Notes under the pieces: generated by a model
The model's input: only the letters and a program-made list of their open reading frames with translations
The model's database searches: none
What the model was told of the DNA's origin: nothing
Assembly (NCBI GenBank): GCA_003151815.1
Contig: PLYN01000012.1
Span: forward strand, 183 to 64,182
Source: Bacteroidota bacterium
GTDB lineage: Bacteria; Bacteroidota; Bacteroidia; 2-12-FULL-35-15
DNA: 64,000 bases
Direction: 5' to 3'
Part shown: one piece after another, positions 1-64,000 of the stretch
How positions within the stretch are numbered: position 1 is the first letter of the stretch
Layout of the letters: each line of letters starts with the position of its first letter
Position numbers and translations under genes: made by a program

Positions 1-986
1 GTGATCTTATCTTTTAGTAATTCTTCCCAACGTGTAGTTTGCAAAATAGTAACATTATTTTCTTTTTTGTATTTACCAATATTTGCTACCACCGACATAC
101 GGTTCATGAATACACTCAACAGTTGATCATCTATCTTATTAATTGTTTCTCTCAGTTCATCCAATTTATTTTTGAATTCTGCATTGGTCGACTCGGCCTT
201 TCTAACAACCAATTTAGATAAAATAACTTTTAGTTCTGCCGGAGTTACTTGTTGTTTGGCATCACTTAAAGCAATAGAAGGTTTAAAGTGAGATTCTATC
301 ATTAAGCCTTGCATATCCAGATCCAACGCCTTTTGTGAGATGTATGGAATGAATTCTGTATTTCCGCAAATATGACTTGGGTCGCAGATCATGGGTAGGT
401 CAGGGATCATCGTTTTTAATTCGATAGCCATCTCCCATCTCGGAACATTTCTGAAAGGAGTTGATTCATGCGTACTGAAACCTCTGTGAATGGCACCCAA
501 CTTGGTAATACCAGCCTGGTTGATTCTTTCCAATGCACCTAACCACAATTGCAGATCAGGATTGATAGGATTTTTTACCAATACTTTTGAATCGGTTCCT
601 TTTAAAACATCTGCAATTTCCTGTACAGAAAACGGATTAACGGTTGTACGTGCACCGATCCATAAAATGTCGATACCGTGTTTTAATGCTTCTTCAGCAT
701 GGCTTGCATTAGCGATCTCAGTGGCTGTTAGCATACCTGTTTCTTGCTTTACCATGTTCAACCATTTTAAACCAATGGTACCAATGCCTTCGAATGCATT
801 CGGACGAGTTCTTGGTTTCCAGATTCCTGCTCTGAAAATGATGTTTTTATTAATGGCAGCAATTGCTTTTCCAGTTGTCATCATTTGTTCTTCCGACTCT
901 GCACTGCATGGTCCGCTAATAATTACCGGCTCATCATTTATTTTTAACCACTCATTTACTGGGGTTAGGTTTAATAATTTTTTCAT
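1..986 (-). CDS. Bifunctional DAHP synthase (type I-beta)/chorismate mutase, runs off the window edge
   Basis: Missing from the ORF track. Manual translation from ATG at 986 gives MKKLLNLTPVNEWLKINDEPVIISGPCSAESEEQM...FRAGIWKPRTRPNAFEG (DAHPS I-beta motifs). The C-terminal part reads KLDELRETINKIDDQL...RMSVVANIGKYKKENNVTILQTTRWEE (CM type II). Lies downstream of tyrA. Confidence 0.93.
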   Translation of the reverse strand, partial: MKKLLNLTPVNEWLKINDEPVIISGPCSAESEEQMMTTGKAIAAINKNIIFRAGIWKPRTRPNAFEGIGTIGLKWLNMVKQETGMLTATEIANASHAEEALKHGIDILWIGARTTVNPFSVQEIADVLKGTDSKVLVKNPINPDLQLWLGALERINQAGITKLGAIHRGFSTHESTPFRNVPRWEMAIELKTMIPDLPMICDPSHICGNTEFIPYISQKALDLDMQGLMIESHFKPSIALSDAKQQVTPAELKVILSKLVVRKAESTNAEFKNKLDELRETINKIDDQLLSVFMNRMSVVANIGKYKKENNVTILQTTRWEELLKDKI

Positions 987-1041
987 GATTTTTTTGTTTA
1001 TCCGCCCTAGCTTTAGCGAAGACGAGGTTATTTTGTTTTAA

Positions 1042-1890
1042 TTATTTTTTTTCTAAAATTCTTCTTATTTCGTTTGCATTAAGTATATAATTATGTAATT
1101 CATCAAATTTTTTTTCTACCATCAATCGTTTAAACTCTTGCAGTTTATCAATATATGCACTTACTGCTGTTATTATGTTCTTCGAATTTTGCTCAAAAAT
1201 AGGCACCCACATTTCGGGAGCACTTTTTGCCAATCGTGCAGTAGATGCAAAACCGCTACCCGCCAATTCTAATATCTTTGATCTGTCTTTTTCAATTTCT
1301 AAAACCGTTGCACTCAACGCGTAACTGATAACGTGGGAAAGGTGCGACACATAAGCCAAATGGAGATCGTGATCTGCAGGAGTCATTTCAATAATTTCCA
1401 TTTTGAGACAAGTAAATAAGGCTTTAGCCTTTTGAAGACCTTCTATAGAACTTAATTCTGTTTCACAAAAAATACACATTTTATTGTCAAACAAATTATT
1501 TATCGCCGATGCAGCACCTTTATTTTCTGTACCAGCAATTGGGTGAATAGCAACAAATTGTTTACGGTTTTTATGATCATGGACTATTTTACACAACTCT
1601 GCTTTTGTACTACCTACGTCTAACACAACAGTATTACTTGGGATTTTATCCAAAATCGTTGGCAATAGTTTTATCATGGTATTAACAGGTGTAGCTAATA
1701 CTATAATATCAGAATTCGCTATTGCAGTGTCCATATCCACAGCTTCGTCAATTATCCCTAATGAGATGCCTTGATCTAAATTTTCCTGATTACGACCTAC
1801 CCCGTATACAAAATCAGTAAAACCTCTTGCCCTTAAATCTTTGGCAATGGATCCTCCTATTAAACCTAATCCTATTACTCCAATTTTCAT
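1042..1890 (-). CDS. tyrA: Prephenate dehydrogenase
   Basis: MKIGVIGLGLIGGS Rossmann start, DVGSTK, HPIAGTE, HD..LAYVSHLSH motifs. Start moved to ATG at 1890 because the longer ORF only extends through a REP-like palindrome. Confidence 0.95.
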   Translation of the reverse strand: MKIGVIGLGLIGGSIAKDLRARGFTDFVYGVGRNQENLDQGISLGIIDEAVDMDTAIANSDIIVLATPVNTMIKLLPTILDKIPSNTVVLDVGSTKAELCKIVHDHKNRKQFVAIHPIAGTENKGAASAINNLFDNKMCIFCETELSSIEGLQKAKALFTCLKMEIIEMTPADHDLHLAYVSHLSHVISYALSATVLEIEKDRSKILELAGSGFASTARLAKSAPEMWVPIFEQNSKNIITAVSAYIDKLQEFKRLMVEKKFDELHNYILNANEIRRILEKK

Positions 1891-1920
1891 TTTGTTTTTA
1901 TTAATTCTACCTCTATTACG

Positions 1921-1976
1921 CCTCACCCCGTCCTGCCGGACACCCCTCTCCAATTGGAGAGGGGAAGGGGGTGAGG
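1921..1976. repeat. GC-rich REP-like palindrome, CCTCACCCC...CCCCTCTCC-N4-GGAGAGGGG family
   Basis: cctcacccc...cccctctcc aatt ggagagggg aa gggggtgagg. Related copies at 13721, 41147, 60907 and 27251/27324. Confidence 0.85.
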
Positions 1977-1977
1977 T

Positions 1978-2017
1978 AAAAAAAAGCGAGTCCTGATTTT
2001 CATCTGGACTCGCTTTT
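1978..2017 (-). terminator. Intrinsic terminator of the tyrA leader (attenuator terminator)
   Basis: Minus strand AAAAGCGAGTCC-agatgaaaatca-GGACTCGCTTTTTTTT, a perfect 12-bp stem followed by a U-tract, between the leader ORF and tyrA. Confidence 0.9.
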
Positions 2018-2054
2018 GATTTAGTTTTATGTTATTTTTAATACATATAATAAT

Positions 2055-2126
2055 CTATTTGCGGTGTCCCATCACTGAACCCGGATAAAAATAGAAAAAA
2101 TAATATGTGTTAGTAGTTGTCATCAT
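2055..2126 (-). CDS. Tyr/Phe-rich leader peptide MMTTTNTYYFFYFYPGSVMGHRK (23 aa)
   Basis: Seven consecutive Tyr/Phe codons (TAT TAT TTT TTC TAT TTT TAT) directly upstream of a terminator and the tyrA-DAHPS/CM operon. Confidence 0.88.
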   Translation of the reverse strand: MMTTTNTYYFFYFYPGSVMGHRK

Positions 2127-2140
2127 TAAATTTTAGATTG

Positions 2141-2173
2141 CAAATATAAAACAGTTTTTTTGTTTTATACAAA
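2141..2173 (-). promoter_or_regulatory. Bacteroidota housekeeping promoter for the tyr leader
   Basis: Minus strand TATATTTG (-7 box, 2141-2148) and TTTG (-33 box, 2170-2173). Confidence 0.7.
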
Positions 2174-2249
2174 TTTATTTAATAATTTATTTGTAATCGG
2201 CTAAAAACGAACGAATTTCTAATATTTAATGCTGTTCGCCTTATAAAAA

Positions 2250-3854
2250 TTATTTAAAACTAAATCGGGCAAATTTATATTTTCCTTTTTTGAAAGGGAT
2301 CATGCAACAATAAACCCCTCTGTTTAATGCAGGTACAACCAATTGATTTTTTGAGATCATTGTATATGATTTTGGCATGAGAACCATTTTATTCTCTTTG
2401 TTACTGAATAATAATTTTTTGTCGAAGGAACCGCTTTCAGAAAGGGATACTAATACAGCAGAAGATTTATAAGGATTATTCATTACTCTTAATTTTTCTT
2501 TTGAATTTATGTTTTCGGGGGTAACATTTTTTGAATTGTCATTATAAATGAAATAGGATCTATTATTGACAAAAGCAAACATATAAGAACTATAACGCCC
2601 TCCATCATTAACAGTATGTTGTAATTTAGGAATGTTTGTATACCATATGATATTTCCTTTATTATCAATATTTATAGCAACAATGTTTGCTCTTACATAA
2701 TGATATACTGTTCGGCATGTAGTAACCCCATTAGATGTCGAGCAAACTGTTTCAGAATAATCATAAGTGTTTTCAGCCACTAACAGAGCGCCCCCATCGT
2801 CTTTTTGAATAAAATCTTTCAAGGTAAACGATGAAGCTATTCCTCTCCCTTTGTTTGCCTTTTTTTCTGATGTAAGGTCAGCAACAAATTTCTTATCGAG
2901 GTCTTTTAAACTACTTGCCGAAATTGCTTTTGTTTTTTTATCAATTCTTATATAAAAAATGCCATTAATTTCATCATGTGATCTTCCTTTTTGCTCAATA
3001 TTATTATAAAATCCGGAACAGATGATATCATTATCAACAACCGTATACGAAATATCGGTAATGTATTTTTTTGCAAGTTTAATTTCATATTCTATCACCT
3101 CACCTTTTCCGGCAGGATTAATGGCTACAATTTCGTTATAATATTCAGGCTCCCCCTTTTCTTTCTTGTCTCTAGGAAGTTGAATTTCCGCCAACATGTA
3201 TATAATTCCATTTTTTGCCAAAATATAATCATTAACAGAAAAATTTTTATCTTTATAAGGCAACACTATTTCGAGGTTGCTTAATTCTTTCAGATTTTCG
3301 TCATAAATTTTAAATCCAAATTTTTCATTCTCATATTTATCAAAAGGAGGGTTTTTTACGATCAAAATTTTTGTTGAATCCTGAGATGCATAAATATCAA
3401 ATGCGCCCATTTTACGTCTACTTTCAGAGGTAATTTCAGATATTTTTTTCAGGCTGCCGGTTAAGTTACCTTCATCGGTTATTTCTTTAACAAAAAACGT
3501 ATTCGTTTTTTTTTCTTTGAGTGTAACACCTACGTATGTTTTATTTTTTAGAACTAAAAAATCATTAAATTTATAATCATTGTCAATAATATTTTTTCCA
3601 TCCTTACTATTGCCAATCATCGGGTATTCATTTTTTACCTGTAATCCATCTATAGAAATTTTCAAAATGCTTTTTTTCTTGAAACCAATGGAATTGACTC
3701 CTAATAAAAGATTATTTCTTTTTACTAAAATTTCAGGAATTCCTCCTTTTGCAAGCGGATTGTCTTTCCCCCAAAAAATATCAACCTTTTGAGCTGTATT
3801 TGTTTTATGTAATAATGATAGAATTAATAGTGCTAAATAAAATTTATTTTTCAT
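2250..3854 (-). CDS. Hypothetical secreted protein (534 aa)
   Basis: Long ORF with an N-terminal signal-peptide-like segment (MKNKFYLALLILSLL) and beta-rich composition. No family recognised. Confidence 0.8.
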   Translation of the reverse strand: MKNKFYLALLILSLLHKTNTAQKVDIFWGKDNPLAKGGIPEILVKRNNLLLGVNSIGFKKKSILKISIDGLQVKNEYPMIGNSKDGKNIIDNDYKFNDFLVLKNKTYVGVTLKEKKTNTFFVKEITDEGNLTGSLKKISEITSESRRKMGAFDIYASQDSTKILIVKNPPFDKYENEKFGFKIYDENLKELSNLEIVLPYKDKNFSVNDYILAKNGIIYMLAEIQLPRDKKEKGEPEYYNEIVAINPAGKGEVIEYEIKLAKKYITDISYTVVDNDIICSGFYNNIEQKGRSHDEINGIFYIRIDKKTKAISASSLKDLDKKFVADLTSEKKANKGRGIASSFTLKDFIQKDDGGALLVAENTYDYSETVCSTSNGVTTCRTVYHYVRANIVAINIDNKGNIIWYTNIPKLQHTVNDGGRYSSYMFAFVNNRSYFIYNDNSKNVTPENINSKEKLRVMNNPYKSSAVLVSLSESGSFDKKLLFSNKENKMVLMPKSYTMISKNQLVVPALNRGVYCCMIPFKKGKYKFARFSFK

Positions 3855-3923
3855 GCTTCTTAATATTTTTATACATTTACGGCAAAGGTATTCTAATTTT
3901 TATACCTTCCAAATAATAATTTT

Positions 3924-4643
3924 ATGCAAAAAAAAGCTGTTTTTTTGATTGTTTATTCGTTCATTTCTTCTTTAAGTATAGGACAAAATGATCAATCTGT
4001 AAAGATTACAGTTTTTAAACCTTCAGAAGAAAAAACGACAGTCGCCACTAAAATTATGCAAGATCAAAATTGTATAAAATGGAATTATTCTTTACTTGCA
4101 AGAGGAGTCTTTTTATTGAACTATGAGCACCCAATAAGTAAAAAGGTAAGCGCTGAGGTTGGTTTGGGTGTAACCTATCGTGATTTGATATTTGAGACTT
4201 ATTCCGGATTGCCATTCAATGATTTTGGATCGAATAATAAAAATTTCGGTTTTGCAGTTGAAGGTGGTGTTCGATTGTACCCCAAAGATTTTGATAACTT
4301 TGAAGGTTTTTTTATTTCCCCAATAGTAAGTTATCGTACATACAGCACTCCCCAACCAACTGCAAATTCAAGTTCTTCGTCGACAACTACTGCAGTTCCA
4401 AACTCAAATTTTAAACCGGGTTATAATTTAATGGATTTGCAATTCAAGATTGGATACGCCTACGAAAGTTTTTGGGATTGGGATATTATCGGCGAAGTTT
4501 ATGCAGGATTTGCTATGCGCTATGCAGATGTTAAATATTATGATTTAGATAATAATACCAGTGTTTCCCAATACACTCCAAAAGAAGAGAGTATTAAGTT
4601 GCCACAATTTTTATTTGGACTTAAAGTAGGGTTGCCATTCTAA
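3924..4643 (+). CDS. Outer-membrane beta-barrel protein (DUF3575-like)
   Basis: Signal peptide, alternating hydrophobic strands (SAEVGLGVTY, EGGVRLY, LQFKIGY) and a C-terminal ...GLKVGLPF barrel signature. Confidence 0.7.
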   Translation: MQKKAVFLIVYSFISSLSIGQNDQSVKITVFKPSEEKTTVATKIMQDQNCIKWNYSLLARGVFLLNYEHPISKKVSAEVGLGVTYRDLIFETYSGLPFNDFGSNNKNFGFAVEGGVRLYPKDFDNFEGFFISPIVSYRTYSTPQPTANSSSSSTTTAVPNSNFKPGYNLMDLQFKIGYAYESFWDWDIIGEVYAGFAMRYADVKYYDLDNNTSVSQYTPKEESIKLPQFLFGLKVGLPF

Positions 4644-4655
4644 TAATAAAATCCT

Positions 4656-5090
4656 ATGGCAAATTACAAAATAATTTTCGTGCTATTTTTTTTAATGAAT
4701 ATATCCGCAAAAGCTCAATTTGACAATGATATTGATATAATTTCAAAACACATTGGTGAGATTCAAAATTCACGAGAATTACCCGGTAAAAAAGAAATAA
4801 GATTTCAAAGATCCTCGAACCCGTTAAAGGCTATTTCATTTGCTTTTTTATTTACTTATCAAAAATTATTCTCGGAACAATTTTTTGCTTCCTGCGAATT
4901 CGATAAAAGTTGTTCTGCATTTGGAATAGATTGCTTTAAAGAATTCGGAGTTTTCAAAGCATTGTTTTTAACTGCTGACAGACTTACCCGATGTAACGGT
5001 GTAGCTCAACTTGAAACTGAAAACTACCTTTTTAATCATTTAAACGGTAAAGTTATTGATGAACCTAAGATGTATCGTTTTAATAATTAA
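4656..5090 (+). CDS. YidD-like (membrane protein insertion efficiency/haemolytic domain) protein with N-terminal extension
   Basis: YQKLFS...CEFDKSCSAFGIDCFKEFG.FKALFLTADRLTRCN matches the three-Cys YidD pattern. Confidence 0.8.
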   Translation: MANYKIIFVLFFLMNISAKAQFDNDIDIISKHIGEIQNSRELPGKKEIRFQRSSNPLKAISFAFLFTYQKLFSEQFFASCEFDKSCSAFGIDCFKEFGVFKALFLTADRLTRCNGVAQLETENYLFNHLNGKVIDEPKMYRFNN

Positions 5091-5907
5091 TATTCTTTCT
5101 TTTTGTCTTTTCTTAGAATCTGATGCTCAGCCTTCAACTATTGATACTATCAAGTTTTCTCAATATTTAAAGAGCAACCATTTAATAAATGAATATGTAT
5201 TTTTAAATAAGCAACTGCAACAAAAATTCTATTACAAAACCAATATTCTTGATAGTTTGAGGTTGGAGCTTTCCAGCTTTTATTATCAAAATAAATTTAT
5301 CGACTCCTCTCACCGATCATTAATTTCTATTCGTGAACCATTTTATAATTCAAACAAATTGAATCATCAATACCTTGATCTGTTGATCTTGAACAAAGAA
5401 TATAATAAGGCTGAACAAAATATCAAAGAAGTTTATCAGTATAACTTTGCAAAAAAAACTTACCAAATAAATAGCGAACTGGCCATTAAAATTTTAAACA
5501 GGAGTTTATCAACTACGGATACTTTAGCAAAAAACACGTTGATCGATCCAACCTTAAATGATATTCAAAACCGATATGTGCATAAGGCCAAATCACCTAT
5601 TATTGCAGGACTTTATTCCGCATTTGTTCCGGGCTTAGGTAAGTTATATGTTGGATATAAATACCAGGCATTCACTTCGTTTATTACCAATGCGCTGTTA
5701 ATATCACAAGTAATAGAATCATACTCAAAAGTGGGCGTACAAAGTCCCAGATTTATTATTACTTCTGCATTATTTGGTGCGTTTTATTCAGGAAATATTA
5801 TTGGTAGTTATTATGCTGCTAAAAAAAATAAAATAGATCATTATAAACAATTGGATGAAGAAATATTTGAATATTATAATTCTGATCTGCTTAAGTTCAA
5901 CAATTAA
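5056..5907 (+). CDS. Hypothetical membrane protein with C-terminal TM2/DUF5683-like motif
   Basis: KSPIIAGLYSAFVPGLGKLYVG motif followed by hydrophobic helices. Overlaps its neighbours, as in an operon. Confidence 0.75.
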   Translation: MMNLRCIVLIINILSFCLFLESDAQPSTIDTIKFSQYLKSNHLINEYVFLNKQLQQKFYYKTNILDSLRLELSSFYYQNKFIDSSHRSLISIREPFYNSNKLNHQYLDLLILNKEYNKAEQNIKEVYQYNFAKKTYQINSELAIKILNRSLSTTDTLAKNTLIDPTLNDIQNRYVHKAKSPIIAGLYSAFVPGLGKLYVGYKYQAFTSFITNALLISQVIESYSKVGVQSPRFIITSALFGAFYSGNIIGSYYAAKKNKIDHYKQLDEEIFEYYNSDLLKFNN

Positions 5908-6670
5908 TGCACAACTATTAGTAGATACAAATTCTGCTAAAAAATTGTTAAATTATGAAATTGAATACTGGCAAAGTACTGATGACTCTGTACGAGCAGT
6001 TACGTTATTAAAAAAAGTGGAATTGTATAAAAGTTTAGATCTATATAATAATTCTATTTTTGAATTAGATCGGATTAAGAATAATAAAATTGATTCTTTA
6101 ACAATTAATAAAATAAAATATGAAAAATTAGTGTCATTTTTTTTAACAAACAATTTCAATTATTGTTCTCAAATATCCATAAACAATAGTGATCTAATTA
6201 AGTTAAATAAAAGTAAAGAGTACGCAATCATTCAACTTAATTCTTTAAATGAAACAGAAAACTGGAAGCAATGTAAAAATGAATTAATAAATACATATTT
6301 TCATTTCGATTCTGCTAAAATATCTTTAATACAGAAACTCCCGACAACCATAAAATATATAAATCCCAAAACCTGCAAGCGGCTTTCCGCTGTAGTTCCC
6401 GGATTGGGAGAAACAGTGGCAGGTTACCCGATAAAAGGATTAACTTCTTTTGTGATCCACTCTTCCCTTATTTATTTTATTGGTTATAATTATTATTATC
6501 ACTTTTATTTTACGGGAAGTGTTTCGGGCATTTTACCTCTGACCAAATTTTATGGCGGAGGCAAACGTTTAAGTGAACATTTAGCAGAACAAAAAAATCA
6601 ACAAAGAAAGAATTCATTGAAAAACAAATATTCGTTTTTCATAAATGAGATCAACCATTTTGATTTTTAG
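5855..6670 (+). CDS. Hypothetical helical-repeat membrane protein, paralogous C-terminus to the preceding gene
   Basis: KRLSAVVPGLGETVAG motif plus hydrophobic helices. Confidence 0.75.
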   Translation: MKKYLNIIILICLSSTINAQLLVDTNSAKKLLNYEIEYWQSTDDSVRAVTLLKKVELYKSLDLYNNSIFELDRIKNNKIDSLTINKIKYEKLVSFFLTNNFNYCSQISINNSDLIKLNKSKEYAIIQLNSLNETENWKQCKNELINTYFHFDSAKISLIQKLPTTIKYINPKTCKRLSAVVPGLGETVAGYPIKGLTSFVIHSSLIYFIGYNYYYHFYFTGSVSGILPLTKFYGGGKRLSEHLAEQKNQQRKNSLKNKYSFFINEINHFDF

Positions 6671-6733
6671 AAAATATCAAACTGCTTAACAACAATTTAA
6701 TTTCCAACTATTTTCAATACTTTCAGAGGAATT

Positions 6734-7492
6734 TTAGTTTTGAGCAATTGATTTTTTTCTCCGTGGGTTTAACATTTTAAAGGCAGCTTTTGGGAAGAAG
6801 CGACTAAACTTTTCTAAGGCTGCTGTTTGTCCGATATTCATTATATTTTCTCCCTTTGAAAGTTTGTCAAGAAATAGTTGAGCGAATTTATCTACGGGCA
6901 TTTTTTTAAGACCAGTAATATCTTTGCTCATATCCGTTTCAACAACAGGGGGTAATACTTCAACCACTCTTATTTTTAAAGGCGCTAATTGATGTCTTAA
7001 ACACATCGTTACAAAATGTATTGCCGACTTTGTAGCTGAATACGTTGCACCTGTATTAGAAGGCATATACGCCAAGCCTGAAGAAACAATTACAACAATG
7101 GGTTCGGTTGATTTTTGAAGAAGAGGAAGCGCTTTTTTTGTCAGTAAAATTGGTGCGAAATAATTAATTGACATTTCCGTTTCAATTCTTTTCATCAATT
7201 CTTTTTCAGGTGTTTTAACAAAGTCAAACACTTCTCCTTTTCCGGCATTGTTTATCAACATATCAATTTTTCCATGTGATTTTTCAATGCTTGCGATAAC
7301 ATTACTTAATTCTTCGTTTGACGTTACATCAGCTTTTAAACTTTCCACTTTAGGTAATGCTGCCTTTAAAGCAGCTATTTTAGCAGGATTTCGGTCTATG
7401 GAAATAACTGTATTATCGTTTATTAATTTTTTTATGATGGCTAATCCTATGCCGGTAGCTCCACCTGTTATTACAATGATTTTATTTTTCAT
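6734..7492 (-). CDS. Short-chain dehydrogenase/reductase (DltE-like)
   Basis: ITGGATGIG, NNAG and YSATKSA (YxxxK) motifs. Start placed at MKNKIIV. Confidence 0.92.
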   Translation of the reverse strand: MKNKIIVITGGATGIGLAIIKKLINDNTVISIDRNPAKIAALKAALPKVESLKADVTSNEELSNVIASIEKSHGKIDMLINNAGKGEVFDFVKTPEKELMKRIETEMSINYFAPILLTKKALPLLQKSTEPIVVIVSSGLAYMPSNTGATYSATKSAIHFVTMCLRHQLAPLKIRVVEVLPPVVETDMSKDITGLKKMPVDKFAQLFLDKLSKGENIMNIGQTAALEKFSRFFPKAAFKMLNPRRKKSIAQN

Positions 7493-7601
7493 GATTTTGT
7501 TTTTAGAAATTTTATTGGACAAATAAATATACTAATTTTTTTTCAGGCTGGGAGCCTTGTTTAAGGCGACATAAGCAGGAACTCCACCAACAACAAATTT
7601 A

Positions 7602-8903
7602 TTAACCTTCTAAAACAGCTTTCACTTTTTTATCCATCAAGGCTTTTATCATTTGGTTGCATAAGTTACCTATGCTACCTTCATGCACATGGTTGATCGT
7701 TTCAAGAGCCTCGAAATTACCTTTTTCAATGGCATTTCCGACATTCTTATATGCTTCACGAAATGGAACACCTTTTAACACCTGTGCATTAACCACTTCT
7801 ACACTAAACATCAAAGCATATTTTTTATCTTTTAAAATATCTGATTTTACCTGAACACTCTCTAGCATAAAAGAAGTGATTTCTAAACAATCCTTCAACG
7901 TTGTTATTGCAGGGAACAAACTTTCTTTCGTTAATTGCATATCACGATGATACCCCGAAGGCAAATTATTGGTAAGCATTGTTAACTCATTTGGTAAAGC
8001 CTGAATTTTATTGCACTTCCCACGCACCAATTCAAATACATCCGGATTTTTTTTGTGCGGCATGATGCTGCTTCCTGTTGTTAAATTATCAGGAAAAGTT
8101 AAAAATGCAAAATTCTGATTCATGTATAAACACACGTCATACGCCAGTTTTGAAAGCGTTGCAGCTATCGAAGCCATTGCCATTGCTGCAATTTTTTCTG
8201 TTTTACCGCGCGTCATTTGCGCATACACCACATTGTAATTCATTGTTTCGAACTCCAATATTTTTGTTGTCATTTCACGGTTAAGTGGAAACGACGAGCC
8301 ATAGCCTGCTCCGGAGCCTAATGGATTTTTATTGGTGACATGATATGCAGCAGTGATGAGCTCCATATCGTCCATCAAGCTTTCTGCATAAGCGCCAAAC
8401 CACAAACCGAATGAAGATGGCATCGCTATTTGCAAATGCGTATAACCCGGCAATAATTTATCTTTGTGCTCTTCACTTAAATCAATTAATTGATTGAACA
8501 AATTAGAAACAAGTTTTACAATTTCTTTCAATTCATATCGCACATACAATTTAATATCTACCAATACCTGATCATTGCGTGAACGACCACTGTGTATCTT
8601 CTTCCCTGCTTCACCAATGCGTTTGGTCAACATCAGCTCTATCTGTGAATGAATGTCTTCTACTCCTTCTTCAATTACAAATTTACCAGCCTTAATTTCT
8701 GTTAGAATATTTTTTAATTCTTTATGTATGGAAGCCAACTCCTCTTTGGTCAACAAACCAATGGACTCCAGCATTTCAGTATGAGCAAGAGAACCTAACA
8801 CATCAAATTCAGCCAAAGATAAATCCAATTCATTGTCCTTTCCAACCGTAAATTTTTCAATCAGATTGGATGTTTTATTGCTTTCTTTTTGCCAGAGTTT
8901 CAT
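7602..8903 (-). CDS. argH: Argininosuccinate lyase
   Basis: HSGRSRNDQ, GYTHLQ and GSSIMPHKKNPD signature. Confidence 0.97.
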   Translation of the reverse strand: MKLWQKESNKTSNLIEKFTVGKDNELDLSLAEFDVLGSLAHTEMLESIGLLTKEELASIHKELKNILTEIKAGKFVIEEGVEDIHSQIELMLTKRIGEAGKKIHSGRSRNDQVLVDIKLYVRYELKEIVKLVSNLFNQLIDLSEEHKDKLLPGYTHLQIAMPSSFGLWFGAYAESLMDDMELITAAYHVTNKNPLGSGAGYGSSFPLNREMTTKILEFETMNYNVVYAQMTRGKTEKIAAMAMASIAATLSKLAYDVCLYMNQNFAFLTFPDNLTTGSSIMPHKKNPDVFELVRGKCNKIQALPNELTMLTNNLPSGYHRDMQLTKESLFPAITTLKDCLEITSFMLESVQVKSDILKDKKYALMFSVEVVNAQVLKGVPFREAYKNVGNAIEKGNFEALETINHVHEGSIGNLCNQMIKALMDKKVKAVLEG

Positions 8904-9021
8904 ACTGTTTAGCTCAATGTTTAAAAATTCAATTTAGGAAGTTGTGACAAATGGAGTCTAAGTCCTATGGCACAAAAATACAAGAATCAGGCATAACTCA
9001 GACAAAGCTTTACTTAGGAAA

Positions 9022-9597
9022 TTAAAAATCTAATTTTGGTGCAGCTTTTTTTACCCCTTTTCTAACGTTATCTCCCGTTTCAATTAAAAACGAAAAATGT
9101 GTGGTAGACTTAAATTTATAACCATAATCGCTCTTTTCTTTCAATAAAAAATACATGTCTCCTTTTTTCATCGTTACATTCATTTCCTCTGTATCCAACA
9201 TCTTTGCGATGTTTTCCTCACTATATACTACACCATCAGATAATTTATATCCTTCCTTTTTTTTCTGAGCAACAATTTGAGAAAGAAATTCTGCCACCGC
9301 CTTTTTATTGGTAGCACCCTTAACGGATATTCGAACAGATTCAGGAAGCAATTCCGAATTACGCGATATTATCACATCTCCATGCAACTCAACATATGAT
9401 GTAGAAAAATCTACTGTTGGCTTACCTTTATATTTTTCAGCAAGTTTATCAATTTCTCTTTTGCCTGTTGATGTTTTACTTTTCGCAGTTTTTTTAGTCG
9501 TACTTGTTTTTTTAGTTGTTGTTTTTTTAGTTGTGCTTTGACCATATACTGAAATTGTAAACAGCAAAAGCATTATTAGGTGGTTTCTTATTTTCAT
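9022..9597 (-). CDS. Hypothetical secreted protein with Lys/Thr-rich N-terminus
   Basis: Signal peptide followed by a TTKKTTTKKTSTTKK low-complexity tract. No family recognised. Confidence 0.75.
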   Translation of the reverse strand: MKIRNHLIMLLLFTISVYGQSTTKKTTTKKTSTTKKTAKSKTSTGKREIDKLAEKYKGKPTVDFSTSYVELHGDVIISRNSELLPESVRISVKGATNKKAVAEFLSQIVAQKKKEGYKLSDGVVYSEENIAKMLDTEEMNVTMKKGDMYFLLKEKSDYGYKFKSTTHFSFLIETGDNVRKGVKKAAPKLDF

Positions 9598-9689
9598 AAT
9601 ATTTAGTTTAAAGTTGGAAGTAAAAGTTATCTTGAAATTACGTTTTTAAATATTAAATATAGGTACAAAAACATTTCAATTTATATCAT

Positions 9690-9697
9690 TATATTTG
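9690..9697 (+). promoter_or_regulatory. -7 promoter box for the small-peptide unit
   Basis: TATATTTG, 46 nt upstream of the ATG at 9744. Confidence 0.65.
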
Positions 9698-9743
9698 TAA
9701 AGCAGTCAGGTGTTAATTAAATAATTAATCAAATTAAATTAAC

Positions 9744-9833
9744 ATGAAAATGGAAATTAAAACTGAGTTTGTTCAGTCCCTAACGACACTAGTAATAGCT
9801 GTAGTTATACTGATATTAGTTGCAAAACACTAA
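9744..9833 (+). CDS. Small hydrophobic peptide MKMEIKTEFVQSLTTLVIAVVILILVAKH (29 aa), type I toxin-like
   Basis: Below the ORF-track cutoff. A-rich start context, a single TM-like helix, an upstream promoter box, and downstream hairpins with a U-tract. Confidence 0.7.
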   Translation: MKMEIKTEFVQSLTTLVIAVVILILVAKH

Positions 9834-9871
9834 AACTCATCAGGAGTCTGATTTGAAATAACTCCTCCTGA

Positions 9872-9907
9872 GTGTAACTAGTAGTTATACCACTTGACTG
9901 TTTTTTT
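9872..9907 (+). terminator. Probable 3' end of the small-peptide transcript
   Basis: Hairpin gtgtaact-agt-agttatac, then cacttgactg and T7. Confidence 0.55.
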
Positions 9908-9956
9908 ACACTAATATCTTTCCAAACTTCTTTCATTATGCAATTATTTAATAGAA

Positions 9957-11105
9957 TTATTTCTTTTTTGTTTTTTCTTTCCCACCCATCTTATAAGCTA
10001 ATCCAATAATACAAACTATTCCAAATACTATTCCTCCCAATATTTTAAAATGATTACTTAGGTATAATCCTACAATTGTTAATGTATATACAGTAAAGTC
10101 AGCGATTGCTCCCAGATAATCACCTAAATAATATTTTGCATCGCATCTATAATAATAAGTATGATAATTTGCAGGATAATTTTTAGGTTCAAGTTCAATA
10201 ATTTTTGTATAATCAACTATTGCTCCTTGATAATCTCCTAAAGCCATATATGTATCGCCTCTATCATAATAAGCTTGCAAAATATCAACTCTCCGAAATT
10301 CAGAAGAGTCAAATTCAATAATTTTTGTATAATCAACTATTGCTCCCTGATAATCTTTTAAAGCCTTTTTTGCATTGCCTCTATCATAATAAGCGCGATA
10401 AAATTCTGGCTCAAGTTCAATAGATTTAGTAAAGTCAGCTATTGCTCCTTGATAATCTCCTAAAGCCATATATGTTTCGCCTCTATCAAAATAAGTACGA
10501 TAATATTCATCAGGTTTATTAAATTCAATACTTTTTGTATAATCAACTATTATTTCCTGTTCTCTCTGATAATCGTATAATTCATTACGATAGTTACTTA
10601 TTCTTCCATAACAATCATAATATTTTCCACCTTTCACTTCATAAATTTCTTCAGATTTGTTGCCGTTTATAATGATTAAAGTTCCATTTAATGGGTCAAA
10701 TTGAAATTTACCCAATTTTGCCATTGCTGATTGTCCTAACAAAAGAGGCGCTGAAATATTATTAACAACGGTAGCTTCAACATTGTAAATTACGTTTCCT
10801 GCAAATTCAATTTTGCGTATTATAATATTAGTGCCTACTGAAATATCACCTGTTGCGTCTGAATAATATTTCCTACCTATAATATCTTCTTTGCTTAAAT
10901 ATCCATTTTTTAACATAAAGAGTGCCTCAGTTAATGAAATAGAAACTTCACTGGCTCCTGTATCAAAAATGAATTTTAGTTTAAGGTCATTGACTTTGCA
11001 AGGAACTACATAAACACCATTTTCTTTTTGCATTCTAATAGTAGACTGTCCATAAAATGGAATACCAATAAGCAATGAAAGGAATAATAAAGTATGTTTA
11101 TACAT
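9957..11105 (-). CDS. Clan AA (retropepsin-like) aspartyl protease fused to TPR repeats and a C-terminal hydrophobic segment
   Basis: Signal peptide, FIFDTGAS catalytic motif, LLGQS, repeated AYYDRG..Y..LGDYQGAI.DYTK.IE TPR units and a hydrophobic C-terminus. Confidence 0.88.
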   Translation of the reverse strand: MYKHTLLFLSLLIGIPFYGQSTIRMQKENGVYVVPCKVNDLKLKFIFDTGASEVSISLTEALFMLKNGYLSKEDIIGRKYYSDATGDISVGTNIIIRKIEFAGNVIYNVEATVVNNISAPLLLGQSAMAKLGKFQFDPLNGTLIIINGNKSEEIYEVKGGKYYDCYGRISNYRNELYDYQREQEIIVDYTKSIEFNKPDEYYRTYFDRGETYMALGDYQGAIADFTKSIELEPEFYRAYYDRGNAKKALKDYQGAIVDYTKIIEFDSSEFRRVDILQAYYDRGDTYMALGDYQGAIVDYTKIIELEPKNYPANYHTYYYRCDAKYYLGDYLGAIADFTVYTLTIVGLYLSNHFKILGGIVFGIVCIIGLAYKMGGKEKTKKK

Positions 11106-11126
11106 ATTTTAAATATTTAAAATCAA

Positions 11127-11402
11127 CTATGTATTTGAAAGACCTTTAGAGCTAAATCTTAAATTTTTAATTAATATATCAAACTCTATTTCATTTTCAC
11201 TTATTAATCTTACTTCATCATTAGAGATATTTTGCAAACGAATGCCTGGCACAACTTTATCATCTGGAATTTTATCTGAGTTACGATATTTCTTATTTGC
11301 TTTTTCAATAATCTTAACATTTTTTTGTTTGATAGCTATATGGTGCTTTGTAACTATATCCTCATAAATGGCAAATTTGTTTTTATCTACGTTATGTTTC
11401 AT
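11127..11402 (-). CDS. Hypothetical protein (91 aa), possibly a gene fragment
   Basis: ATG-initiated ORF in the accessory islet. No motif recognised. Confidence 0.45.
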   Translation of the reverse strand: MKHNVDKNKFAIYEDIVTKHHIAIKQKNVKIIEKANKKYRNSDKIPDDKVVPGIRLQNISNDEVRLISENEIEFDILIKNLRFSSKGLSNT

Positions 11403-11423
11403 GTTATTATATATTTTATTTTT

Positions 11424-11571
11424 TTAGAATTTTACTTCCCAGTGAATCATTGCTCCTAACTTAAAAGCCTGAAAACCTTCTTCAAACTTGTCTCGTTTTG
11501 CTGTCCCTTTTTTTACCGTATTGCTCATCCACAAACTGGTCAAGAGATTTTAAATTACTTTTCTTTTTCAT
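11424..11571 (-). pseudogene. Frameshifted, truncated XRE/HigA-like antitoxin remnant
   Basis: MKKKSNLKSLDQFVDEQYGKK, one extra A in an A7 run (11508-11514), then GTAKRDKFEEGFQAFKLGAMIH. This resembles the N-terminus of Bacteroidota HigA-type regulators but stops before the HTH. Confidence 0.7.
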
Positions 11572-11621
11572 TTCACAATTCTACTTTTTAAAAAACTACT
11601 CAAACTTAATGTTTTTAAATA

Positions 11622-11797
11622 CAGGTCGCCCCGATGGGGCTTGAAATAATTGGTATAACTTTTTTTCTACAAACAGAATACTCCTACGGAGCATTTTAAA
11701 ATTCTCCTTCCTTTGTCAGGATAAACTCCGAGATGAACTGTTTGTAGTAATAAAAAATGAATCATTTATTTAAGCTCCGTAGGAGCGGTCTGTTAAT
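11622..11797. repeat. Cluster of GTAG-tagged REP-like palindromes (REPIN/BIME-like)
   Basis: caggtcgccccgatggggct; ctacaaacag..ctcctacggagc; inverted ..ctgtttgtag; gctccgtaggagcggtctgtt. Confidence 0.75.
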
Positions 11798-11814
11798 ATT
11801 GTAAACAAGCCACG

Positions 11815-11849
11815 AAACTTTAAACTTTTAAACTTTGAACTTTAAACTA
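11815..11849. repeat. Heptamer tandem array (AAACTTT flavour), single arm starting at the M20 stop codon
   Basis: aaacttt aaacttt taaacttt gaacttt aaacta. Confidence 0.8.
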
Positions 11850-12944
11850 TATCAAACTTGAAATCATTTTCACATACAAATCCACTCCTTCTTTAATTTC
11901 ATCAAGATAAATAAATTCATCTGCTGTGTGCGAACGTCCTGAAAAACCGGGACCTAACTTCAAGGATGGAAAATTCATCAAAGCCTGATCAGAAGTAGTT
12001 GGAGAACCATAAGTAGTTCTACCCAATTGTAATCCTGCCTGCACTATGGGGTGATTCATGCTGATGGAAGATGGTGTTAACCGCAATGAACGGGGTTTTA
12101 CGTCACAGGTAACATGTTCTTTAATGATGTCAAATATTTCTTGATTTTTATAAGCATCTGTAATACGAACATCCACCACAAAATCACATTTATCAGGTAC
12201 CACATTGTGTTGTGAACCTGAGTGAATAACTGTTACAGACATTTTAATTGGCCCCAACGTATCTGATACTTTAGGGAATTTATAGGTGATGAACCATTCA
12301 ATATCCTTCAATGCTTTATATATCGCATTTTCGCCTTCTTCTCTGGCAGCGTGTCCGGATTTACCATGACTGGTGCAATCAAGCACCATTAAACCTTTTT
12401 CAGAAACTGCTAAATGCATTTGAGTAGGTTCGCCAACAATTGCAAATTCAACATTATCCAGTTCAGGTAAAATAAGTTCTATGCCATTTAATCCTGAAAT
12501 TTCTTCTTCTGCGGAAGCAGCAAAAACAATGTTATACGGCATGTTTTCATTTTCATAAAAATACATGAAGGTTGCCAATAGAGATACCAAAGGTCCACCG
12601 GCATCATTGCTTCCCAGTCCGAATAGTTTTCCGTCCTCAACAATTGCTTCGAACGGATTTTTTGTATAACCCGAATTCGGTTTTACGGTATCGTGATGAG
12701 AATTTAATAAGATGGTCGGCAACCCTTCCTTATAATGCTTGTTACGCGCCCACACATTGTTCATCATGCGAAATGCCGTAATGCCTTTCGATTTCAAAAA
12801 ACGTTGCAACAAGTCCGCAGTCACGTTTTCTTCTTTACTGAATGACGGAATCGGAATTAACTGTTTAAGTAATTCTATTGAATCATCCGTTACCTGATTT
12901 ATTTTATTTTGATCAAGCGATAAGCTTTGTTCCTGTGTTCCCAT
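11847..12944 (-). CDS. argE: M20 family acyl-ornithine/acyl-citrulline deacylase (ArgE-like)
   Basis: LLNSHHDTV, GLGSNDAGG, AEEEISG, GEPT and SHTADE metallopeptidase motifs, inside the arg operon. Confidence 0.85.
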   Translation of the reverse strand: MGTQEQSLSLDQNKINQVTDDSIELLKQLIPIPSFSKEENVTADLLQRFLKSKGITAFRMMNNVWARNKHYKEGLPTILLNSHHDTVKPNSGYTKNPFEAIVEDGKLFGLGSNDAGGPLVSLLATFMYFYENENMPYNIVFAASAEEEISGLNGIELILPELDNVEFAIVGEPTQMHLAVSEKGLMVLDCTSHGKSGHAAREEGENAIYKALKDIEWFITYKFPKVSDTLGPIKMSVTVIHSGSQHNVVPDKCDFVVDVRITDAYKNQEIFDIIKEHVTCDVKPRSLRLTPSSISMNHPIVQAGLQLGRTTYGSPTTSDQALMNFPSLKLGPGFSGRSHTADEFIYLDEIKEGVDLYVKMISSLI

Positions 12945-13707
12945 TTCCGTTTGTAATAGTTATTAAATCTTTTGAATGTGCAATCATTACAGCCGACACA
13001 CCATTTCTGATCGCATCGAATGCATTGTCGAGTTTAGGTATCATTCCTTTAAAAATAACACCTTCCGAAAGTAAATCTTTATATGAATTCTGCGTAATGA
13101 TATTGATCACTGAACCATCATCTTCCACATCCCTCAATACGCCCTTCTTTTCAAAACAATAGTTGAGTTGCACATCGTATTTTTTTGAAAGTGCAACAGC
13201 CAAAGCCGAAGCAATCGTATCTGCATTGGTGTTTAATAATTGTCCTTCTCCATTGTGCGTAATGGCTGAAAAAACCGGTGTTATGTCGTTTTCCAAAAAA
13301 ACAGAAATCATTTCTACATTCACTCCAGAACTTTCAATGTCGCCAACGAAACCATAATCAATATCTTTCACCTTACGCTTGCTTGCATTGATTGTGTTAG
13401 CATCTGCACCTGACAGCCCAATTGCATTGCATTTTTTTGATTGCAAGGCTGCAACAATTTGCTTGTTGATCAAGCCGGCATAAACCATGGTTGTCACCTT
13501 TAATGTCTCCGCATCAGTAATCCTTCTTCCATTTACCAATTCCTGTTCAATGCCCAAGCGCTTTGCTAATTCAGTCGCGACTTTTCCACCGCCATGAACC
13601 AATATTTTCAAATCGGAGATCCTTGAAAAATCAGAAAGAAATTTTTCTAATTCCTTTGGTTCATCTATTACGTTTCCACCGATCTTTATGACGTGTAATT
13701 TTTTCAT
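12913..13707 (-). CDS. argB: Acyl-glutamate kinase
   Basis: VIKIGG, VHGGG, LLNTNADT and GMIPKL. Start placed at MKKLHV. Confidence 0.95.
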   Translation of the reverse strand: MKKLHVIKIGGNVIDEPKELEKFLSDFSRISDLKILVHGGGKVATELAKRLGIEQELVNGRRITDAETLKVTTMVYAGLINKQIVAALQSKKCNAIGLSGADANTINASKRKVKDIDYGFVGDIESSGVNVEMISVFLENDITPVFSAITHNGEGQLLNTNADTIASALAVALSKKYDVQLNYCFEKKGVLRDVEDDGSVINIITQNSYKDLLSEGVIFKGMIPKLDNAFDAIRNGVSAVMIAHSKDLITITNGNGNTGTKLIA

Positions 13708-13720
13708 ATACCTCACCACA

Positions 13721-13757
13721 CCTCACCCCCGTCCCCTCTCCACTTGGAGAGGGGGGA
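13721..13757. repeat. CCCCTCTCC-N4-GGAGAGGGG REP-like element
   Basis: cctcaccccc gtcccctctc cactt ggagagggggga in the argF'/argB spacer. Confidence 0.85.
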
Positions 13758-13770
13758 GTAACGAGGATAT

Positions 13771-14721
13771 TTATTTTGTTTCCAATATCTTTTTTAATAC
13801 CGCTTGCGCAGAAAATAAACGATTACTTGCTTGTTGCAAGATCAATGAATTAGCACCATCAAGCACTTCATCACTCACTTCTAAATTTCTACGAACCGGT
13901 AAACAATGCATCACTTTAGCGTTATTGGTCACTTCCAGTTTTTTGTTAGTTAACATCCAACTGCTATCTGTACATGCTATTTTTGCATAGTCCGTGTAAC
14001 ACGACCAATTTTTTACATATACAAAATCAGCGTCTTTTAGTGCTTCCTGTTGATCATAAACTATTTTAGCGCCTTTTGTAAAAGCTTCGCTTAGCTCATA
14101 TCCTTCCGGATGAGTAATCGTAAAATCAACATCCGTTTTCAACATCCATTCACTAAAGGAGTTGGCAACAGCTTGTGCAATGGGTTTAATATGAGGAGCC
14201 CAGGTTAATACTACTTTAGGTTTTTGTTTTTTGTTCCAGTTCTCACGAATAGTAATCACATCCGCAAAACTTTGCAAAGGATGTAAAGTAGAACCTTCCA
14301 TACTTACAACCGGAACAGTACTATATTTTTTAAACTGATTGATTATTTTTTCACTATAATCTTCTTCTTTATTTTTCATGTGTGCAAAACAACGTATAGC
14401 AATTATATCGCAGTATTGCGACAATACAGCTGCTGCGTCGCGTACATGTTCAACAGAAGAACCGTTCATCACCGCACCATCATTCATCTCTAAAGCCCAA
14501 CCCTCTTTATCCATGTTCAATACAATGGTATTCATTCCTAAATTCATCCCAGCCTTTTGAGTACTCAAACGGGTACGCAAACTCGGATTTAAAAATACCA
14601 TTCCCAATGTTTTATTTTTCCCAAGATGAGAAAACGCATAGGGATCCTTTTTAAGCATCAATGCTTCATTCACCATTTCATCGATGTTGGTGACATCGTT
14701 CACTGAAGTAAAAATTTTCAT
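13771..14721 (-). CDS. argF: N-acyl-ornithine carbamoyltransferase (ArgF' type, AOTCase/SOTCase)
   Basis: PSLRT instead of the STRT of classical OTC, HPLQ, LTWAPH and HCLPVRR. Confidence 0.93.
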   Translation of the reverse strand: MKIFTSVNDVTNIDEMVNEALMLKKDPYAFSHLGKNKTLGMVFLNPSLRTRLSTQKAGMNLGMNTIVLNMDKEGWALEMNDGAVMNGSSVEHVRDAAAVLSQYCDIIAIRCFAHMKNKEEDYSEKIINQFKKYSTVPVVSMEGSTLHPLQSFADVITIRENWNKKQKPKVVLTWAPHIKPIAQAVANSFSEWMLKTDVDFTITHPEGYELSEAFTKGAKIVYDQQEALKDADFVYVKNWSCYTDYAKIACTDSSWMLTNKKLEVTNNAKVMHCLPVRRNLEVSDEVLDGANSLILQQASNRLFSAQAVLKKILETK

Positions 14722-14734
14722 TCTTCTTTACTGA

Positions 14735-15862
14735 TTATTTTGATAAAACGCTTTTAAATGCAGCCAAAAAACTATCTATATCTTCTTTTTTAACATTCAA
14801 TGCCGGAAGTATACGTAAGGTATTTTTATCGGATGAAGATCCTGTGAACATTTTATGCTCCGACAATAATTTGTTCCTGATCGGCGCACAAGCATCTTCT
14901 AACTCAACGCCGATCATCAATCCAAGTCCACGAACTTCTTTAACACCTTTTATGCTTTTTAATTCCAGCATTAAATAATTACCCATCGTTTCAGAATGGA
15001 GAAGTAAATTTTCATCTCTGATAACATCCAACACAGCAATTGCAGCCGCACAAGCCAAATAATTTCCACCAAACGTTGTTCCCAACATACCGTGTTTACC
15101 GGGAATATTTGGTTGAATTAATACAGCAGCAACCGGAAATCCGTTACCCATACCTTTTGCAACAGTAATAATATCAGGCTTCACATCTGAATATTGGTGT
15201 GCAAAAAATTTACCCGAGCGTCCGTAACCGGATTGTACTTCATCAATAATTAGCAAGGCTCCAAATTTTTCGCAAAGCGATTTTATTTTTTTTAGAAATG
15301 CTGTTGTTGGAATGTGTACCCCACCAACACCTTGAATTCCTTCAATTATCACAGCACACACTTCATCGTTCATTGCTTTTTCAAAAGCGGCTTCATCGTT
15401 AAAAGGCAAAAATACAATGTTATCGGTCATGTTTACAGGCGCCCATATCTTTGCATCATCAGTTGCAGCAACGGCTAAAGAAGTACGTCCGTGAAATGCT
15501 TTACTGAACGAAATAATTTTTTTCTTTCCTGTATGAAAAGACGCAAGCTTTAAAGCATTCTCATTTGCCTCTGCACCACTGTTACATAAAAATAATTGAT
15601 AGTCGGTATAACCCGAAAGCTCTCCTAACTTATCGGCTAACTCTTCCTGCATTTTTATTTTAACCGAATTGGAATAAAAAGCAATTGCATTTAATTGTTC
15701 TGTTAATTTTTTAACATAATGCGGATGGCTGTGTCCTATAGAGATCACTGCATGTCCGCCATATAAGTCCAGATACTTTACACCATTTTTGTCCCATATG
15801 GTAGAACCTTCAGCCTTTACAGGCTCGATGTCGAATAAGGGATATACGTCGAATAATTTCAT
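14735..15862 (-). CDS. argD: Acyl-ornithine aminotransferase (class III PLP)
   Basis: NSGAEANE, FHGRT, IDEVQSG and AKGMGNGFP. Confidence 0.95.
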   Translation of the reverse strand: MKLFDVYPLFDIEPVKAEGSTIWDKNGVKYLDLYGGHAVISIGHSHPHYVKKLTEQLNAIAFYSNSVKIKMQEELADKLGELSGYTDYQLFLCNSGAEANENALKLASFHTGKKKIISFSKAFHGRTSLAVAATDDAKIWAPVNMTDNIVFLPFNDEAAFEKAMNDEVCAVIIEGIQGVGGVHIPTTAFLKKIKSLCEKFGALLIIDEVQSGYGRSGKFFAHQYSDVKPDIITVAKGMGNGFPVAAVLIQPNIPGKHGMLGTTFGGNYLACAAAIAVLDVIRDENLLLHSETMGNYLMLELKSIKGVKEVRGLGLMIGVELEDACAPIRNKLLSEHKMFTGSSSDKNTLRILPALNVKKEDIDSFLAAFKSVLSK

Positions 15863-15869
15863 ATTTTTT

Positions 15870-16010
15870 TAGTTTAAAGTTAGAAAGTTCAAAGTTTAAA
15901 GTTTCTGTGTTCTCTTTAATTATGAACCTTCATTTTCCATTTTAAAACTTTAAAGCTCATCATTGAAAAGTTCGCCAACTTTAAACTTTCTAACTTTGAA
16001 CTTTAAACTA
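15870..16010. repeat. Heptamer-periodic inverted-arm element (AAAGTTY/RAACTTT) in the argC/argD spacer
   Basis: Arm 15870-15904 tagtttaaagttagaaagttcaaagtttaaagttt; arm 15977-16010 aactttaaactttctaactttgaactttaaacta. Confidence 0.85.
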
Positions 16011-16020
16011 ATTATTTTTT

Positions 16021-17004
16021 CTAAAAATAATTCGCTTTCAATTTCAATCCTGTTGTTTCATCCAATCCAAATGCAAGGTTCATATTCTGAACTGCTTGTC
16101 CGGATGCACCTTTCAATAGATTATCAATACAACTGGTGATCAATAATTTTCCTTGATGCTTTTGCAAATGCAATAAACATTTATTGGTATTGACCACCTG
16201 TTTAAGATCAATTGCAACTTTACTTATGTTTACAAACGGGTGAATATCATAATATGCTTCGTACAGTTTTTGAATATTCTCCAAGCTCATATCGCATTCA
16301 GTGTATAACGTTGCAAGTATGCCGCGTGTAAATGCGCCACGGTATGGAATAAAATTCAGTTCGTTTGTAAACCCTGTTTGCAGTTGTGTTAAGCTTTGTC
16401 CTATCTCCGCTAAATGCTGATGTTCGAATGCTTTATAGATACTCAAATTATTTTGTCGCCAGCTGAAATGCGATGTGGTACTTAATGATTGACCAGCCCC
16501 CGTTGAACCTGTGGTTGCAGTAATATGAACATCAGCCTTCAACAAATGATTTGCTGCAAGCGGCAATAATGCCAACTGGATACTTGTAGCAAAACAACCG
16601 GGATTTGCAATGTAATCAGCTTCTTTTATTTTTTCGCGATTCAGCTCCGGAAGTCCATAAATAAAGGGATTAGCTGCAACTGAACCTGGAGAATTTAATC
16701 GATGATCTTGCGATAGATCAATGAGTTTTATTTCTGGATCGATCTTATTTTCAGCTAAAAACTTCTTCGCTTCGCCATGTCCCGTGCATAGAAACAAAAC
16801 ATCTATCTTATCAGACAAGGTATCTGTAAATTTCAAATTCGTATCACCAATTAGATCTGTATGAATATCGGATATAAATTTCCCTGCATTGCTTTTGCTA
16901 TGTACAAAGGCAATTTCGGCATTGGGATGATTAACAAGTATACGCAAGAGTTCTCCTCCTGTGTATCCCGCACCACCAATAACTCCTATTTTTATTTTTT
17001 TCAT
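16021..17004 (-). CDS. argC: N-acyl-gamma-glutamyl-phosphate reductase
   Basis: GGAGYTGGEL, YGLPE, ANPGCF and DNLLKGASGQAVQNMN. Confidence 0.96.
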   Translation of the reverse strand: MKKIKIGVIGGAGYTGGELLRILVNHPNAEIAFVHSKSNAGKFISDIHTDLIGDTNLKFTDTLSDKIDVLFLCTGHGEAKKFLAENKIDPEIKLIDLSQDHRLNSPGSVAANPFIYGLPELNREKIKEADYIANPGCFATSIQLALLPLAANHLLKADVHITATTGSTGAGQSLSTTSHFSWRQNNLSIYKAFEHQHLAEIGQSLTQLQTGFTNELNFIPYRGAFTRGILATLYTECDMSLENIQKLYEAYYDIHPFVNISKVAIDLKQVVNTNKCLLHLQKHQGKLLITSCIDNLLKGASGQAVQNMNLAFGLDETTGLKLKANYF

Positions 17005-17028
17005 TTGAATTTATTTTTTCTCGCTAAT

Positions 17029-17091
17029 CACGCAAATTTTCGCTGATTTTCGCTGACTTTTTTATCTGCGTTTATCTGCGAAATCTGCGTG
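17029..17091. repeat. 9/10-nt periodic inverted-arm element (CGCAGAT/ATCTGCG flavour)
   Basis: cacgcaaatttt cgctgatttt cgctga ... atctgcg tttatctgcg aaatctgcgtg in the argG/argC spacer. Confidence 0.75.
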
Positions 17092-17096
17092 CAAGT

Positions 17097-18308
17097 TTAT
17101 TTTTTATCAACCGGTAAAGAGCTATTCACCTGGTGATAAATAGCAACCTGGTTACCGAATATTTTAGAAAATCCTTTTACATCATCACCTGTCCAGGCGT
17201 TATTCATTTCGCCATAACTACCGAATTTAGCAGACATCAGATCATGTTCCGACTCAATGCCTGTTAATTGAAAACGGTATGGATAAAGCGTTGCGAAAAC
17301 TTTACCTGTGACATTGGTTTGTGTATCTTCCAAAAATTTTTCTATGTTTCTCATCGTCGGATCAAGGAATTGCCCTTCGTGCAGCCAGTTTCCGTACCAT
17401 GAAGATAATTGTTCCTTCCAATACAATTGCCATTTTGTCAACGTATGTTTTTCTAACAAATGATGTGCTTTAATTATCAAAACAGGCGCAGCAGCTTCAA
17501 AACCAACGCGACCTTTTATTCCAATAATCGTATCACCCACATGCACATCGCGACCAATCGCGTATGCAGAAGCAATTTCATTTAACTTTTGTATCGCATG
17601 AACAGGATTTACAAATACCTCATCATTCACTCCTGTTATTTCACCATTTTTAAAAGTGATCGAAATATTTTCCGTTCCTTCTTTCGTTAATTGCGTTGGG
17701 AAAGCCGACTCAGGTAAAAAATTCTTCGACGTTAATGTTTCTTTCCCACCAACCGATGTACCCCAAATACCTTTATTAATAGAGTATTTGGCTTTCTCTG
17801 CATTAATTTCAACACCATGTGTTTTCAAAAATTCAATCTCTGCTTCGCGCGATAATTTCATATCACGGATCGGTGTGATGATCTCCACATTAGGAATCAT
17901 GATATTAAAAACCATATCAAAACGAACCTGATCATTACCTGCACCTGTACTTCCGTGGGCAACCGCTTCAGCACCAATTAATTTTGCATAGTGGGCTATT
18001 GCCATGGCTTGTGCGATACGTTCAGCACTTACCGAAAGTGGATAGGTATTGTTTTTCAATACATTTCCATAGATCAAATAACGAATAACTGTTTTATAAA
18101 AATTATCTGTTTCATCAATGCATTTAAAAGATTTAACACCCAATGAAAATGCGTGTTTTTCTATTCTCGCAATTTCTGCGGCATCAAAACCACCGGTGTT
18201 AACAGTAACAGCATGAACTTCTAAATTTTTTATTTTTGAAAGATAAACGGCGCAATACGTAGTGTCCAATCCACCACTGAATGCCAATACCACTTTATTA
18301 TTTTTCAT
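17097..18308 (-). CDS. argG: Argininosuccinate synthase
   Basis: VLAFSGGLDT, HGSTGAGNDQVRF and KGRVGFEA. Start placed at MKNNKV. Confidence 0.97.
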   Translation of the reverse strand: MKNNKVVLAFSGGLDTTYCAVYLSKIKNLEVHAVTVNTGGFDAAEIARIEKHAFSLGVKSFKCIDETDNFYKTVIRYLIYGNVLKNNTYPLSVSAERIAQAMAIAHYAKLIGAEAVAHGSTGAGNDQVRFDMVFNIMIPNVEIITPIRDMKLSREAEIEFLKTHGVEINAEKAKYSINKGIWGTSVGGKETLTSKNFLPESAFPTQLTKEGTENISITFKNGEITGVNDEVFVNPVHAIQKLNEIASAYAIGRDVHVGDTIIGIKGRVGFEAAAPVLIIKAHHLLEKHTLTKWQLYWKEQLSSWYGNWLHEGQFLDPTMRNIEKFLEDTQTNVTGKVFATLYPYRFQLTGIESEHDLMSAKFGSYGEMNNAWTGDDVKGFSKIFGNQVAIYHQVNSSLPVDKK

Positions 18309-18318
18309 TTTTTTGAAT

Positions 18319-18999
18319 TTAATATTTAACACCAATTTTTACAGATATCATTTTGTCTACCTTCAACAATAAAGATTGTTTTAAACGCATCCAACGTTCA
18401 TATAATTTTGAATTTATTTTGAAATTATTAGAACTCTGTTCTTCTTTATCATGTTTTTTATCAGCAGGATCATAAAGCATAGCAGTGCACATGCAATTTT
18501 TCCGTTCTTTACTTTTCAAAATTTCAAAATTCACACAACTTTGACATCCTTTCCAAAACTCATCATCTTGCGTAAGTTCCGAATATGTAACCGGCTCATA
18601 TCCCAGATCAGAATTTATCTTCATCACAGCCAATCCTGTTGTTAAACCAAATATTTTCGCATTCGGATATTTCGTTCTGGAAAGTTTAAATACTGTCATT
18701 TTGATCTCCCTTGCCAACCCGCTCTTACGAAATTGAGGAGATACGATCAATCCGGAATTAGCAACATAATTACCATGTTCCCACGTTTCGATATAACAAA
18801 AGCCTGCCCATTCACCTTTGTTAGTGAGAGCAATAACAGCTTTGCCTTCCCGCATTTTTTCGGCAATATAATCAGGTGAACGCTTTGCAATTCCCGTTCC
18901 ACGGGCTTTTGCAGACGCTTCCATTTCATCACAGATCGTTTGCGAATATTTTATGTGTTGCTCTTCTGCAACAATTATTTTGAATTCAGGATTCTCCAT
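18319..18999 (-). CDS. GNAT family amino-acid N-acyltransferase (Bacteroidota ArgA-like, first gene of the arg operon)
   Basis: SAKARGTGIAKRSPDYI, NSGLIVSPQFRKSGLA and FWKGCQSC. Position directly before argG. Confidence 0.85.
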   Translation of the reverse strand: MENPEFKIIVAEEQHIKYSQTICDEMEASAKARGTGIAKRSPDYIAEKMREGKAVIALTNKGEWAGFCYIETWEHGNYVANSGLIVSPQFRKSGLAREIKMTVFKLSRTKYPNAKIFGLTTGLAVMKINSDLGYEPVTYSELTQDDEFWKGCQSCVNFEILKSKERKNCMCTAMLYDPADKKHDKEEQSSNNFKINSKLYERWMRLKQSLLLKVDKMISVKIGVKY

Positions 19000-19028
19000 C
19001 AGAAGAAAATATTAAAGAATGAAACATG

Positions 19029-19052
19029 AAAAATAGCAATGAAACAATGCTA
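19029..19052 (-). terminator. Candidate attenuator terminator before the arg operon
   Basis: Minus strand TAGCATTG-TTT-CATTGCTA then TTTTT, with one U-U mismatch. Confidence 0.45.
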
Positions 19053-19125
19053 AATTCTCGAAAGTTTTAAATAAAGATTTTTGAAAATTGACCTCTACGT
19101 AAGTGGTCTGAATAGAATAGACGAA

Positions 19126-19260
19126 CTATCGTCTGGGAGAATAGGGTACGCGGATTGCAACCGGGGTGGCGGCAATCTTGAATGTAAACAAAACAGCAAT
19201 CGTGCTGAACATCTTGTCAGCTGCTGAAAGGAAGTTGGAAAACAACTTTGCTTTTTTCAT
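19126..19260 (-). CDS. Candidate arg leader peptide MKKAKLFSNFLSAADKMFSTIAVLFTFKIAATPVAIRVPYSPRR (44 aa)
   Basis: ATG-initiated ORF between a TATATTTG box (19313-19320) and the arg operon. It ends AGA CGA TAG inside a 6-bp hairpin. Confidence 0.65.
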   Translation of the reverse strand: MKKAKLFSNFLSAADKMFSTIAVLFTFKIAATPVAIRVPYSPRR

Positions 19261-19435
19261 TTCTTTGCAAATAAAAGAATTAAACTTTAGTTAATTATAA
19301 TCTTTAAGATTGCAAATATACGTTTTTTTGAAAACGTACACATTATTTTTTTGTTGGGGAGATATGGATCATAAATTCATTTTTCAAATATTTATTTCGT
19401 AACTTTACGTTATAAACACTCAAAATAAATAAACA

Positions 19436-19672
19436 ATGTACACTACATATCACTTAACATCGGCACAAGAGGTAAGTTCTGATATATTAGATGCTATTAA
19501 AACTACCTTCAAATCAAAACCAATTACAATCATTGTAGAAGAGGACGAAGGCGACTACGAACTATCTAGCGAGATGAAAAATGTATTGGATGAACGTTTA
19601 AAAGAGGAGGTAAAAACGTATATTTCTTCTGAAGATTCAATAAAACAACTTAACAAAAAATATGGCTTATAA
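19436..19672 (+). CDS. Probable type II antitoxin
   Basis: 78-aa acidic protein overlapping a downstream RelE/ParE gene by 11 nt. Confidence 0.75.
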   Translation: MYTTYHLTSAQEVSSDILDAIKTTFKSKPITIIVEEDEGDYELSSEMKNVLDERLKEEVKTYISSEDSIKQLNKKYGL

Positions 19673-19955
19673 AATTCTTCTTTCGCCAAGGGCGCAAAAG
19701 GAAATTGAAAATGCCATTGATTATTATGCTTTATATAGCACGAAGGCTCCACAAAAATTTGTTTATGCCTTAAAAGACTCCTTCGACATATTAGCTTCAA
19801 ATCCCTTCTTTAACATACGTTACAAAAATATCAGAGGACTTAAACTTAAACGATTCCCCTACTCATTATATTTTGTAGTAAATGAATCAGAAAATACCGT
19901 CCGGATTCTTGCTTGCTTTCATAACAAAAGACATCCTGATAAACATCCCAAATAA
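19662..19955 (+). CDS. RelE/ParE family toxin
   Basis: ILLSPRAQKEIENAIDYY...NPF...KRFPYSLYFVV...VRILACFHNKRHP. Confidence 0.9.
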   Translation: MAYKILLSPRAQKEIENAIDYYALYSTKAPQKFVYALKDSFDILASNPFFNIRYKNIRGLKLKRFPYSLYFVVNESENTVRILACFHNKRHPDKHPK

Positions 19956-20075
19956 TTGGAATAGCCCACTATTCAAAAATTACTATCTTTGAATAAACCG
20001 AAAAAACATCTCCTATCTACCCAAATTGGAAAGATTGGAGAAGTTTTTTGGATGAAAACTTCCCCTATAACTAAG

Positions 20076-20716
20076 TTATGCGTCATGCTGATAGACGAAA
20101 AAACCAGTAGAGAATTAGATTAATATGGAACAATTAAATCGAGACAAAACATTTAATGATGGACTTTCGCTATTATCATTGTCTTTGTTATTTTCCATAA
20201 ATCCATGGCTTATTCCAATTACTTTCTTCTTTATTATTTATGGAATTAGACAGATTGTAAAAGATTCAGAAAAGACAAACAAAAAAAAGATACTTGGAAT
20301 TCTAATTCCATTTTTATGTTGGCTTCCTTTGACTGTAATATTTTATGAACTTTATATGAAAGACAAAATTTGAAAAAATAGAAATAAAATTTGCGACTAC
20401 CGCTGTGTATTAAGACAGACCAGTGTTTGCAGACCTTTGTTTTTATTGCACGTGGACAGGAAAGTGGGCGACAATTTTGTTCGGAATTTTTTCAGACCTA
20501 TATTTAGACACAAAGTATAACAACCTTTGTGTATTAATACTAACAAGCGTTTGCAGACCTTTGTTTGAAAAGTGTAAATCGAAAAAGTAGCACGAGGGCA
20601 TAACAGCGGCAAGAAAGTGTTGGCGCTTGCGATGAACTTCGGAATTATTTATAAATTTATGTGCAGTAAAACAGTGAAGGAAGTATTTATTCCGCAATTC
20701 TTTAAGCCGCAAACCG
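20076..20716 (+). mobile_element. Solitary integron-type gene cassette (no integrase in window)
   Basis: The 5' core GTTATGC (20075-20081) is the exact reverse complement of the inverse core GCATAAC (20598-20604) after the gene. The attC closes at CCGTTAG (G|TT at 20716/20717). Confidence 0.72.
20125..20373 (+). CDS. Small two-TM membrane protein (cassette cargo)
   Basis: 82-aa ORF with two hydrophobic segments, starting 44 nt after the cassette core site. Confidence 0.7.
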   Translation: MEQLNRDKTFNDGLSLLSLSLLFSINPWLIPITFFFIIYGIRQIVKDSEKTNKKKILGILIPFLCWLPLTVIFYELYMKDKI

Positions 20717-20722
20717 TTAGTA
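20598..20722 (+). other. attC-like recombination site (125 bp)
   Basis: GCATAAC-A-GCGGCAAGAA ... TTCTTTAAGCCGC-AAACC-GTTAGTA, giving R''/R' boxes and an inner imperfect inverted repeat. Confidence 0.72.
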
Positions 20723-20742
20723 AAATAAGCTCTTATTTAGAA

Positions 20743-21582
20743 TTATCCCTCCGGCAAACTAGCTTTTACATATTCTCCCAATACAGAAAAGTGATTGGTA
20801 GCTTTGTTAATTTGCTTCATTGCTTTTTGAAAATGAGCGTGGTCATTTTTTTTCCATTCCAGATCTAAATAAAAAAAGTATTCGCTGGGTTCTCCATAAA
20901 CAGGCACACTTTGTATCTTAGAAAGATTAATACTATTCTTTACCAAAACATTTAGCACATCGGCAAGAGAACCTACTTTGTGTTTTAACCTGAAACAGAT
21001 AGACGCTTTATTAGGGTTTTCAGGTATTTCATCTGCTTTGGTAAGAATTAAAAAACGAGTATAATTGTGTTTGTTGTTTTCAATTCCTTTAAACAATATA
21101 GGAACGTTATAAAGCTTTGATGCAAATTCATTGGCAACGGCAGCAGTATTTTTTAATTTATTATCGCTTATATTTTTTACACAGGATGCAGTATCACCTT
21201 GCTCAACAATTTTAATATGAGGATATTTATTAAGAAATACAGTGCATTGCGCCAATGCCATTGGATGAGAATGAACAAATTCAATGTCAGAAATTTTCAC
21301 TCCTTTTAATGCCAGTAAATTCAATTCAATTTTTAAATATTGTTCTCCAATTATTCGCAGTTTATATTGGTTTATCAAATTATAATTGGGCAAGATACTT
21401 CCCGCCAAAGAGTTTTCAATGGCGAGTACAGCGTATTTTGCATTGCCTGTTTTTAATGCTTCGGCACATTGCATAAAGGTATAACACTCTAAAAGATCTG
21501 CATCTTTTCCATAATATTTTTGCGCAGCCAAATAATGAAATGAACCTGCTGTACCGAAAATCGCAACTTTAGAATTTTGCAC
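20743..21582 (-). CDS. pheA: Prephenate dehydratase
   Basis: GTAGSFH, AIENSLAGS, SHPMALAQC, NYTRF and an ACT domain (NLSKIQSVP). GTG start. Confidence 0.95.
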   Translation of the reverse strand: MQNSKVAIFGTAGSFHYLAAQKYYGKDADLLECYTFMQCAEALKTGNAKYAVLAIENSLAGSILPNYNLINQYKLRIIGEQYLKIELNLLALKGVKISDIEFVHSHPMALAQCTVFLNKYPHIKIVEQGDTASCVKNISDNKLKNTAAVANEFASKLYNVPILFKGIENNKHNYTRFLILTKADEIPENPNKASICFRLKHKVGSLADVLNVLVKNSINLSKIQSVPVYGEPSEYFFYLDLEWKKNDHAHFQKAMKQINKATNHFSVLGEYVKASLPEG

Positions 21583-21621
21583 TTTATTAATTGTTTAATT
21601 ATTTTGAAATCCCTTCGCTCG

Positions 21622-21676
21622 TTTCTCGACTCCGCTCGAAAAGACAACGGTTGTCATTTCGAGTGGAGTCGAGAAA
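21622..21676. repeat. REP-like inverted dimer, TCGACTNCGCTC family
   Basis: tttctcgactccgctcgaaaagacaac g gttgtcatttcgagtggagtcgagaaa. Confidence 0.88.
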
Positions 21677-21699
21677 GTGTATAACCTTAAACACTTATT

Positions 21700-22413
21700 T
21701 TACATCACACCATCAAAAAACTTAGCTACACCAAAAGCAGCAGCAGCGGCCAATACGCCTATAAGTGTTACTTTCAATGCTCCTTTTATTGGTTCTTGTC
21801 CGGTTACTTTACTTTTAAAATAACCAAAAACAAAAAGACAGATGATAGTGATAGTAGCCGAGACCATTAATCCTTCGTAAGGAGTAGCAGTGAAAAAATA
21901 TGCAGAAAGAGGCAACAGGCCGCCAATGATATAGGATATACCAATATTTGCAGCACTGTTACGCGCACGATTGGGATGTGGCTTTTCCAATCCCAATTCA
22001 AACTTCATCATAAAATCAACCCATTTATCTTTGTCCTTCACCAATTCGTCCACGATCATATTTTGAGTTGTATCACTAAAACCATAGCTGGCAAATACTT
22101 CCTTCACCTCCGCTTTTTCCATCTCAGGTTTATGTTCTACTTCATCGTATTCCCTTTTTAATTCAGATTGATAATGCTCTTGCTCCGTTTTTCCGGAAAG
22201 ATAACCACCCAATCCCATCGCTATGCTACCGGCTACTATCTCGGCAATACCCGCAGTAATGATGATTGAATTATCGTGCACAGCACCACTCAATCCGGCT
22301 GCCAATGCAAAGGGAACAGTAAGGCCATCGGCCATACCAATAACAACGTCTGTAATAAATTCAGAGCTTTTGAGGTGTTCCTCCTCGTGGTGGTGATGTG
22401 TGTGTGAAGACAT
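21700..22413 (-). CDS. VIT1/CCC1 family iron/manganese exporter
   Basis: His-rich N-terminus, DVVIGMADGL, AGSIAMGLGGYLS and MMKFELG. Confidence 0.93.
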   Translation of the reverse strand: MSSHTHHHHEEEHLKSSEFITDVVIGMADGLTVPFALAAGLSGAVHDNSIIITAGIAEIVAGSIAMGLGGYLSGKTEQEHYQSELKREYDEVEHKPEMEKAEVKEVFASYGFSDTTQNMIVDELVKDKDKWVDFMMKFELGLEKPHPNRARNSAANIGISYIIGGLLPLSAYFFTATPYEGLMVSATITIICLFVFGYFKSKVTGQEPIKGALKVTLIGVLAAAAAFGVAKFFDGVM

Positions 22414-22422
22414 TTTTAAAAA

Positions 22423-23688
22423 CTAGATTCCTAAAACAACTTCGCCGGGATCTTTTCCACCAAACAACATTTTTGTAGGGTTTTCCAACATCTCTTTTAC
22501 TTTTACAAGGAAACCAACCGATTCACGGCCATCAATGACACGATGATCGTATGATAAAGCAACGTACATCATCGGGCGAATAACTACCTGGCCGTTAACA
22601 GCAACAGGACGATCAACAACATTGTGCATACCTAAAATAGCACTTTGTGGAGGATTAATAATAGGTGTACTCATCATGGAACCAAATACTCCACCATTAG
22701 TTATAGTGAAGGTTCCGCCACTCATATCATCAATAGTAATTTTATTGTCGCGCGCTTTTAAAGCAAGATTTTTAATTGAAGTTTCAATTTGTGCAAGGCT
22801 CATCTGTTCTGCATTACGCACAACAGGCACCATCAAACCTTTAGGTGCACTCACTGCTACGCCTATATCCGCATATTTATGATAAACAATTTCTTCTCCA
22901 TCTATCATTGCGTTAACGGCAGGGAAAAGATTCAAAGCTTCAGTAACTGCTTTTGTAAAAAAACTCATGAAGCCTAGATTGGTTCCGTGAACTTCTTTGA
23001 ATTTATCTTTATATTTTGCACGTAAAGCATAAATAGCACTCATATCTATTTCATTAAAAGTTGTGAGCATGGCTGTTTCATTTTTCACAGCAACCAATCT
23101 TTGCGCTAATTTTTTACGAAGCGGTGTCATTTTTGCACGCTCGGTATCTCTGCTTCCACCCCATCCTGCAGTAGTTGAAGAGTCGAACCCTGCCGACAAA
23201 GCATTTACAACATCTCCTTTTGTGATGCGACCATCTTTACCGGTTCCGCTCAACTTATTTGCAGGAACATTATTCTCTTCCATTATTTTTTTAGCTGCCG
23301 GTGAAGGTGTTCCGCTGGCATAACTTTCGGATTTTGCAGCTTCTTTAACAGGCGCAGATGTTGCGGTAACTTTAGGAACTTCTGCTTTAACAGGTTCAAC
23401 AACTTTTGAACTTTCAACTTTCAAACTTTGAACTTTTTTCTCTCCTTTAACACTAGTGTCGATGGAACAAATAACCTGCCCCACTTTAACTGTATCACCC
23501 TCTTTAGCTAACAATTTAATAGCACCCGACTCTTCTGCGTTAATTGTCAGGGTAGCTTTGTCTGAATCAATTTCAGCAATTTCTTCATCCTTCTCAACAT
23601 ATTCGCCATCTTTTTTTATCCAACGTGCAATCACCACTTCTGTAATCGATTCGCCCGGACTAGGTACTTTCATTTCTATCGTTGCCAT
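22423..23688 (-). CDS. sucB: 2-oxoglutarate dehydrogenase E2 (dihydrolipoamide succinyltransferase)
   Basis: Lipoyl domain (EIDSDKA), E3-binding [12 protein letters not shown] and catalytic SYDHRVIDG. Confidence 0.97.
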
Positions 23689-23696
23689 ATTTTATT

Positions 23697-23855
23697 AATT
23701 TGAAAATTTGAAAATGTGGTAATTTGAAAATGTAAAAGATCTACTATTTCAAATTAATAAATTTTTCAAATTGATTAATTTTCTTTTTTCTGATATTTGA
23801 TAATCTAGTAATAGGAAACCCTGAATTTTCAAATTACCAAATTTTCAAATTGATT
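23697..23855. repeat. 8/9-nt periodic inverted-arm element (AATTTGAA/TTCAAATT) in the sucA/sucB spacer
   Basis: aatttgaaaatttgaaaatgtggtaatttgaaaatgt ... aattttcaaattaccaaattttcaaattga. Confidence 0.8.
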
Positions 23856-26610
23856 AATTAGTTCCTACCAAAGCTTTAGAAAACACTTTATCTATAATAC
23901 TTTGTTGTTGTTTCGGATGTATTTTACCATAGCCTGTTGCCGGGCTGGCACTTGCATTACGACCAATATATTTTAATGTTTGTCCTTCCTTTAGTTTAAC
24001 AGAACGAAAAGCCATGAATATATGTGCCCATGCACCCATGTTTTCAGGCTCTTCCTGTACCCATAAATATTCAGTTGCATTTTTATATTTAGCAACTACC
24101 TCGTTCAATTGATTAGCCGGGAAAGGATACAACTGCTCTAAACGAACGATCGCGATGTCAATATTTCCATCCTTTTCTTTTCCTTCAATTAAATCGTAGT
24201 ACACTTTACCGGTACAAAATACGATCTTCTTAACCCCTGTTGAACCTGCCCTGAGCGAAGTCGAAGGGTCATCAATTATTTCTTTAAAGCCACCACTTAT
24301 AAAATCATTGATCGAAGATACACAAGTAGGATATCGTAATAATTTTTTAGGTGTGAAACAAATTAATGGTTTGCGGAAGTTGCGTTTAATTTGTCTTCTC
24401 AATACATGAAACTGATTTGCGGGCGTAGTGCAATTTACAATTTGCAAATTATTTTCAGCACATTGTTGCAAGAATCTTTCCATGCGTGCACTTGAATGTT
24501 CCGGACCCATTCCTTCATAACCGTGTGGTAATAGCATTACCAAACCACTCATTCTTCTCCATTTGTATTCAGCAGAAGTAATGAATTGATCGATGATTGT
24601 TTGAGCACCATTGAAGAAATCTCCAAACTGCGCTTCCCAGATCGTTAAGGCATTCGGTGCTGTTAACGAATAACCAAATTCAAAGCCCAATACACCGTAT
24701 TCGGAAAGTAAAGAGTTATATATAGTTAATGCTCCTTTTGCACCTATGTTATTTAGGGGAGTATATTCCTGTTCCGAATCCTCAATTTTTACTACTGCAT
24801 GACGATGAGAAAATGTTCCTCTCTCAACATCCTGCCCGCTAAAACGCACATTATTACCTTCATTCATCAAGGTTGCATACGCCATCAATTCGCCCATCGC
24901 CCAATCATAATTATCATTCGTGATCATCGCGGAACGATCGTCAAATAATTTTTGGGTTTTATTAAAGAACTTTTTATCCTTTGGCAATACAACTGTTTTT
25001 TTTGCAATATCCAAAAACGTTTTCTTATCAACGGAAGTATCTGTTGCTTTATCAAATGCATTAGAATCAGCCATTTCAAAACCACTCCACTGACTATTTA
25101 AAAAAGAGGGGATGGTTGTTTTTCCGGCCGCTTTAGCTTCATCTAATTTTCCCTGAAGGAGATCCTTGAAATTTTTCTCTATTTCTTTCGCAGCCTCTGC
25201 ATTTACACTTCCTTCAGAAATTAATTTATTACTGTAAATTTCTCTGGCGTTAGGATGCGCTGCAATTGCTTTATATAATAAGGGTTGCGTGAAGCGAGGT
25301 TCATCACCTTCATTGTGGCCATATTTACGATAACACAATACATCAATGAACACATCGCGATGAAATTTTTGACGGAACTCCATTGCCAGCTGAACTGTAA
25401 AAACCAAAGCTTCCACATCATCACCGTTAACGTGAAACACCGGTGCCAATACTACTTTAGCAACATCGGTACAATATGTACTTGATCGCCCATCCAGATA
25501 ATTTGTTGTAAATCCAACCTGATTATTAATTACTAAATGGATGGTTCCTCCTGTTTTATAACCATCCAACTGACTCATCTGTATCACTTCATACACAATG
25601 CCCTGACCGGCCAACGCCGCATCACCATGAATTAAGATCGGACAAACTTTATTGTTATCCCCATTATGAAAATTATCAATTTTAGCACGTGATATCCCTT
25701 CTACAACAGGATCAACAGCTTCCAAATGCGAAGGGTTTGGAGTTAAACTGATGTGAAAAGCATTACCATTTTTAGTGGTCCGATCACATGAAAAACCCAT
25801 GTGATACTTCACATCGCCATCAAACAATGAATCTTCGGAAAGATATCCTTCAAATTCTGCAAATAGGTCTTCGTATTTTTTATGTAAAATATTGGTCAAT
25901 ATATTTAAACGGCCACGATGCGCCATACCGATCACAAAATCTTTAATTCCCATATCAGCACCTCTCTCACAAATGGCTTCCAAAGCAGGAATTGCAGATT
26001 CACCACCCTCTAATGAAAAACGTTTCTGACCAACAAATTTGGTATGCAAAAAACTTTCAAATTCAACACCTCGATTTAGGCTTTTTAATATTTCGATCTT
26101 TTCATCTTTCGAAAAATTAGGAGTATTTTTACTTCGCTCCATTTTTTCCTGCATCCAATCAATGATAGCCGGTAGCCGGATATACCGATACTCAACTCCA
26201 ATAGATTGACAATAAGTTTGTTTTAAATGTGCAACGATATCTTTCAACTTTGCTGGTCCGATCCCTATTTGAACGCCGGCATGAAATACTGTTTCGAGAT
26301 CATTTTGACTTAAGCCAAAAGTCTCCACATCAAGTGGCGGAGAGTACTTCCTGCGTTCACGTACAGGATTTGTTAAAGTAAATAAATGTCCGCGAGAACG
26401 ATAACCATTAATAAGGTTGATCACATCAAACTCTTTTTTTACGCTGTGTGGGATCTCACCAACATCTTCATAATTTTTACGCGCAAATTCAAACCCCTCA
26501 AAAAATTTCTGCCAACCGTAATCTACAGAAGTGTTATCCTTCAAATATTGCTGGAACAAAACCTCTACCGAAGATATGTCCGCGTTGCCCAAATAGGAAA
26601 ATTTATCCAT
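23854..26610 (-). CDS. sucA: 2-oxoglutarate dehydrogenase E1
   Basis: GQKRFSLEG, GMAHRGRLN, HGDAALAGQG, WEAQFGDF and GPEHSSAR. Confidence 0.98.
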   Translation of the reverse strand: MDKFSYLGNADISSVEVLFQQYLKDNTSVDYGWQKFFEGFEFARKNYEDVGEIPHSVKKEFDVINLINGYRSRGHLFTLTNPVRERRKYSPPLDVETFGLSQNDLETVFHAGVQIGIGPAKLKDIVAHLKQTYCQSIGVEYRYIRLPAIIDWMQEKMERSKNTPNFSKDEKIEILKSLNRGVEFESFLHTKFVGQKRFSLEGGESAIPALEAICERGADMGIKDFVIGMAHRGRLNILTNILHKKYEDLFAEFEGYLSEDSLFDGDVKYHMGFSCDRTTKNGNAFHISLTPNPSHLEAVDPVVEGISRAKIDNFHNGDNNKVCPILIHGDAALAGQGIVYEVIQMSQLDGYKTGGTIHLVINNQVGFTTNYLDGRSSTYCTDVAKVVLAPVFHVNGDDVEALVFTVQLAMEFRQKFHRDVFIDVLCYRKYGHNEGDEPRFTQPLLYKAIAAHPNAREIYSNKLISEGSVNAEAAKEIEKNFKDLLQGKLDEAKAAGKTTIPSFLNSQWSGFEMADSNAFDKATDTSVDKKTFLDIAKKTVVLPKDKKFFNKTQKLFDDRSAMITNDNYDWAMGELMAYATLMNEGNNVRFSGQDVERGTFSHRHAVVKIEDSEQEYTPLNNIGAKGALTIYNSLLSEYGVLGFEFGYSLTAPNALTIWEAQFGDFFNGAQTIIDQFITSAEYKWRRMSGLVMLLPHGYEGMGPEHSSARMERFLQQCAENNLQIVNCTTPANQFHVLRRQIKRNFRKPLICFTPKKLLRYPTCVSSINDFISGGFKEIIDDPSTSLRAGSTGVKKIVFCTGKVYYDLIEGKEKDGNIDIAIVRLEQLYPFPANQLNEVVAKYKNATEYLWVQEEPENMGAWAHIFMAFRSVKLKEGQTLKYIGRNASASPATGYGKIHPKQQQSIIDKVFSKALVGTN

Positions 26611-26713
26611 ACGTATTCTAAATCTTTAATTAATGCTTACAAATTTAAGGTTTTTAGTCAAAAAAGGAAATATTTGGACGTATTTCTGAATTTATACTGA
26701 GGCAAAAGGATAC

Positions 26714-26854
26714 GGAACGCAGATGACGCAGATTTTTATGATTAGAACAGATAAAAAAAACCTATTTATTCTGAAAGCTATCGGGAACACATTTTATAAT
26801 GAACATATATTAAAAATCTTATTTAATCATAAAAATCTGCGGCATCTGCGTTCC
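26714..26854. repeat. 31-bp near-perfect inverted repeat pair (CGCAGAT flavour)
   Basis: ggaacgcagatgacgcagatttttatgatta (26714-26744) versus taatcataaaaatctgcggcatctgcgttcc (26824-26854), one mismatch. Confidence 0.88.
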
Positions 26855-26860
26855 ATTATA

Positions 26861-27220
26861 TCACGATTCTGAATTCTTATAATGATTGCGAATAACAACC
26901 TTTTGCAATTCTCGCTTTATGATCAGATCAGTAATGATTTCAGAAAATGATTCGGAGGCATTTTCATCTACCGCTTTTTTAATTTGCGTATCACTTATAT
27001 CTATGCGATACAAAATACCCATAAATTTTTGTTGATTGGAACTAACCAAATTATTGATATGCGGTTCGATTTGATCGAATAATTCTTCATAAGCATTGTA
27101 CGCATTACCGGAAAATTTAATTTCCATCCCAAACATATCAAAATCTTTAATAATTTGATTTGCCGTGTCTTTAATGAGATCGAGACGATTGAAATATTTC
27201 GAAATATCAGTAATGTTCAT
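26861..27220 (-). CDS. Conserved hypothetical protein
   Basis: 119-aa ORF with a ...ILYRIDI....I...II.RELQKV C-terminal pattern I recall from Bacteroidota hypotheticals. Confidence 0.8.
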   Translation of the reverse strand: MNITDISKYFNRLDLIKDTANQIIKDFDMFGMEIKFSGNAYNAYEELFDQIEPHINNLVSSNQQKFMGILYRIDISDTQIKKAVDENASESFSEIITDLIIKRELQKVVIRNHYKNSES

Positions 27221-27250
27221 TTTTTTTATTTTAAAATCCTGCGACTTTTA

Positions 27251-27352
27251 ATCCCCCTACCCTTTTGAAAGAGGGAATTGTCCTAATAATCCTTTTAGTA
27301 TAGTGTAAACATTGTCGTAGAACTCCCCCTTAAAAAGGGGGGCAGGGGGGAT
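27251..27352. repeat. Inverted pair of CCCCCT..AGGGGG REP-like units
   Basis: atccccctacccttttgaaagaggga ... tcccccttaaaaggggggcagggggat. Confidence 0.75.
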
Positions 27353-27356
27353 TTTT

Positions 27357-27689
27357 CTATTGAGCCCTTTTCGCCCTTACATTCTCCAACTTTAATCGTT
27401 CCACAATTCTATTATTGATAATGTGTTCTTCAATAATTTCATCAACATCATTTAACTCCACTCCAACATAAAAAACCCCTTCAGGATAAATAACAACTGT
27501 TTGTCCGAAATCACAAATATCCAAACAGCCTGATTTTTGAGCGCGAAGTTTAATTGGCAGATCAAGATCTTTTAATTTATTTTTAAATGCCTCTACAATT
27601 CCCATTCCGTGGGCTTCTCCACAGCTTTTCCGCGGAACATCGGCAGCACGTTGATTGGTACAGATAAATATATGTTTGTCGTATATCAT
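27357..27689 (-). CDS. Thioredoxin-like (2Fe-2S) ferredoxin
   Basis: HIFICTNQR...SC...KSGCLDICDFG..VVIYPEGVFY. Confidence 0.92.
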   Translation of the reverse strand: MIYDKHIFICTNQRAADVPRKSCGEAHGMGIVEAFKNKLKDLDLPIKLRAQKSGCLDICDFGQTVVIYPEGVFYVGVELNDVDEIIEEHIINNRIVERLKLENVRAKRAQ

Positions 27690-27809
27690 AATTAAAAATA
27701 ATTTTTATGTCAACGAATTTACGAATCATTCAGTAACGCAGAATAAATTTGATGTTTTAAATAAACATTATCTTTGAGAACTTTAAACTAAAAAACTTTA
27801 AACTAAAAA

Positions 27810-28784
27810 ATGTCAAGAATACTCACCGGAGTTCAAAGCACCAACATTCCTCACCTTGGAAATATTTTAGGTGCGATCATGCCTGCTATCGAACTGTCAA
27901 AACAAACAGACAACCAATCACTTTTTTTTATTGCCGACCTGCATTCTTTAACGACCATTAAAGATGCAGAACTTTTAAAAAACAGTTCGGATGCCGTTGC
28001 TGCCACTTGGTTGGCATTTGGATTTGATACCGATAAAAATATTTTTTATCGTCAGAGTGACGTAACGGAAGTATGCGAACTAGCTTGGTATTTGAATTGT
28101 TTTACGCCTTTCCCTATGTTGGCAAACGCACATTCTTTCAAAGATAAATCAGAACGTCTGGCGGATGTGAATGCAGGTTTATTTACCTATCCTGTTTTGA
28201 TGGCAGCAGACATACTATTGTACGATGCCAACTTTATTCCGGTTGGTAAGGATCAGCTTCAACACATTGAAATGACAAGAGATATCGCTGAAAAATTTAA
28301 TTTTAAATATGGTGATGTGTTTATAATTCCACAAGCAAAAATAGATGAGAACGTAATGCTTGTTCCCGGCATCGATGGACAAAAAATGAGTAAATCATTA
28401 CATAACTTTATTAATATTTTTTTACCTGAAAAAGAATTAAAAAAAATAATATTGAGCATTGTTACCGATGCTACTCCTTTGGAAGCGCCAAAAAATCCGG
28501 ATGCTTGCAATGTATTTGCTTTGTATAAATTAATTGCAAGCGAACAGCAAATTGAAGAAATGCGTGAAAATTATTTACGTGGCGGTTATGGTTATGGTCA
28601 TTCGAAAAATGCCTTATATGAATTGATCTTAGATAAATTTGCATCTCAACGCACTACCTATAATTATTTTATGAATAACCGTGAAGAGCTGGATGCAAAA
28701 CTTCAGGTCGGCGCGAATAAAGCTAGAATTATTGCAAAAGCAACACTTAAAAGAGTACGCGAGAAGTTAGGGTTTAAGAACTAA
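27810..28784 (+). CDS. trpS: Tryptophan--tRNA ligase
   Basis: TGVQST..PHLGN (HIGH), YPVLMAADIL, VGKDQ and KMSKS. Confidence 0.98.
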   Translation: MSRILTGVQSTNIPHLGNILGAIMPAIELSKQTDNQSLFFIADLHSLTTIKDAELLKNSSDAVAATWLAFGFDTDKNIFYRQSDVTEVCELAWYLNCFTPFPMLANAHSFKDKSERLADVNAGLFTYPVLMAADILLYDANFIPVGKDQLQHIEMTRDIAEKFNFKYGDVFIIPQAKIDENVMLVPGIDGQKMSKSLHNFINIFLPEKELKKIILSIVTDATPLEAPKNPDACNVFALYKLIASEQQIEEMRENYLRGGYGYGHSKNALYELILDKFASQRTTYNYFMNNREELDAKLQVGANKARIIAKATLKRVREKLGFKN

Positions 28785-28823
28785 AAAAGAAAGAGTCAAA
28801 TCCTAAAATAATCCAATCACTAT

Positions 28824-29279
28824 TTACTGAAATAGCAATTTGAAGGAAGACAAAAAAATTGACCAGAACAGAACAGAAGAAAACATATAAATTAAAATCT
28901 TCTGCTTATTTTTAAAATACCTGACTGCAATGTAACATCCTAAAGGAATAGAAATTAAAAAAGGCGTAAGGATTGCTATTCCTAATAAGCCGAAACGGTG
29001 TTTTACCTTGATAATAATTTTATTTTTTTTCGTAAATATTTTTTTGGTGCTTAGTCTTAAATCTTTAATTTGATTTTTGTCTTTTATCTTTTTTACACTC
29101 GCAATTAATTTATCACTCAAAAAAACAAAAAAAATAACACCGGTAAATCCTCCCAAAGTCGTTATAGTAACTACTTTAAAAAAAGGAAAGCCAAAAGCCA
29201 ATGCAAGCGGAATACCCCCAAAAACAAATTTAACGGTACTCAACAAAAAAACTGAAATAATTTCCCACCTTGAATCCAT
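28824..29279 (-). CDS. Conserved membrane protein (small multidrug-export-like)
   Basis: Several hydrophobic helices and GIAILTPFLISIPLG. Confidence 0.75.
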   Translation of the reverse strand: MDSRWEIISVFLLSTVKFVFGGIPLALAFGFPFFKVVTITTLGGFTGVIFFVFLSDKLIASVKKIKDKNQIKDLRLSTKKIFTKKNKIIIKVKHRFGLLGIAILTPFLISIPLGCYIAVRYFKNKQKILIYMFSSVLFWSIFLSSFKLLFQ

Positions 29280-29287
29280 ACAATAAA

Positions 29288-30208
29288 TTATAATTTTCCG
29301 CTAATCCACTTAACAATGGATGGCAAAGTATTTTTTTTTATTTTTAAATATACGCAATCTTTTGCACCAAAGTTCCTGTTGAAGTTTGCTATCCCTTCAA
29401 TATCTGAACCTTCAAAATCTAACAATTCAATATGTTGAGCATACCTTCTAATAATTTCATCTATCATTAAATACATTGCCCCTGTAGATTTCCCCTCAGA
29501 ATTAGCACTTCCAAATGAAAAATAAATTTTATTTTTTGATTTCATAAAGTATGCAGATGCGATGATTTCATTTTTTTTATTTGTTACTCCAATTGTAATA
29601 CCACAATCATTTTTAATAGCGGTTTTCATTAAATTTTCTATGGTAAGATAATGTCCTGAATTCAATCTTGCTACACGGCTACCTATGTTAGTTTGATATA
29701 ATTCAGCAATCTTTTCAGGAGAAACATTTTCAATAATTACATTATTATTTTTTTCGGCTCTTCTTAAGTTTTTATGTGCTGATCGATTATAGGATTGTTT
29801 AATTATTTCGTAGGATTGAATTAAATTTAATATTTGTACAACACGTTTAGAAATTGTAAAATCGACTCTGTTAAACGGTATATTTTCTTTTAAATGAAAA
29901 TCAATTAACTTAATAGTATTGGGAATAGTGTCAAAAAAATTATTTACCAGTTCTTCTGAAAGTATTTTTTTTGAATAAATGCCCATACATCGTATGGAGA
30001 GAGGTTGCAGGAGATATTTTATATTGTATTTTGATTTTATTGACAAAGGAAATACCGCTTCGTAATCATCCAATATGATCGCCGACCAATTTTCGCATGC
30101 AATATCTAAATACCATGAATAAGCGGATACCGAGTGATTGAAGGATTGATCTATACAATCATCCCACTTTTTTTTATCAATATTTTTATGTTCAACAAAT
30201 TGTATCAT
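29288..30208 (-). CDS. GNAT/FemAB-like acyltransferase of a polysaccharide cluster
   Basis: IDKKKWD, AYSWYLDI, LDFEGS..EGIANFNRNFGA. Confidence 0.85.
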   Translation of the reverse strand: MIQFVEHKNIDKKKWDDCIDQSFNHSVSAYSWYLDIACENWSAIILDDYEAVFPLSIKSKYNIKYLLQPLSIRCMGIYSKKILSEELVNNFFDTIPNTIKLIDFHLKENIPFNRVDFTISKRVVQILNLIQSYEIIKQSYNRSAHKNLRRAEKNNNVIIENVSPEKIAELYQTNIGSRVARLNSGHYLTIENLMKTAIKNDCGITIGVTNKKNEIIASAYFMKSKNKIYFSFGSANSEGKSTGAMYLMIDEIIRRYAQHIELLDFEGSDIEGIANFNRNFGAKDCVYLKIKKNTLPSIVKWISGKL

Positions 30209-31200
30209 TCTTTATTTTTAAACATTTTTGTAAATGTTGTAAAATTATGCTTCCCTTTATTCTTCTCCACAAACTCATCAATTTTTCGAATTGAATAACG
30301 GGATAAGGCTTTTGGATGTCCAATTATCACCATGTGTTCAAATTTTTTTTTCATTAATTTCCTCAAAACTTTTTCTAAAAGATATGCATTGTATCCATCA
30401 ACAGCAACGGGGTTAACAGTATATTTGGTTAATAGTTTTTTACGATAGCCGGGTGCAGGCATTGCAGTTCCATCGCCAAGAGGTTTATGTAAATAAGGAT
30501 TTTTACGTCCTAATAAAAATAACCTCCAAAAAAATAAAGGTGAATTTCTGATTGAACTAATTGGCAATTCAATGAAAACTCCATTTTCCACTTCTTTTGT
30601 CGGCTCATCATCAAAATGGTAAATTGCTTTATCCGGTGCATTTCTGAAATCATATGAATACTGATCGGAAGTATAAAAACCATTTTTAAATACACTACTA
30701 TCAAGTGTTATTCCGTTATCAATAAAAGCCTTTTTAATTTTATTGAAAGGCTGCAAACACCACCCTCCTGCACGAAAAGAAAAAATTGTTTTTGAAGTAA
30801 TATCGGTCAAAACTTTTTTATACCGATAAACAATATCGGCAATTTCAGTTTCATTAAAATCAGCAAGTTTATATCGACTCACATCAATTATCCATCGCTC
30901 TCCATTGTAAGAACTATCCTCCCAGTGCGGATGAATATGCAACTGAATATCATGACCTGAATCGGATAAATATTTCACTTGTTTCGTTATTGCGCTATAA
31001 TCTTTTTCAAGTTGTGGGTATTGTTTTCTGAATTCATTTAATTTTAAAATAAATCCACAATCAACGAAAAAACAAAAACGAACATTATGTTTTTCTGCAA
31101 TACGAATCAGTTCTGAAGTTGGATAAATAATACATCTCTCGACTGTACCATGGTTTTTACCAAAGTAAATTTCATAATCAAGAGTTATAAAAATGTTCAT
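30205..31200 (-). CDS. Polysaccharide deacetylase family protein
   Basis: ITLDYE, HDIQLHIHPHW and SFRAGGW (NodB-like). Confidence 0.85.
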   Translation of the reverse strand: MNIFITLDYEIYFGKNHGTVERCIIYPTSELIRIAEKHNVRFCFFVDCGFILKLNEFRKQYPQLEKDYSAITKQVKYLSDSGHDIQLHIHPHWEDSSYNGERWIIDVSRYKLADFNETEIADIVYRYKKVLTDITSKTIFSFRAGGWCLQPFNKIKKAFIDNGITLDSSVFKNGFYTSDQYSYDFRNAPDKAIYHFDDEPTKEVENGVFIELPISSIRNSPLFFWRLFLLGRKNPYLHKPLGDGTAMPAPGYRKKLLTKYTVNPVAVDGYNAYLLEKVLRKLMKKKFEHMVIIGHPKALSRYSIRKIDEFVEKNKGKHNFTTFTKMFKNKE

Positions 31201-31207
31201 TAAAAAA

Positions 31208-32014
31208 TTACTTAAAAGGTATAAACTGTTTTATTGATGATTTGATAAAATTTATCAAATCGAAGGAATATAAATTTTCTGCATTATTCATTTTTATATC
31301 TTCTTGAATAAGTTCATACGCTTTATCCAGCCTGATCATGGAAAAAGTGCTATCATTAATTTTATAAATATTCATAGCACCATTGTCAATAAAAAGTTTG
31401 TGCAAATTATTCAATGTGCTTACTATTCCATTTTTTTTTGCAAACGTCAATACTTCTCTTTTTTGCGCTTTTCCATCATCAGTATAATTAATATTTATTT
31501 TTTTGTATTTTCTATATTTTACATTTTCCTTCTCTTCGACATAATGAGCAAATGTAAAACTGTGCTGAATATCAATATCTATAAGTAACATCAAAGCTCT
31601 GTGCTCATTCAAAAAAGCAAAAACTGAATCATCACCAAAGGTGCTTTTATTATTTATTTTCAAAAGTTCGTCAGCAAATTTTCCAAAAACAAAAAATGAA
31701 TGTAAAGGATCAGCTGTTCTTGAAAAATCCTTTCTTTTAAACACTAGTTTTGACAAAGTACCTGTTTGCGGAATCGTATTTTTTTTGTCGAATTTATCTC
31801 CCGACATTAATTTATCATTGAAAGCAGGAAATAAAAGAGTTCCTTCAGTTAACTTATTTTTAAAGCTGTCAACAAATAAGTCTGCATTAAAAATTTCTCC
31901 ATTTGTTAAAGTTGTATAAGCAAGTTTAGTAATGTCAGATGCTATAAGTAAAGTTTCATTTTTATTTATTTGAAGTTTGTTAACTATTTGCTGATATGGT
32001 ATATACGTTTTCAT
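31208..32014 (-). CDS. AAC(3)/YokD family acyltransferase
   Basis: GTLLFPAF, RTADPLHSF, FGDDS.F and TFAHYVEE. Confidence 0.88.
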   Translation of the reverse strand: MKTYIPYQQIVNKLQINKNETLLIASDITKLAYTTLTNGEIFNADLFVDSFKNKLTEGTLLFPAFNDKLMSGDKFDKKNTIPQTGTLSKLVFKRKDFSRTADPLHSFFVFGKFADELLKINNKSTFGDDSVFAFLNEHRALMLLIDIDIQHSFTFAHYVEEKENVKYRKYKKININYTDDGKAQKREVLTFAKKNGIVSTLNNLHKLFIDNGAMNIYKINDSTFSMIRLDKAYELIQEDIKMNNAENLYSFDLINFIKSSIKQFIPFK

Positions 32015-32025
32015 TAAATAACAAG

Positions 32026-33708
32026 TTAATACTCTTTTAAAATTAATGTAACATACGAAGGAATGGCATATGTTTTACTGGCATCCCAAGTAAAATTATT
32101 TTCTTTTTCAATAAAACCACTTCGCTTAAAAAAGTCGTAACATGGTTTATTTTTTTCTGTCGCAATAAACGTAGCATTTACTATTTTACAAAATTTATTT
32201 TTCGCATGTTCAATTGCTGCATAAAGCATAATTTCTTCTGCTTTTCTACCAATAACTCTGCAACTTAAAACAAAATCAGTTATTGTAGCTTGCCCATCTT
32301 TGCAGGTAACTCCAATGATTCCTGTTAAACCGGCATCGCCAAATTTATCTGTAACAGAAAAAGCAAACATACTATTTTCGTCTGATGAAATCCAGGTAAT
32401 TAATTCCCGTTCTGTAAACCTACGTGTTTGTAAATTCAACTGATTGGTTTTATTAAGCAATTGCAAGACACGTTGAAAATTTCCTTCATTAGTTTTTTCG
32501 ATTGTTATTTTTATATCAATTGATTTTAACCATTCTTCGAGGTTTGAAATTGTTTTTATATTTTCTGTACGTTGTTTTTCTTCAGCATATAATTTAGTTC
32601 TGTATTTATCTTCTTTTGTTGAAATAAAATTATTAAAACAATCAAGGTTAAGTAAAAACTGCCTGTATAACAATGGATCAGAAGGCATTTCAGGGACAAA
32701 AATTTCTGGCAAAGCACTTTTAACCCATTCGCGTTCGTGAGCATTATCATCAATAAAAACAATTGAATCTAAGCCAAGATTTAACTCGTTTGCAAGCTCA
32801 ACAATATTTTTTGCTTTATCCTCCCAATTAATTCTCCACGAAACAAAATCTTTTTTTACAAGCACCATTTCCGATTTTTTTTCAATAGCAAGTAAAGCTA
32901 CACGCTCTTCATTCTTACTCACAATTGCTAAGAGTACACCTTTATTTTTTAGCATTTTCAATGCAAATTGAAAATCCTTATAGGCTTCACCTTCCGGATC
33001 ATGTCCTCCGAGTTTTATATTTTCATACCCAATATCACCTACGATACCTCCCCATAAAGTATTATCAAGATCAACAATAATTAGTTTTTTATTTTTTCCT
33101 TGAATTGATTTGATAGAAGACATAATATCCTTTGCAGCATCTGCAAACACCATATTATTAAAAGGAGTTTTATTTAAATACCATAGTTTAGGATTGTAAG
33201 CATTATTGCTGGCACGCATATTCCATTTATTACTATCAAGTAAATATATGTTCGGCTGATCCCAAAATTTTTCTGCAAGAAGTAAATTGATTTGGGCAAG
33301 TACATTAATAATTCCTGTATCGGGTTTGGTAGTTAGTATTCCATAATTTTGTTGAGTGGTATCAATACTCCAAGTCGCTACAAAAGTTAGTTTTACTCTT
33401 GAGCTGGCATTAATTATTAATGAAGTAAATTCCTCTACTTCTTTTTTGAGATCAGCAAAATCAAAATTTTCATAATTAAGTAGTGCAGCAAAATTTTTTA
33501 ATATTCTTTCAGGCAATGTCCAAACAACAGCAAAATCAGATTGGTGTTTCCAGCATTCTAAATTAGCATCAATTAATGTATGGTGAACTTGATTAAATGG
33601 AGCTATAAAACATTTTACAGGCTGTTCTATAGAATTATTTGATAGATATCCAGCCAAATTGTTAATTGAAAAATCAGATATTAAAACTCCTTTTATTCCT
33701 GATGTCAT
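32026..33708 (-). CDS. FkbH-like HAD-IIIC phosphatase/glyceryl-ACP synthase
   Basis: DLDNTLWGG (DxDxT), SKNE, FIDDN..ER, KTNQLN, DKFGD.G and LSCRVIGR. Confidence 0.93.
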   Translation of the reverse strand: MTSGIKGVLISDFSINNLAGYLSNNSIEQPVKCFIAPFNQVHHTLIDANLECWKHQSDFAVVWTLPERILKNFAALLNYENFDFADLKKEVEEFTSLIINASSRVKLTFVATWSIDTTQQNYGILTTKPDTGIINVLAQINLLLAEKFWDQPNIYLLDSNKWNMRASNNAYNPKLWYLNKTPFNNMVFADAAKDIMSSIKSIQGKNKKLIIVDLDNTLWGGIVGDIGYENIKLGGHDPEGEAYKDFQFALKMLKNKGVLLAIVSKNEERVALLAIEKKSEMVLVKKDFVSWRINWEDKAKNIVELANELNLGLDSIVFIDDNAHEREWVKSALPEIFVPEMPSDPLLYRQFLLNLDCFNNFISTKEDKYRTKLYAEEKQRTENIKTISNLEEWLKSIDIKITIEKTNEGNFQRVLQLLNKTNQLNLQTRRFTERELITWISSDENSMFAFSVTDKFGDAGLTGIIGVTCKDGQATITDFVLSCRVIGRKAEEIMLYAAIEHAKNKFCKIVNATFIATEKNKPCYDFFKRSGFIEKENNFTWDASKTYAIPSYVTLILKEY

Positions 33709-34007
33709 TTTAAATTTATTTCAATATATTTAATTAACGTCCCAATATTTTTCAAATCAGATTCTTTTTTTTCTATTAAATCTTGAATTCTCAAAGTAGA
33801 ATTATTGCCCATATATTTTTGCAATTTTTGTTCAACAATGACCAAAAAATAAACCAGATTCATACTATCAAGCTTACCTTTCTCAGTATATCCTGATCTG
33901 GAAAAAAGAACTTCCTCTATTTTTTTTTCAAGACGGTTTTCTAAGTCTTGCGAAAAATTAAATTCTTCGATAGCATCAAAAATTATTATAGATATCTTAT
34001 CTTTCAT
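33705..34007 (-). CDS. Acyl carrier protein
   Basis: LDSMNLV phosphopantetheine site. The ATG at 34007 overlaps the upstream TGA (ATGA). Confidence 0.8.
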   Translation of the reverse strand: MKDKISIIIFDAIEEFNFSQDLENRLEKKIEEVLFSRSGYTEKGKLDSMNLVYFLVIVEQKLQKYMGNNSTLRIQDLIEKKESDLKNIGTLIKYIEINLK

Positions 34008-35317
34008 TTTGTTTCTATACATGCGTAAATTACCATCTCTTCGTACACCGATTTCCAACCCTTCCAGATCTTACGATCGTTCAACGTATCATTATGCCAA
34101 AGACTAATAAAAACACCATTTACAGCTCTCACCTCATCTATCAACGATTTTATTTTAATGATCCCATCCGGTGGTTGAATTTTCATTCTGTATTTCAACG
34201 TGCCTTCCATCACAGCAAAAGGGTGTATTTTTAACTTCGTTTCCAATTCTGTATCCAGATCATAAAAATTAAAAGGAGTACAAATACTTGCCCTGAAACC
34301 TACCTGAGAAGCATAGCCCATGGTGTAATCATCAGTAATGTCATTATCAATTAAATTACGGTATGTTTCGGGCATCCTTAATTTTAAAAAATGTTGACGA
34401 CTTTTTGTTACATCGCGATGCAAAACATTCGACAAACGGCCTATCTCTTTTTTTAATTGTGCTTTGCTGCTATTAGAGCCATAAGAAGGATGAATACCCA
34501 CCTGGGCATAATCAGCCAACATTTTTATAAGCGATTGAAATTTTATACTTTCAATCGGTAAATTTTTATCGTTTGGTCCATAATCGCCCAGTAAGAAAAA
34601 ATAAATGCTTTTAAATTTATATTTTTTAAATATTTCCAATTGAAAATCATAGGTGTCGTAAGGGTCTTTTTGCATACCCAACAGCACGCGCGTTCGTTCT
34701 AGAATTTCCGAAAAATCACCTTCCGATATTGATTTAAAATATCCTCCAAGGCTTCGTGTAAAGCCCTTTTCGCGATAAGCATACGCATTATCAATATCAA
34801 GGGTAGAAATAAATTCAAATTTTTTTTCCGGAAAAAAGATAGACGGATACCTTTTCTGAATTAATTCTTTCATCAACAATGCCCAACTATTTACAATAGG
34901 CTTATGCAAAAAATCGTTCATGAAAGCTAAACTATCTTTAGCATCAAAACGATCATGTTCATCGCGTATGTGTGGCAAATATTCCTCGTAACGACTCACT
35001 AAATAAAAGCTTGCAGCGAATACATCAAAAGGCAATGCAGATAATTTACCTGTTGCAAAAAACACTTTGTTATTATTGAAATCAAAAACAGAAATATTCT
35101 GTTCGTTGATTCCGGTTTCAAATAATAAATTACGTGAGATGAAAAAAAGTTCGTCGGCTACTGGATTATACGTGTAACTTAATTTTGCACCTTCATATCG
35201 TTTTAATTCCTCCGCATCTGTAGTTAAACTAAAATCAATACCAAGAATATCTTTAAACATCAAGTTAAAAATATACTTATTACGATGCGTGATTTTATGG
35301 GTATATACGAGTAGCAT
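34004..35317 (-). CDS. Polysaccharide deacetylase family protein (DUF7033-like N-terminus)
   Basis: FYLVSRYEEY, TLDID, GIHPSY, SRQHFL and GVFISLWHN. Start placed at MLLVYTH. Confidence 0.85.
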   Translation of the reverse strand: MLLVYTHKITHRNKYIFNLMFKDILGIDFSLTTDAEELKRYEGAKLSYTYNPVADELFFISRNLLFETGINEQNISVFDFNNNKVFFATGKLSALPFDVFAASFYLVSRYEEYLPHIRDEHDRFDAKDSLAFMNDFLHKPIVNSWALLMKELIQKRYPSIFFPEKKFEFISTLDIDNAYAYREKGFTRSLGGYFKSISEGDFSEILERTRVLLGMQKDPYDTYDFQLEIFKKYKFKSIYFFLLGDYGPNDKNLPIESIKFQSLIKMLADYAQVGIHPSYGSNSSKAQLKKEIGRLSNVLHRDVTKSRQHFLKLRMPETYRNLIDNDITDDYTMGYASQVGFRASICTPFNFYDLDTELETKLKIHPFAVMEGTLKYRMKIQPPDGIIKIKSLIDEVRAVNGVFISLWHNDTLNDRKIWKGWKSVYEEMVIYACIETK

Positions 35318-35339
35318 TGTCAATTGTCAATCGTTAATT

Positions 35340-36488
35340 TTATTTAATATACTTCAGAATTGCATCACAAATAAATTCTGCCGCTTTGCCATCGCCAAAC
35401 AAATTAGGGTATTTCAATTTTTTTGTTATTGAGAAATCAGAATACGCTTTCATAATTTTTGATTCGTCGGCATCCACAATTTTTGCTGAACCACAGTTTA
35501 CCAATTCAACCCACTCCGTCTCTGAACGCAATATAATGCAGGTTTTTTGAAAAAAGAAAGCTTCTTTTTGTACACCACCGGAATCTGTAATTACCAAACT
35601 TGAATTTTTTTCTAAAGCGATCATCTCTAAAAAAGAAACAGGTGGCGTTATTTTTATATATTCATTTGTTTGAATTATATTATACAATTCAGCTGAAAGG
35701 TTTTGTGATAATAACTTTGCAGTACGCGGATGTAATGGAATAATAATTTTTATTTTATTTTCCTTTGCAATTTTATTGATTGCACTAAACAATGCATTTA
35801 ACCGAATAGGTTCATCTGTATTGTTATTGCGATGAATAGTAGCCAAAATAAAAGGAACATTTTCTAAATTATACTCCTTTAGAATATTTGTTTTTTGTTC
35901 TGCAATTTTCGAAAAATAAAGACTATTATCATACATCACATCACCACAATGAAAAATTTTCGGATTATCAAATGTATAAGGTGGCAAGTTATTTTCTTTA
36001 AAACCTTCTTTCAGCAAATTATCATAACCTGATTTTGTTGGAGAAAATAAAAGTGTTGAGACGTGATCACACATGATGCGATTGATCTCTTCTGGCATCG
36101 CTTTATTGAATGAACGTAAGCCCGCTTCTATATGTATCACAGGAACTTGAATTTTTGATGCTGCAATAGCGCCGGCCAATGTTGAATTGGTATCACCATA
36201 TAATACTATACAATTCGGTTTTTCTTTTATTAAGATATCTTCAATTCCAACTATCATGGAAGCCGTTTGTTTACCATGCGCTCCGGAGCCTGAATTTAAA
36301 TTATAATCAGGATGCGGAATATCCAATTCATCAAAAAATACCTGCGACATATTTTCATCGTAATGTTGTCCGGTATGAACAATTACTTCATGAATTTTAT
36401 CCGAGTAGTTATTTTTTATAGCCCTGCTTAATGCTGCTGCTTTGATTATTTGCGGGCGAGCCCCAATGATTGTTAAAAGTTTAAGCAT
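35340..36488 (-). CDS. wecB: UDP-N-acetylglucosamine 2-epimerase (non-hydrolysing)
   Basis: IGARPQIIK, HTGQHYD, YGDTNST, HIEAGLRS and TDSGGVQKEA. Confidence 0.96.
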   Translation of the reverse strand: MLKLLTIIGARPQIIKAAALSRAIKNNYSDKIHEVIVHTGQHYDENMSQVFFDELDIPHPDYNLNSGSGAHGKQTASMIVGIEDILIKEKPNCIVLYGDTNSTLAGAIAASKIQVPVIHIEAGLRSFNKAMPEEINRIMCDHVSTLLFSPTKSGYDNLLKEGFKENNLPPYTFDNPKIFHCGDVMYDNSLYFSKIAEQKTNILKEYNLENVPFILATIHRNNNTDEPIRLNALFSAINKIAKENKIKIIIPLHPRTAKLLSQNLSAELYNIIQTNEYIKITPPVSFLEMIALEKNSSLVITDSGGVQKEAFFFQKTCIILRSETEWVELVNCGSAKIVDADESKIMKAYSDFSITKKLKYPNLFGDGKAAEFICDAILKYIK

Positions 36489-36576
36489 TGTTAGTTATCA
36501 GTTATTAGCGAATAGTTATTATAAAATGGAAATTGATTTCCATTTTATCTTATCAGCACATCGTCTCATTAGCACA

Positions 36577-37275
36577 TCAGAACACTCCTTCATCAACAAA
36601 GCTATAAAAACCATTTTCAGTAATTATTAAATGGTCGAGCAAAGCTATTTCCATTATTTTTCCTGCTTCTTTTATATTTTTAGTGATCTTCAGATCAGCT
36701 TCACTTGGTTTTAAATTTCCTGAAGGATGATTATGACATATGATAATGGAACTTGCACCATTATCAACAGCCGTTTTAAATATTATTTTTGTATCAACCA
36801 CTGTCCCTGCGGTACCTCCGCGACTGATCAATTCTTTTTTAATTACTGAATTAGCTCTGTTGAGCATCAACAACCAAAATTCCTCATGCGGCAGATCCAT
36901 CATCAAAGGCTTCATGATTTCAAATACATCCTTACTGGAAGTTATTTTTTCGCGCTTTATAACTTCGGTATTTTTTCTCCTGCGACCCAATTCCAATGCG
37001 GCAATAATACTAATTGCTTTTGCATCGCCAACACCTTTAAACCTGTTCAACTCCTGAACAGATAGCTTTCCTAATTCATTTAAATTATTACCAACGCTCG
37101 CTAAAATACGTTTAGAAAGTTCAACTGCTGTTTCATCCCTGCTTCCTGAACCAATTAAAATTGCAACAAGCTCAGCCTCAGTTAACACATGTCTTCCTTT
37201 ATCAATAAGCTTTTCACGAGGCCGATCTTCTTCCGCCCAAAACTTTATTCCTGATGATTGTTTGTAATCTTCCAT
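36577..37275 (-). CDS. radC: RadC family JAB-domain protein
   Basis: DRPREKL, GVGDAKA, HEEFW and HNHPSGNLKPSEAD. Start placed at MEDYK. Confidence 0.95.
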   Translation of the reverse strand: MEDYKQSSGIKFWAEEDRPREKLIDKGRHVLTEAELVAILIGSGSRDETAVELSKRILASVGNNLNELGKLSVQELNRFKGVGDAKAISIIAALELGRRRKNTEVIKREKITSSKDVFEIMKPLMMDLPHEEFWLLMLNRANSVIKKELISRGGTAGTVVDTKIIFKTAVDNGASSIIICHNHPSGNLKPSEADLKITKNIKEAGKIMEIALLDHLIITENGFYSFVDEGVF

Positions 37276-37310
37276 AGTAATTATAATTCTTAAAGATAAC
37301 AAAAAATCAT

Positions 37311-37340
37311 AAAAAAATGCCCCAAATTAAGGGGCATCTT
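37311..37340 (-). terminator. Intrinsic terminator after the oxidoreductase gene
   Basis: Minus strand ATGCCCC-ttaattt-GGGGCAT-TTTTTT. Confidence 0.75.
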
Positions 37341-37374
37341 CAAATTTTCAAATTGATTGATTTTCAAATTATTT

Positions 37375-38367
37375 TCATTTATCCAGATTTACAATTATTC
37401 TTCCTTTCAATTTACCGGCCATCATCTCATCAACACATGCACTCAATTCATTCAGCCCTTTCTCAACACAAACTTCCTCAAGATTATCTAACTTCCATTC
37501 TTTAGCCAATTTAGCCCAAACAATATTTCTAATATTTTTCGGACATTTTTGAGAATCAATCCCTATTAAAGAAATCCCTTTCAAGATGAAAGGAAAAACT
37601 GTTAGATCTAATACAGGCGAAGAAGCCATTCCACAACACGTTACAACACCTAATGCCTGAGTAGATTTTATCATGTTATCTAAAATTACACCGCCAACAA
37701 CATCAATTCCACCGGCGAATCTTGATTTTAAAAACGGACGAGCATCTTTTACGCCAAATTCATCTCTTGAAATGATCTCTTTTGCACCTAATTTTTTTAG
37801 ATAATCTTCTTCTTCTTTTTTACCTGATATGGCAACAACATCATAACCCAACTTGGATAATATCGCAACACTCATTGAACCAACGCCACCTGTAGCTCCT
37901 GATACAGCAATTTTTCCATCAGCAGGTTTTACCTGCTCCGACAATTTAAGTATCGACATCCCTGCTGTTAATCCCGCTGTTCCTATCATCATTGACTCTT
38001 TTAATGATAATCCGTCAGGAAGTAATACCGGCCACTCAGCCGGAACACGAACATATTGGCCAAATCCGCCATCTGTACCCATTCCAAAATCATAACCGGT
38101 AACAACAACTTTATCACCTGCCTTAAATTTATCAGAACTCGATTCTTCCACAACGCCTGCAGCATCAATACCGGGAGTATGAGGATACTTTGGCGTTATA
38201 CCTTTTGCACCGGTTGAAGATAAAGCATCTTTATAATTTAAAGAAGAGTAATTAACTTTTATTAATACTTCTCCTGCCGGAAGACTATCAATTGTTCTTG
38301 TTTTTATACTTCTGATATATTTACCATCTTGTTCTTCTATCACAAATGCTTTGAATTCTTTTGCCAT
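37375..38367 (-). CDS. YhdH/YhfP family quinone oxidoreductase (acryloyl-CoA reductase-like MDR)
   Basis: YSSLNYKDAL, PGIDAAG, GTAGLTA and GATGGVGS. Confidence 0.92.
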   Translation of the reverse strand: MAKEFKAFVIEEQDGKYIRSIKTRTIDSLPAGEVLIKVNYSSLNYKDALSSTGAKGITPKYPHTPGIDAAGVVEESSSDKFKAGDKVVVTGYDFGMGTDGGFGQYVRVPAEWPVLLPDGLSLKESMMIGTAGLTAGMSILKLSEQVKPADGKIAVSGATGGVGSMSVAILSKLGYDVVAISGKKEEEDYLKKLGAKEIISRDEFGVKDARPFLKSRFAGGIDVVGGVILDNMIKSTQALGVVTCCGMASSPVLDLTVFPFILKGISLIGIDSQKCPKNIRNIVWAKLAKEWKLDNLEEVCVEKGLNELSACVDEMMAGKLKGRIIVNLDK

Positions 38368-38425
38368 TGTTTTTAATTGATTAAAATTGTCTATTAAATT
38401 TATTAATATTTTAAAGCTTACACAC

Positions 38426-38482
38426 TTTCTCGACTACGCTCGAAATGACTGCGCGCTGGTCATTTCGAGCGTAGTCGAGAAA
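38426..38482. repeat. REP-like inverted dimer, TCGACTNCGCTC family
   Basis: Perfect 24-bp inverted repeat tttctcgactacgctcgaaatgac / gtcatttcgagcgtagtcgagaaa. Confidence 0.9.
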
Positions 38483-38507
38483 CAAGCGGGGTATTCCAAA
38501 TCCGCTA

Positions 38508-39308
38508 TTACGGTTTGTACAACTCCCCAAGCCCCTTTAAAACAGTAGTATTTGTTGGATGTATATAAATAAAATCTCCGAATTCAACTTTAGAAATACT
38601 TTCTGCGTTCCTTAATATTCCATCCTCTAACTCATACTTTTTATAACCTATTTCAAACAATACTGATTCCACTACTTTTTTATGTTCTCCTGTAGTTTCT
38701 ATTTGCAAGATTGGCTTATGCTTAATGATCGTATTTTTCAGTTCAGGAATTACAAATTCTTCGTAGCCTTCAATATCACATTTAATAAAATCAATTTTGG
38801 GAATATCCTTTAACAACTCACTTGCCTTTTTCATCTTCGCATCAAACTTAAATTCAAAAGTATCTAAACTTGGTTCCTTATCTGCATCAAAAACAAAAGG
38901 AAGTCCTGTCCTCAGATAACCATGCTGACCAGGAGTTACAAGCGTAACGTCTTTTTCTTCTAAGCCAAGAGCATAAGGAAAAATAACTACATTCGAATAT
39001 TTTTTCAACCTCCAATTTAAGATCTTATTATAAATTGGAACAGGTTCAACGCTATATAGTTTGCCGCTTGCACCAACCCATTTTCTAAACAAAACAGAAT
39101 AATAACCAAGATTAGCACCTATGTCCACTACTGTATCGCCTTGTTTTATAAGGTTTTTTGAAAAATAATGATATTTATAAGTAGGATTGTCTTTTAAAAG
39201 ATTTAGTTTATAGGCAGTAAAAAAAACAATATTCAATAGCTTCAAATACCCAAATTGTCCTAAAACTTTGGAAGTTGCTATTCTAATAAATGTTATTACT
39301 TGATTCAT
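38508..39308 (-). CDS. FkbM family SAM-dependent methyltransferase
   Basis: VVDIGANLGYY, VEPVP and FIKCDIEGYE. Confidence 0.92.
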   Translation of the reverse strand: MNQVITFIRIATSKVLGQFGYLKLLNIVFFTAYKLNLLKDNPTYKYHYFSKNLIKQGDTVVDIGANLGYYSVLFRKWVGASGKLYSVEPVPIYNKILNWRLKKYSNVVIFPYALGLEEKDVTLVTPGQHGYLRTGLPFVFDADKEPSLDTFEFKFDAKMKKASELLKDIPKIDFIKCDIEGYEEFVIPELKNTIIKHKPILQIETTGEHKKVVESVLFEIGYKKYELEDGILRNAESISKVEFGDFIYIHPTNTTVLKGLGELYKP

Positions 39309-39442
39309 GTATTTATTCCCTAAAATAATTTAGACGACGAAAGTAATAGGAAATATTCACATATGAAAGGAGTGGATGTGCGAAACAAAAGATAGGAAAT
39401 CATTTGCTGTAAAAAGGAGAAGATATGCCCTGGTGTATTTAT

Positions 39443-39513
39443 AAAAAATGCTTGGTATCATTCCCTCTACCTTCAATAAAGAAAGCATTTGAAATGATAC
39501 CAAACATTTTTTT
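39443..39513 (-). terminator. Terminator-like long hairpin after rpsT
   Basis: aaaaaatgcttggtatcatt ... aatgataccaaacattttttt. Confidence 0.7.
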
Positions 39514-39515
39514 GT

Positions 39516-39773
39516 TTACTTTTTTAAAGCGTTAACCTTTTTGGTCAATTTTGATTTTAAGTTAGCTGCTTTATTCTTGTGAATAACACTTTTTTTAGCT
39601 AATTTATCAACCATTGCAATAACTTTAGGAAGTTTTTCAGAAGCAGAAGCTTTTACTTCATCGTTTCTTAGATCCTTCACTGCGTTACGCATTGTTTTTG
39701 CCTGGTAACGGTTTTTTAATCTTTTAGCATCGTTAGAACGAATTCTTTTGATACTTGATTTATGATTTGCCAT
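39516..39773 (-). CDS. rpsT: 30S ribosomal protein S20
   Basis: [12 protein letters not shown]...[13 protein letters not shown]. Confidence 0.98.
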
Positions 39774-39976
39774 TTTACTTTTTTTAGTTATTAGTCAATT
39801 GAATAATAACAGTTTATTTTAATTTAAATACTGTAATTTATAATATTTTTCGCCTACCTTTTTACTTGATTAGCAATACCGATAGTTTCAATATTGAAAA
39901 TCGGACTGCAAAGATAGAAAATTATTTCGTTTCATCTGCTATTTTAGAAAAAAAATGATTTTACAAAGTCCTTTTT

Positions 39977-41134
39977 TTATGCGGAAACTACAGTTTTCTT
40001 TTCTTTCCTTTTTACCGATGCGATCATCGTTATAAAATCATCAAATAAATATCGGGAATCGTAAGGGCCGGGGCAGGCTTCTGGATGATGCTGCACCGAA
40101 AATACATTTCTGTCGGTATAACGTAAACCTTCAATGGTATTATCATTTAAGTTGATGTGAGTAACTTCCATGTTTTTTACCTTGGCTACATCCTCCGCTT
40201 TTACGCCAAAACCATGATTTTGTGAGGTAATTTCAGATTTTCCTGTAATTAAATTTTTAACCGGGTGATTGATTCCTCTATGTCCCTTATGCATCTTAAA
40301 TGTAGATATACCTGATGCTTCAGCGATTAATTGATGTCCTAAACAAATGCCAAATGTAGGGACAGATGAATTGATTATTTTTTTAATTGTAGCAACTTCC
40401 TCCAGCATTACTGACGGATCGCCTGGTCCATTTGATACCATGAAACCATCAGGTTTCCATTTCATCATTTCTTCAAAGCTTGTCTTCATCGGAAATACTT
40501 GCAAATAGCAACCTCGTTCCACCAATGAACGCAAAATATTTTTCTTCACACCATAATCCGTTACCGCCACTTTGTATGTTGCATTTGCATCACCAAAAAA
40601 ATAAGGTTTTTTTGTACTCACTTTTGAAGATAACTCCAACCCTGCCATTGACGGAACTTTCGAAAGTTTCTCCTTCAAAACTTCCACATCCGAAGTTTCT
40701 GAAGATATAATACAGTTCATTGCGCCTTTATCACGGATATAACGCACGATAGCGCGTGTATCCACATCAGAAATGGCGACAATGTTGTCATTTACAAAAT
40801 AATCCTTTAACGAACCATTGGATCGCTTACGCGAATGAAATTCATTGAACTGTTTACAAACCAGTCCGGCAATTTTTATTGAACCTGTCCTTCCTTCAGT
40901 AGGGTCGGATTCAACTTCATCATTGTTCACGCCGTAATTACCAATATGTACATTAGTAGTTACTACTATCTGACCAAAGTAAGATGGATCAGTAAAAATT
41001 TCCTGGTAACCGGTCATTCCGGTATTAAAACAAATTTCTCCGGTAGCAGTTCCAATTTTACCGGCTGCTTTACCGTGAAATATTTTTCCATCTTCAAGTA
41101 ATAATATTGCAGGGGCTTTCGCTGTATATTTCAT
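39977..41134 (-). CDS. carA: Carbamoyl-phosphate synthase small subunit
   Basis: FNTGMTGYQE, SNGPGDP, GICLGHQ, TSQNHG and QHHPEA. Confidence 0.97.
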   Translation of the reverse strand: MKYTAKAPAILLLEDGKIFHGKAAGKIGTATGEICFNTGMTGYQEIFTDPSYFGQIVVTTNVHIGNYGVNNDEVESDPTEGRTGSIKIAGLVCKQFNEFHSRKRSNGSLKDYFVNDNIVAISDVDTRAIVRYIRDKGAMNCIISSETSDVEVLKEKLSKVPSMAGLELSSKVSTKKPYFFGDANATYKVAVTDYGVKKNILRSLVERGCYLQVFPMKTSFEEMMKWKPDGFMVSNGPGDPSVMLEEVATIKKIINSSVPTFGICLGHQLIAEASGISTFKMHKGHRGINHPVKNLITGKSEITSQNHGFGVKAEDVAKVKNMEVTHINLNDNTIEGLRYTDRNVFSVQHHPEACPGPYDSRYLFDDFITMIASVKRKEKKTVVSA

Positions 41135-41146
41135 ATTCTATATTTT

Positions 41147-41180
41147 ACCCCCTCTCCAAGTGGAGAGGGCTGGGTGAGGT
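41147..41180. repeat. CCCTCTCC-N4-GGAGAGGG REP-like element
   Basis: accccctctccaagtggagagggctgggtgaggt between the rplQ terminator and carA. Confidence 0.85.
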
Positions 41181-41183
41181 CAT

Positions 41184-41219
41184 AAAAAAAGGATAAAGCA
41201 AAATTACTTTATCCTTTTT
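41184..41219 (-). terminator. Terminator at the end of the alpha operon
   Basis: aaaaaaaggataaag-caaaatta-ctttatcctttt. Confidence 0.85.
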
Positions 41220-41245
41220 AGATTTAAAATTTTTTAAATAACATT

Positions 41246-41740
41246 TTATTCACTTTTTGCTTCGTCTTCTGATGAATCTTCTTTTTTAGCAGCTGTTTTA
41301 GGAGCAGCTTCTGTTGATTTCTTTTTAGCTCCACGTCTCGCAGCTTTCGCTTTTACAGGGGCTTTAGCAGATAACATATTTTCATTAAAATCAACTAATT
41401 CAATGAAACACATATCAGCATTGTCACCTAAACGAGCACCTGTTTTCAGGATTCTCGTATATCCGCCCGGACGATCAGCTATTTTAGAAGATATGTCTTT
41501 GAACAACATATCAACGGCTTCTTTGCTTTGTAAATAAGCAAAGATAGTACGTCTTGAATGTGTTGAATCATCTTTTGATTTTGTTAAAAGAGGCTCAACA
41601 TATATTCTCAACGCTTTTGCTTTTGCAACAGTGGTAGATATACGTTTATGCAATATCAATGAACTAGCCATATTCGCCAACATTGATTTGCGATGTGCTG
41701 TTTTTCTACCTAAATTATTTAATTTATCTCCGTGTCTCAT
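41246..41740 (-). CDS. rplQ: 50S ribosomal protein L17
   Basis: [14 protein letters not shown] and RPGGYTRI. Start corrected to 41740. Confidence 0.98.
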
Positions 41741-41818
41741 TTTTATTTTAGTATTGAGATTTGAGATATGAGTATTGAGAATCTCACATCTCACATCTCA
41801 TATCTGAAAATCTAATTT

Positions 41819-42814
41819 TTAATATTCTTTATCTAATTTATATTTTGCTAAATTCATTCCAAAGGTTAAGCCTTTGTTAGCAACTAGGTCTTCTAATTCA
41901 ATTAAAGATTTTTTACCGAAATTGCGGAATTTTAAAAGATCATGTTTAGCAAATGAAACCAGATCAGCCAAAGTATCAACATCAGCAGCTTTTAAGCAAT
42001 TTAAAGCGCGCACCGATAGATCCATATCTACTAATTTTGTTTTCAATAATTGACGCATGTGTAACGATGATTCGTCAAATTCTTCAGTAGCCATTTTTTC
42101 TTCAATATCCAATGTGATACGCTCGTCAGAGAATAACATGAAATGGTGGATAAGAATTTTAGCAGCTTCTGTTAATGCTTCTTTCGGATGAATTGAACCA
42201 TCGGTAACAATATTTAAGATCAATTTTTCGTAATCTGTTTTTTGTTCAACACGAAAATTTTCAATTGTATAATTTACATTTTTGATCGGAGTGTAAATAG
42301 AATCGATTGGAATTAAACCAAAACTTGCATTAGCAGATTTGTTCTCTTCAGCAGGAACGTATCCGCGACCTTTATCAATGGTTAGTTCCATTTTCAATTT
42401 TACATTCGGCTCCATGTTACAGATAACAAGATCTGAATTTAACACTTGGAATCCTGAAGTAAATTTACCAATATCACCTGCAGTTAATTGAGTTTTACCC
42501 GTAACCGTTACAGTTACTTTTTCAAAATCAATGCTGTCAATTTGCTTTTTAAAACGAACTTGTTTTAAGTTTAAGATTATTTCAGTAACATCTTCTGTAA
42601 CACCTTTAAGGGTGGAAAACTCATGGTCTACACCTTCAATCTTCATAGTAGTAACTGCGTGACCTTCCAGAGACGATAACAAAATTCTTCTTAAAGCATT
42701 ACCCACGGTGATGCCGTAGCCTGGCTCTAATGGACGAAACTCGAATACTCCTTCAGTTTCGTTAGATTGTATCATGATAACCTTATCTGGTTTTTGAAAA
42801 GCTAAAATTGCCAT
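41819..42814 (-). CDS. rpoA: RNA polymerase alpha subunit
   Basis: [25 protein letters not shown] and RNFGKKS. Confidence 0.99.
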
Positions 42815-42872
42815 TGTGTATATAGTTTAGTTATTTATTTTATTTTTTTGCCTATTCGCTATTATCAATTCT

Positions 42873-43478
42873 CTATTTAGAGTATAATTCGACAATTAGT
42901 TGCTCTTTAATATTTTCTGGAATCTGAACTCTTTCAGGGATCGCAATAAACTTACCTGTCATAGTTGATTTATCAAAATCCATCCAAGGAAAACTGTTAG
43001 CAACACTTGCAACATTATTGCTTATTACTTCTAATGTTTTTGAACGCTCACGAACCGCAACAGTATCGCCTGGTTTTAAAATATAAGAAGCAATATTTAC
43101 AACACTTCCATTTACCGTTATGTGACGGTGTCCAACCAATTGGCGTGCACCACTGCGTGTAGGAGATATACCCATACGGTAAACAACATTATCTAAACGT
43201 GATTCGATAAGTTGCAACAATACTTCACCTGTAACACCATGAGCCGTTTGAGCCATAGTATATATTTTGGCAAACTGACGTTCCAAAATACCATAAGTAT
43301 ATTTTGCTTTTTGTTTTTCTTTTAACTGAACAGCGTATTCGGATTGCTTAGAACGTTTTTTAGACAAACCATGCATTCCCGGAGGATAATTCTTTTTTTC
43401 TAATGCCTTATCAGGTCCGAAAATAGGTTCTTTAAATTTTCTTGCAATTCTTGATTTGGGGCCAATATATCTTGCCAT
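42873..43478 (-). CDS. rpsD: 30S ribosomal protein S4
   Basis: MARYIGP, QLKEKQK and [10 protein letters not shown]. Confidence 0.99.
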
Positions 43479-43589
43479 TTTTTTATTTTTTGTTGTTTGT
43501 TAATCTACTCTTTATTGTTAATAGTCTTTTTGACTTTTAACTTATTATCTAAATCTTCTGACTTTTACTTAAGCCTTTTTGACCTTATA

Positions 43590-44000
43590 TTATACTCTTC
43601 TGCGTTTTGGAGGACGGCAACCGTTGTGAGGGATTGGTGTGATATCCATGATTTCAGTAACTTCAATACCTGCACCTGAAAGGGTACGGATAGCAGATTC
43701 ACGTCCGGCGCCAGGTCCTTTTACAAACACTTTCACTTTTCTCAATCCTGCATCGTGAGCAACTTTAGCACAATCTTGCGCAGCCAATTGAGCAGCGTAA
43801 GGTGTGTTCTTTTTAGAACCACGGAAACCCATTTTACCAGCACTTGACCAAGAGATCACTTGACCGGTCATGTTGGTTAATGAAATGATAATGTTATTAA
43901 ATGTAGCACTAATATGAGCTTCCCCAATTGCATCTACTTTTACAACTCTTTTTTTTGCCGCAGCTTTAACTGCTGTGCCTTGTTGATTTTGTTTGGCCAT
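43590..44000 (-). CDS. rpsK: 30S ribosomal protein S11
   Basis: [19 protein letters not shown] and [12 protein letters not shown]. Confidence 0.99.
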
Positions 44001-44046
44001 TATTTATTTAATTGATCGCTAACTGCAACGTTAACCTGTTTTTTTA

Positions 44047-44424
44047 CTATTTAGTTACTTTTTTCTTATTCGCAACAGTTTTGCGTTTACCTTTTCTGGT
44101 ACGAGCATTATTTTTTGTTGTTTGGCCACGCACAGGTAATCCAACACGGTGACGAATACCTCTGTATGAACCAATATCCATTAAACGTTTAATGTTTAAT
44201 TGAATTTCCGAACGTAAAGAACCTTCTAATTTATACTTATCATTAAGAATAGTACGTATAGCGGTTAATTGATCATCGTTCCAATCCTGAACTTTTACAT
44301 TCCAATCAATACCGGCTTCGGTTAATACTTTTTGAGCAGAACTACGACCTATTCCGTAAATGTAAGTTAAGCCAATTTCTCCTCTTTTGTTGTTTGGTAA
44401 ATCAATACCCGCAATTCTTGCCAT
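44047..44424 (-). CDS. rpsM: 30S ribosomal protein S13
   Basis: [10 protein letters not shown] and [14 protein letters not shown]. Confidence 0.99.
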
Positions 44425-44537
44425 TTTATTATTTAGTTTAAAGTTTATTAGTTTAAAGTTTGAAAGTCTTAAGTTTTAAAAGCTGCCTGATATTCGCAAA
44501 CTTTAAACTTTGAACTTTTCAACTTTGAACTTTAATA

Positions 44538-44654
44538 TTACCCTTGTCTTTGTTTGAACTTAGGATTTTTTTTGTTGATAACATACAAAACACCGTTTCT
44601 GCGAACAATTTTGCAGTCAACACTTCTCTTTTTAATTGCTGTTCTAACTTTCAT
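44538..44654 (-). CDS. rpmJ: 50S ribosomal protein L36 (Zn-free type)
   Basis: Below the ORF cutoff. Manual translation gives [38 protein letters not shown]. Confidence 0.97.
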
Positions 44655-44666
44655 TTTACTGCTTTT

Positions 44667-44885
44667 TTATTTGTAACGATACGTAATTCTTCCTTTTGTT
44701 AAATCGTATGGCGACATTTCAATTTTCACTTTATCGCCCGTTAATATTTTTATATAATGCATTCGCATTTTTCCGGAAATATGGGCCGTAATCACGTGTC
44801 CGTTTTCAAGCTCAACACGAAACATTGCATTCGACAAAGCTTCAAGAATAGTTCCGTCTTGCTCAATTGACGCTTGTTTTGCCAT
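44667..44885 (-). CDS. infA: Translation initiation factor IF-1
   Basis: [14 protein letters not shown] and [14 protein letters not shown]. Confidence 0.99.
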
Positions 44886-44939
44886 ATTTTTTTACAATTC
44901 TAATACCTAACTCTAAATAATTTAGGATTTAGGATTTTT

Positions 44940-45728
44940 TTATTTTTTAACTTTTAATACTTCTTCTATATCTTCAAAACTAGATAATATATCCGCTTTG
45001 TCTTTCCCAATCGCTATTGTATGCTCAAAGTGCGCTGAAACTAGATTGTCAGCTGTACGTATCGTCCATCCGTCATTCTCTTGTATAATTGCTTTCTTAC
45101 CTAAATTAACCATTGGTTCAATTGCAATTACCAAACCTTCCTGAAGTTTTAATCCCGATCCTTTTTTACCATAATTAGGTACTTCCGGAGCTTCGTGAAG
45201 ATTTTGTCCTATTCCGTGTCCAACCAATTCGCGAACAATAGAATAACCATTTTTTTCAGCATGGGCTTGTACAGCTTCACTCACATCCCCTAAACGATTG
45301 CCAACAACAGCCTTTTCAATTGCTTTATAAAGGCTCTCTTTAGTAACTTTTAAAAGATCTAAAACTTCCAGTTTTACTTCGCCAACGGCAAAAGTATAAG
45401 CCGAATCTCCAAAGAACTTATTTTTTACAACCCCACAATCAACGGAAATAATATCACCTTCTTTTAATTCGTATTTCCCAGGTATTCCATGAACAACTTG
45501 TGAATTTACAGAAATACATAAAGTATTCGGGAAGCCGCTATATCCCTTAAAAGCAGGTATAGCATTGTTATCTTTGATAAACTCTTCTGCAATTTTATCT
45601 AATGATAAAGTTGTAATTCCAGGTTTGATCAATTTTGCAACCTCAGCTAACGTTTTTCCAACAAGTAAAGAACTAACTCTTATTAACTCAATCTCCTCTT
45701 TTGTCTTATAAAACAAGTCTTTTGCCAC
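44940..45728 (-). CDS. map: Methionine aminopeptidase type I
   Basis: CISVN..VVHGIP, VDCG, GHGIG, AIEPM and SAHFEHT. Confidence 0.98.
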   Translation of the reverse strand: MAKDLFYKTKEEIELIRVSSLLVGKTLAEVAKLIKPGITTLSLDKIAEEFIKDNNAIPAFKGYSGFPNTLCISVNSQVVHGIPGKYELKEGDIISVDCGVVKNKFFGDSAYTFAVGEVKLEVLDLLKVTKESLYKAIEKAVVGNRLGDVSEAVQAHAEKNGYSIVRELVGHGIGQNLHEAPEVPNYGKKGSGLKLQEGLVIAIEPMVNLGKKAIIQENDGWTIRTADNLVSAHFEHTIAIGKDKADILSSFEDIEEVLKVKK

Positions 45729-45776
45729 AATATTAAACCTTTTTGATAACGAATTATCCGATATCTTAATTTTTAT

Positions 45777-47117
45777 TTACGCATTTGTCATACTCATAGA
45801 AGAACGACCTTTGATTCTTCCACTTTGCATTAATCCATCATAATGACGCATCAACAAATGACTTTCTATTTGTTGCAAAGTATCTAATACTACACCTACC
45901 AAAATTAATAATGACGTTCCACCATAAAATTGAGCAAATTCAGGACTAATATTAATTTTAACAGCAAATGCAGGTAAAATAGCTATAAAAGCAAGAAAAA
46001 CAGAACCCGGCAATGTTATTCTCGACATGATCGTATCAATGAATTCAGCAGTTTTTTTACCAGGTATTATTCCTGGTACAAAACCTCCATTACGTTTCAT
46101 ATCCTCTGCCATTTGGTTTGGATTAACTGTAATAGCAGTATAAAAATAGGTGAATACAATAATTAAAAGGGCAAACACTAAATTATACCAAAAACCATAA
46201 TGATTTGAAAATGTCCTAACAAAGCCTGATAATGCTTCCGACTCTGAGAAACCTGCAATTGTTAATGGAATAAACATAATTGCCTGTGCAAAAATAATAG
46301 GCATAACACCTGCAGCATTCACTTTTAAAGGGATATATTGACGAACACCGCCGGTTTGTTTATTGCCAACGATTTTTTTTGCGAATTGAACAGGTATTTT
46401 TCGAGTTCCTTGTACCAATAAAATTGTTCCCATAATTACCAATAAAAGCAAAACAAGTTCTATTAATAACATGATCAAACCGCCACCATCACCACCTAAG
46501 CGCGAACCGAATTCCGAAACAAATGCAAAGGGTAAACGAGCGATAATACCTATCATGATGATGATGGATATACCATTTCCAATACCTTTATCAGTGATTT
46601 TTTCTCCTAACCACATTACAAACATAGTTCCTGTGATCAATATTAATACGGATTGTATGTACCAAAACGTACTTGGATCTGTAACAACACCAACCTTATT
46701 TGTAATTTGTGATGCAATATATCCTGGAGCTTGCAACATAGTAATTGCAACTGTTAAAAAACGTGTAATCTGATTGATTTTTTTTCTACCACTTTCTCCC
46801 GACATTTGTAACTTGCGGAAATACGGTAAGGCCATTCCCAATAATTGAACAACGATAGACGCAGAAATATAAGGCATAATACCTAAACCAAAAATGGAAG
46901 CACGAGAAAATGCGCCGCCTGCAAAAATATTTATCAATCCTACAATTCCTTCATTGGCTGATTTATTTGCAGCAGAAAGGATCTCTGAATTAACTCCAGG
47001 AAGAACAACATAAGAACCTAAACGGTAAACCAAAACAAACCCGAGTGTATTTAAAATACGAACTCGTAAGTCGTCAATTTTCCAAATGTTTCTTAATGTA
47101 TTGATTAAGTTTTTCAT
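45777..47117 (-). CDS. secY: Preprotein translocase subunit SecY
   Basis: IFGLGIMPYISASI, GIGNGIS, PLKVNAAGVMPIIFA and GGTSLLI. Confidence 0.99.
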   Translation of the reverse strand: MKNLINTLRNIWKIDDLRVRILNTLGFVLVYRLGSYVVLPGVNSEILSAANKSANEGIVGLINIFAGGAFSRASIFGLGIMPYISASIVVQLLGMALPYFRKLQMSGESGRKKINQITRFLTVAITMLQAPGYIASQITNKVGVVTDPSTFWYIQSVLILITGTMFVMWLGEKITDKGIGNGISIIIMIGIIARLPFAFVSEFGSRLGGDGGGLIMLLIELVLLLLVIMGTILLVQGTRKIPVQFAKKIVGNKQTGGVRQYIPLKVNAAGVMPIIFAQAIMFIPLTIAGFSESEALSGFVRTFSNHYGFWYNLVFALLIIVFTYFYTAITVNPNQMAEDMKRNGGFVPGIIPGKKTAEFIDTIMSRITLPGSVFLAFIAILPAFAVKINISPEFAQFYGGTSLLILVGVVLDTLQQIESHLLMRHYDGLMQSGRIKGRSSMSMTNA

Positions 47118-47141
47118 AAAACAATTTTATTGCTTAAGATA

Positions 47142-47600
47142 TTATGCTTTTTCAATAGATACTGCAGCTCCACCTTGGGCTTCAATTGCATTTTTAGCTG
47201 TTGCCGAAAATGCATGCACTTTTATTTCAACTTTAGATTTCAACTCTCCACGACCAAGCACTTTTACTTTGTCGTTTTTATGAGCTAAGCCTTTTGAAAT
47301 TAAGAACGCTATATCAATTGTATTCACTTTATTGTCATCAACTAATGATTGAATGACATCTAGATTAATCCCGCGATATTCAACACGGTTAATATTTTTA
47401 AATCCAAATTTAGGAACACGTCTTTGCAATGGCATTTGACCGCCTTCAAAACCTCTTTTAGCAGAATAACCTGAACGAGATTGAGCTCCTTTATGTCCTT
47501 TTGTTGAAGTTCCGCCTTTACCTGACCCTTGACCTCTACCTAAACGCTTTTTAGCATTTTTAACCGAACCTTCTGCTGGTGTTAATTTACTTAAATTCAT
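47142..47600 (-). CDS. rplO: 50S ribosomal protein L15
   Basis: RLGRGQGSG and FEGGQMPLQRR. Confidence 0.99.
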   Translation of the reverse strand: MNLSKLTPAEGSVKNAKKRLGRGQGSGKGGTSTKGHKGAQSRSGYSAKRGFEGGQMPLQRRVPKFGFKNINRVEYRGINLDVIQSLVDDNKVNTIDIAFLISKGLAHKNDKVKVLGRGELKSKVEIKVHAFSATAKNAIEAQGGAAVSIEKA

Positions 47601-47694
47601 TACTTTATTTTTTATTTGATGATTTGATGACTTAGTGATTTAATGATTTATCCTTAAAAATCTCTAAACCTCCAATTCAATAATTCTCTATTCT

Positions 47695-47871
47695 TTATTT
47701 TACTACTGTAACCAAATGGGCTACTTTGTTAACCATTCCAATAATTTGAGGAGTTGCTTCCTTTTCTATTGTTTGATTTAATTTGATAAAGCCTAGAGCA
47801 CGCAACGTACGTTTTTGGCGCTCAGGACGACCAATACCACTTTTTATTTGTTTGATTTTAATTGTTGCCAT
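47695..47871 (-). CDS. rpmD: 50S ribosomal protein L30
   Basis: MATIKIKQIKSGIGRP. Start corrected to 47871. Confidence 0.97.
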   Translation of the reverse strand: MATIKIKQIKSGIGRPERQKRTLRALGFIKLNQTIEKEATPQIIGMVNKVAHLVTVVK

Positions 47872-47959
47872 TTTATTTTTTAGTTTAAAGTTTTTAAGTT
47901 TAAAGTTCAATTGTTGGTCTTAACTTTCCAGATTGAACTTTCTAACTTTGAACTTATTT

Positions 47960-48478
47960 TTATCCATTAAATACTTTTTCCATTGAAATACCACGGTGTT
48001 GAGCAACAGTTGCTGCATCACGCATTTTCATCAAAGCATCCATAGTAGCTTTTACTACGTTATGAGGGTTTGATGACCCTTTTGATTTCGCCAAAACATC
48101 AGTTACGCCAACGCTTTCCAACACAGCACGCATCGCACCACCGGCAATAACACCGGTACCGTGAGCAGCAGGTTTTAAGAAAACCAATGAACCGCTGAAT
48201 TTACCGTATTGTTCGTGAGGAACAGTCCCTTTTACGATTGCTACTTTTATCAAATTCTTTTTAGCATCATCAATTCCTTTGGTGATAGCATCAGTAACCT
48301 CTTTAGCTTTACCTAAACCGTAACCAACTATACCTTTTTCATTTCCAACAACCACAATAGCTGAAAATGTAAAATTTCTACCACCTTTGGTAACCTTAGT
48401 TACACGTTGAATGCTAACAAGCTTATCTTTCAATTCGATGTCGCTTGATTTTACTCTTTTAATGTTTGCGTTTGACAT
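47960..48478 (-). CDS. rpsE: 30S ribosomal protein S5
   Basis: [18 protein letters not shown] and GTGVIAGG. Confidence 0.99.
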
Positions 48479-48539
48479 TTTCTTTATTTTTAGATTTAGT
48501 CCCGAAATTTTATTGGGATTAATTTTTAAATTTTAATTA

Positions 48540-48896
48540 TTAAAATTTTAGTCCTGCCTCACGAGCGCCTTCAGCTAATGATTTCACGCGACCATGATAT
48601 AAATAACCATTTCTATCAAATTTAACAGCAGAAATACCGGCTTTAGTAGCTTTTTCAGCAATTGCCTTACCTACTAATTTGGCTTGATCTATTTTATTGC
48701 CTTTTACATCTGCAATACCTTTATCGGTAGATGATGCTGCAACAAGTGTTTTACCTGTAACATCGTCAATAAGTTGAACATAAATCCCTTTATTACTTCT
48801 AAAAACAGATAGTCTAGGACTATTCGCTTCTCCGTGTACTACCTTACGGATACGTTGCTTAATTCTGTTTCTTCTAAATTCTTTTGTGACTGCCAT
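48540..48896 (-). CDS. rplR: 50S ribosomal protein L18
   Basis: [10 protein letters not shown] and [12 protein letters not shown]. Confidence 0.99.
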
Positions 48897-48952
48897 TTTT
48901 TTAAACTTATTTCTATCGCGGTTTGAGGCGATAATTGTGAACTCTTTACTTA

Positions 48953-49507
48953 TTATTTACCAGCTGATTTACCAGCTTTTCTTCTTAATATCTCACCCGC
49001 AAACTTTATACCTTTACCTTTGTATGGTTCAGGTTTACGTAATGAACGGATTTTAGCAGAAACTGCACCAATCAACTGTTTATCTGCACACTCCAAAATA
49101 ATTGTAGGGTTTTTACCTTTTTCAGTAGTAGTGGTTACTTTAATTTCAGGAGGTAAATCAAAAGAAACGTTGTGAGAAAAACCTAGGGTTAATTCTAACA
49201 ATTGTCCTTTGTTTGCAGCACGAAAACCTACACCAACAAGCTCTTGTTCTGTTCTGTATCCTTCAGTCACTCCTTTAACCATGGAAGCGACTAACGCACG
49301 ATATAAACCATGCATTGCTTTGTGGCGTTTTTGTTCTGTTGCGCGAACGAAAATTAATTTACCCTCTTCATTTTTGAGCGTAATAGCAGCATCCATTTTT
49401 TGAGTTAAAGTACCTTTTGCACCTTTAACAGTCACTACATTTTTATCCGAAACATTAATCTCTACTCCTTTTGGAAGTGTGATTGGTAATTTACCTATTC
49501 TTGACAT
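48953..49507 (-). CDS. rplF: 50S ribosomal protein L6
   Basis: MSRIGKLPI and [11 protein letters not shown]. Confidence 0.99.
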
Positions 49508-49591
49508 TTTATATAAGTTTTAAATTCTAAATTCTAAATCCTAAATTCCAAAATTGTTTTACTACAACTTGAAATTTATTATTTCGAATTT

Positions 49592-49987
49592 CTAATATAC
49601 ATAACACAATACTTCTCCACCCACCTTTTGAGACTTTGCTTCTTTGTCGGTCATTACACCTTTTGAAGTAGATATGATGGCAATACCCAAACCATTTAAA
49701 ACGCGAGGCAGTTTTTGTGATCCTGCATATTGCCTTAAACCGGGAGTACTGATTCTTGTTAAGTTTTTAATTGCCGATTGTTTACTTACCGGATGGTATT
49801 TCAAAGCAATTTTAATTGCGCCTTGAACTGTTGAATCTTCAAATTTGTAGCTTAAGATATAGCCTTTTTCAAATAGAATTTTTGTGATTTCCTTTTTTAA
49901 ATTAGAAGAAGGAATTTCTACGATTCTGTGGTTTGCTTTAATAGCATTTCTCACTCTTGTGAGGTAATCTGCAATGGTATCTGTCAT
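49592..49987 (-). CDS. rpsH: 30S ribosomal protein S8
   Basis: DTIADYLTRVRN, STPGLRQY and GGEVLCYVY. Confidence 0.99.
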   Translation of the reverse strand: MTDTIADYLTRVRNAIKANHRIVEIPSSNLKKEITKILFEKGYILSYKFEDSTVQGAIKIALKYHPVSKQSAIKNLTRISTPGLRQYAGSQKLPRVLNGLGIAIISTSKGVMTDKEAKSQKVGGEVLCYVY

Positions 49988-50065
49988 TTTATTTGGTTTT
50001 ATATGTTATCCCGCACGCAGGATAATTATACATTAATACTCTTTTTTAATTCTAACTGATAAATA

Positions 50066-50335
50066 CTACCAGCTAGATTTTGTGATTCCGGGAATCAAAC
50101 CGTCCAATGCCATTTCACGGAATGAATTACGTGAAATACCAAACTGACGCATGTAACCTCTCGGACGTCCTGTTAATTTACAACGATTTCGTTGGCGAGT
50201 CGGAGACGATGCTCTTGGAAGTTTTTGTAATCCAACAGAATCCCCTGCTGCTTTTAAAGCAGCTCTTCTATCAGCGTATAGGTCAGCAAGTCTTTTACGT
50301 TTAACTTCTCTTGCTTTCATTGATTCTTTTGCCAT
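50066..50335 (-). CDS. rpsN: 30S ribosomal protein S14 (Zn-free type)
   Basis: [10 protein letters not shown] and [12 protein letters not shown]. Confidence 0.99.
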
Positions 50336-50338
50336 CGA

Positions 50339-50899
50339 CTATATTTTTTTTTGATTTTTAAATGGTAATCCAAATTCACTTAACAAAGCTAATGCCTCAC
50401 CATCACTATTAGTAGTGGTAACAAAAGTAATATCCATACCCATGATCTTGGTAACTTTATCAATATCTATTTCCGGGAAAATAATTTGTTCTGTTACACC
50501 TAAGGTATAATTTCCACTTCCGTCGAATCCTTTATCGTTGATTCCTCTGAAATCACGAATCCGCGGCAAAGCTACAGAAATTAATCGATCCAAAAACTCA
50601 TACATCTTATCTCCACGTAAAGTTACCCTTACGCCAATCGGAACTCCTTTACGAAGTTTGAAATTAGAAATATCTTTCTTTGAAATAGTTGCAACTGCCT
50701 TTTGACCGCTGATAGTAGTCATTTCCTTGATTGCACCTTCTATCAATTTTTTATCAGATACAGCATCTCCAACACCTTGATTAAGGCAGATCTTCTGTAA
50801 TTTTGGCACTTGCATTGAACTGCTGTAACCAAATTTTGTTTGCAAAGCAGGCACTACGTCTACTTTATACTTGTCTTTTAATCGTGGTGAATAAGTCAT
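50339..50899 (-). CDS. rplE: 50S ribosomal protein L5
   Basis: [12 protein letters not shown] and LPRIRDFRG. Confidence 0.99.
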
Positions 50900-51225
50900 T
50901 ATTTAATTACCTCCCCTGTTTTTTTTGAGTAACGTACTAGTTTGTTGCTTTTATCATCTAATTTACGACCAACACGAGTAGCTTTGCCGGTGCCTGGTTC
51001 GATTAACATTAGATTAGAAATATGAACTGAAGCTTCTTGCTTTACAATTCCGCCTTGTGGGTTTTTCGCGTTTGGTTTGGTATGTTTTGAAACCAAGTTA
51101 ACACCTTCAACAATAGCGCGACCTTTTACTCTATCTATTGAAAGAATAATGCCTACCTGACTTTTTGAATCTCCGGCAATGACCTGAACTGAATCGCCTT
51201 TTTTGATATGTAATTTTGTTTGCAT
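50899..51225 (-). CDS. rplX: 50S ribosomal protein L24
   Basis: [12 protein letters not shown] and EASVHISN. Confidence 0.99.
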
Positions 51226-51303
51226 TGTTATTATCTTTTTTCTTTTTGGCTAAAGCCAAATCATTCATTTAATTTTATTCCACGACCTAAACGTCATGGC
51301 TAT

Positions 51304-51672
51304 TTACAAAACTTCTGGAGCGAGTGAAATTATTTTCATAAATTGTTTATCTCTTAATTCACGGGCAACCGGTCCAAAAATACGTGTTCCTCTTAATTCA
51401 TCCGCGGCATTTAATAATACTACCGCATTATCATCAAAACGAATGTAAGAGCCATCTGCACGTCTAACTTCTTTTTTTGTTCTAACAACTACAGCTTTTG
51501 ATACAGCACCTTTTTTTATGTTACCTGATGGTAAGGCATGTTTAACTGTTACCACTACTTTATCTCCAATAGAAGCGTATCGTTTTTTTGTTCCGCCAAG
51601 CACGCGTATAACAAGCACTTCTTTTGCACCACTGTTATCTGCAACTAATAATCTTGATTCCTGTTGTACCAT
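51304..51672 (-). CDS. rplN: 50S ribosomal protein L14
   Basis: VADNSGAK and [11 protein letters not shown]. Confidence 0.99.
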
Positions 51673-51766
51673 TTTTTATATTAGATTTAAGATTTGAGAC
51701 TTGAGATTTGAGAATGAGAACTTTTTTATCTCCTATCTCAATACTAACATCTCACATCTATTTTTA

Positions 51767-52024
51767 TTATTTCACTTTTTCAACCACTTCAACTAATCTC
51801 CAGCATTTGTTTTTGCTGATAGGACGAGTTTCCATAATTTTAACCGTATCGCCTATGCTGCAAGTATTTGCTTCATCATGAGCAACAAACTTAGTCGTTT
51901 TTTTAAGGAATTTCCCGTATTTAGGGTGCTTCACTTTACGTTCTACTGCTACAACAATCGACTTATCCATTTTGTTACTGGTTACTAAGCCAACTTTTTC
52001 TTTTCTTAATTTTCTGTCTTCCAT
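51767..52024 (-). CDS. rpsQ: 30S ribosomal protein S17
   Basis: [16 protein letters not shown] and ETRPISK. Confidence 0.99.
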
Positions 52025-52095
52025 TTTATTTAGATTTTAGACTTTAGATTTTAGATTTTAGATTGAGAAAAAATCTCACCTCTAATATCTCATAT

Positions 52096-52305
52096 CTATG
52101 ATCTATTTTTTGCTTCTGCTATTTCTCTAGTGCGAAGTTCGGTTTGCAATCTTGCTACTGTTTTTCTGCTGAAAGTAATTTTCAACGGATTTTCAATAGG
52201 CGATACTGCGTGATTCAACTTTAATTTAGCTAAAGTGCCTTTTTCTTCTTTCACACGATCACGAAGATCGCTGGTTGAAAGTTGTTTTATGTCTGCTTGT
52301 TTCAT
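52096..52305 (-). CDS. rpmC: 50S ribosomal protein L29
   Basis: Position between rplP and rpsQ; ENPL....RKTVARLQT. Confidence 0.97.
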   Translation of the reverse strand: MKQADIKQLSTSDLRDRVKEEKGTLAKLKLNHAVSPIENPLKITFSRKTVARLQTELRTREIAEAKNRS

Positions 52306-52359
52306 TTATTTTATTGAATTACCCCTTCGACTCCGCTCAGGGTGACAAATTATTATTTA

Positions 52360-52791
52360 TTATGCTACTACTTCAGAAACGTAATCTCTTTTTACAACAA
52401 ACTTAGTTGTCAAAGGTAATTTTTGTGCAGCTAAGCGTAATGCTTCTTTCGCTACTTCAACAGGAACACCTTCTGCTTCAAAAATAACACGTCCCGGTTT
52501 CACAACAGCTACCCAATATTCCGGAGCACCTTTACCTTTACCCATACGAACCTCTGCAGGTTTAGATGTGATAGGCTTATCAGGGAAAATACGAATCCAT
52601 ATTTGTCCTTCACGTTTCATGAAACGTGTTACCGCAACTCTGGCTGCTTCAATTTGACGGGCTGTTACCCAGCATCCTTCAGTTGCCTTGAGTCCAAATG
52701 AACCGAATGAAAGTTGGTCGCCACGCTTCGCGTTGCCTTTCATTTTCATTTTGTGCATTTTTCTATACTTGGTTCTTTTAGGCTGTAACAT
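52360..52791 (-). CDS. rplP: 50S ribosomal protein L16
   Basis: [11 protein letters not shown] and EVRMGKGKG. Confidence 0.99.
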
Positions 52792-52835
52792 TATGTTTTA
52801 TTTATTAAATATCAATTAAACCGTTTTATTATCTA

Positions 52836-53609
52836 TTAAGATTTTCTAAAATCTCTTTTGTCTTTACGTGGTGCTCCTTTTGGAAATTTTGGTGCTCCAC
52901 TTCCACCAAATGAAGGCGCTCCTTTTTTATCTTTCGAACCTGCACCAGCTGCTGCTGCTCCAACATTCGGAGATAAATCACGTTTACCATAAATTTCGCC
53001 TTTGCATATCCAAACTTTTACACCGATACGGCCGTAAGTTGTATGTGCTTCACCTAATGCGTAATCAATATCAGCACGTAATGTATGCAATGGAGTACGA
53101 CCTTCTTTATAACCTTCCACACGTGCCATTTCAGCACCAGCCAAACGACCAGAACATTTTACTTTAATACCTTCAGCACCCATACGCATCGTTGACGCTA
53201 CAGCCATTTTCACAGCTCTACGAAAAGAGATACGACCTTCAATCTGACGAGCAATGCTATCTGCAACTAAACGAGCATCTAACTCCGGACGTTTAATTTC
53301 AAATATATTGATTTGAATATCCTTGCTGGTTATTTTTTTCAACTCTTCTTTAATTTTATCAACCTCTTGACCGCCTTTACCAATAATAATTCCAGGACGG
53401 GAAGTATTAATTGTAACAGTAATAATTTTCACTGTTCTTTCGATCACAATTTTAGAAATGCTAGCTTTCGCTAAACGTGCTTTCAAATATGTTCTGATCT
53501 TATGATCTTCAACTAATTTGTCAGAAAAATTTTTCCCACCATACCAGTTTGAATCCCATCCTTTAATGATGCCTAAACGTAAGCCTATTGGATTTGCTTT
53601 TTGTCCCAT
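52836..53609 (-). CDS. rpsC: 30S ribosomal protein S3
   Basis: [13 protein letters not shown] and [10 protein letters not shown]. Confidence 0.99.
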
Positions 53610-53622
53610 TGAAAATTATATA

Positions 53623-54057
53623 TTATTTAGTTTCTTCTTTTACTACTTTTTCCTTTTTTTCTTTTTCAACTTTGCTATCCACAACAATTGTTACGTGGTT
53701 AGAACGTTTTCTGATTCTGTTCGCACGACCTTGTGGAGCAGTTCTTAAACGTTTCATTTGAAGAGCGCTGTCAACAAAGATTTCTTTAACAACTAAGTTG
53801 CTGTCTTCAGGACGTTGTCCTGTTTTTGCTTCGTAGTTAGAGATCGCTGAAGTAAGCAATTTTTCTAATCTTCCAGATGCTTCTTTCGGATTGAATTTTA
53901 AAATATTCAATGCCATATATACTTCTTTACCTCTGATAAGATCAGCAAGTAATCTCATTTTACGAGGAGACGTAGGACAATTTTTCAATACAGCAAAATA
54001 TCTGCTTTTGTTTGCCTCTTTTTTTGCGTCCGCTGCGGTTTGTTTTCTAACACCCAT
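53623..54057 (-). CDS. rplV: 50S ribosomal protein L22
   Basis: [14 protein letters not shown] and [14 protein letters not shown]. Start corrected to MGVRK at 54057. Confidence 0.98.
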
Positions 54058-54138
54058 TTTATTTGAATTTTGAGATTTGAGATTTAAGATTTGAGATTTT
54101 TTATCTCTTGTCTGATATCTCAACTCTAATATCTATAT

Positions 54139-54417
54139 TTATTTTTTAGCCTTGTCTTTATTTCCTGAGTGACCTCTGAACGTTCTGGTTGGAGAAAACT
54201 CACCGAATTTATGACCTACCATATTTTCTGTAATGTATACAGGAATAAATTTTTTACCGTTGTGAACCGCTACTGTTAATCCTACGAATTCAGGAGAAAC
54301 CATTGATCTGCGTGACCATGTTTTAATTACTGTTTTTTTTCCTGTTGCTTGTAAGTCGAGTAATTTTTTCTCCAACTTCCAGTCGATAAAAGGACCTTTT
54401 TTTAATGATCTTGACAT
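54139..54417 (-). CDS. rpsS: 30S ribosomal protein S19
   Basis: [10 protein letters not shown] and MVGHKFGEF. Confidence 0.99.
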
Positions 54418-54474
54418 TTCTTATTGTTTTTTAGTTGTGAATCCCGGATGTCCGCGACCATTAAACTTATTTAA

Positions 54475-55299
54475 TTATTTTTTTCTACTTGCGATAATGT
54501 ATTTGTTAGAAGCTTTCTTAGGGTAACGTGTTTTGTACCCTTTAGAAGGAATTCCTTTGCGTGAGCGAGGGTGACCACCAGATGCTCTACCTTCACCACC
54601 ACCCATTGGATGATCCACAGGATTCATAACAACCGGACGAGTTCTCGGTCTGCGACCTTGCCAACGAGAACGACCTGCTTTACCACTTATCTCTAAATTA
54701 TGATCAGGATTTGAAACGGTACCAATAGTAGCCATACAAGTAATTAATATCATACGAGTTTCGCCTGAAGGCATTTTGATAACAGCGTATTTACCATCTC
54801 TTGCATTTAATTGTGCTGATGAACCAGCGCTACGTGCCATAACAGCACCTTGCCCCGGACGTAATTCAATGTTGTGAATTGCGGTTCCCAATGGAATGTC
54901 AGCTAAAAATAATGTATTTCCTATTTCTGGAGTTGCGTCTTTACCTGAAAGAATTTTTTGCCCTACTTGTAATCCGTTTGGAGCAACGATATAACGTTTT
55001 TCACCATCCGTATAAACCACTAAAGCAATACGTGCAGTACGATTTGGATCGTACTCAATTGTTTTAACCGTTGCAGGAACACCGGTTTTTTCTCTTTTAA
55101 AATCAATGATACGGTATTGTTGCTTGTGACCACCGCCGATATAGCGCATTGTCATTTTACCTGTGTTATCACGTCCACCCGATTTTTTTACCGGCACCAA
55201 TAAACTTTTTTCAGGTTTACCGTGAGTAATATCGTCGTTATCACTAACTAATTTAAAACGTTGCCCTGGGGTTAAGGGTCTGAATTTCTTTAAAGCCAT
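54475..55299 (-). CDS. rplB: 50S ribosomal protein L2
   Basis: [11 protein letters not shown] and [13 protein letters not shown]. Confidence 0.99.
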
Positions 55300-55433
55300 C
55301 TCAGTTTATTTTATTATCACCCCGACTGCTCGGGGTATAGTTACTTTTATTCTTGCGTCCCATAATCGGGATTCTAATCTTATAAACACAGATTGGAAAT
55401 CTATGTTACTTCACAGTTAAAAACCTATATTAC

Positions 55434-55724
55434 TTAAATGCTTGCGTAAAAATCAATCGTTTCGCCAGCTTTAAGAGTAATGATAGCTCTCTTATGTTTG
55501 TTAACTCTACCAATTGCAATTCCTTTAGTAGTGTTACGGGTTTTTACTTTACCAACATAATTTTGTGTGTTTACAGAATCAACTGTAACGCTGTACATTT
55601 TTTCAACAGCATTTTTTATTTGCACTTTGTTAGCATTACTATCTACCACAAAACCATAGCGATTAAATTTATCACCTTGGGATGTCATTTTTTCGGTTAT
55701 AACCGGTTTGTTTATGATGCTCAT
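55434..55724 (-). CDS. rplW: 50S ribosomal protein L23
   Basis: KPVITEK, ANKVQIK and KRAIITL. Confidence 0.99.
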   Translation of the reverse strand: MSIINKPVITEKMTSQGDKFNRYGFVVDSNANKVQIKNAVEKMYSVTVDSVNTQNYVGKVKTRNTTKGIAIGRVNKHKRAIITLKAGETIDFYASI

Positions 55725-55729
55725 TTTAT

Positions 55730-56359
55730 TTAATTGCTTAATAATTTTTCAATTTCTTTCACCGAACTCTCAACAAGTAAAAGATTATTTGCGTTCAAAA
55801 TATCGTAAGTGTTTAAATCCGAAGCAGTTACCACTTTTGCGTTGGTTAAATTTCGGGAGGACAAATATATGTTTTTATTTGATTCGCCCAACACTAATAA
55901 GGTTTTTTTATCTGAAAGCATTAAATTATTAATCAAATCAGCATATTTCTGTGTTTTAGGAGAATCGAAAATGAAATCTTCCAAAATAGTTATATTGCTG
56001 TCTTTTGCTTTATAAGTTAAAGCTGACATACGAGCCAAACGCTTTAATTTTTTGTTCAATTTAAACGAGTAGTCTCTGGGGCGCGGACCGAAAGCTCTAC
56101 CTCCACCAACTCTGGTAGGAGATTTGTCATTACCCACACGAGCACCACCAGTACCTTTTTGTTTCTTTATTTTTTTAGATGAACCACGTATTTCAGCTCT
56201 TTCTTTCGATTTGTGAGTTCCCTGACGTTTATTTGCTAAATGTTGTTTAACATCCAAATAAATGGCATGGTCATTTGGGTCGATGCCAAAGATCGCATCG
56301 TTTAGGCTTACTTTCTTTGAAGTAGCTTTACCGCTTATATTTAATACTGATACTTCCAT
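55730..56359 (-). CDS. rplD: 50S ribosomal protein L4
   Basis: [19 protein letters not shown] and FGPRPRDY. Start placed at MEVSVL. Confidence 0.99.
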
Positions 56360-56360
56360 T

Positions 56361-56978
56361 TTATTTTTCAATTGTAACGTATGAACCTTTTGCTCCTGCT
56401 ATTGAACCTTTAACGATAATAAGGTTTTTCTCAGCGATCACTTTTAATACTTCCAAGTTTTGGATCTTTACACTGTCTCCGCCCATTCTACCACCCATTC
56501 TCATTCCTTTGAATACGCGGGAAGGCCATGAAGAAGCTCCTAATGATCCTGGTGCACGAGCACGATCATGTTGACCGTGAGTACTTCCACCAACACCGGA
56601 AAATCCGTGACGCTTAACAACTCCTTGAAAACCTTTTCCTTTAGAAGTTCCTGCAACATCAATGAAATCACCTTCAGCGAATACTTCCACTGTAACAATT
56701 TCACCAAGAGTTTTCTCAGTATTGAATTTTTTGAATTCAACGATTTTACGTTTAGGAGTAGTAGCAGCTTTAGCAAAATGACCTTTCATCGCAGAAGAAG
56801 TATTTTTTTCTTTCTTCTCATCATACGCTAACTGAACTGAAACATATCCGTCTTTTTCTAAGGTTTTTACTTGCGTAACCACGCAAGGACCAGCTTCAAT
56901 AACTGTGCATGGTATATATTTACCATTGGCACTGAAGATACTGGTCATTCCAACTTTTTTACCTATTATTCCAGACAT
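56361..56978 (-). CDS. rplC: 50S ribosomal protein L3
   Basis: [15 protein letters not shown] and [10 protein letters not shown]. Confidence 0.99.
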
Positions 56979-57007
56979 TTTATTATTTATTATTTATTTA
57001 CTTTTTA

Positions 57008-57316
57008 TTATGATGCTTTGATTTCAACCTCTACTCCACTTGGTAATTCAAGTTTCATTAGTGCGTCAACTGTTTTTGAAGTTGAGTTATAAATGTCCAA
57101 CAATCTTTTGTAAGAACATAATTGAAATTGCTCACGTGCTTTTTTGTTAACGTGTGGTGAACGTAAAACGGTATATATTTTTTTGTGAGTTGGCAATGGA
57201 ATTGGTCCACTAACAACAGCACCCGTTAATTTCACAGTTTTAACAATTTTCTCAGCAGACTTGTCAACTAAGTTGAAGTCGTAAGATTTTAATTTGATTC
57301 TGATTTTTTGGCTCAT
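57008..57316 (-). CDS. rpsJ: 30S ribosomal protein S10
   Basis: [10 protein letters not shown] and [13 protein letters not shown]. Confidence 0.99.
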
Positions 57317-57344
57317 AGTTGTATATAAAGAACGTTGTTAATAA

Positions 57345-59465
57345 TTATACTTTTTCTGCTTTACCTTTTGCTTTTGCTATAACCTCATCAGAAGTATTTC
57401 TTGGTGCTTCTGCATAATGTGAAAATTCCATTGTAGATGTTGCACGTCCGGAAGTGATGGTACGCAATGTTGTCACATAACCGAACATTTCAGACAAAGG
57501 CACTTTTGCTTTGATAACCTGGGAACCGGCTCTTGTATCCATCCCTTCGATCATCCCTCTGCGTTTATTTAGATCGCCTACCACATCACCCATATTTTGC
57601 TCTGGAGTAAGAACTTCTACTTTCATAATTGGCTCTAATAATACCGGTTTTGCTTTTGGCAATGCTTCACGGAAAGCGGCACGTGCACAAATTTCAAAAG
57701 ACAATGCATCTGAATCGACGTTATGATATGAACCATCTAATAATCTTACTTTTAATGTATCTACAGGATAACCTGCCAATACACCATTTACCATTGCTGA
57801 TCTGAATCCTTTTTCAACAGCCGGAATAAATTCGCGAGGAATATTACCACCGGAAATTTCATTTACGAATTGTAAACCACCCGCTTTTGTTGTTGTATCG
57901 AAATCTGCATCAACAGGAGAAATAACAACTTGTATATCGGCAAACTTACCGCGACCACCGGATTGTTTTTTGTAAACTTCGCGGTGTTGAACAGTAGCAT
58001 TAATTGTTTCTTTGTATGAAACCTGAGGAGGACCTTGGTTCACCTCTACTTTAAATTCTCTTCTTAAACGATCAACAATGATCTCTAAGTGAAGCTCACC
58101 CATACCACTAATAATGGTTTGCCCACTTTCTTGATCCGTTTTAACACGAAAGGTTGGATCTTCTTCAGCTAATTTAGCTAAACCATTACCTAATCTGTCC
58201 AAGTCACCTTGAGTTTTAGGCTCAATAGCAACACCGATAACCGGCTCAGGGAAATTCATTGACTCAAGAACGATCGGATTTTTTTCATCACAAAGCGTAT
58301 CTCCTGTTTTAATATCTTTAAATCCAACAGCTGCTCCAATGTCACCTGCTTCAATAAAATCAATTGAATTTTGTTTGTTAGCATGCATTTGGAAGATACG
58401 TGAAATACGTTCTTTACTGCCGCTACGGGTATTATACACATAAGAACCTGCATCTAAACGACCCGCATACACACGGAAGAAACACAAACGACCAACAAAA
58501 GGGTCTGTTGCAATTTTAAATGCTAAAGCAGTAAATGGTTCTTTGACGTCAGGTTTACGAGAAATTTCTTCGCCGGTATCAGGATGAGTACCTTTTGTGC
58601 TTTCTTTATCCATTGGACTTGGCATCAATTCCATAACCAAGTCTAACATAGTTTGTACACCTTTGTTTTTGAAGGCTGATCCGCAAACCATAGGAACAAT
58701 TTTATTAGCGATACACGCCTTTCGAAGAGCAGTTAAAATTTCCAATTCAGTAATTGAATTTGGATCTTCGAAAAATTTCTCCATGATAGCATCATCGAAC
58801 TCAGAGATAGCTTCCAACAATTTTTCTCTCCACTCTTTTGCTTCATCCAACATATCTGCAGGAATAGGAACTTCTTTAAACGTCATTCCTTGATCATGCT
58901 CATTCCATTCAATTCCTCTAAAATTAATTAAATCAACAACGCCGGTAAATGTTTCTTCAGCACCAATCGGCAATTGTAAAGGAATCGGATTTCCACCCAA
59001 TACTTCTTTTACTTGCGCAACCACTTTTAAGAAGTCGGCACCTGAACGATCCATTTTATTTACGAAACCGATACGGGTTACGTTATAGTTATTTGCCAAT
59101 CTCCAGTTTGTTTCTGATTGAGGCTCAACACCGTCAACCGCAGAAAACAAAAATACCAAACCATCAAGAATACGCAATGAACGGTTTACCTCAACAGTAA
59201 AATCAACGTGTCCGGGAGTATCAATAATATTTACTTTGTATTGTTCTCCTTTGTATTTCCAGAAACAAGTAGTGGCAGCAGAAGTGATTGTTATACCACG
59301 CTCTTGCTCTTGTACCATCCAATCCATTGTAGCTGCACCATCATGTACTTCACCAATTTTGTGATTTACACCTGTGTAATAAAGAATACGCTCTGTACAG
59401 GTAGTTTTACCTGCATCGATGTGAGCTGCAATTCCAATGTTTCTCGTATATCTTAAATCTGCCAT
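57345..59465 (-). CDS. fusA: Elongation factor G
   Basis: [27 protein letters not shown] and GMGELHL. Confidence 0.99.
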
Positions 59466-59594
59466 TTTATTTCTATTTCGGATTGCGGATTGTTGATTTC
59501 GGATTATATGCCTAATCGTTTCCTTAAGCCATTATTTTTTTAAAATTCGCAATTGCAAATTCGCAATCCGCATTTATTGTAATCTTAATATTTA

Positions 59595-60062
59595 CTAGAA
59601 TCTGAAATGTGAAAATGCTTTGTTCGCTTCCGCCATTTTATGAACATCTTCTTTCTTCTTAAAAGCTGCACCTTCTTCTTTTGCTGCTGCGATTATCTCT
59701 CCCGCCAATTTACTGCTCATTGATTTTTCATTTCTCTTACGAGCATACAAGATCATCCATTTGATACCCATTGACGTTTTTCTCTCCGGACGAATTTCAC
59801 TTGGGATTTGAAAAGTAGCTCCACCAACTCTACGGCTACGAACCTCAACAGCAGGTGTGATATTACTCAATGCTTTTTTAAACATTTCAAGTCCGTCTTG
59901 TTCGGTTCTTTTTTGAATGATTTCTATCGCATCATAAAATACATCATATGATGTGCTTTTTTTACCATCGTACATCAAGTTGTTTACAAAACGTGTTACT
60001 AACACATCGTTAAACTTAGGGTCAGGTAAAAGAATTCTCTTTTTTGCTTTACTTTTTCTCAT
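59595..60062 (-). CDS. rpsG: 30S ribosomal protein S7
   Basis: RRVGGATFQ and [13 protein letters not shown]. Confidence 0.99.
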
Positions 60063-60132
60063 TGTGGCAACTAATTACGAATTTTAAACGAATTACGCCC
60101 CTCGACTCCGCTCGGGGTGACATTGATATTAT

Positions 60133-60546
60133 TTATTTCTTCTTTGCCGGAGCTGCTGCAGCGCCTTTAGCTCCAGGTTTCGGTTTTTTAGTTCCGTATT
60201 TTGAACGTCTTTGATTACGACCGGCAACGCCTGAGGTATCTAATGCACCACGTACAATGTGGTAACGAACGCCGGGTAGATCTTTTACCCTTCCACCACG
60301 GATCAAAACTATAGAGTGTTCCTGCAAGTTATGTCCTTCACCAGGAATATAAGCATTCACTTCCTTTTTGTTAGTTAAACGAACACGGGCAACTTTTCTC
60401 ATTGCAGAATTCGGTTTTTTGGGTGTGGTAGTATAAACACGAGTACAAACTCCACGTTTTTGTGGACATGAATCAAGTGCTGCAGACTTGCTTTTGTTTG
60501 CTGCTTTTACTCTTCCTTTACGCACTAATTGTGATATAGTAGGCAT
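60133..60546 (-). CDS. rpsL: 30S ribosomal protein S12
   Basis: [20 protein letters not shown] and VKDLPGVRY. Confidence 0.99.
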
Positions 60547-60613
60547 TTTTTCGTTATTAAATTTCTATCGTTTTTAAACTAAAATTAAATAAACCCCGTC
60601 TTTTTAGGGAGGG

Positions 60614-60621
60614 CAAAGGTA
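60614..60621 (-). promoter_or_regulatory. -7 promoter box of the str-S10 cluster
   Basis: Minus strand TACCTTTG, about 70 nt upstream of rpsL. Confidence 0.7.
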
Positions 60622-60906
60622 ATAATTTTTTATTATAAACAATGAATGGTTCAAAAAAAAATTGATTTTGGACAAAAAAGAGGGTGGAAGATTCATTTAA
60701 AAACGTATTTCATTAATATATAGCGTTTTACGTTTTGATATTTTTATTAACATTTTTAAAAAAATTCAAGTCCTTCCATCAAATAAAAAAATTAAAAGGC
60801 AAAATATAGATTTTAGTAACTTGTTAAGATTTAGAAAAATTCATTCTTTCTGAAATCAAAAAACAGATGGGATTCAAAAAATAAAAAAAACGGAATTGCA
60901 CTTTTG

Positions 60907-60943
60907 ACCTCACCCTACCCCTCTCCTTGAAAAAGGAGAGGGG
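60907..60943. repeat. CCCCTCTCC..GGAGAGGGG REP-like element
   Basis: acctcaccctacccctctccttgaaaaaggagagggg. Confidence 0.85.
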
Positions 60944-61028
60944 CGTGTTTATACTTTTCAACAATTAATAAATATTCATTTCAAAAAAGTAAATTTGTAT
61001 GTTTTTTAAAAACAATACTAGCACTGAG

Positions 61029-63500
61029 ATGTCGAAGAATTATTTAGATGAATTAAATACGGTACAGCGTGAAGCGGTTGAATGTACGGAAGGTCCGGTG
61101 ATGACTATTGCCGGCGCAGGCTCAGGCAAAACACGCGTTCTGACTTATCGTATCGCGCATCTAATGAAAAAAGGTGTAGACCCTTTTAACATACTTTCCC
61201 TCACATTTACCAATAAGGCAGCCCGTGAGATGAAGGAGCGTATCGCGAAAATTGTTGGACCCGGTGAAGCCAAAAACCTTTGGATGGGTACTTTTCACTC
61301 GGTATTTGCACGTATTTTAAGGAGCGAAGCAGAAAAAATAGGCTATCCAAGTAATTTCACAATTTACGATACCGACGATTCCAAGAACATTATTAAAGCA
61401 ATTTTAAAAGAACAAAGCTTAGACGATAAAATATATAAGCCCAGCAGCGTGTTGGCAAGGATTTCGGCAGCAAAAAATAATTTACTTTCTTCACAAGCAT
61501 ACGTCAATAGTTTACAAATACAAGAGGAAGACCGGCAAGCAGCAAAACCAAAAATGGGAATTGTGTTTCAGCAATATGCCATTCGCTGTTTTAAAGCAGG
61601 AGCAATGGATTTTGATGACTTGCTGTATAACACCAATATTTTATTGAGAGATCATCCTGCTGTGTTGCACAAATATCAACACAAGTTCAAATACATTATG
61701 GTGGATGAGTATCAGGATACCAACTTTTCGCAATATGTAATTGTAAAACAGTTGGCCGCTGCATACCGCAATATATGCGTGGTTGGGGATGATGCGCAAA
61801 GTATTTATTCCTTCCGCGGAGCTAATATTCAAAATATTTTAAACTTCGAAAAAGATTATTCAGAGCTTCATATTTTTAAACTGGAGCAGAATTACCGATC
61901 TACAAAAAACATTGTAGGTGCTGCCAACAGCTCCATTTCACAAAATAAAGAGCAATTAAAAAAACTTGTGTTCACCGATAATGACGAAGGTGAACTGATA
62001 AAAGTGGTCAGGACAGATTCGGATAATGCGGAAGGTAATGTTGTTGCGAATTCTATTTTTGAAACAAAGATGAATGAGCGTGCTATGAATAACCATTTCG
62101 CTATCCTTTATCGCACCAATGCACAATCACGTGCTATGGAGGAAGCTTTGCGCAGACAAAATATTCCCTATCGTATTTATGGTGGACTATCTTTTTATCA
62201 ACGTAAAGAAATTAAGGATCTCTTATCCTATTATCGCCTGACCATCAACAATAATGATGAAGTGGCATTAAAGCGCATCATCAATTATCCGGCGCGAGGC
62301 ATTGGCGATACTACGATCGACAAAATTGTTGTTGCCGCCAATGACCATAACATCAGTCTTTGGAAAGTAATTGAAAATATCAATGAATTTGAGATCGGCT
62401 TGAACAACAGTGCTAAAAACAAAGTTGATGAATTTACTACAATGATTAAAAGTTTTTCGGCAATGTTAACAACACATAGCGCTTATGACCTTGGACAACA
62501 CATTGCAGTTCATTCGGGCATTTTGCGTGATCTGTATGCTGATAAATCGCCGGAAGGAGTGAGTCATCATGAGAACATTCAGGCTTTGTTGAATGGCTTG
62601 AAAGAGTTTACGGAAAGCGCGGAAGTTGATGGGGTAGAAGATAGAATACAGGAGACAGAAGAGGGGAGTGAGAAGATAGAAGTCAGAAGTCAGGAGGTAG
62701 AAGAAGAGAATGAGAATGAAGGAAGAAGGGAGAAGGGAGAACTTAATAACGAAATCCTTTTTCCAAATGAGGAGCAATCGTCAATCGTCAATCCCAATTC
62801 GTCAATCAATATTACCCTTACTGTTTTTATGCAGGACATTGCGTTAATGACCGACGCAGATAAAAAAATAGAAACCGAAGAGGATAAGAACAAAGTGGTA
62901 TTGATGACCATACATGCTTCGAAAGGGCTGGAATTCCCCTATGTATATATTGTTGGACTGGAAGAAAATTTATTTCCATCGCAAATGGCACTCACCGACA
63001 GAGTGGACTTAGAAGAAGAACGCAGGTTATTTTATGTAGCGCTTACACGTGCCGAAAAACGCGTAACCCTCACCTACTCTACTACACGATACAAATGGGG
63101 TAATTTAATTTATTCGGAACCCAGCCGATTTATTGAAGAAGTGAACGCAAAATATTTAGAGATGCCTGCTCAAAACAACAGCAACATGTTTGGTGAAGAA
63201 GAATATTCTGCTAAGCCGAAACTCCATACCGGTAAGCCAAAGGAAACATATACACAACGACCAGTTATTGGAAAAAAATTAGTGAAGATCACCTCAGCAG
63301 CAAAAAACACTTCTGATTTTGACACCGAAAGTTTACGTAACCTTCAGGTAGGAATGCAAGTAGGACACGATAGGTTTGGTATAGGTAAAGTAATTAGTAT
63401 GGATGGTACATTCCCCAATAATAAGGCTACCGTGCATTTTGAAGGTGTTGGACAAAAACAATTATTGATAAAGTTTGCGAAATTGAATATTCTGAATTGA
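61029..63500 (+). CDS. uvrD: UvrD/PcrA SF1 DNA helicase with a ~60-aa low-complexity insertion
   Basis: AGAGSGKT, TFTNKAA, VDEYQDT, QNYRS, TIHASKGLEF and EERRLFYVALTRA. Start placed at MSKNYL. Confidence 0.96.
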   Translation: MSKNYLDELNTVQREAVECTEGPVMTIAGAGSGKTRVLTYRIAHLMKKGVDPFNILSLTFTNKAAREMKERIAKIVGPGEAKNLWMGTFHSVFARILRSEAEKIGYPSNFTIYDTDDSKNIIKAILKEQSLDDKIYKPSSVLARISAAKNNLLSSQAYVNSLQIQEEDRQAAKPKMGIVFQQYAIRCFKAGAMDFDDLLYNTNILLRDHPAVLHKYQHKFKYIMVDEYQDTNFSQYVIVKQLAAAYRNICVVGDDAQSIYSFRGANIQNILNFEKDYSELHIFKLEQNYRSTKNIVGAANSSISQNKEQLKKLVFTDNDEGELIKVVRTDSDNAEGNVVANSIFETKMNERAMNNHFAILYRTNAQSRAMEEALRRQNIPYRIYGGLSFYQRKEIKDLLSYYRLTINNNDEVALKRIINYPARGIGDTTIDKIVVAANDHNISLWKVIENINEFEIGLNNSAKNKVDEFTTMIKSFSAMLTTHSAYDLGQHIAVHSGILRDLYADKSPEGVSHHENIQALLNGLKEFTESAEVDGVEDRIQETEEGSEKIEVRSQEVEEENENEGRREKGELNNEILFPNEEQSSIVNPNSSINITLTVFMQDIALMTDADKKIETEEDKNKVVLMTIHASKGLEFPYVYIVGLEENLFPSQMALTDRVDLEEERRLFYVALTRAEKRVTLTYSTTRYKWGNLIYSEPSRFIEEVNAKYLEMPAQNNSNMFGEEEYSAKPKLHTGKPKETYTQRPVIGKKLVKITSAAKNTSDFDTESLRNLQVGMQVGHDRFGIGKVISMDGTFPNNKATVHFEGVGQKQLLIKFAKLNILN

Positions 63501-63624
63501 ATAGGATCTTCCATCTAAGGTAGCAATTCAATTGAAGAAACATACATAGTATGTGCATTTATCCGGCAGATCTCATGGTAAAATATTTTTATAAATTATT
63601 TCTAAACATAGCCCCCTACAAAAC

Positions 63625-63655
63625 AAAAAAACCTTTGCTTTCGCAAAGGTTTTTT
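63625..63655. terminator. Bidirectional terminator between uvrD and the convergent FN3 gene
   Basis: aaaaaaacctttgc-tttc-gcaaaggtttttt. Confidence 0.88.
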
Positions 63656-63673
63656 GTAAGCCAACCAACACCA

Positions 63674-64000
63674 TTATAGAACAATAGTATTGATGGTATT
63701 GCTCCAAGGTTCCTGACCCTCCTTACCTACCGTGGCAACCCTGAAATAATAACGGGCGCCGCTTGTCAGTCCTTTTTTTATTAAGTTAGCTTGTGTAGCC
63801 TGCCCAATGGTTGCCCAGCCGGTTACAATTGAAGGGTCGCTTGTCATTTGCCAAATATACGTTGACCTTGCTGCAAATTTGGTTGACATCTTAACCTCTC
63901 CGGGATTACCGGTTGGCTTTACATTAAACTCTTTTGGTTGATGTGAACCGGGATCTTTAACATCCATACCTGAACTCAACGCAACGGATTCTGCAGTAAT
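63674..64000 (-). CDS. C-terminal part of a fibronectin type III-domain protein (5' end outside the window)
   Basis: The frame stays open to the window edge; ..GLTSGARYYFRVATVGKEG..PWS is an FN3-like C-terminus. Confidence 0.75.
   Translation of the reverse strand: MTAESVALSSGMDVKDPGSHQPKEFNVKPTGNPGEVKMSTKFAARSTYIWQMTSDPSIVTGWATIGQATQANLIKKGLTSGARYYFRVATVGKEGQEPWSNTINTIVL

Follow-up and report, generated by a model that had tools for sequence, protein, structure and literature searches.

A self-contained Bacteroidota unit for a small hydrophobic peptide, with conserved RNA end pairing and a tentative likeness to type I toxin genes

Type I toxin systems, which are RNA-controlled, usually lie in accessory or mobile DNA. 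One-helix toxins of 27–38 residues are encoded by tisB/istR-1, zorO/orzO and dinQ/agrB of E. coli and by bsrG/SR4 and txpA/RatA of Bacillus, with antitoxins that are non-overlapping or 3′-overlapping. The hok/sok loci of enterobacterial plasmids and chromosomes are likewise discrete mobile or accessory modules for a small single-helix membrane peptide. Many other membrane proteins of 20–50 residues are benign regulators. We know of no type I system described in Bacteroidota, and a full-text search of the literature found none.

Both the hok and the aapA/IsoA toxin mRNAs have a documented long-distance 5′–3′ pairing (PMC6733600). The hok mRNA is highly folded, with its extreme 5′ end paired to its 3′ end (fold-back inhibition). 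In aapA/IsoA, a system of Helicobacter and other Epsilonproteobacteria, the toxin has about 30 residues and the mRNA roughly 200 nt; a conserved 5′–3′ interaction leaves the full-length mRNA inert, and hairpins at the start site add control (PMC6733600). The 3′ end of the aapA message masks the Shine-Dalgarno sequence, and the divergent IsoA RNA is essential. Initiation in Bacteroidia is tuned by mRNA structure and an unstructured A-rich leader, not by the Shine-Dalgarno sequence (PMC6847099). Because initiation there proceeds without Shine-Dalgarno pairing, hiding such a sequence, the common means of silencing toxin messages, is not available in Bacteroidota.

The unit studied here lies on the plus strand at positions 9690–9907 of the window, by which we mean the whole 64,000-nt stretch of contig PLYN01000012.1 that was analysed. 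A first-pass annotation had proposed a self-contained, unannotated promoter-to-terminator unit at this place, transcribed against its neighbours and encoding a type I toxin-like membrane peptide. Its elements (promoter box, pairing arms, ORF, hairpins and T7) were all found where it had put them, and the analysis below supports both the self-contained unit and its orientation, as far as sequence comparison can.

At the upstream end is a sigma-A −7 box of Bacteroidota type, TATATTTG (9690–9697, +), the only perfect TAnnTTTG on either strand within 200 nt. The flavobacterial sigma-A box TAnnTTTG, as mapped in Flavobacterium psychrophilum, occupies −12 to −5 (PMC9723704). This spacing puts the predicted start at G9702/C9703 and the predicted +1 at G9702, the foot of a long-range helix that closes the RNA. 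The 5′ arm of this closing helix, CAGTCAGGTG (RNA CAGUCAGGUG; 9703–9712, +), sits within the 15-nt block GCAGTCAGGTGTTAA, and its 3′ arm is CACTTGACTG (RNA CACUUGACUG; 9891–9900, +). The arms pair at 10 of 10 positions with one G-U, as the first-pass annotation had it. Directly 3′ of the helix is a U7 tract (T7; 9901–9907, +), the putative point of intrinsic termination.

Between the arms, a start-codon hairpin, AAUU-AA-CAU-[GAAA]-AUG-GA-AAUU (9737–9758, +), appears in the folds of both known copies of the unit and in their consensus fold; its stem includes pairs between the second AUG and the A and U of the first. The ORF, taken from the open reading frame list, has 29 codons plus a stop (9744–9833, +) and encodes MKMEIKTEFVQSLTTLVIAVVILILVAKH, a polar N-terminus followed by a single predicted hydrophobic helix. 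Two hairpins follow it on the 3′ side. Hairpin 1, UCAGGAG/CUCCUGA, has 7 bp and an 18-nt loop (9840–9871, +; arms 9840–9846 and 9865–9871), and hairpin 2, GUGUAACU/AGUUAUAC, has 8 bp including one G-U (9872–9890, +; arms 9872–9879 and 9883–9890).

The predicted RNA, 9703–9907, folds at −48.6 kcal/mol (z = −3.84), and none of 200 dinucleotide shuffles folded as well. The minimum-free-energy fold includes the 10-bp end helix, whose pairs each have an ensemble probability of 0.94–1.0. Across the genome (2.53 Mb, 34.6% GC) there are 3,881 TAnnTTTG boxes, and we scanned these for cases where the predicted 5′ end pairs over at least 8 bp with the bases just before a T-run 100–330 nt downstream. Only three boxes gave such pairing, the longest being that of the present unit. 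The other two box-to-T-run units, G000:C22:54158-54323 (−) and G000:C35:17125-17269 (−), pair over 8 and 9 bp and have no membrane-peptide ORF; the arms of the C22 unit are CCCCTCC/GGGGAGGGG, within an otherwise AT-rich genome.

A tblastn search of the 68 genomes of the genus gave a single weak match (E = 0.016), which led to the sole homologue, at an unrelated locus in another MAG of the genus (G082, contig CAZJUY010000050.1). At the nucleotide level the two copies match far better (blastn E = 5.9e-23, 73% identity), and a two-sequence covariance model, R1, scores them at 233 and 235 bits. The similarity runs from the promoter box to the U-run only, with unrelated flanks, the whole module being 230 bp; because it stops at promoter and terminator, we take the module to be discrete and selected. 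The second copy retains the box (as TAAATTTG, at the same aligned position), the 15-nt 5′ end GCAGTCAGGTGTTAA without change, the start region CATGAAAATGGAAAT, both 3′ hairpins, the pairing of the ends and, in the corresponding position, the U-run (UUACUUUUU), and its RNA ends are likewise closed in the minimum-energy fold. It has a 28-codon hydrophobic frame, MKMEITPEFLRALIRLVTAVTMLILAIS, and CCTGACTG just before TTACTTTTT. That every element is retained in this homologue is the main reason for excluding a chance origin. The first-pass annotation had named tblastn and covariance-model searches among the checks of its proposal; these yielded one homologue preserving both the ORF and the long-range 5′–3′ pairing that it had described. 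NCBI gene calls on the G082 contig miss the peptide ORF. On contig L066, identical to the window, the gene caller's pick over the unit is a 43-aa minus-strand ORF (9805–9936), which is not conserved in the second copy.

A consensus fold, obtained with RNAalifold on a hand-corrected alignment of the two sequences, returned four helices. In the closing helix, whose 3′ arm reads CUCCUGACUG in the second copy, 8 pairs are common, the G-U has become G-C and one U-A has become a broken U-U. All seven pairs of hairpin 1 are unchanged, its 3′ arm lies inside the conserved block CTCCTCCTGAGTRTAACT and its loop retains GAUUUG.AAA. Hairpin 2 keeps 7 pairs in the second copy, with the one-sided, pairing-preserving changes U-A to U-G and G-U to A-U. 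The first-pass annotation had suggested looking for compensatory changes in the end pairing. The only one found is in the outer stem of the start-codon hairpin (A-U to G-C, its 3′ side being the synonymous third base of the Ile5 codon), and the changes in the closing helix are all one-sided. With two sequences such covariation is anecdotal, consistent with the structure but no proof of it.

Conservation of the primary sequence is concentrated in blocks, of 22/23 nt at the 5′ end and 15/15 nt at the start, with others at CTCCTCCTGAGTRTAACT, at GTTATRCCWCYTGACTGTT and in the GAUUUG.AAA part of the hairpin-1 loop. Synonymous sites of the ORF are near saturation (pS 0.54, dS about 0.94): of the 15 codons for conserved residues, 6 carry synonymous differences. 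Non-coding blocks of 12–23 nt that stayed identical over this divergence must be selected as RNA or DNA. Blocks of the RNA outside the ORF are more conserved than the peptide.

The frame itself also bears signs of constraint. Both copies have the same start, the same phase and 28 codons in common, with 15 of 28 residues identical at a nucleotide divergence of about 33%, and dN/dS in this two-sequence comparison is about 0.35. GRAVY is 1.24 for the 29-aa window peptide and 1.25 for the 28-aa G082 peptide, the best 19-residue hydropathy windows reach 2.65 and 2.14, respectively, and one transmembrane helix is predicted. The small, hydrophobic, single-helix peptide of the first-pass annotation holds up. 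In a permutation test the 28 observed substitutions were placed at random, and frames that had no stop and reached the observed hydropathy and identity or more arose with p of about 0.004–0.006. Changes by codon position (6/9/13) are not significant alone. We think it probable that the 29-codon frame is translated. The initiation context of the second copy is poor (C at −3, G at −6). Neither peptide has a family in Pfam or NCBIfam at E up to 10, Hok/Gef, Ldr, Fst, Ibs and TisB included, and a two-sequence peptide profile run against 1.84 billion protein representatives gave one match, which was spurious.

The family is rare. DNA, tblastn and covariance-model searches place the unit in 2 of the 68 genomes of the genus (genus, family and order are here the identical set of 68). 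It is single copy in its own genome, with no further copy by blastn or nhmmer, and a DNA search of 40 relatives returned AT-rich noise only. Samples of 400 genomes each, from the class and from the phylum, contained no member by model R1, whose one match (E = 0.07) was to a spurious hairpin of 80 nt. An exact two-block pattern had 13 matches in about 185,000 species genomes, but only that on the G082 contig is genuine, the remainder being chance matches, mostly in biotin-carrier genes. A pattern scan of the JGI metagenomes gave four chance matches and no member, and four pattern scans of IMG/VR gave none, nor did blastn of plasmids with the window copy or of phages with the G082 copy. Looking up the exact sequences of the peptides and of the proteins next to them led back only to the same two assemblies. 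The ENA metagenome contig L066, from assembly ERZ27254241, carries the unit and matches the window at 100% identity over 7,149 nt; because of this identity we count it as the same strain and not as an added family member. No family of Rfam 15, 6S-Flavo and the known Bacteroidota sRNAs included, matched within the unit at an E-value of 10 or below. Judged from its sequence, the unit is a new family of a known general kind, one without Rfam, Pfam or NCBIfam match, and its distinctive features are the Bacteroidota setting and an end helix that appears to form the terminator.

Both copies lie in accessory or mobile DNA, the location that a type I-like reading would call for. In the window, a low-GC insertion of 2.9 kb (8904–11846) separates argH (7602–8903) from argE (11847–12944). 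Its GC content is 25–31%, versus 34–40% for the flanks, and in G019, of the same genus, argE (67% identical) and argH (74% identical) are separated by 4 nt. We found no integrase in the insertion, and no terminal direct or inverted repeats on either the insertion or the unit. Besides the unit it holds three unrelated minus-strand ORFs. One is an orphan of 191 aa (9022–9597, −) with a signal-peptide-like start and a Thr/Lys-rich repeat, which has neither a Pfam family nor a homologue in the 67 other genomes of the genus. The second encodes a 382-aa protein (9957–11105, −) with a retropepsin-like aspartyl protease domain at its N-terminus, a hydrophobic tail at its C-terminus and TPR repeats; the third is a 91-aa ORF (−). 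Repetition is visible in the DNA of the two larger ORFs, as 15- and 33-nt repeats at 9472–9537 in the first and as repeats of 102–120 nt at 10085–10580 that make up the TPR part of the second. As to the flanking genes, an argH match (E < 1e-30) occurs in one of six near-complete genomes of the genus (G082, G077, G074, G003, G044 and G019), so either arginine biosynthesis seems to be patchy or this 68-species ‘genus’ is very heterogeneous.

The second copy is on a ~6-kb islet (L060 1–6167) integrated at a tRNA-Leu gene, and has a phage-defence-like gene on either side of it. At one end of the islet is the tRNA-Leu gene (L060 6085–6167), and at the other, the contig start, a direct repeat that copies at least 51 nt of the 3′ part of that tRNA. 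Its genes are a tyrosine integrase of Bacteroidota type, a DUF4145 protein that matches the PD-T7-4 defence model, a DUF2971 protein that matches the candidate PDC-S31, an HTH protein and two unknown ORFs. Both genomes have a divergent gene to the left of the unit and a convergent one to the right, and because of the latter the unit cannot be the leader of a downstream gene; a leader or attenuator RNA is excluded on this ground. Other known RNA classes were considered and rejected. Terminal pairing is found in retron msr-msd RNAs, but neither locus has a neighbouring reverse transcriptase. A 6S RNA was rejected for want of an Rfam match, and presence in only 2 of 68 genomes excludes a housekeeping RNA.

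The first-pass annotation had reported no antisense promoter, and our search bears this out. Within 200 nt of either copy the minus strand has no perfect TAnnTTTG, the sense promoter being the sole one in each, and the one-mismatch candidates in the window, GAAGTTTG (9923–9930) and TTAATTTG (9730–9737), have no counterpart in the second copy. With no conserved antisense promoter, an RNA antitoxin, the partner that defines a type I system, is not detectable from the sequence. Read-through from the convergent 382-aa gene could be a source of antisense RNA, though not a conserved one. In the window the minus strand has hairpin 1 and then GUUUUAGUGUUUU, 130 nt past the stop of that gene, and the local minus-strand fold at hairpin 1 does not surpass shuffled sequences (z = −0.9). 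The convergent gene of G082 stops 570 nt from the unit.

What the unit shares with type I loci is a hydrophobic peptide of fewer than 60 aa (29 and 28 aa) with one predicted helix, a conserved end pairing together with a start codon in a hairpin, which by the predicted folds may restrain translation, and a patchy distribution (2/68 genomes), the module being discrete and carried by accessory or mobile DNA. The type I toxin–antitoxin reading of the first-pass annotation therefore stands in part: module, peptide, conserved pairing and accessory location are upheld, but an RNA antitoxin was not detected and no toxin family matches. Its fallback, a regulated small-protein locus, fits about as well.

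Closer comparison with the described systems gives likenesses and differences in each case. The fold-back logic of the unit may be likened to that of the hok and aapA mRNAs, by analogy of its end pairing and start-region hairpin. Unlike hok, with which it has no sequence or Pfam relationship, it has no mok-like overlapping leader ORF, no Sok-like antisense promoter and no Shine-Dalgarno sequence to occlude, and its fold-back helix lies directly against the U-tract and seems itself to form the terminator stem. The sizes of peptide and mRNA and the hairpin at the start site recall aapA; however, no homology and no IsoA-like gene are visible, and the helix of the unit is formed by nt 1–10, about 30 nt upstream of the start codon, whereas the 3′ end of aapA masks the Shine-Dalgarno sequence. 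With the short toxins of E. coli and Bacillus it has in common the length and character of the peptide, a stand-alone gene and a structured 5′ region. All of those have an identified RNA antitoxin and several are under SOS or stress control, whereas for the unit we found no partner RNA, no regulator site and no homology. Stand-alone small bacterial membrane proteins resemble it in size, in their single hydrophobic helix and in being overlooked by annotation, but their genes are mostly embedded in operons and vertically inherited, whereas the unit is solitary, patchy and islet-borne and has a conserved RNA architecture.

The reading that we put forward, tentatively and with less than even confidence, is that of a type I-toxin-like unit, a horizontally acquired, stand-alone gene whose tightly folded mRNA of ~205 nt encodes a single-helix membrane peptide of 28–29 residues. 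The conserved box lies 5 nt before the conserved 5′ end, the first 8–10 nt pair with the 8–10 nt that precede the U-tract, and a small GNRA-capped hairpin contains the start codon. Because hairpin 2 ends 10 nt upstream of the U-tract and only the long-range helix abuts it, the latter should act as the terminator stem. The same helix would seal both ends of the RNA, and an RNA with no free 5′ or 3′ end would be expected to decay more slowly from its ends and so be long-lived. Translation would be low, given the closing helix and a start codon held in a hairpin in a phylum that relies on an unstructured A-rich leader. If the RNA were opened or trimmed, the peptide would act on the membrane, and might thereby stabilize the islet or help in defence. 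A silencing antisense RNA would be either absent, the unit silencing itself, or unrecognizable from sequence.

For a switch of this kind the folding predictions offer little. A series of folds of the growing transcript has no conserved metastable helix (the 5′ end pairs with codons 6–8 in the G082 copy and not in the window copy), and the predicted accessibility of the start region is nearly the same in nascent, 3′-shortened and full-length RNA. Activation by processing is accordingly a conjecture. The boldest form of the type I-like reading, a toxin gene of Bacteroidota defence islets that silences itself, has no antitoxin and would yield its peptide only on loss of the helix, we regard as quite improbable. 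One helix would then terminate transcription, seal the ends and silence the message, and it might be lost when the 3′ end is trimmed, or when RNA is damaged or its decay altered during phage infection or loss of the islet.

Several observations weigh against the type I-like reading in general: there is no conserved antisense promoter, the peptide is unlike any known toxin family, only two sequences are at hand, the closing helix has one-sided changes only with one pair broken in G082, no hok-like switch is visible in silico, and the initiation context of the G082 copy is poor. The product could instead be an ordinary non-toxic membrane protein, such as an accessory subunit or modulator, made from a stable compact mRNA in which the fold-back helix serves as terminator and end protection. 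This we hold to be rather unlikely. The conserved hydrophobic frame and its coding constraint would suit it, as would the undetected antitoxin and a folding series that predicts no translational switch. Genes of this kind are, however, usually found in the operons of their partners, whereas the unit is solitary and convergent with an unrelated neighbour in both genomes; it is patchily distributed, one copy being on an integrative defence islet; and the greater conservation of RNA blocks outside the ORF also speaks against this reading.

That last observation also counts against the type I-like reading, since it fits a mainly RNA-level function. The unit would then be above all an RNA with a regulatory or structural role, either a dual-function molecule or a non-coding sRNA; its frame would be incidental or secondary, and the conserved loops and CUCCUCCUGAG would be its working parts. 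Conservation is indeed highest in non-coding or structural segments (the 15 nt at the 5′ end, the arms of the hairpins and the loop GAUUUG.AAA), several amino-acid-changing substitutions preserve RNA pairing, and the codon-position changes of 6/9/13 are not significantly coding-like. The doubled AUG forms a helix, and AUG is normally avoided near start codons in Bacteroidia (PMC6847099). We nevertheless find this reading unlikely, because frame, start and length have been kept through a divergence of about 33%, with GRAVY at 1.24 versus 1.25 (p about 0.005 by permutation), and because there is no Rfam family and no nameable target or partner. It is barely credible that the region is not a gene but a bidirectional terminator and promoter region of the flanking minus-strand genes, with ORF and end pairing arising by chance. 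The minus strand does have hairpin 1 followed by GUUUUAGUGUUUU, and the reverse complements fold almost as well (z = −3.0 and −3.4), so fold energy is uninformative on strand. The plus strand is assigned on other grounds: it carries the promoter box and the ORF, the U-run lies on the matching side, and four G-U pairs become C-A mismatches when read on the minus strand, where the local fold is unremarkable (z = −0.9). The whole 230-bp module, with its plus-strand box, ORF and U-run, is conserved beside wholly different genes in G082.

As a conserved fold-back message for a small membrane peptide, the unit would offer a concrete, clonable test case, both for how such messages may be silenced in Bacteroidota and for whether intrinsic termination can be brought about by a long-range helix. 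As the family is small, with two known copies, both in MAGs, either outcome would have limited reach. Were the peptide harmless, the locus would still be an unannotated small-protein gene under unusually strong selection on its RNA. Were it a self-silencing toxin, it would be a type I-like module suited to a phylum that initiates translation without the Shine-Dalgarno sequence, and the first such family there.

Follow-up and report, generated by a model that had tools for sequence, protein, structure and literature searches.

The spacers described here lie in a 64-kb window of a Bacteroidota genome (the whole stretch of DNA that was analysed) and separate protein-coding genes that include argC-argD, sucA-sucB, rpsG (S7)-fusA and those of the ribosomal-protein supercluster. 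According to the original prediction, about twenty such spacers are filled by periodic inverted arms. Spacers of this kind are real, but their number was overstated: the 19 listed sites comprised 10 clear two-armed periodic hairpins, 2 weak hairpins (44896 and 47610), 5 single arrays and 2 non-arrays (Table 1). Period-7 or period-8 arrays were identified at 16 of the sites by TRF and direct reading, with those at 36491, which fall below the TRF score, recognized by eye. All ten two-armed sites folded better than dinucleotide shuffles (z -2.5 to -6.4, with 0–3 of 200 shuffles as good).

Table 1. Sites listed in the window, in order of position.
Site	Coordinates	Strand	Feature	Evidence
11815	11815..11848	-	Single array AAACTTT x4.7 (+ strand; AAAGTTT in gene sense)	TRF, reading
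15870	15871..16009	-	Two-armed AAAGTTY hairpin, fills argC-argD spacer	TRF, fold, Pfam
23697	23697..23851	-	Two-armed octamer (AATTTGAA/TTCAAATT) hairpin, fills sucA-sucB spacer	TRF, z -5.9
27780	27779..27810	+	Single C-type array (AACTTTAAACTAAAA x2.1)	TRF, Pfam
35316	35316..35339	-	Short single array TTGACAA (sense, x3.4)	TRF
36491	36491..36576	-	Two non-complementary heptamer-like arrays (GATGTGC..., TAACTRA...)	Below TRF threshold
37340	37339..37374	-	Single octamer array (AATTTGAA type), 3' of stop codon	TRF, fold
41750	41754..41805	-	Two-armed TTGAGAT/ATCTCAY hairpin, rpoA-rplQ (L17) spacer	TRF, z -4.8
42850	42815..42872	-	rpsD-rpoA spacer	Outside family on present evidence
43530	43479..43589	-	rpsK-rpsD spacer, scattered TTTTGAC-like words	
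44434	44433..44535	-	Two-armed AAAGTTY hairpin, rpmJ (L36)-rpsM (S13) spacer	TRF, z -3.4
44896	44896..44937	-	Short weak hairpin CCTAAAT/ATTTAGG, map-infA spacer	TRF (44920-44937)
47610	47614..47667	-	Octamer array TTGATGAT (+ strand; AAATCAYC in sense)	TRF
47881	47876..47956	-	Two-armed AAAGTTY hairpin, rpsE (S5)-rpmD (L30) spacer	TRF, z -2.7
49518	49521..49591	-	Two-armed hairpin (TAAATTC on + strand), rpsH (S8)-rplF (L6) spacer	TRF, z -4.3
51681	51682..51760	-	Two-armed TTGAGAT-type hairpin, rpsQ (S17)-rplN (L14) spacer	TRF, z -4.7
52030	52029..52098	-	Two-armed TTTAGAT/ATCTNAN hairpin, rpmC (L29)-rpsQ (S17) spacer	TRF x5.1, z -2.5
54061	54061..54134	-	Two-armed TTGAGAT-type hairpin, rpsS (S19)-rplV (L22) spacer	TRF x5.6, z -2.8
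59474	59475..59570	-	Two-armed TKCGGAT/ATCCGMA hairpin, rpsG (S7)-fusA spacer	TRF, z -2.9

The elements could be recognized by architecture, as had been proposed: a periodic G-arm at the stop codon (~3–5 heptamers, sometimes octamers, with G and little C), a loop, and a complementary array with C and little G ahead of the next start. The most stable relative to its shuffles was the argC-argD hairpin (-41.2 kcal/mol, z -6.4), whose arms (15871-15904 and 15977-16009, with a loop of 80 nt) differ by a swap of TTTAA and TTCAA units, so that the permuted order of units reported for this spacer was correct, and the register tolerance of arms in general was visible in their sequences. The arms of the sucA-sucB hairpin lie at 23697-23731 and 23825-23851, and the genome has ~13 related loci. 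The rpmC-rpsQ hairpin consists of 4–5-bp helices with periodic internal loops between them and has an orthologous hairpin in the closest relative, G002, whose rpmJ-rpsM spacer also holds a hairpin of the same type as that in the window. A periodic hairpin occupied the rpsE-rpmD spacer in 8/8 same-genus genomes, built from at least four unit types, and the rpoA-rplQ element was 77% identical to the L29-S17 element over ~80 nt, indicating paralogy. Polarity was reversed at two sites: the C-type arm comes first in the sense of the map-infA hairpin, and the G-type arm adjoins the start in the rpsH-rplF hairpin. The array before the rplO (L15) start had a weak partner (inverted-repeat score 7.5), and related arrays were present in this spacer in relatives.

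Among the single arrays, that at 11815 lies directly 3' of the stop of an M20-peptidase (argE-like) gene (11847-12944, Pfam) and has no complementary partner, its best inverted repeat scoring only 7. The array at 27779 ends at the ATG of a Trp/Tyr-tRNA synthetase-family (tRNA-synt_1b) gene in a divergent spacer; it has no partner arm and obeys the rule, described below, that C-type arrays precede starts. The array at 35316, also without a partner, fills a 16-nt spacer ahead of the start of gene 34004-35323, and that at 37339 adjoins a canonical GC-rich terminator with a U-run (37314-37340). The two arrays of site 36491 flank an ordinary 12-bp hairpin (36521-36548). At 42850 there was no convincing array or stem (MFE -1.9, best inverted repeat 4.5), and TRF, folding and an inverted-repeat search found neither tandem array nor stem at 43530; neither site had copies in the genome.

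The whole genome was scanned for periodicity and inverted repeats, as the original prediction had suggested, and controls were far lower. Intergenic period-7 TRF arrays numbered 268 versus 20–38 in five dinucleotide shuffles (~10 times commoner) and period-8 arrays 111 versus 26–40, and intergenic autocorrelation peaked at lags 7, 14–15 and 21–22. A reverse-complement partner lay within 250 nt of 141/305 intergenic arrays; the corresponding control counts were 13 for direct, 9 for complement-only and 5 for reverse-only partners. The genome holds ~100 paired elements and about an equal number of single arrays, in at least eight unit families, and for ~13% of genes the start or stop has an array no more than 40 nt away. 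The paired elements lay between co-directional genes in 77 cases, between convergent genes in 16 and between divergent genes in only 4, which places them in transcribed gene-end regions and away from promoter regions. In the 77 co-directional cases the 5' arm started a median of 5 nt past the stop (IQR 0–15) and the 3' arm ended a median of 15 nt ahead of the start (IQR 8–25), with the unpaired part of the spacer, outside the stem, measuring a median of 16 nt; all distances rest on crude ORF calls. The G-arm came first in 92/100 paired elements. Unpaired arrays followed gene direction as well, with ratios of 35:3 for C-type arrays ahead of starts and 35:9 for G-type arrays past stops, a bias for which background composition does not account. 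Arrays were also found in frame within genes.

The claim that each locus has its own unit was overstated, as AAAGTTY recurs at ~90–115 loci of the genome and other units also recur. The units are families common to several loci, genera and phyla, in which unit number and order vary between orthologues. They are also linked to a protein. The identical design frames genes for PF05635, the '23S rRNA intervening-sequence protein', an Avd-like four-helix bundle. A tie to such genes had been suggested in the original prediction, and it proved real in the genome, the genus and the class, and in Acidobacteriota and Chloroflexota. The only PF05635 gene of the genome, which is on another contig so that all copies in the window are empty as predicted, is flanked by AGTTTAAAGTTCAAA...TTTGAACTTTGAACT, with AAAGTTY/RAACTTT arms. 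The same arm layout was found at ~22/26 readable PF05635 loci of relatives, and over three phyla inverted arms were present at 55/74 PF05635 loci (control 11), and 49 of these had period 7.

Unit families were co-inherited with the PF05635 protein subfamily: protein identity and arm k-mer similarity were correlated (rho 0.62), with 0/2000 permutations as high. The cognate protein subfamily was commoner in genomes with many AAAGTTY arrays (odds ratio 9.6, p 3e-5), TAGTTRT arrays went with a subfamily of their own (odds ratio 8.7, p 0.007), and cross pairings were weaker (odds ratios 3.6 and 3.9), although these tests ignore kinship, with no phylogenetic correction, and the counts include each cassette's own arms. 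In this genome, an incomplete assembly, there were ~59 TAGTTRT-array matches and the cognate protein gene was not found.

The original prediction also raised the comparison of filled and empty states at orthologous spacers, and both were found at S17-L14 and sufB-sufC. The S17-L14 spacer holds a PF05635 gene in genome G007 and, with the same arms, a gene-less TTCGGAT hairpin in G002. The S7-fusA element of the window is homologous to both, arms and loop included (alignment A1, mean column identity 74%); the same element thus occupies different spacers in different species. At sufB-sufC, intact genes and pseudogenes were seen, as well as a deleted relic (196 nt) that retains its arms and spacers of 14–26 nt with no element. 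The suggestion that the arrays are cargo-acceptor sites was unsupported, since this series, from intact gene to pseudogene to internally deleted relic, points to filled cassettes losing their genes and not to empty ones capturing them. Orthologous spacers in other families were 0–30 nt long and had no array.

Judged by their sequences, most of the gene-spacer hairpins are gene-less versions of a cassette which elsewhere carries a PF05635 gene. Nearly every copy in the genome is gene-less, and a search of the loops for a remnant of the PF05635 ORF detected none, so most empty copies are not demonstrably decayed cassettes. The stem design was first recognized in 23S rRNA intervening sequences (IVS), and we regard it as highly probable that the spacer hairpins are IVS-type stem elements. 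ORF-bearing 23S IVSs (Coxiella burnetii, Leptospira and others; S23p is PF05635) likewise have a long stem, formed by flanks that complement each other, with tandem heptamers 5' of the ORF and G-rich repeats upstream, and their loop encodes a member of the same protein family. In Coxiella, tandem GACAGAT heptamers that vary in copy number among strains precede the S23p ORF, RNase III cleavage takes place at the first repeat, and excision has been demonstrated (PMC4990558). The elements here differ in lying between protein-coding genes of operons rather than in 23S rRNA helix 25 or 45, and in being nearly all gene-less and numbering ~100 or more per genome, as opposed to one per rRNA operon.

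Other dispersed repeats are less close. REP/REPIN-RAYT and Ssn-NTS systems (PMC11893778) share short hairpin repeats dispersed extragenically at gene ends, one small gene framed by repeats, and a repeat type that tracks the protein subfamily. However, the arms here are tandem 7-nt units and not a fixed palindrome, the loop is unique to each copy, and the protein, a four-helix bundle, has no known catalytic activity; the two Y1_Tnp (RAYT-like) genes of this genome are framed by different, GC-rich REPs and not by heptamer arrays. Heptamer SSRs (TAACTGA, PMC4679880; cyanobacterial STRR; Mrazek et al. 2007) are likewise tandem 7-nt intergenic units. TAACTGA direct repeats occur in Beggiatoaceae, Cyanobacteria and some Bacteroidetes, lie in forward orientation just upstream of starts, overlap upstream stops, often carry stop codons in all three frames, and are also found in ribosomal-protein operons; the reports describe direct repeats of one unit and, in their accessible portions, no complementary partner arrays or link to PF05635. 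Here, by contrast, the units belong to at least eight families, and roughly half of all arrays have a complementary partner. The Correia elements of Neisseria, ERIC and the Rickettsia palindromic elements are co-transcribed MITE-like hairpin repeats, of which the Correia elements are reportedly processed by RNase III. They too are small inverted-repeat insertions tolerated in transcribed spacers, but neither a target-site duplication nor a cognate transposase was identified for the elements here, and the arms are periodic with no single conserved consensus.

By analogy with 23S IVSs, an RNA-level working can be proposed, the case for which we consider evenly poised. The host operon and the element would be transcribed together, and pairing of the arms in the mRNA would loop the insert out, leaving only ~16 nt unpaired between stop and start, so that inserts would be tolerated even throughout the ribosomal-protein supercluster. 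The beaded stem of 20–35 bp would be a likely RNase III substrate, as in the homologous Coxiella IVS; a cut there would divide the operon transcript and set the loop or cargo mRNA free. Slippage of whole units is the probable source of the periodic arms and of changes in them, and the periodicity would allow pairing to tolerate the gain, loss and permutation of units. RNase III was present in 15/15 good-quality relatives; this assembly, which is 76.6% complete, yielded none. AT-rich stems interrupted every 7 nt by internal loops may be poor substrates for it. In addition, there was no excess of G.U on the sense strand (34 G.U versus 42 A.C at non-Watson-Crick positions in 77 stems), and sense and antisense folds were equally stable (38 versus 38), so the complementarity of the arms may be maintained in the DNA itself or merely be of recent origin, and not reflect selection on individual pairs in RNA.

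That symmetry of mismatches between strands is expected of DNA pairing or arm-to-arm copying, and it favors a different and rather unlikely possibility: that the arrays are DNA sites (single-stranded hairpins or cruciforms) bound or processed by the four-helix-bundle protein and maintained or spread through its action, with RNA effects incidental. REP/RAYT is a parallel of such a protein-repeat system. Co-inheritance of arm type and protein subfamily across phyla and host loci, the co-occurrence of array types with their cognate subfamilies, the presence of one element in different spacers and the existence of paralogous copies would also fit, and Ssn nucleases are framed by repeats that they cut (PMC11893778). 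However, PF05635/Avd-type proteins, which are pentameric four-helix bundles (PDB 2GSC, 2RLD), have no known nuclease or recombinase activity, and one PF05635 gene would have to serve at least eight unit families, including the TAGTTRT arrays that lack a cognate gene in the incomplete genome. Unpaired arrays also obey the gene-direction rule, which a purely DNA-level element would not need, and the co-occurrence is weakened by the disregard of phylogeny and by the cassettes' own arms, which inflate the counts.

The gene-direction rule would fit two separate translational signals, an explanation that we judge unlikely. C-type arrays would be leader elements favoring initiation, for example sites for S1 or cold-shock-type proteins, in these bacteria, which lack Shine-Dalgarno pairing, and the G-type arrays next to the preceding stop would act as anti-sequences to them, such that a terminating ribosome unmasks the next start and couples translation. 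Such a role would be consistent with the end of the 3' arm ~15 nt upstream of the AUG and the A-rich stretch that comes next, with the start of the 5' arm at the stop codon, within the footprint of the terminating ribosome, with the share of genes that have an array near a start or stop, and with the forward-oriented TAACTGA heptamers before start codons, for which S1, Csp and CsrA are proposed as readers (PMC4679880). On the other hand, the units differ so widely among loci that a single sequence-specific reader is unlikely, the short array-less spacers of other families indicate that arrays are dispensable, two window elements (S8-L6 and map-infA) have the opposite polarity, and the arrays framing PF05635 genes in three phyla would be left unexplained. 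That the arrays are a functionless by-product of polymerase slippage in AT-rich spacers, some complementary by chance, is very improbable: heptamers are the commonest long SSR class in many prokaryotes, with slippage proposed (Mrazek 2007, as summarized in PMC4679880), and the varying units and in-frame arrays would suit it, but it is largely refuted by the shuffle, partner, orientation and PF05635-flank controls, given reverse-complement partners 10–30 times commoner than control partners, strict stop-to-start placement with one prevailing polarity, ties to one protein family across phyla, and full-length homologous copies, loop included, in different spacers.

The best explanation overall, that these are IVS-type stem elements sited in mRNA spacers and mostly gene-less, is in our judgment somewhat likelier to be right than wrong. 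The heptamer repeats of bacteria are thereby tied to the 23S-IVS four-helix-bundle element family.

Direct reading, together with Tandem Repeats Finder, recovered period-7/8 arrays at 16 of the 19 window positions listed in the original prediction; the array at 36491 was seen by eye only, and those at 42850 and 43530 were unconvincing. Two complementary periodic arms were present at ten sites. Two more were weak hairpins, four had a single array, and the remaining site had two unrelated arrays flanking an ordinary hairpin. The ten two-armed stems all beat dinucleotide shuffles (fold z -2.5 to -6.4) and had a beaded shape, with helices of 4-7 bp and a small internal loop every seven nucleotides. 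The arms at argC/argD were confirmed to hold identical units in permuted order.

The arrays were also abundant in the genome as a whole (assembly of 2.53 Mb in 61 contigs, 34.6% G+C, 76.6% complete, with the window at C6:183-64182), where 333 of 472 period-7/8 arrays lay outside ORFs, although ORFs make up 87% of the sequence. Intergenic period-7 arrays numbered 268 and period-8 arrays 111, compared with 20-38 and 26-40, respectively, in five dinucleotide shuffles, and autocorrelation had maxima at lags 7, 14-15 and 21-22. A reverse-complement partner was present within 250 nt for 141 of 305 intergenic arrays, whereas the complement-only, reverse-only and direct controls gave 9, 5 and 13. Arrays thus exceeded shuffles and inverted partners exceeded controls, contrary to both halves of the null expectation that shuffled sequence would be equally periodic and equally paired.

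By comparison of one protein, the nearest named relatives of the organism are freshwater Bacteroidota/Bacteroidia genomes from uncultured members. Nearly every gene in the window is carried on the minus strand, and across the whole window there were no matches to Rfam families at gathering score. The coordinates of the features discussed here are collected in the table.

Features of the window and of other contigs of the same assembly (positions without a contig prefix are those of the window)
Feature	Position	Observation
Arginine genes (M20 peptidase, argD, argC)	window	
sucB and sucA	window	
Polysaccharide cluster	window	
Ribosomal-protein supercluster, rpsL to rplQ	41.2-60.5 kb	
Array within sucB	23400-23437	AAAGTTY-type, in inter-domain linker region; unit is that of intergenic hairpins
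833-aa ORF	60999-63500 (+)	downstream HASKGLEFPYVYIVGLEE motif suggests UvrD-like helicase
Arrays within the 833-aa ORF	62636-62807	AGAAGAC, ~10 copies, then CAATCGT, ~4.7; appear translated as linker
Intrinsic terminator	37314-37340	adjoins an array
Long spacer with REP copies	11403-11846	second REP type, CAGGTCGCTCCTACGGAGC
GTCACCCYGAGCGGAGTCGARGGG repeat, S12-S7 spacer	60063-60132	
GTCACCCYGAGCGGAGTCGARGGG repeat, L16-L29 spacer	~52320	
Non-periodic hairpin, S14-S8	49988-50065	
Non-periodic hairpin, L2-S19	54418-54474	
Non-periodic hairpin, L6-L18	48897-48952	
L23-L2 spacer	55300-55433	134 nt; 52 nt in closest relative (G002)
PF05635 (23S_rRNA_IVP) gene	C58:30564-30881	
Y1_Tnp (RAYT-like) gene	C14:1044-1382	
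Y1_Tnp (RAYT-like) gene	C34:60926-61270	
Reverse-transcriptase (RVT_1) match	C12:1702-2142	520-aa open frame; single match in genome

For genome-wide counts, array pairs were merged to 100 elements, 77 of which were in co-directional, 16 in convergent and 4 in divergent contexts. All of the elements, in the window and in the genome, were between protein-coding genes and none was in helix 25 or 45 of 23S rRNA. Based on crude ORF calls, the 5' arm begins a median of 5 nt past the stop codon, the 3' arm finishes a median of 15 nt ahead of the start, loops have a median length of 70 nt, and an array is present in 197 of 1496 co-directional gene pairs. By the same calls, about 16 nt of spacer are left outside the stem, as long as an ordinary tight spacer; in other families of the class the orthologous spacers between ribosomal-protein genes are of similar length, mostly 0-30 nt, and have no hairpin. 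Stop codons in all three frames of the 5' arm were enriched (19 of 77 elements, compared with 5% in controls), yet were far from universal, and we do not consider them to be the purpose of this arm.

The ribosomal-protein spacers had other peculiarities. The non-periodic hairpins of S14-S8, L2-S19 and L6-L18 were conserved in the genus, some with compensatory stem changes, and are candidate autoregulatory protein-binding sites. The extra 80 nt of the L23-L2 spacer consisted of two ordinary hairpins, indicating a separate, non-periodic insertion. The S8-L6 spacer of four relatives (L002, L003, L005 and L007) was 18-19 nt long with AGGAGG ~8 nt ahead of the L6 start, and a fifth (L006) had the variant AGGAGA; the window has a periodic hairpin where the four relatives keep AGGAGG. 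Bacteroidota are generally without Shine-Dalgarno pairing, and AGGAGG before L6 was thus unexpected.

The arms had a marked polarity. The G-containing arm was 5' and the C-containing arm 3' in 92 of the 100 paired elements, an arrangement that is identical when read on either strand and is therefore independent of element orientation. At non-Watson-Crick positions in 77 stems there was no sense-strand G.U excess (34 versus 42), and sense and antisense folds were equal in stability. We therefore dropped G.U excess as a signature of selection on RNA, and pair-by-pair selection of that kind is not visible. A DNA-level system of protein and repeat is an alternative to which these equal folds are congenial; it has to be weighed together with the unpaired arrays, in which gene direction has a bearing on which array sits where (C-type 35:3 for arrays only upstream of a start, G-type 35:9 for those only downstream of a stop). 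Background G/C skew was ruled out as the source of this orientation, as the background composition is nearly without such skew. As a second alternative, the same unpaired arrays could be read as separate translational signals at the start and at the stop. Because whole units differ between orthologous arms, these cannot be aligned column by column. Such changes are what a pure by-product of slippage, the third alternative, would also leave, and the pairing and placement of the arms have to be taken into account.

The original prediction held that each locus has its own unit, which proved not to be so: families recur across loci and genomes. The AAAGTTY family had arrays at ~90-115 loci here; across the class, 53 of the 151 genomes sampled, from 38 of 100 genera, contained such arrays, and this genome was the richest (73 pattern matches, compared with 1 in the control). 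Arrays of TAGTTRT occurred in 14 of the 151 genomes, and were again most abundant here. At least eight unit families were present in this genome, and about half of the arrays had a complementary partner. The S5-L30 spacer contained a periodic hairpin in all eight same-genus genomes, and these hairpins belonged to four or more unrelated unit types.

A connection between these repeats and genes for 23S rRNA intervening-sequence (IVS) proteins, put forward in the original prediction, was borne out in this genome, in relatives and in further phyla. The sole gene of this kind in the genome (PF05635) is flanked by AGTTTAAAGTTCAAA and TTTGAACTTTGAACTTTAAA, arms like those of the window elements. As it lies on another contig and the window has no PF05635 gene, the window copies are all empty, as had been stated. 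Between 1 and 11 PF05635 genes were present in 29 of 31 relatives, and about 22 of the 26 readable loci showed a G-containing heptamer array at the host stop, the gene, and a complementary array ending at the next host start, with units that varied with the protein subfamily. A search of genome contigs with the single protein as query identified close homologues in Bacteroidota, Acidobacteriota and Chloroflexota. Inverted arms were present at 55 of 74 homologue loci (11 in the control), with a best period of 7 in 49 of the 55 and the unit RRTTYAA throughout. Protein identity and arm 5-mer similarity were correlated across 65 cassettes (Spearman 0.62, a value reached in 0 of 2000 permutations), indicating that gene and arms are inherited as one unit.

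The cognate protein subfamily was commoner in array-rich genomes (odds ratios 9.6 and 8.7, compared with 3.6 and 3.9 for the non-cognate), values that ignore phylogeny and to which each cassette's own arms contribute. A strict need of arrays for the cognate protein gene was rejected for TAGTTRT in this genome and in two others (G068 and G006). The protein is related to pentameric XCC0516 (PDB 2GSC) and to 2RLD, and its family is considered homologous to Avd, a protein of diversity-generating retroelements (PMC10053308). Other cargo was not supported: arrays 250-1600 nt apart in this genome enclosed only ordinary genes (RuvA-, SufE-, MoaE- and Fur-like by sequence).

Filled and empty states were found at orthologous spacers. 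In one relative (G007) the S17-L14 spacer holds a PF05635 gene between ATTTCGGATTTCGG... and ...ATCCGAAATCCGAAATC, and in another (G002) it holds a gene-less hairpin with the same arms. The S7-fusA element of the window aligned with both over arms and loop (74% mean column identity), and this homology indicates one element type in different spacers of different species. Two elements of the window, those of rpoA-L17 and L29-S17, shared 77% identity over ~80 nt. In the genus, the sufB-sufC spacer contained intact cassettes in five relatives (G010, G012, G003, G018 and G006), pseudogenes in two (G009 and G014), a 196-nt relic with arms retained and the ORF mostly deleted in G001, and only 14-26 nt, with no element, in G005 and G007. 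Gene loss therefore accounts for at least some of the empty hairpins. Loops from the ~100 elements in this genome do not appear to be decayed PF05635 genes, as they showed no ORF remnant (nothing better than E 0.08 by blastx) and are mostly unrelated to one another. It is probable that copies without the gene also multiply or originate by themselves.

Together, these data support well the identification of the elements as stem elements of IVS type that lie outside rRNA and mostly have no gene. They share with 23S IVS elements the stem-forming complementary flanks and the tandem heptamers with G-rich repeats 5', and differ in lacking, in the window, the PF05635 ORF in the loop, and in their location, as 23S IVSs are sited in helix 25 or 45. 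The Coxiella burnetii IVS has two or three tandem GACAGAT heptamers, in strain-dependent copy number, ahead of its S23p ORF and is excised by RNase III, which cuts at the first repeat (PMC4990558).

Other known repeat classes were also compared. Direct TAACTGA repeats before start codons have been described in Beggiatoaceae, Cyanobacteria and five Bacteroidetes, as has a general excess of heptamer simple repeats (PMC4679880). These are likewise intergenic tandem 7-nt units, forward before starts, as are our C-type arrays; they have one dominant unit in direct repeats only, in contrast to the several, often paired, families here. With respect to MITEs, the arms act as inverted repeats and many elements start TTAG or TAAG and end CTAA, but a target-site duplication was not defined by any clean comparison of empty sites. 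REP/REPIN-RAYT hairpins are similarly scattered in extragenic gene ends, but membership was rejected because the two RAYT-like genes have REPs of their own, GC-rich and of other sequence. Each is framed by its own palindromes (GCCCTGAAAGGGC, CAGGTCGCTCCTACGGAGC), and such conventional REPs occur alongside the heptamer hairpins. The third repeat, GTCACCCYGAGCGGAGTCGARGGG, has a core, GAGCGGAGTCGA, with 49 copies in the genome. Intrinsic terminators, which have a GC-rich stem and a U-run, were rejected on composition and position: the stems here are periodic and rich in A and T, A-rich leaders come after them, and they sit within ribosomal-protein operons. We found no paper on operon-borne PF05635 genes with inverted heptamer arms on either side, nor on gene-less copies; the sole trace of the general picture that we found is the heptamer remark in the Coxiella IVS paper (PMC4990558).

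For IVS-type stem elements outside rRNA, we infer that the element would be co-transcribed with its host operon and that pairing of the arms would loop out the insert, such that stop and start remain ~16 nt apart. RNase III, which all 15 good-quality relatives have, may cut the stem; rnc was not found in the incomplete assembly of this organism. Slippage of whole units would account for the variable and permuted units, and the periodicity would keep the arms pairable after unit changes.

The intergenic heptamer excess, the sporadic 23S rRNA IVSs and the large PF05635/Avd-like family, all unexplained, appear to be aspects of a single class of element. We also entertain, as a rather unlikely extension, that the pentameric four-helix-bundle IVS proteins are trans-acting readers of the heptamer arrays, with a unit for each subfamily, in a widespread self-perpetuating protein-repeat system in which the rRNA IVSs would be the copies that landed in rRNA. 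Gene-less copies stand at the stops and starts of ~13% of genes in this genome, including most of the ribosomal-protein supercluster, and would in that case make up a network that acts post-transcriptionally or in genome dynamics. In the window the gene-less state is dense, with hairpins in a dozen stop-to-start spacers that include those of the most highly expressed, tightly coupled operons. This density makes it testable how long structured inserts between cistrons are tolerated, or put to use, in bacteria that lack Shine-Dalgarno pairing, and whether RNase III processes operon mRNAs at the stems.

Follow-up and report, generated by a model that had tools for sequence, protein, structure and literature searches.

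An open reading frame (ORF) of 44 codons that ends in two arginine codons precedes the arginine biosynthesis operon in the 64,000-nucleotide stretch of Bacteroidota DNA analyzed here (hereafter, the window). We consider it fairly probable that this ORF is a translated leader peptide gene, which reports the arginine supply in cis to the GNAT-argGCDF'BE operon and replaces the ArgR repressor. Arginine biosynthesis is the textbook case of control by ArgR; here, the ribosome itself probably senses the supply of arginine in place of this usual repressor.

The arg operon and its upstream region

The main features of the locus, given as positions in the window, are the following.

19320..19313, minus strand: promoter -7 box TATATTTG, matching the Bacteroidota TAnnTTTG
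19260..19126, minus strand: leader ORF of 44 codons plus TAG, MKKAKLFSNFLSAADKMFSTIAVLFTFKIAATPVAIRVPYSPRR followed by the stop, ending ...IRVPYSPRR-TAG
19134..19129, minus strand: AGA CGA, the tandem Arg codons directly before the stop of the leader ORF and the proposed sensor
18999..11847, minus strand: arg operon (GNAT acyltransferase, argG, argC, argD, argF', argB, argE)
18999..18319, minus strand: GNAT acyltransferase gene, the first of the operon
about 7710-8873, minus strand: argH, downstream of argE

The argF' gene of the operon encodes an acyl-ornithine-type carbamoyltransferase. Between argE and argH lie three unrelated ORFs on the same strand (window positions 9022-11402, minus), encoding a 91-aa protein, a 382-aa TPR-repeat membrane protein and a 191-aa secreted Thr/Lys-rich protein, which look like an insertion into the arg cluster. 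At the other end, a spacer of 435 nt, within which the leader is located, separates the operon from a divergent antitoxin/ParE pair. The latter cassette (19436-19955, plus strand) consists of a 78-aa ORF overlapping a 97-aa ParE-family toxin ORF (Pfam PF05016, E = 1.7e-8) and is probably a type II toxin-antitoxin pair placed directly upstream of the arg promoter.

The consensus of the -7 promoter element in Bacteroidota is TAnnTTTG, and the ATTTGCA block of the promoter found here recurs in the relatives at an equal distance from the ORF. From the position of this motif a transcript with a 5' UTR of approximately 45 nt is predicted. The leader ORF has a GC content of 45%, as compared to 21% in each of its flanks and 34% in the whole window, in agreement with an earlier remark that the leader is richer in GC than its surroundings. 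Likewise, the promoter box, the 44-aa ORF, the two further hairpins and the AGACGA-tagt-TCGTCT stem that the sequence-only reading had described are all present on the minus strand where it had placed them. The AUG of the ORF has an A at position -3, which is a positive determinant of initiation in Bacteroidota (PMC6847099). As for the two terminal arginine codons, AGA accounts for 30% and CGA for 11% of the Arg codons here; since AGA is common, the possibility of a rare-codon trap was discarded.

Conservation of the leader ORF among the Bacteroidia

The regions upstream of the GNAT gene were gathered from 19 relatives, 80 named genomes and the 68 species that make up the window's family, a family of one genus. 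Within this genus, the 15 species that carry the operon all have an ORF of 44 or 45 codons ending in PRR-stop, in one copy per genome, with the pattern MKKxKLxxxFLSAADKMF..AVLF....PRR-stop. Outside the genus, ORFs ending in RR-stop were found also in Puia, Ferruginibacter, Flavipsychrobacter, Niastella, Terrimonas, Saprospiraceae and many uncultured lineages; RR-terminal ORFs are spread over the Chitinophagaceae, Sphingobacteriales, Cytophagales and other groups. Some leaders end differently: the variants RRGC, RRGF, RRRPGC and RRRPEC occur in Sediminibacterium and other genera, and those of the Cyclobacteriaceae end in ..PLRRxxFFxRV. The sole element common to the C-termini ..PRR-stop, ..VRR-stop, ..RRGC-stop, ..RRRPGC-stop and ..RRxxFFxRV-stop is Arg-Arg or Arg-Arg-Arg.

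To put a number on this, we scored upstream ORFs of 20-70 codons at GNAT-argG operon loci of Bacteroidia. An RR within the last six residues is found at 65 of 95 loci, compared with 7 on the reverse strand and 3.4 in dinucleotide shuffles. The sequence-only reading had proposed to look for a terminal xPRR-stop ORF across Bacteroidota, and such an ORF is indeed widespread, against about 3 loci expected by chance; moreover, the conserved ORF and the terminal arginines, whose lack in relatives it had named as the result that would speak against it, are both present in all 15 operon-carrying species of the genus. In addition, 401 class-level genomes were searched with a covariance model of the stop-proximal module, which matched once per genome in 15 of them, from nine families; where the frame downstream of these matches was read on, without formal alignment, it starts like a GNAT gene.

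The genus itself is heterogeneous in this respect. Only 15 of its 68 species have the leader, and the GNAT gene is found in 8 of 36 sampled; most members may lack the arg operon, being arginine auxotrophs or using a different gene set. Cultured carriers of related leader classes are available, namely Sediminibacterium ginsengisoli DSM 22335 and species of Pedobacter, Algoriphagus and Belliella.

Evidence for selection on a translated product

The 50 distinct leaders of the RR-stop class were compared codon by codon. They are remarkably uniform in length (42 of them have 42-45 codons), and the R-R pair is present in all 50, while the three stop codons are all in use. The first Arg codon (position -2) is CGA in 27 cases, AGA in 21 and AGG in two, and it is never GGA or UGA; the second (position -1) is CGU in 28, CGC in 20 and CGA in two. 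The first Arg codon thus varies in its first base with arginine being kept, a pattern of substitutions that indicates selection for arginine as an amino acid. Upstream of the pair, 38 of 50 leaders have Pro at -6, coded by CCC, CCG, CCU and CCA, and the residue at -5 is Phe or Tyr in 36 of them all. The use of all four codons for Pro at -6 points to selection on the peptide. In the genus, Pro at -3 (codon 42), which precedes the Arg pair, is also coded by all four Pro codons. These conserved C-terminal residues are limited to the RR-stop class.

The distribution of changes along the ORF was then counted in the genus. From codon 26 to the end, the extra character states number 22, 19 and 37 at codon positions 1, 2 and 3, respectively, third positions being about twice as variable as first and second ones. 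In the first 25 codons (80 nt) the corresponding numbers are 10, 11 and 12; the equal constraint on the three positions suggests selection at the RNA level in this part. Length differences of the ORF within the genus are frame-keeping 3-nt indels, and the start, frame, length and terminal RR are kept where the RNA sequence differs. Overall, these patterns indicate selection on a translated product and on its arginines in particular.

Regulatory setting

The ArgR domains PF02863 and PF01316 are absent in all 61 genomes searched, i.e., the window's own genome, which is 77% complete, and 60 relatives from 25 families, 48 of which are at least 90% complete. The control for this search, Bacteroides thetaiotaomicron, was positive. 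Rho is encoded in the genome. The assembly contains only 16 tRNAs, so that its tRNA-Arg inventory is uninformative.

A second leader was seen in the same window, upstream of tyrA. This Tyr/Phe leader (2055-2126, minus strand) has 23 codons, MMTTTNTYYFFYFYPGSVMGHRK (MMTTTNTYYFFYFY...), and is followed by a terminator with a 12-bp stem and U8 at about 1984-2015; it is a canonical aromatic amino-acid attenuator. Its presence in the same genome means that ribosome-mediated attenuation belongs to the repertoire of this organism.

RNA structure of the leader

The whole leader folds better than its shuffled versions (z = -3.1; none of 100 shuffles was as good), and the same holds for the stop-proximal hairpin pair (z = -2.4) and for the last hairpin (z = -2.6). 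Its elements, in transcript order, are listed below.

19248..19232, minus strand: hp1, AAGUUG-uuuuc-CAACUU, codons 5-10
19226..19186, minus strand: P2, CAGCAGCUGA / UCAGC-(acgau)-UGCUG, then UUUUGUUU, codons 12-25, terminator- or pause-like
19177..19153, minus strand: P3, GAUUGC-(12 nt C-rich loop)-GCAAUC, codons 28-36
19134..19119, minus strand: stop-spanning hairpin AGACGA-uagu-UCGUCU, 6 bp, the 3' arm being box B
19108..19090, minus strand: H, GACCACU-UACGU-AGAGGUC (GACCACUUACGUAGAGGUC), then AAUUUUC, with a UACGY loop
19059..19028, minus strand: H2, with the stems GAGAA/UUUUC (outer) and UAGCA.UG/CA.UGCUA (inner) and a U5 run; the hairpin UAGCAUUGUUUCAUUGCUA plus U5 is at 19052..19029

Covariation was counted on an alignment of 16 sequences, and the counts ignore phylogeny. 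The stem of hp1 is invariant or altered through G-U pairs only, and covariation is neither for nor against it. In P2, two inner pairs are compensated (G-C to A-U and U-A to C-G), and a P2-like hairpin with U5-8 is found within the ORFs of other genera. The DNA palindrome TCAGCAGCTGA was considered as a repressor operator and rejected, since substitutions disrupting it are matched by compensating ones in the partner strand of the P2 RNA. In P3, all six pairs have changed on both sides; the constraint is on the helix, which leaves the peptide free to vary there. Similarly, five of the seven pairs of H show double changes, and its UACGY loop is constant over nine families despite differing stems.

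Around the stop codon, the picture is more nuanced. The stem drawn earlier over Arg-Arg-stop is a perfect 6-bp helix in the window, but the full stem is present in only 4 of 16 relatives, an ACG:CGU core being what remains elsewhere. Box B reads (G/U)CGUA in most relatives, and this CGUA box, which begins 1-3 nt past the stop (2 nt for box B in the window), is invariant across families. Sequence rich in C and poor in G makes up the end of the ORF and the 20 nt that follow the stop.

The two downstream hairpins are weak candidates for an intrinsic terminator. In the window, H has a stability of -5.8 kcal/mol and is followed by U4; 7 of 16 sequences have no such U-tract. H2 is located about 30 nt before the GNAT start. 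When the whole spacer was folded, a hairpin at this position was found in most of the 15 genus members (-6 to -13 kcal/mol), with unrelated sequences and followed by U-rich sequence, with no clean U-run in most of them. Therefore, the terminator-like hairpin with U5 that had been noted before the first arg gene exists in the window, but its U-run is not a conserved trait.

Other leader classes have structures of their own. In the Chitinophagaceae and allies, a covarying 6-8-bp hairpin followed by U5-8 lies inside the leader ORF, at an almost constant 29-32 nt upstream of the terminal Arg pair, and the A-rich start region of the leader pairs with a GGGUUUUU run in a long stem. Leaders of the RRGC/RRGF type (Sediminibacterium and others) contain a near-invariant 40-nt hairpin, CUGAUAGG-ACGAGCAACUGGCACUUGCC-CCUAUCAG, with the stop codon in its 5' arm; a ribosome at the Arg codons permits its formation and one at the stop prevents it, and at some of these loci a short hairpin and a U-run come after it. 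A pairing between the leader start AAGAAAUGAAA and the conserved GUUUCAUUCUU before the GNAT start was also considered, and it was discarded as no better than shuffles in most sequences. Finally, the search of the whole window against Rfam at the gathering score gave no hit, and in the region 18900-19500 no family, the T-box included, had a relevant match up to E = 10.

A proposed model for arginine sensing by the leader

We take the tandem Arg codons as the sensor because they are the one feature common to all leader classes. In the mechanism that we propose, RNA polymerase would pause at P2 and the adjoining U-tract and resume once the leading ribosome has melted P2; this would keep transcription and translation synchronized. 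When arginyl-tRNA is scarce, the ribosome would halt with AGA or CGA in the A site, covering the Arg codons; in this position it would expose box B and remain on the C-rich end of the ORF. The stop-spanning hairpin could then not form, box B would be free to contact the 5' arm or the loop of H, Rho would be unable to load, and the polymerase would read through into the operon. Conversely, with plentiful arginine the ribosome would reach the stop, where its footprint would hide box B, and then depart. The vacated leader would fold, box B pairing with the Arg codons and H and H2 being formed, and transcription would terminate prematurely, by way of the weak U-tracts that follow H or H2 or by way of Rho. 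The positions of the elements are suggestive in this respect: a ribosome at the stop would cover box B with its footprint, and one held at the first Arg codon would not reach it.

The output step may be a weak intrinsic terminator, Rho or a peptide-mediated arrest, and several observations bear on this choice. The earlier proposal of a translation-coupled attenuation is supported by the conserved ORF, its terminal Arg codons, the coding-type substitutions and the lack of ArgR; on the other hand, a search of the leader for a canonical terminator/antiterminator pair gave none. A classical antiterminator was rejected upon folding, as a ribosome fixed at the first Arg codon, at the second or at the stop leaves H and H2 intact in all 21 sequences. 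Box B is complementary to H over no more than 3-5 bp, or 7 bp in one family; compared with shuffled box B, the mean z is only -1.2, and no covariation was found for this contact. Against classical attenuation speaks also the Tyr/Phe attenuator of the same genome, which has a strong terminator, unlike the arg leader. Furthermore, P2 and its U-tract, which make up the best terminator-like element of the leader, are located upstream of the Arg codons, so that stalling at these codons cannot regulate P2. For the leaders of the Chitinophagaceae, we considered stalling at internal Arg codons as a way to mask the terminator inside the ORF and set it aside, the footprint being just short.

Frequent stops at the U-tract of P2 would release an RNA of about 120 nt (19186-19305, minus strand) consisting of the 5' UTR and the first 25 codons. 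This RNA, extremely conserved in the genus, could conceivably act in trans. The attenuator RNA rnTrpL of the Sinorhizobium trp operon is known to do so.

Alternative explanations

The main competitor of this model is a metabolite-sensing arrest peptide, which we regard as possible but rather unlikely. According to this explanation, the nascent chain ...[R/K/P]-[V/I/T]-P-[F/Y]-x-[P/V/I]-R-R together with free L-arginine, bound in the exit tunnel or in the peptidyl-transferase center, would slow release at the stop; the parked ribosome would hide box B, or block or enable downstream events, and the operon would be repressed at high arginine, as with fungal AAP, TnaC or SpeFL. The synonymous variation with which the C-terminal motif is kept (Pro -6 and Phe/Tyr -5), the narrow range of ORF lengths, the position of RR immediately before the stop in the largest class and the fact that in both main classes the stop codon belongs to the loop or an arm of a hairpin all agree with it; indeed, the conserved C-terminal motif is a surplus to a pure tRNA-sensing model. 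However, in the other classes RR lies 2-8 codons before the stop within unrelated C-termini (RRGC, RRRPGC, RRxxFFxRV), all three stop codons are used, and what is common to all classes is the Arg codons alone, as a hungry-codon sensor needs. To our knowledge, the metabolite-sensing arrest peptides described so far do not depend on codons of the amino acid that they sense. The universality of the Arg codons in otherwise differing C-termini favors a response to arginyl-tRNA scarcity over such an arrest. The arrest also forms part of a bolder and unlikely proposal, in which the motif P-[F/Y]-x-x-R-R-stop and hairpin H, whose loop would mimic the tRNA-Arg(ACG) anticodon loop besides being complementary to the CGUA box, constitute a new arginine switch common to ArgR-less Bacteroidia. 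It would operate through arginine-arrested release, through a factor recognizing the anticodon loop (ArgRS- or TadA-like), or through a CGUA:UACG contact that reads the state of arginine or tRNA-Arg. The loop, U-UACG-Y, does contain the UACG core of that anticodon loop and can pair with the CGUA box after the stop, and the UACG core is the motif reported for A-to-I editing of E. coli mRNAs by TadA. This likeness could be a real mimic or a by-product of pairing with an Arg codon.

Two further explanations were weighed. A structured RNA read by a protein or RNA acting in trans, recognizing the UACGY loop of H and the CGUA box, with an ORF that merely couples translation or is incidental, would account for the equal constraint on the three codon positions over the first 80 nt, for the covariation of P2, P3 and H, for the free variation of the peptide over P3, for the invariance of loop and box across nine families while the stems of H change, and for the resemblance of the loop to the tRNA-Arg(ACG) anticodon loop. 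Yet ACG is part of any sequence that pairs with an Arg codon, the ORF has retained its start codon, frame, length and terminal RR even where the RNA sequence has changed, neither the T-box nor any other Rfam family matches the leader, and our analysis identified no candidate binding protein; we therefore judge this explanation quite unlikely. Lastly, the ORF might encode a small protein with a function of its own, for example membrane-associated, co-transcribed with the arg operon, or it might be a chance ORF of a GC-rich structured spacer. The peptide is hydrophobic in composition, with a basic N-terminus and a hydrophobic center, and a collection of 5.8 billion proteins contains it in six gene calls, all unnamed and without annotation. 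But the peptide is not conserved in its middle part, which tracks the RNA helix instead, the ORF is strictly bound to the arg operon in one copy per genome, and no Pfam family matched the peptide; a chance origin is refuted by conservation, and terminal RR at 65 of 95 loci, with 3.4 expected, is far too frequent to be accidental. Taken together, this last pair of explanations is very improbable.

Significance and comparison with known systems

Among leader-peptide attenuators, we know of cases for Trp, His, Phe, Leu, Thr, Ile/Val and Cys-tRNA synthetase and of none for arginine; a search of the full-text literature gave no description of an arginine leader peptide, either in Bacteroidota or for arginine biosynthesis at large. 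The system proposed here is an extension of leader-peptide control to a new amino acid, with an atypical architecture. A large part of the Bacteroidia combines the lack of ArgR with a conserved Arg-Arg mini-gene before the arg operon, the carriers being Chitinophagaceae, Sphingobacteriales, Cytophagales and several uncultured freshwater lineages. The leader offers a testable answer to how these bacteria, which are abundant in soil and freshwater, regulate arginine synthesis. Its architecture is unusual (44 codons, an internal terminator-like hairpin, sensor codons at the very end, a conserved C-terminal peptide and the lack of a classical antiterminator) and may reveal another way in which the position of a ribosome is turned into an output. 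On the practical side, the leader element would improve annotation and could serve as an arginine-responsive genetic part for Bacteroidota.

The arg leader, whose translation is suggested by its substitution pattern, resembles trpL, hisL, pheL, leuL, thrL and ilvL of E. coli and Salmonella in being a short ORF that follows the promoter and precedes a biosynthetic operon, in carrying tandem codons, two as in trpL, for the amino acid that the operon makes, and in its hairpins: the one inside the ORF, with its U-tract, could be a pause site, and further ones lie between the ORF and the first gene. Unlike these classical attenuators, it has 44 codons and is largely structured RNA, its regulatory codons are the very last two, it has no strong terminator or convincing antiterminator, its C-terminal peptide is conserved, and its output may be Rho-dependent.

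A length of 44 codons is shared with the pyrBI leader of E. coli, an ORF that runs through a terminator-like hairpin and U-tract which a close ribosome can suppress. The pyrBI leader senses UTP through polymerase pausing. In the arg leader, the internal hairpin is located upstream of the Arg codons, and it cannot be the arginine-dependent step.

Fungal AAP, like TnaC, is encoded by an upstream ORF and holds the ribosome at or next to the stop; AAP does so in response to arginine and represses a gene of the arginine pathway. Both AAP and TnaC share with the arg leader an upstream ORF with a conserved peptide; they differ in that they sense the free amino acid without needing its codons and have no sequence similarity to the arg leader, the universal feature of which is the tandem Arg codons. 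As for the output, TnaC of E. coli works through Rho (PMC3299997).

The precedent for two consecutive Arg codons as an arginine sensor is orf34 (SpeFL) of Salmonella and E. coli, an ORF of about 34 codons upstream of speF, in which ribosome pausing at two consecutive Arg codons reports arginine, translation counteracts Rho, and the output is achieved by alternative mRNA folding in a non-classical manner (PMC6386406; bioRxiv 10.1101/604074). SpeFL differs from the arg leader in that it controls ornithine decarboxylase, i.e., polyamine synthesis, senses also ornithine via the nascent chain, belongs to the Gammaproteobacteria and has no sequence similarity to it.

Follow-up and report, generated by a model that had tools for sequence, protein, structure and literature searches.

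Organization of the locus

The window (the whole 64,000-nt stretch of DNA analysed) belongs to an assembly of 61 contigs and 2.53 Mb, with 34.6% G+C and 76.6% completeness, and the locus is identical in a second public assembly. A unit made up of a repeat and an ORF lies between a ParE toxin-antitoxin pair (19436-19955) and the 3' end of pheA, in the interval that separates pheA from the arginine operon. The pair starts with a plus-strand ORF of 78 aa (19436..19672), which had no significant match in a Pfam search; it is a putative antitoxin, judged from where it lies and from the 11 nt that it shares with the start of the next gene. That next gene encodes a ParE-family toxin of 97 aa (19662..19955, plus strand; PF05016 ParE_toxin, E = 1.7e-8), whose homologues in the genus share at most 43% identity. 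The chromosomal flank on the other side is pheA (prephenate dehydratase; 20743..21582, minus strand; PF00800 PDT, E = 9.6e-55), and 22 nt separate its stop codon from the end of an attC-like element.

We compared the locus with 68 congeneric genomes; a search for integron integrases (IntI) likewise covered the host genome and 67 congeners. In a distant congener (G064), 86 nt separate pheA from a conserved 44-codon mini-ORF preceding the arg operon (an arg leader), a comparison that gives adjacency only, the pheA-arg intergenic DNA of that genome being unalignable. The same two features are separated by 1,482 nt in the window (19261-20742), and the extra DNA relative to G064 consists of the toxin-antitoxin pair, an attI-like site, a cassette and repeats. 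The closest relative, G056, is of no use as an empty-site comparison because its pheA and arg regions are rearranged: they lie 12 kb apart in another arrangement, with no element there. Mini-palindromes of the form TAAC-N3-5-GTTA, which are absent at recombinase-proximal regions, occur three times in the 1.48-kb insert against 125 times genome-wide, an enrichment that is unexplained.

The cassette proper would span 641 nt (20076..20716, plus strand) if the crossover takes place at G|TT as in integrons, with junctions of the family type GTTA-NNNN-(C/T)xA. These junctions read GTTATGCGTCA on the left and GTTAGTAAAAT; with the crossover marked, the junction after the cassette would be G|TTAGTAAAAT. 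The left junction matches GTTATGCGTAA, found after an array element of the congener G001 (L043_733). The placement of the crossover at the cassette ends is our inference. The cargo is a plus-strand orphan ORF of 82 aa with two hydrophobic stretches (20125..20373). It has no Pfam family and no homologue in the 68 congeneric genomes, and its sole match among 5.8 billion clustered proteins was itself; it may be no gene at all. Orphan genes are the rule in integron cassettes. Other copies of the repeat in the host genome lie beside MazEF (twice), a HigB/HigA-like pair, an AAA_15/AAA_21 ATPase and a PLD-family nuclease, which are typical genes of cassette arrays.

The attC-like element in the window

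The repeat is an attC-like element of 181 nt on the plus strand (20540..20720), which runs from CTAAC (20540-20544), its ancestral 5' end according to the family alignment, to GTTAG (20716-20720). It matches the profile of a family of about 180-nt repeats (nhmmer E = 1.3e-29 over 20574-20718) and, because it is a member of that family, the site represents more than a chance resemblance. Its outer 5' arm has decayed, with an outer-arm duplex of only -7.4 kcal/mol and a z-score of about -1 for the fold of the whole element. A second, more decayed and incomplete copy, which represents the element's 5' half (20396..20519, plus strand), stands in tandem with it and was recognized from the direct repeat D1 (20396-20442 / 20520-20566, 83% identity), from two more matching blocks, D4 and D5, and from self-matches.

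An earlier note, written from the sequence alone, had described a solitary integron-type cassette with a 125-nt attC-like site, and the motifs on which it relied are present: GTTATGC (20075-20081) and its exact complement GCATAAC (20598-20604), GCGGCAAGAA (20606-20615) facing TTCTT-TAA-GCCGC (20698-20710), and AAACC-GTTAG (20711-20720). This 125-nt short form (20598..20722, plus strand; ATAAC-A-GCGGCAAGAA ... TTCTT(TAA)GCCGC-AAACC-GTTAG) corresponds to the 3' two-thirds of the 181-nt element. GCATAAC corresponds in the alignment to GCATTTTTTC in the interior of other family members, and the AGCGGCA(A)GAAAGTG after it belongs to the conserved interior of the family. In the window this segment is now preceded by TAAC and forms a duplex of -14.2 kcal/mol with the 3' arm (family mean, -15.4 kcal/mol). 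This duplex is within the normal range of the family, and the short form is therefore a real pairing, be it functional or accidental.

Folding of the window copy as single-stranded DNA was no better than chance. The bottom strand of 20590-20730, which the earlier note expected to form an attC hairpin, reached -9.3 kcal/mol, worse than the mean of shuffled sequences (z = +1.09), and the top strand gave z = +0.38. Trimmed versions gave z-scores of about -0.8 to -1.3 (-0.76 for the trimmed bottom strand), again not beyond shuffles. The minimum free energy (MFE) structure of the site does include the terminal pairing that the note had proposed, and the predicted hairpin, absent as a significant fold from the window copy, is found in intact members of the family (z = -3.3 to -5.8, both strands).

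A family of palindromic repeats in ordered arrays

A low-stringency BLAST search of intergenic DNA against the host assembly returned about ten copies of the segment 20604-20720, and a profile search of the same assembly gave ten matches with E <= 3e-12 on nine contigs, together with weaker fragments. The family is present in 40 of the 68 congeneric genomes. Its members are imperfect palindromes of about 180 nt, CTAAC...GTTAG, in which the intact 5' end has the consensus ...GC(N3-4)(C/T)TAAC-A-GCGGC-TAAAAAAAATGCGGAG and the intact 3' end the consensus TTCCGCAC-TTTCTTTA-GCCGC-CAAC(C)-GTTA(G/T/C), conservation ending right after GTTA. The signature ATAAC-AGC...GCAAACC-GTT, for which a scan had been suggested, recurs in the host genome, in the genus and at the array ends of other genera. 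Copies lie between genes in every case and are oriented like the genes beside them; no target-site duplication was visible at the flanks of nine copies. A search of Rfam with the window region and seven loci carrying intact copies gave no credible match.

To describe the structure of the family, we gathered 51 full-length copies from the host and related genomes, both arms being extractable in 50. The arms covary as TAAAGAAA/TTTCTTTA, CTTATGTG/CACATAAG, CACACGC/GCGTGT and ATGCTGG/CCAGCA, and an arm paired better with its own partner than with the arms of other copies in 45 of the 50 (mean, -15.4 versus -11.3 kcal/mol). Because the arms change together and prefer their own partners, the family is a structured palindrome, beyond a conserved string. 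The MFE structure of some intact copies is a single long hairpin joining CTAAC to GTTAG. RNAalifold, applied to ten copies, recovered a single inner stem of 8 bp (GCAAACGC/GCGTTTGC) with two covarying pairs and nothing more, because the outer arms lay outside that first alignment. An attC site is an imperfect palindrome with R''(RYYYAAC)/R'(GTTRRRY) and L''/L' boxes that folds as a hairpin. Members of the family, which would be candidates for such sites, have (C/T)TAAC...GTTA(G/T/C) ends, the inner boxes GCGGC/GCCGC, long paired arms and compensatory changes; they are about 180 nt long with an asymmetric spacer, and the fold of the window copy is not significant. We regard the claim that the site is attC-like as upheld, in that the site belongs to a genuine attC-like family.

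In congeners the repeats form co-oriented arrays of ORF plus repeat with a spacing of 0.7-1.4 kb. The longest stretch described here comprises at least 18 units over about 21 kb (G001, contig C84), and arrays of three to five units occur in G056, G063, G021 and G062. On contig C7 of G004, a gene for a tyrosine recombinase of 380 aa is followed by alternating ORFs and elements on one strand over 13 kb, with gaps of 0-40 nt from ORF to element and of about 25 nt from element to the next ORF. This layout is the architecture of a sedentary chromosomal integron.

The recombinase linked to the arrays

The recombinase gene heads or adjoins elements in G001, G004, G021, G027, G028 and G043; G056 and G062 also have the recombinase, with no element within the stretch fetched around the gene. 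Scores against NF040815 ('tyrosine recombinase/integron integrase', XerA type) were 192-228 bits, for a cut-off of 220, and those against the IntI model TIGR02249 were 190-209 bits, below the cut-off of 265. The TIGR02249 match falls into two stretches (model positions ~3-179 and 238-315) and skips positions ~180-237, about 12 recombinase residues standing for about 58 positions of the model. From this gap between the two stretches it follows that the IntI-specific insertion segment is absent from the recombinase. Among PDB sequences, XerA scored 138 bits in one stretch and VchIntIA/IntI4 111 bits in two, and the protein carries an N-terminal extension of 100-270 residues. By sequence comparison, the recombinase is Xer/IntI-related and nearer XerA than IntI4. 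The earlier description of an integron-type cassette therefore holds for the architecture but not for mobilization by IntI, given that the array-heading recombinase scores 190-209 bits against the required 265 and is nearer XerA.

The host assembly contains no such recombinase (best tblastn hits at 36% identity, to ordinary Xer-like genes), which at 76.6% completeness is no proof of absence. Its best match to TIGR02249 was 77 bits against the cut-off of 265, and none of the 67 congeners was above that cut-off, the best sums over two stretches reaching about 190-216 bits. A search of the genus for IntI at E <= 1e-40, run without a positive-control genome of known IntI, was empty; a laxer search revealed the two-stretch recombinase. 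The earlier note was thus right that no integrase lies nearby, while its suggestion of one encoded elsewhere found no counterpart anywhere in the 76.6%-complete assembly.

Relatives of the recombinase are widespread in Bacteroidota, with at least 576 candidate loci, many of them at contig ends. Eighty of these loci were kept, among them loci from Flavobacterium, Algoriphagus and Pseudopedobacter and from MAGs labelled Chitinophagales, Crocinitomicaceae, Bacteroidales, Rikenellaceae and Ignavibacteria. The genomes of F. limicola, F. saccharophilum and F. palustre and a MAG deposited as Chitinophaga pinensis have arrays 3' of the recombinase gene. The repeat bodies in these arrays differ, but the repeats end alike, in ...TAACA(G/C)C... 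and ...GC.GC(C/A)AAC(C)GTTA.

An attI-like site at the left boundary of the cassette

The left boundary of the cassette lies within an attI-like site on the plus strand (19999..20085), recognized through a 44-nt match of 20035-20078 to DNA behind gyrB (contig C54 of the host genome), and delimited by alignment with recombinase-proximal sites. The site consists of a box (AAAAAACATCTCC, 20001-20013), a centre (TATCTACCCAAATTGG, 20014-20029), an inverted box (TGGAGAAGTTTTTT, 20036-20049), a third box (AAAACTTCCCC, 20055-20065), the segment TATAACTAA (20066-20074) and the junction GTTATGCGTCA (20075-20085), and a hairpin was found in it (repeats I1 and I6). The general layout is box, TATCTACCCAAATTGG, inverted box and third box copy, followed by TATAA-N-TAA|GTTA-NNNN-CAA. 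In G027, G028 and G043 the attI-like site directly follows the stop codon of the recombinase gene, and cassettes come next. In 23 of 49 loci from other genera, the recombinase gene is followed at a fixed distance of 70-100 nt by a site with an attI-like end. The window segment 19990-20090 aligns with the sites of G027, G028, G043, G004, Flavobacterium, Pseudopedobacter and other genera, and the window site and cassette fit the pattern of a recombinase-proximal site ending in TATAnnnAA|GTTAnnnnCAA, with TAAC/GTTA palindromes of ~130-200 nt after co-oriented ORFs. The GTTATGC that had been read as the core of an off-array insertion is in fact the GTTA junction inside a homologue of this recombinase-proximal site.

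The host genome has two attI-like sites without an integrase, one after ParE (in the window) and one after gyrB (C54). At the former, the ParE pair occupies the slot that the recombinase gene holds in congeneric platforms. We considered the ParE pair as a conserved partner of the attI-like site and rejected it, as the homologue loci that we fetched had neither the repeat nor a convincing attI-like motif. The TATCTTTG box is present at 19984-19991, but its proposed role as promoter of the cassette is not supported: a 13-bp hairpin with a T-run follows downstream of it, and the flanks of homologous sites have neither a TAnnTTTG box nor any other conservation there. In integrase-linked copies, the flank equivalent to the TATCTTTG position adjoins the 3' end of the recombinase gene.

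Interpretation and alternative explanations

Taken with the arrays and the recombinase-proximal sites, these observations make it likely that 19999-20722 is an integrase-less, partly decayed unit of a Bacteroidota integron-like gene-cassette system. With its left boundary inside the attI-like homologue, the locus is best read as a small platform that lacks its integrase rather than as a random off-array insertion. The system keeps the architecture of an integron but failed the IntI test, and we therefore call it integron-like rather than a canonical integron. Co-oriented arrays starting from a primary site beside the recombinase, as in canonical integrons, occur in G004, G027, G028, G043 and other genera; the window by itself has the attI-like site and one cassette, without an integrase. 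Several observations weigh against this reading. The window copy folds no better than shuffled sequences, blocks common to different copies do not end at GTTA, and the insertion required by IntI for recognizing folded attC sites is missing from the recombinase. Neither a recombination product nor a circle nor an empty site came to light, the second assembly being identical at the locus. In addition, about ten solitary copies are scattered on long contigs, unlike the situation in classical integrons, and the homologue-less ORF of 82 aa may not be a gene.

Some of the same observations would be expected if the family were a non-autonomous palindromic mobile or REP-like element (MITE/REP/BIME) that spreads by itself into intergenic DNA and is functionally unconnected with the recombinase, the window copy being a decayed insertion and the ORF incidental. 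The solitary copies sit on nine long contigs of a genome without the recombinase, their terminal inverted repeats CTAAC.../...GTTAG resemble the ends of MITEs, their common blocks do not stop at GTTA, and the host genome has other palindromic repeat families. Such an element would not by itself account for arrays in which each repeat goes with roughly one ORF or pair of ORFs, in a common orientation and with gaps of 0-40 nt, nor for arrays that in several genomes begin at a conserved site immediately downstream of genes of a single recombinase family. The change of the repeat body in other genera, with the ends and the recombinase linkage kept, and the flanks of nine copies without a target-site duplication also argue against it, and we judge this explanation unlikely. 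The constantly intergenic and co-oriented placement and the stable hairpins with compensatory changes, including the GCAAACGC/GCGTTTGC stem, would also suit an element whose main, conserved role is that of a signal in RNA or transcription, for example as a bidirectional terminator or as a hairpin that stabilizes mRNA. Yet neither the window nor the intact copies matched Rfam, both strands fold equally, as for a DNA palindrome, and a terminator needs neither 180 nt with TAAC/GTTA ends nor a matching GTTA junction next to a recombinase gene. A role in termination is moreover compatible with one in recombination, and we hold a primarily transcriptional function to be very improbable.

The proposal made originally, a canonical IntI/attC cassette that reached a secondary site through the action of an IntI whose gene is missing from the assembly, draws on the 76.6% completeness of the MAG and on the resemblance of the R''/R'-like ends and L-like boxes to attC. 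Against it, TIGR02249 was above its cut-off in none of the genomes searched (the host and 67 congeners, with no positive-control genome), the array-linked recombinase has no IntI insertion, and an attI-like site, no random GTT, forms the left boundary. We give this proposal scarcely any weight and retain the integrase-less unit of an integron-like system as the likely reading.

Relation to known systems

The Vibrio cholerae superintegron is a sedentary chromosomal integron with VCR attC sites of ~125 nt. The system described here resembles sedentary chromosomal integrons in its long series of co-oriented, mostly single-gene cassettes with homogeneous imperfect palindromes ending in ...AAC/GTT..., in its primary site beside a tyrosine recombinase gene and in a cargo in which toxin-antitoxin pairs, defence-like genes and orphans abound. 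The recombinase gene is oriented like the cassettes, as in the 'inverted-integrase' group of integrons, which includes Treponema denticola and in which the integrase gene has the same orientation as the cassettes. It differs from sedentary integrons in its recombinase, which is without the IntI insertion, has an N-terminal extension of 100-270 aa and is nearer XerA, and in its sites, which are longer (~180 nt) with a spacer between inner box and TAAC/GTTA of 1 nt on the 5' side and ~5 nt on the 3' side. The attI-like site also has an architecture of its own (box, TATCTACCCAAATTGG, box, TATAnnnAA|GTTA), and many solitary copies are scattered over the chromosome.

A second point of comparison is provided by the Xer systems (XerA of Archaea, XerC/D and the dif/pdif modules). 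The sequence of the recombinase and the length of its catalytic domain are XerA/XerC-like, and dif/pdif modules are likewise gene modules bounded by short recombinase sites. Sites of the dif type are double-stranded, about 28 bp long and composed of two 11-bp arms, whereas those described here are 180-nt palindromes in long arrays headed by a recombinase gene. We know of no Xer system that builds long co-oriented cassette arrays of this kind.

In form, the window locus and a mini-array on contig C11 resemble the CALIN and single-attC categories of IntegronFinder, that is, attC cassettes without a nearby integrase, which are read as degraded integrons (PMC9024848). Those categories differ in being defined by a canonical attC covariance model and IntI (PMC9024848), and the window locus retains an attI-like site, which is optional by the CALIN definition. 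In the IntegronFinder 2.0 survey, Bacteroidetes, earlier known for In0 elements only, gained one complete integron, in Salinibacter (PMC9024848), and a 2024 preprint places Bacteroidota among the clades previously found to be without integrons. Our literature searches did not find a description of the system reported here.

Integron surveys report almost no integrons in a phylum in which we find a widespread cassette system with the logic of an integron. If the recombinase does act on folded attC-like sites although it has no IntI insertion, the status of that insertion as the hallmark of integron integrases would need revising, and a large mobile reservoir of accessory genes in environmental and host-associated Bacteroidota would become annotatable. 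The window locus, individually a relic with orphan cargo, contributes a defined attI-like site able to exist without an integrase, cassettes and sites that are scattered rather than limited to one array, and a natural example of the decay of a unit.

Proposed mechanism and exchange between units

In intact platforms, the gene immediately upstream of the attI-like site would supply a Xer/IntI-related recombinase that joins an attC-like site, in folded or paired form, to the attI-like one at the conserved GTTA motif, and ORF-plus-site units would be inserted or excised as a result. Family membership, array layout, linkage to the recombinase, attI-like homology, compensatory arm changes and the lack of the IntI insertion are observed, whereas recombination itself, its use of folded single strands and the place of the crossover are parts of the proposed mechanism. 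For the window, the absence of the recombinase, the ParE pair in its slot and the decayed 5' arm together imply that the unit most likely persists as a fixed relic, which could at best serve a recombinase acting in trans as a substrate.

We also consider, tentatively, that the system is a second kind of integron, a distributed one, in which a trans-acting recombinase without the IntI insertion seeds and serves several small capture platforms on the chromosome, an idea that is possible but the less probable part of our interpretation. It is based on the two integrase-less attI-like sites, the approximately ten scattered attC-like sites and the cargo of toxin-antitoxin and defence-like genes; the attI-like site may itself be movable.

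Three patterns bear on how units are exchanged. Contigs C14 and C19 of the host share a MazEF block of 890 nt (87% identity), which takes in the upstream element from its 5' end, stops about 10 nt inside the downstream element and does not end at GTTA. The copy on contig C13 shares its element and 90 nt of downstream DNA with a unit of the G063 array. Tandem duplicates in the G001 array have chimeric elements, the 5' half tracking the preceding ORF and the 3' half the following one. As judged from these alignments, all three patterns would be compatible with homologous unequal exchange as well as with site-specific exchange at GTTA.

Duplicated cassettes and chimeric elements

In the assembly to which the window belongs, a block comprising an attC-like element, mazE and mazF occurs in two copies that are 87% identical, one on each of two contigs (C14:21033-21919 and C19:96444-97336). 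The chromosomal surroundings of the two copies differ; the common block opens at the upstream element's 5' end and breaks off ~10 nt inside the downstream element, which on C19 has shrunk to CTAATACTTA. In a genome of the same genus (G001:C84; fetched locus L031, 3449-7132), cassettes are duplicated in tandem (Y,Y,Z,Z) and the flanking elements are chimeric, with a 5' half matching that found after the same upstream ORF and a 3' half matching that found before the same downstream ORF. The presence of such chimeras at tandem duplicates suggests that unequal exchange has taken place inside the repeats.

Other cassette-related sites in the assembly

A mini-array of three attC-like elements, one of them weak and the other two full, lies at the end of a further contig (C11:92300-98780; locus L011). 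Among the co-oriented ORFs that its elements separate are those for an AAA_15/AAA_21 ATPase and its 166-aa partner, for a nuclease-like protein of the PLD family and for membrane orphans, a gene content that looks defence-like. The assembly also carries a second attI-like site without an integrase, located on the minus strand directly 3' of the gyrB stop codon (C54:69465-69560; about 3440-3560 in locus L142). After this site come three unknown ORFs of 153, 234 and 123 aa, all in the same orientation, and no attC-like element is detectable there.

Mini-palindromes of the form TAAC-N3-5-GTTA are enriched in the 1.48-kb insert of the window, which contains three, compared with 125 in the whole 2.5-Mb genome. 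One of these (19400-19412; ACGTTATAAACAC, R'-like) precedes the antitoxin start by 20 nt, another (19811-19822) falls within the ParE gene and the remaining one (20068-20078) is the junction of the attI-like site.

Recombinase neighbourhood in congeners

Immediately upstream of the gene for the Xer/IntI-related recombinase that heads arrays in congeners, two genomes encode a conserved Cys-rich ORF of 119-120 aa (G004, L038 16499-16858; G027, L150 8935-9297; both minus strand), which has the pattern M..C.EC.D..KGR.DKK.CSD.CRN.YNN... and could encode a partner protein for the recombinase platform. In another congener (G021:C32; L042 8060-8560), the recombinase gene diverges from the first element, 490 nt away, and the gap between them contains a GTTATGCCGC junction followed by ~7 direct repeats, of (C/T)GACC/GACAA type and spaced roughly 30-40 nt.

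Chromosomal flanks of the window locus

Upstream of the arg operon, the window carries a 44-codon mini-ORF on the minus strand (19126-19260; ending ...PRR-stop), which is kept in G064 (MKKVKLSSNFLSAADK...FPRR) and many other congeners. Between pheA and the VIT-family gene lies a palindromic repeat of ~60-75 nt (21604-21680). This palindrome is 85-92% identical to dozens of sites, on either strand, across many genomes of the genus, and belongs to a REP-like family distinct from the attC-like elements.
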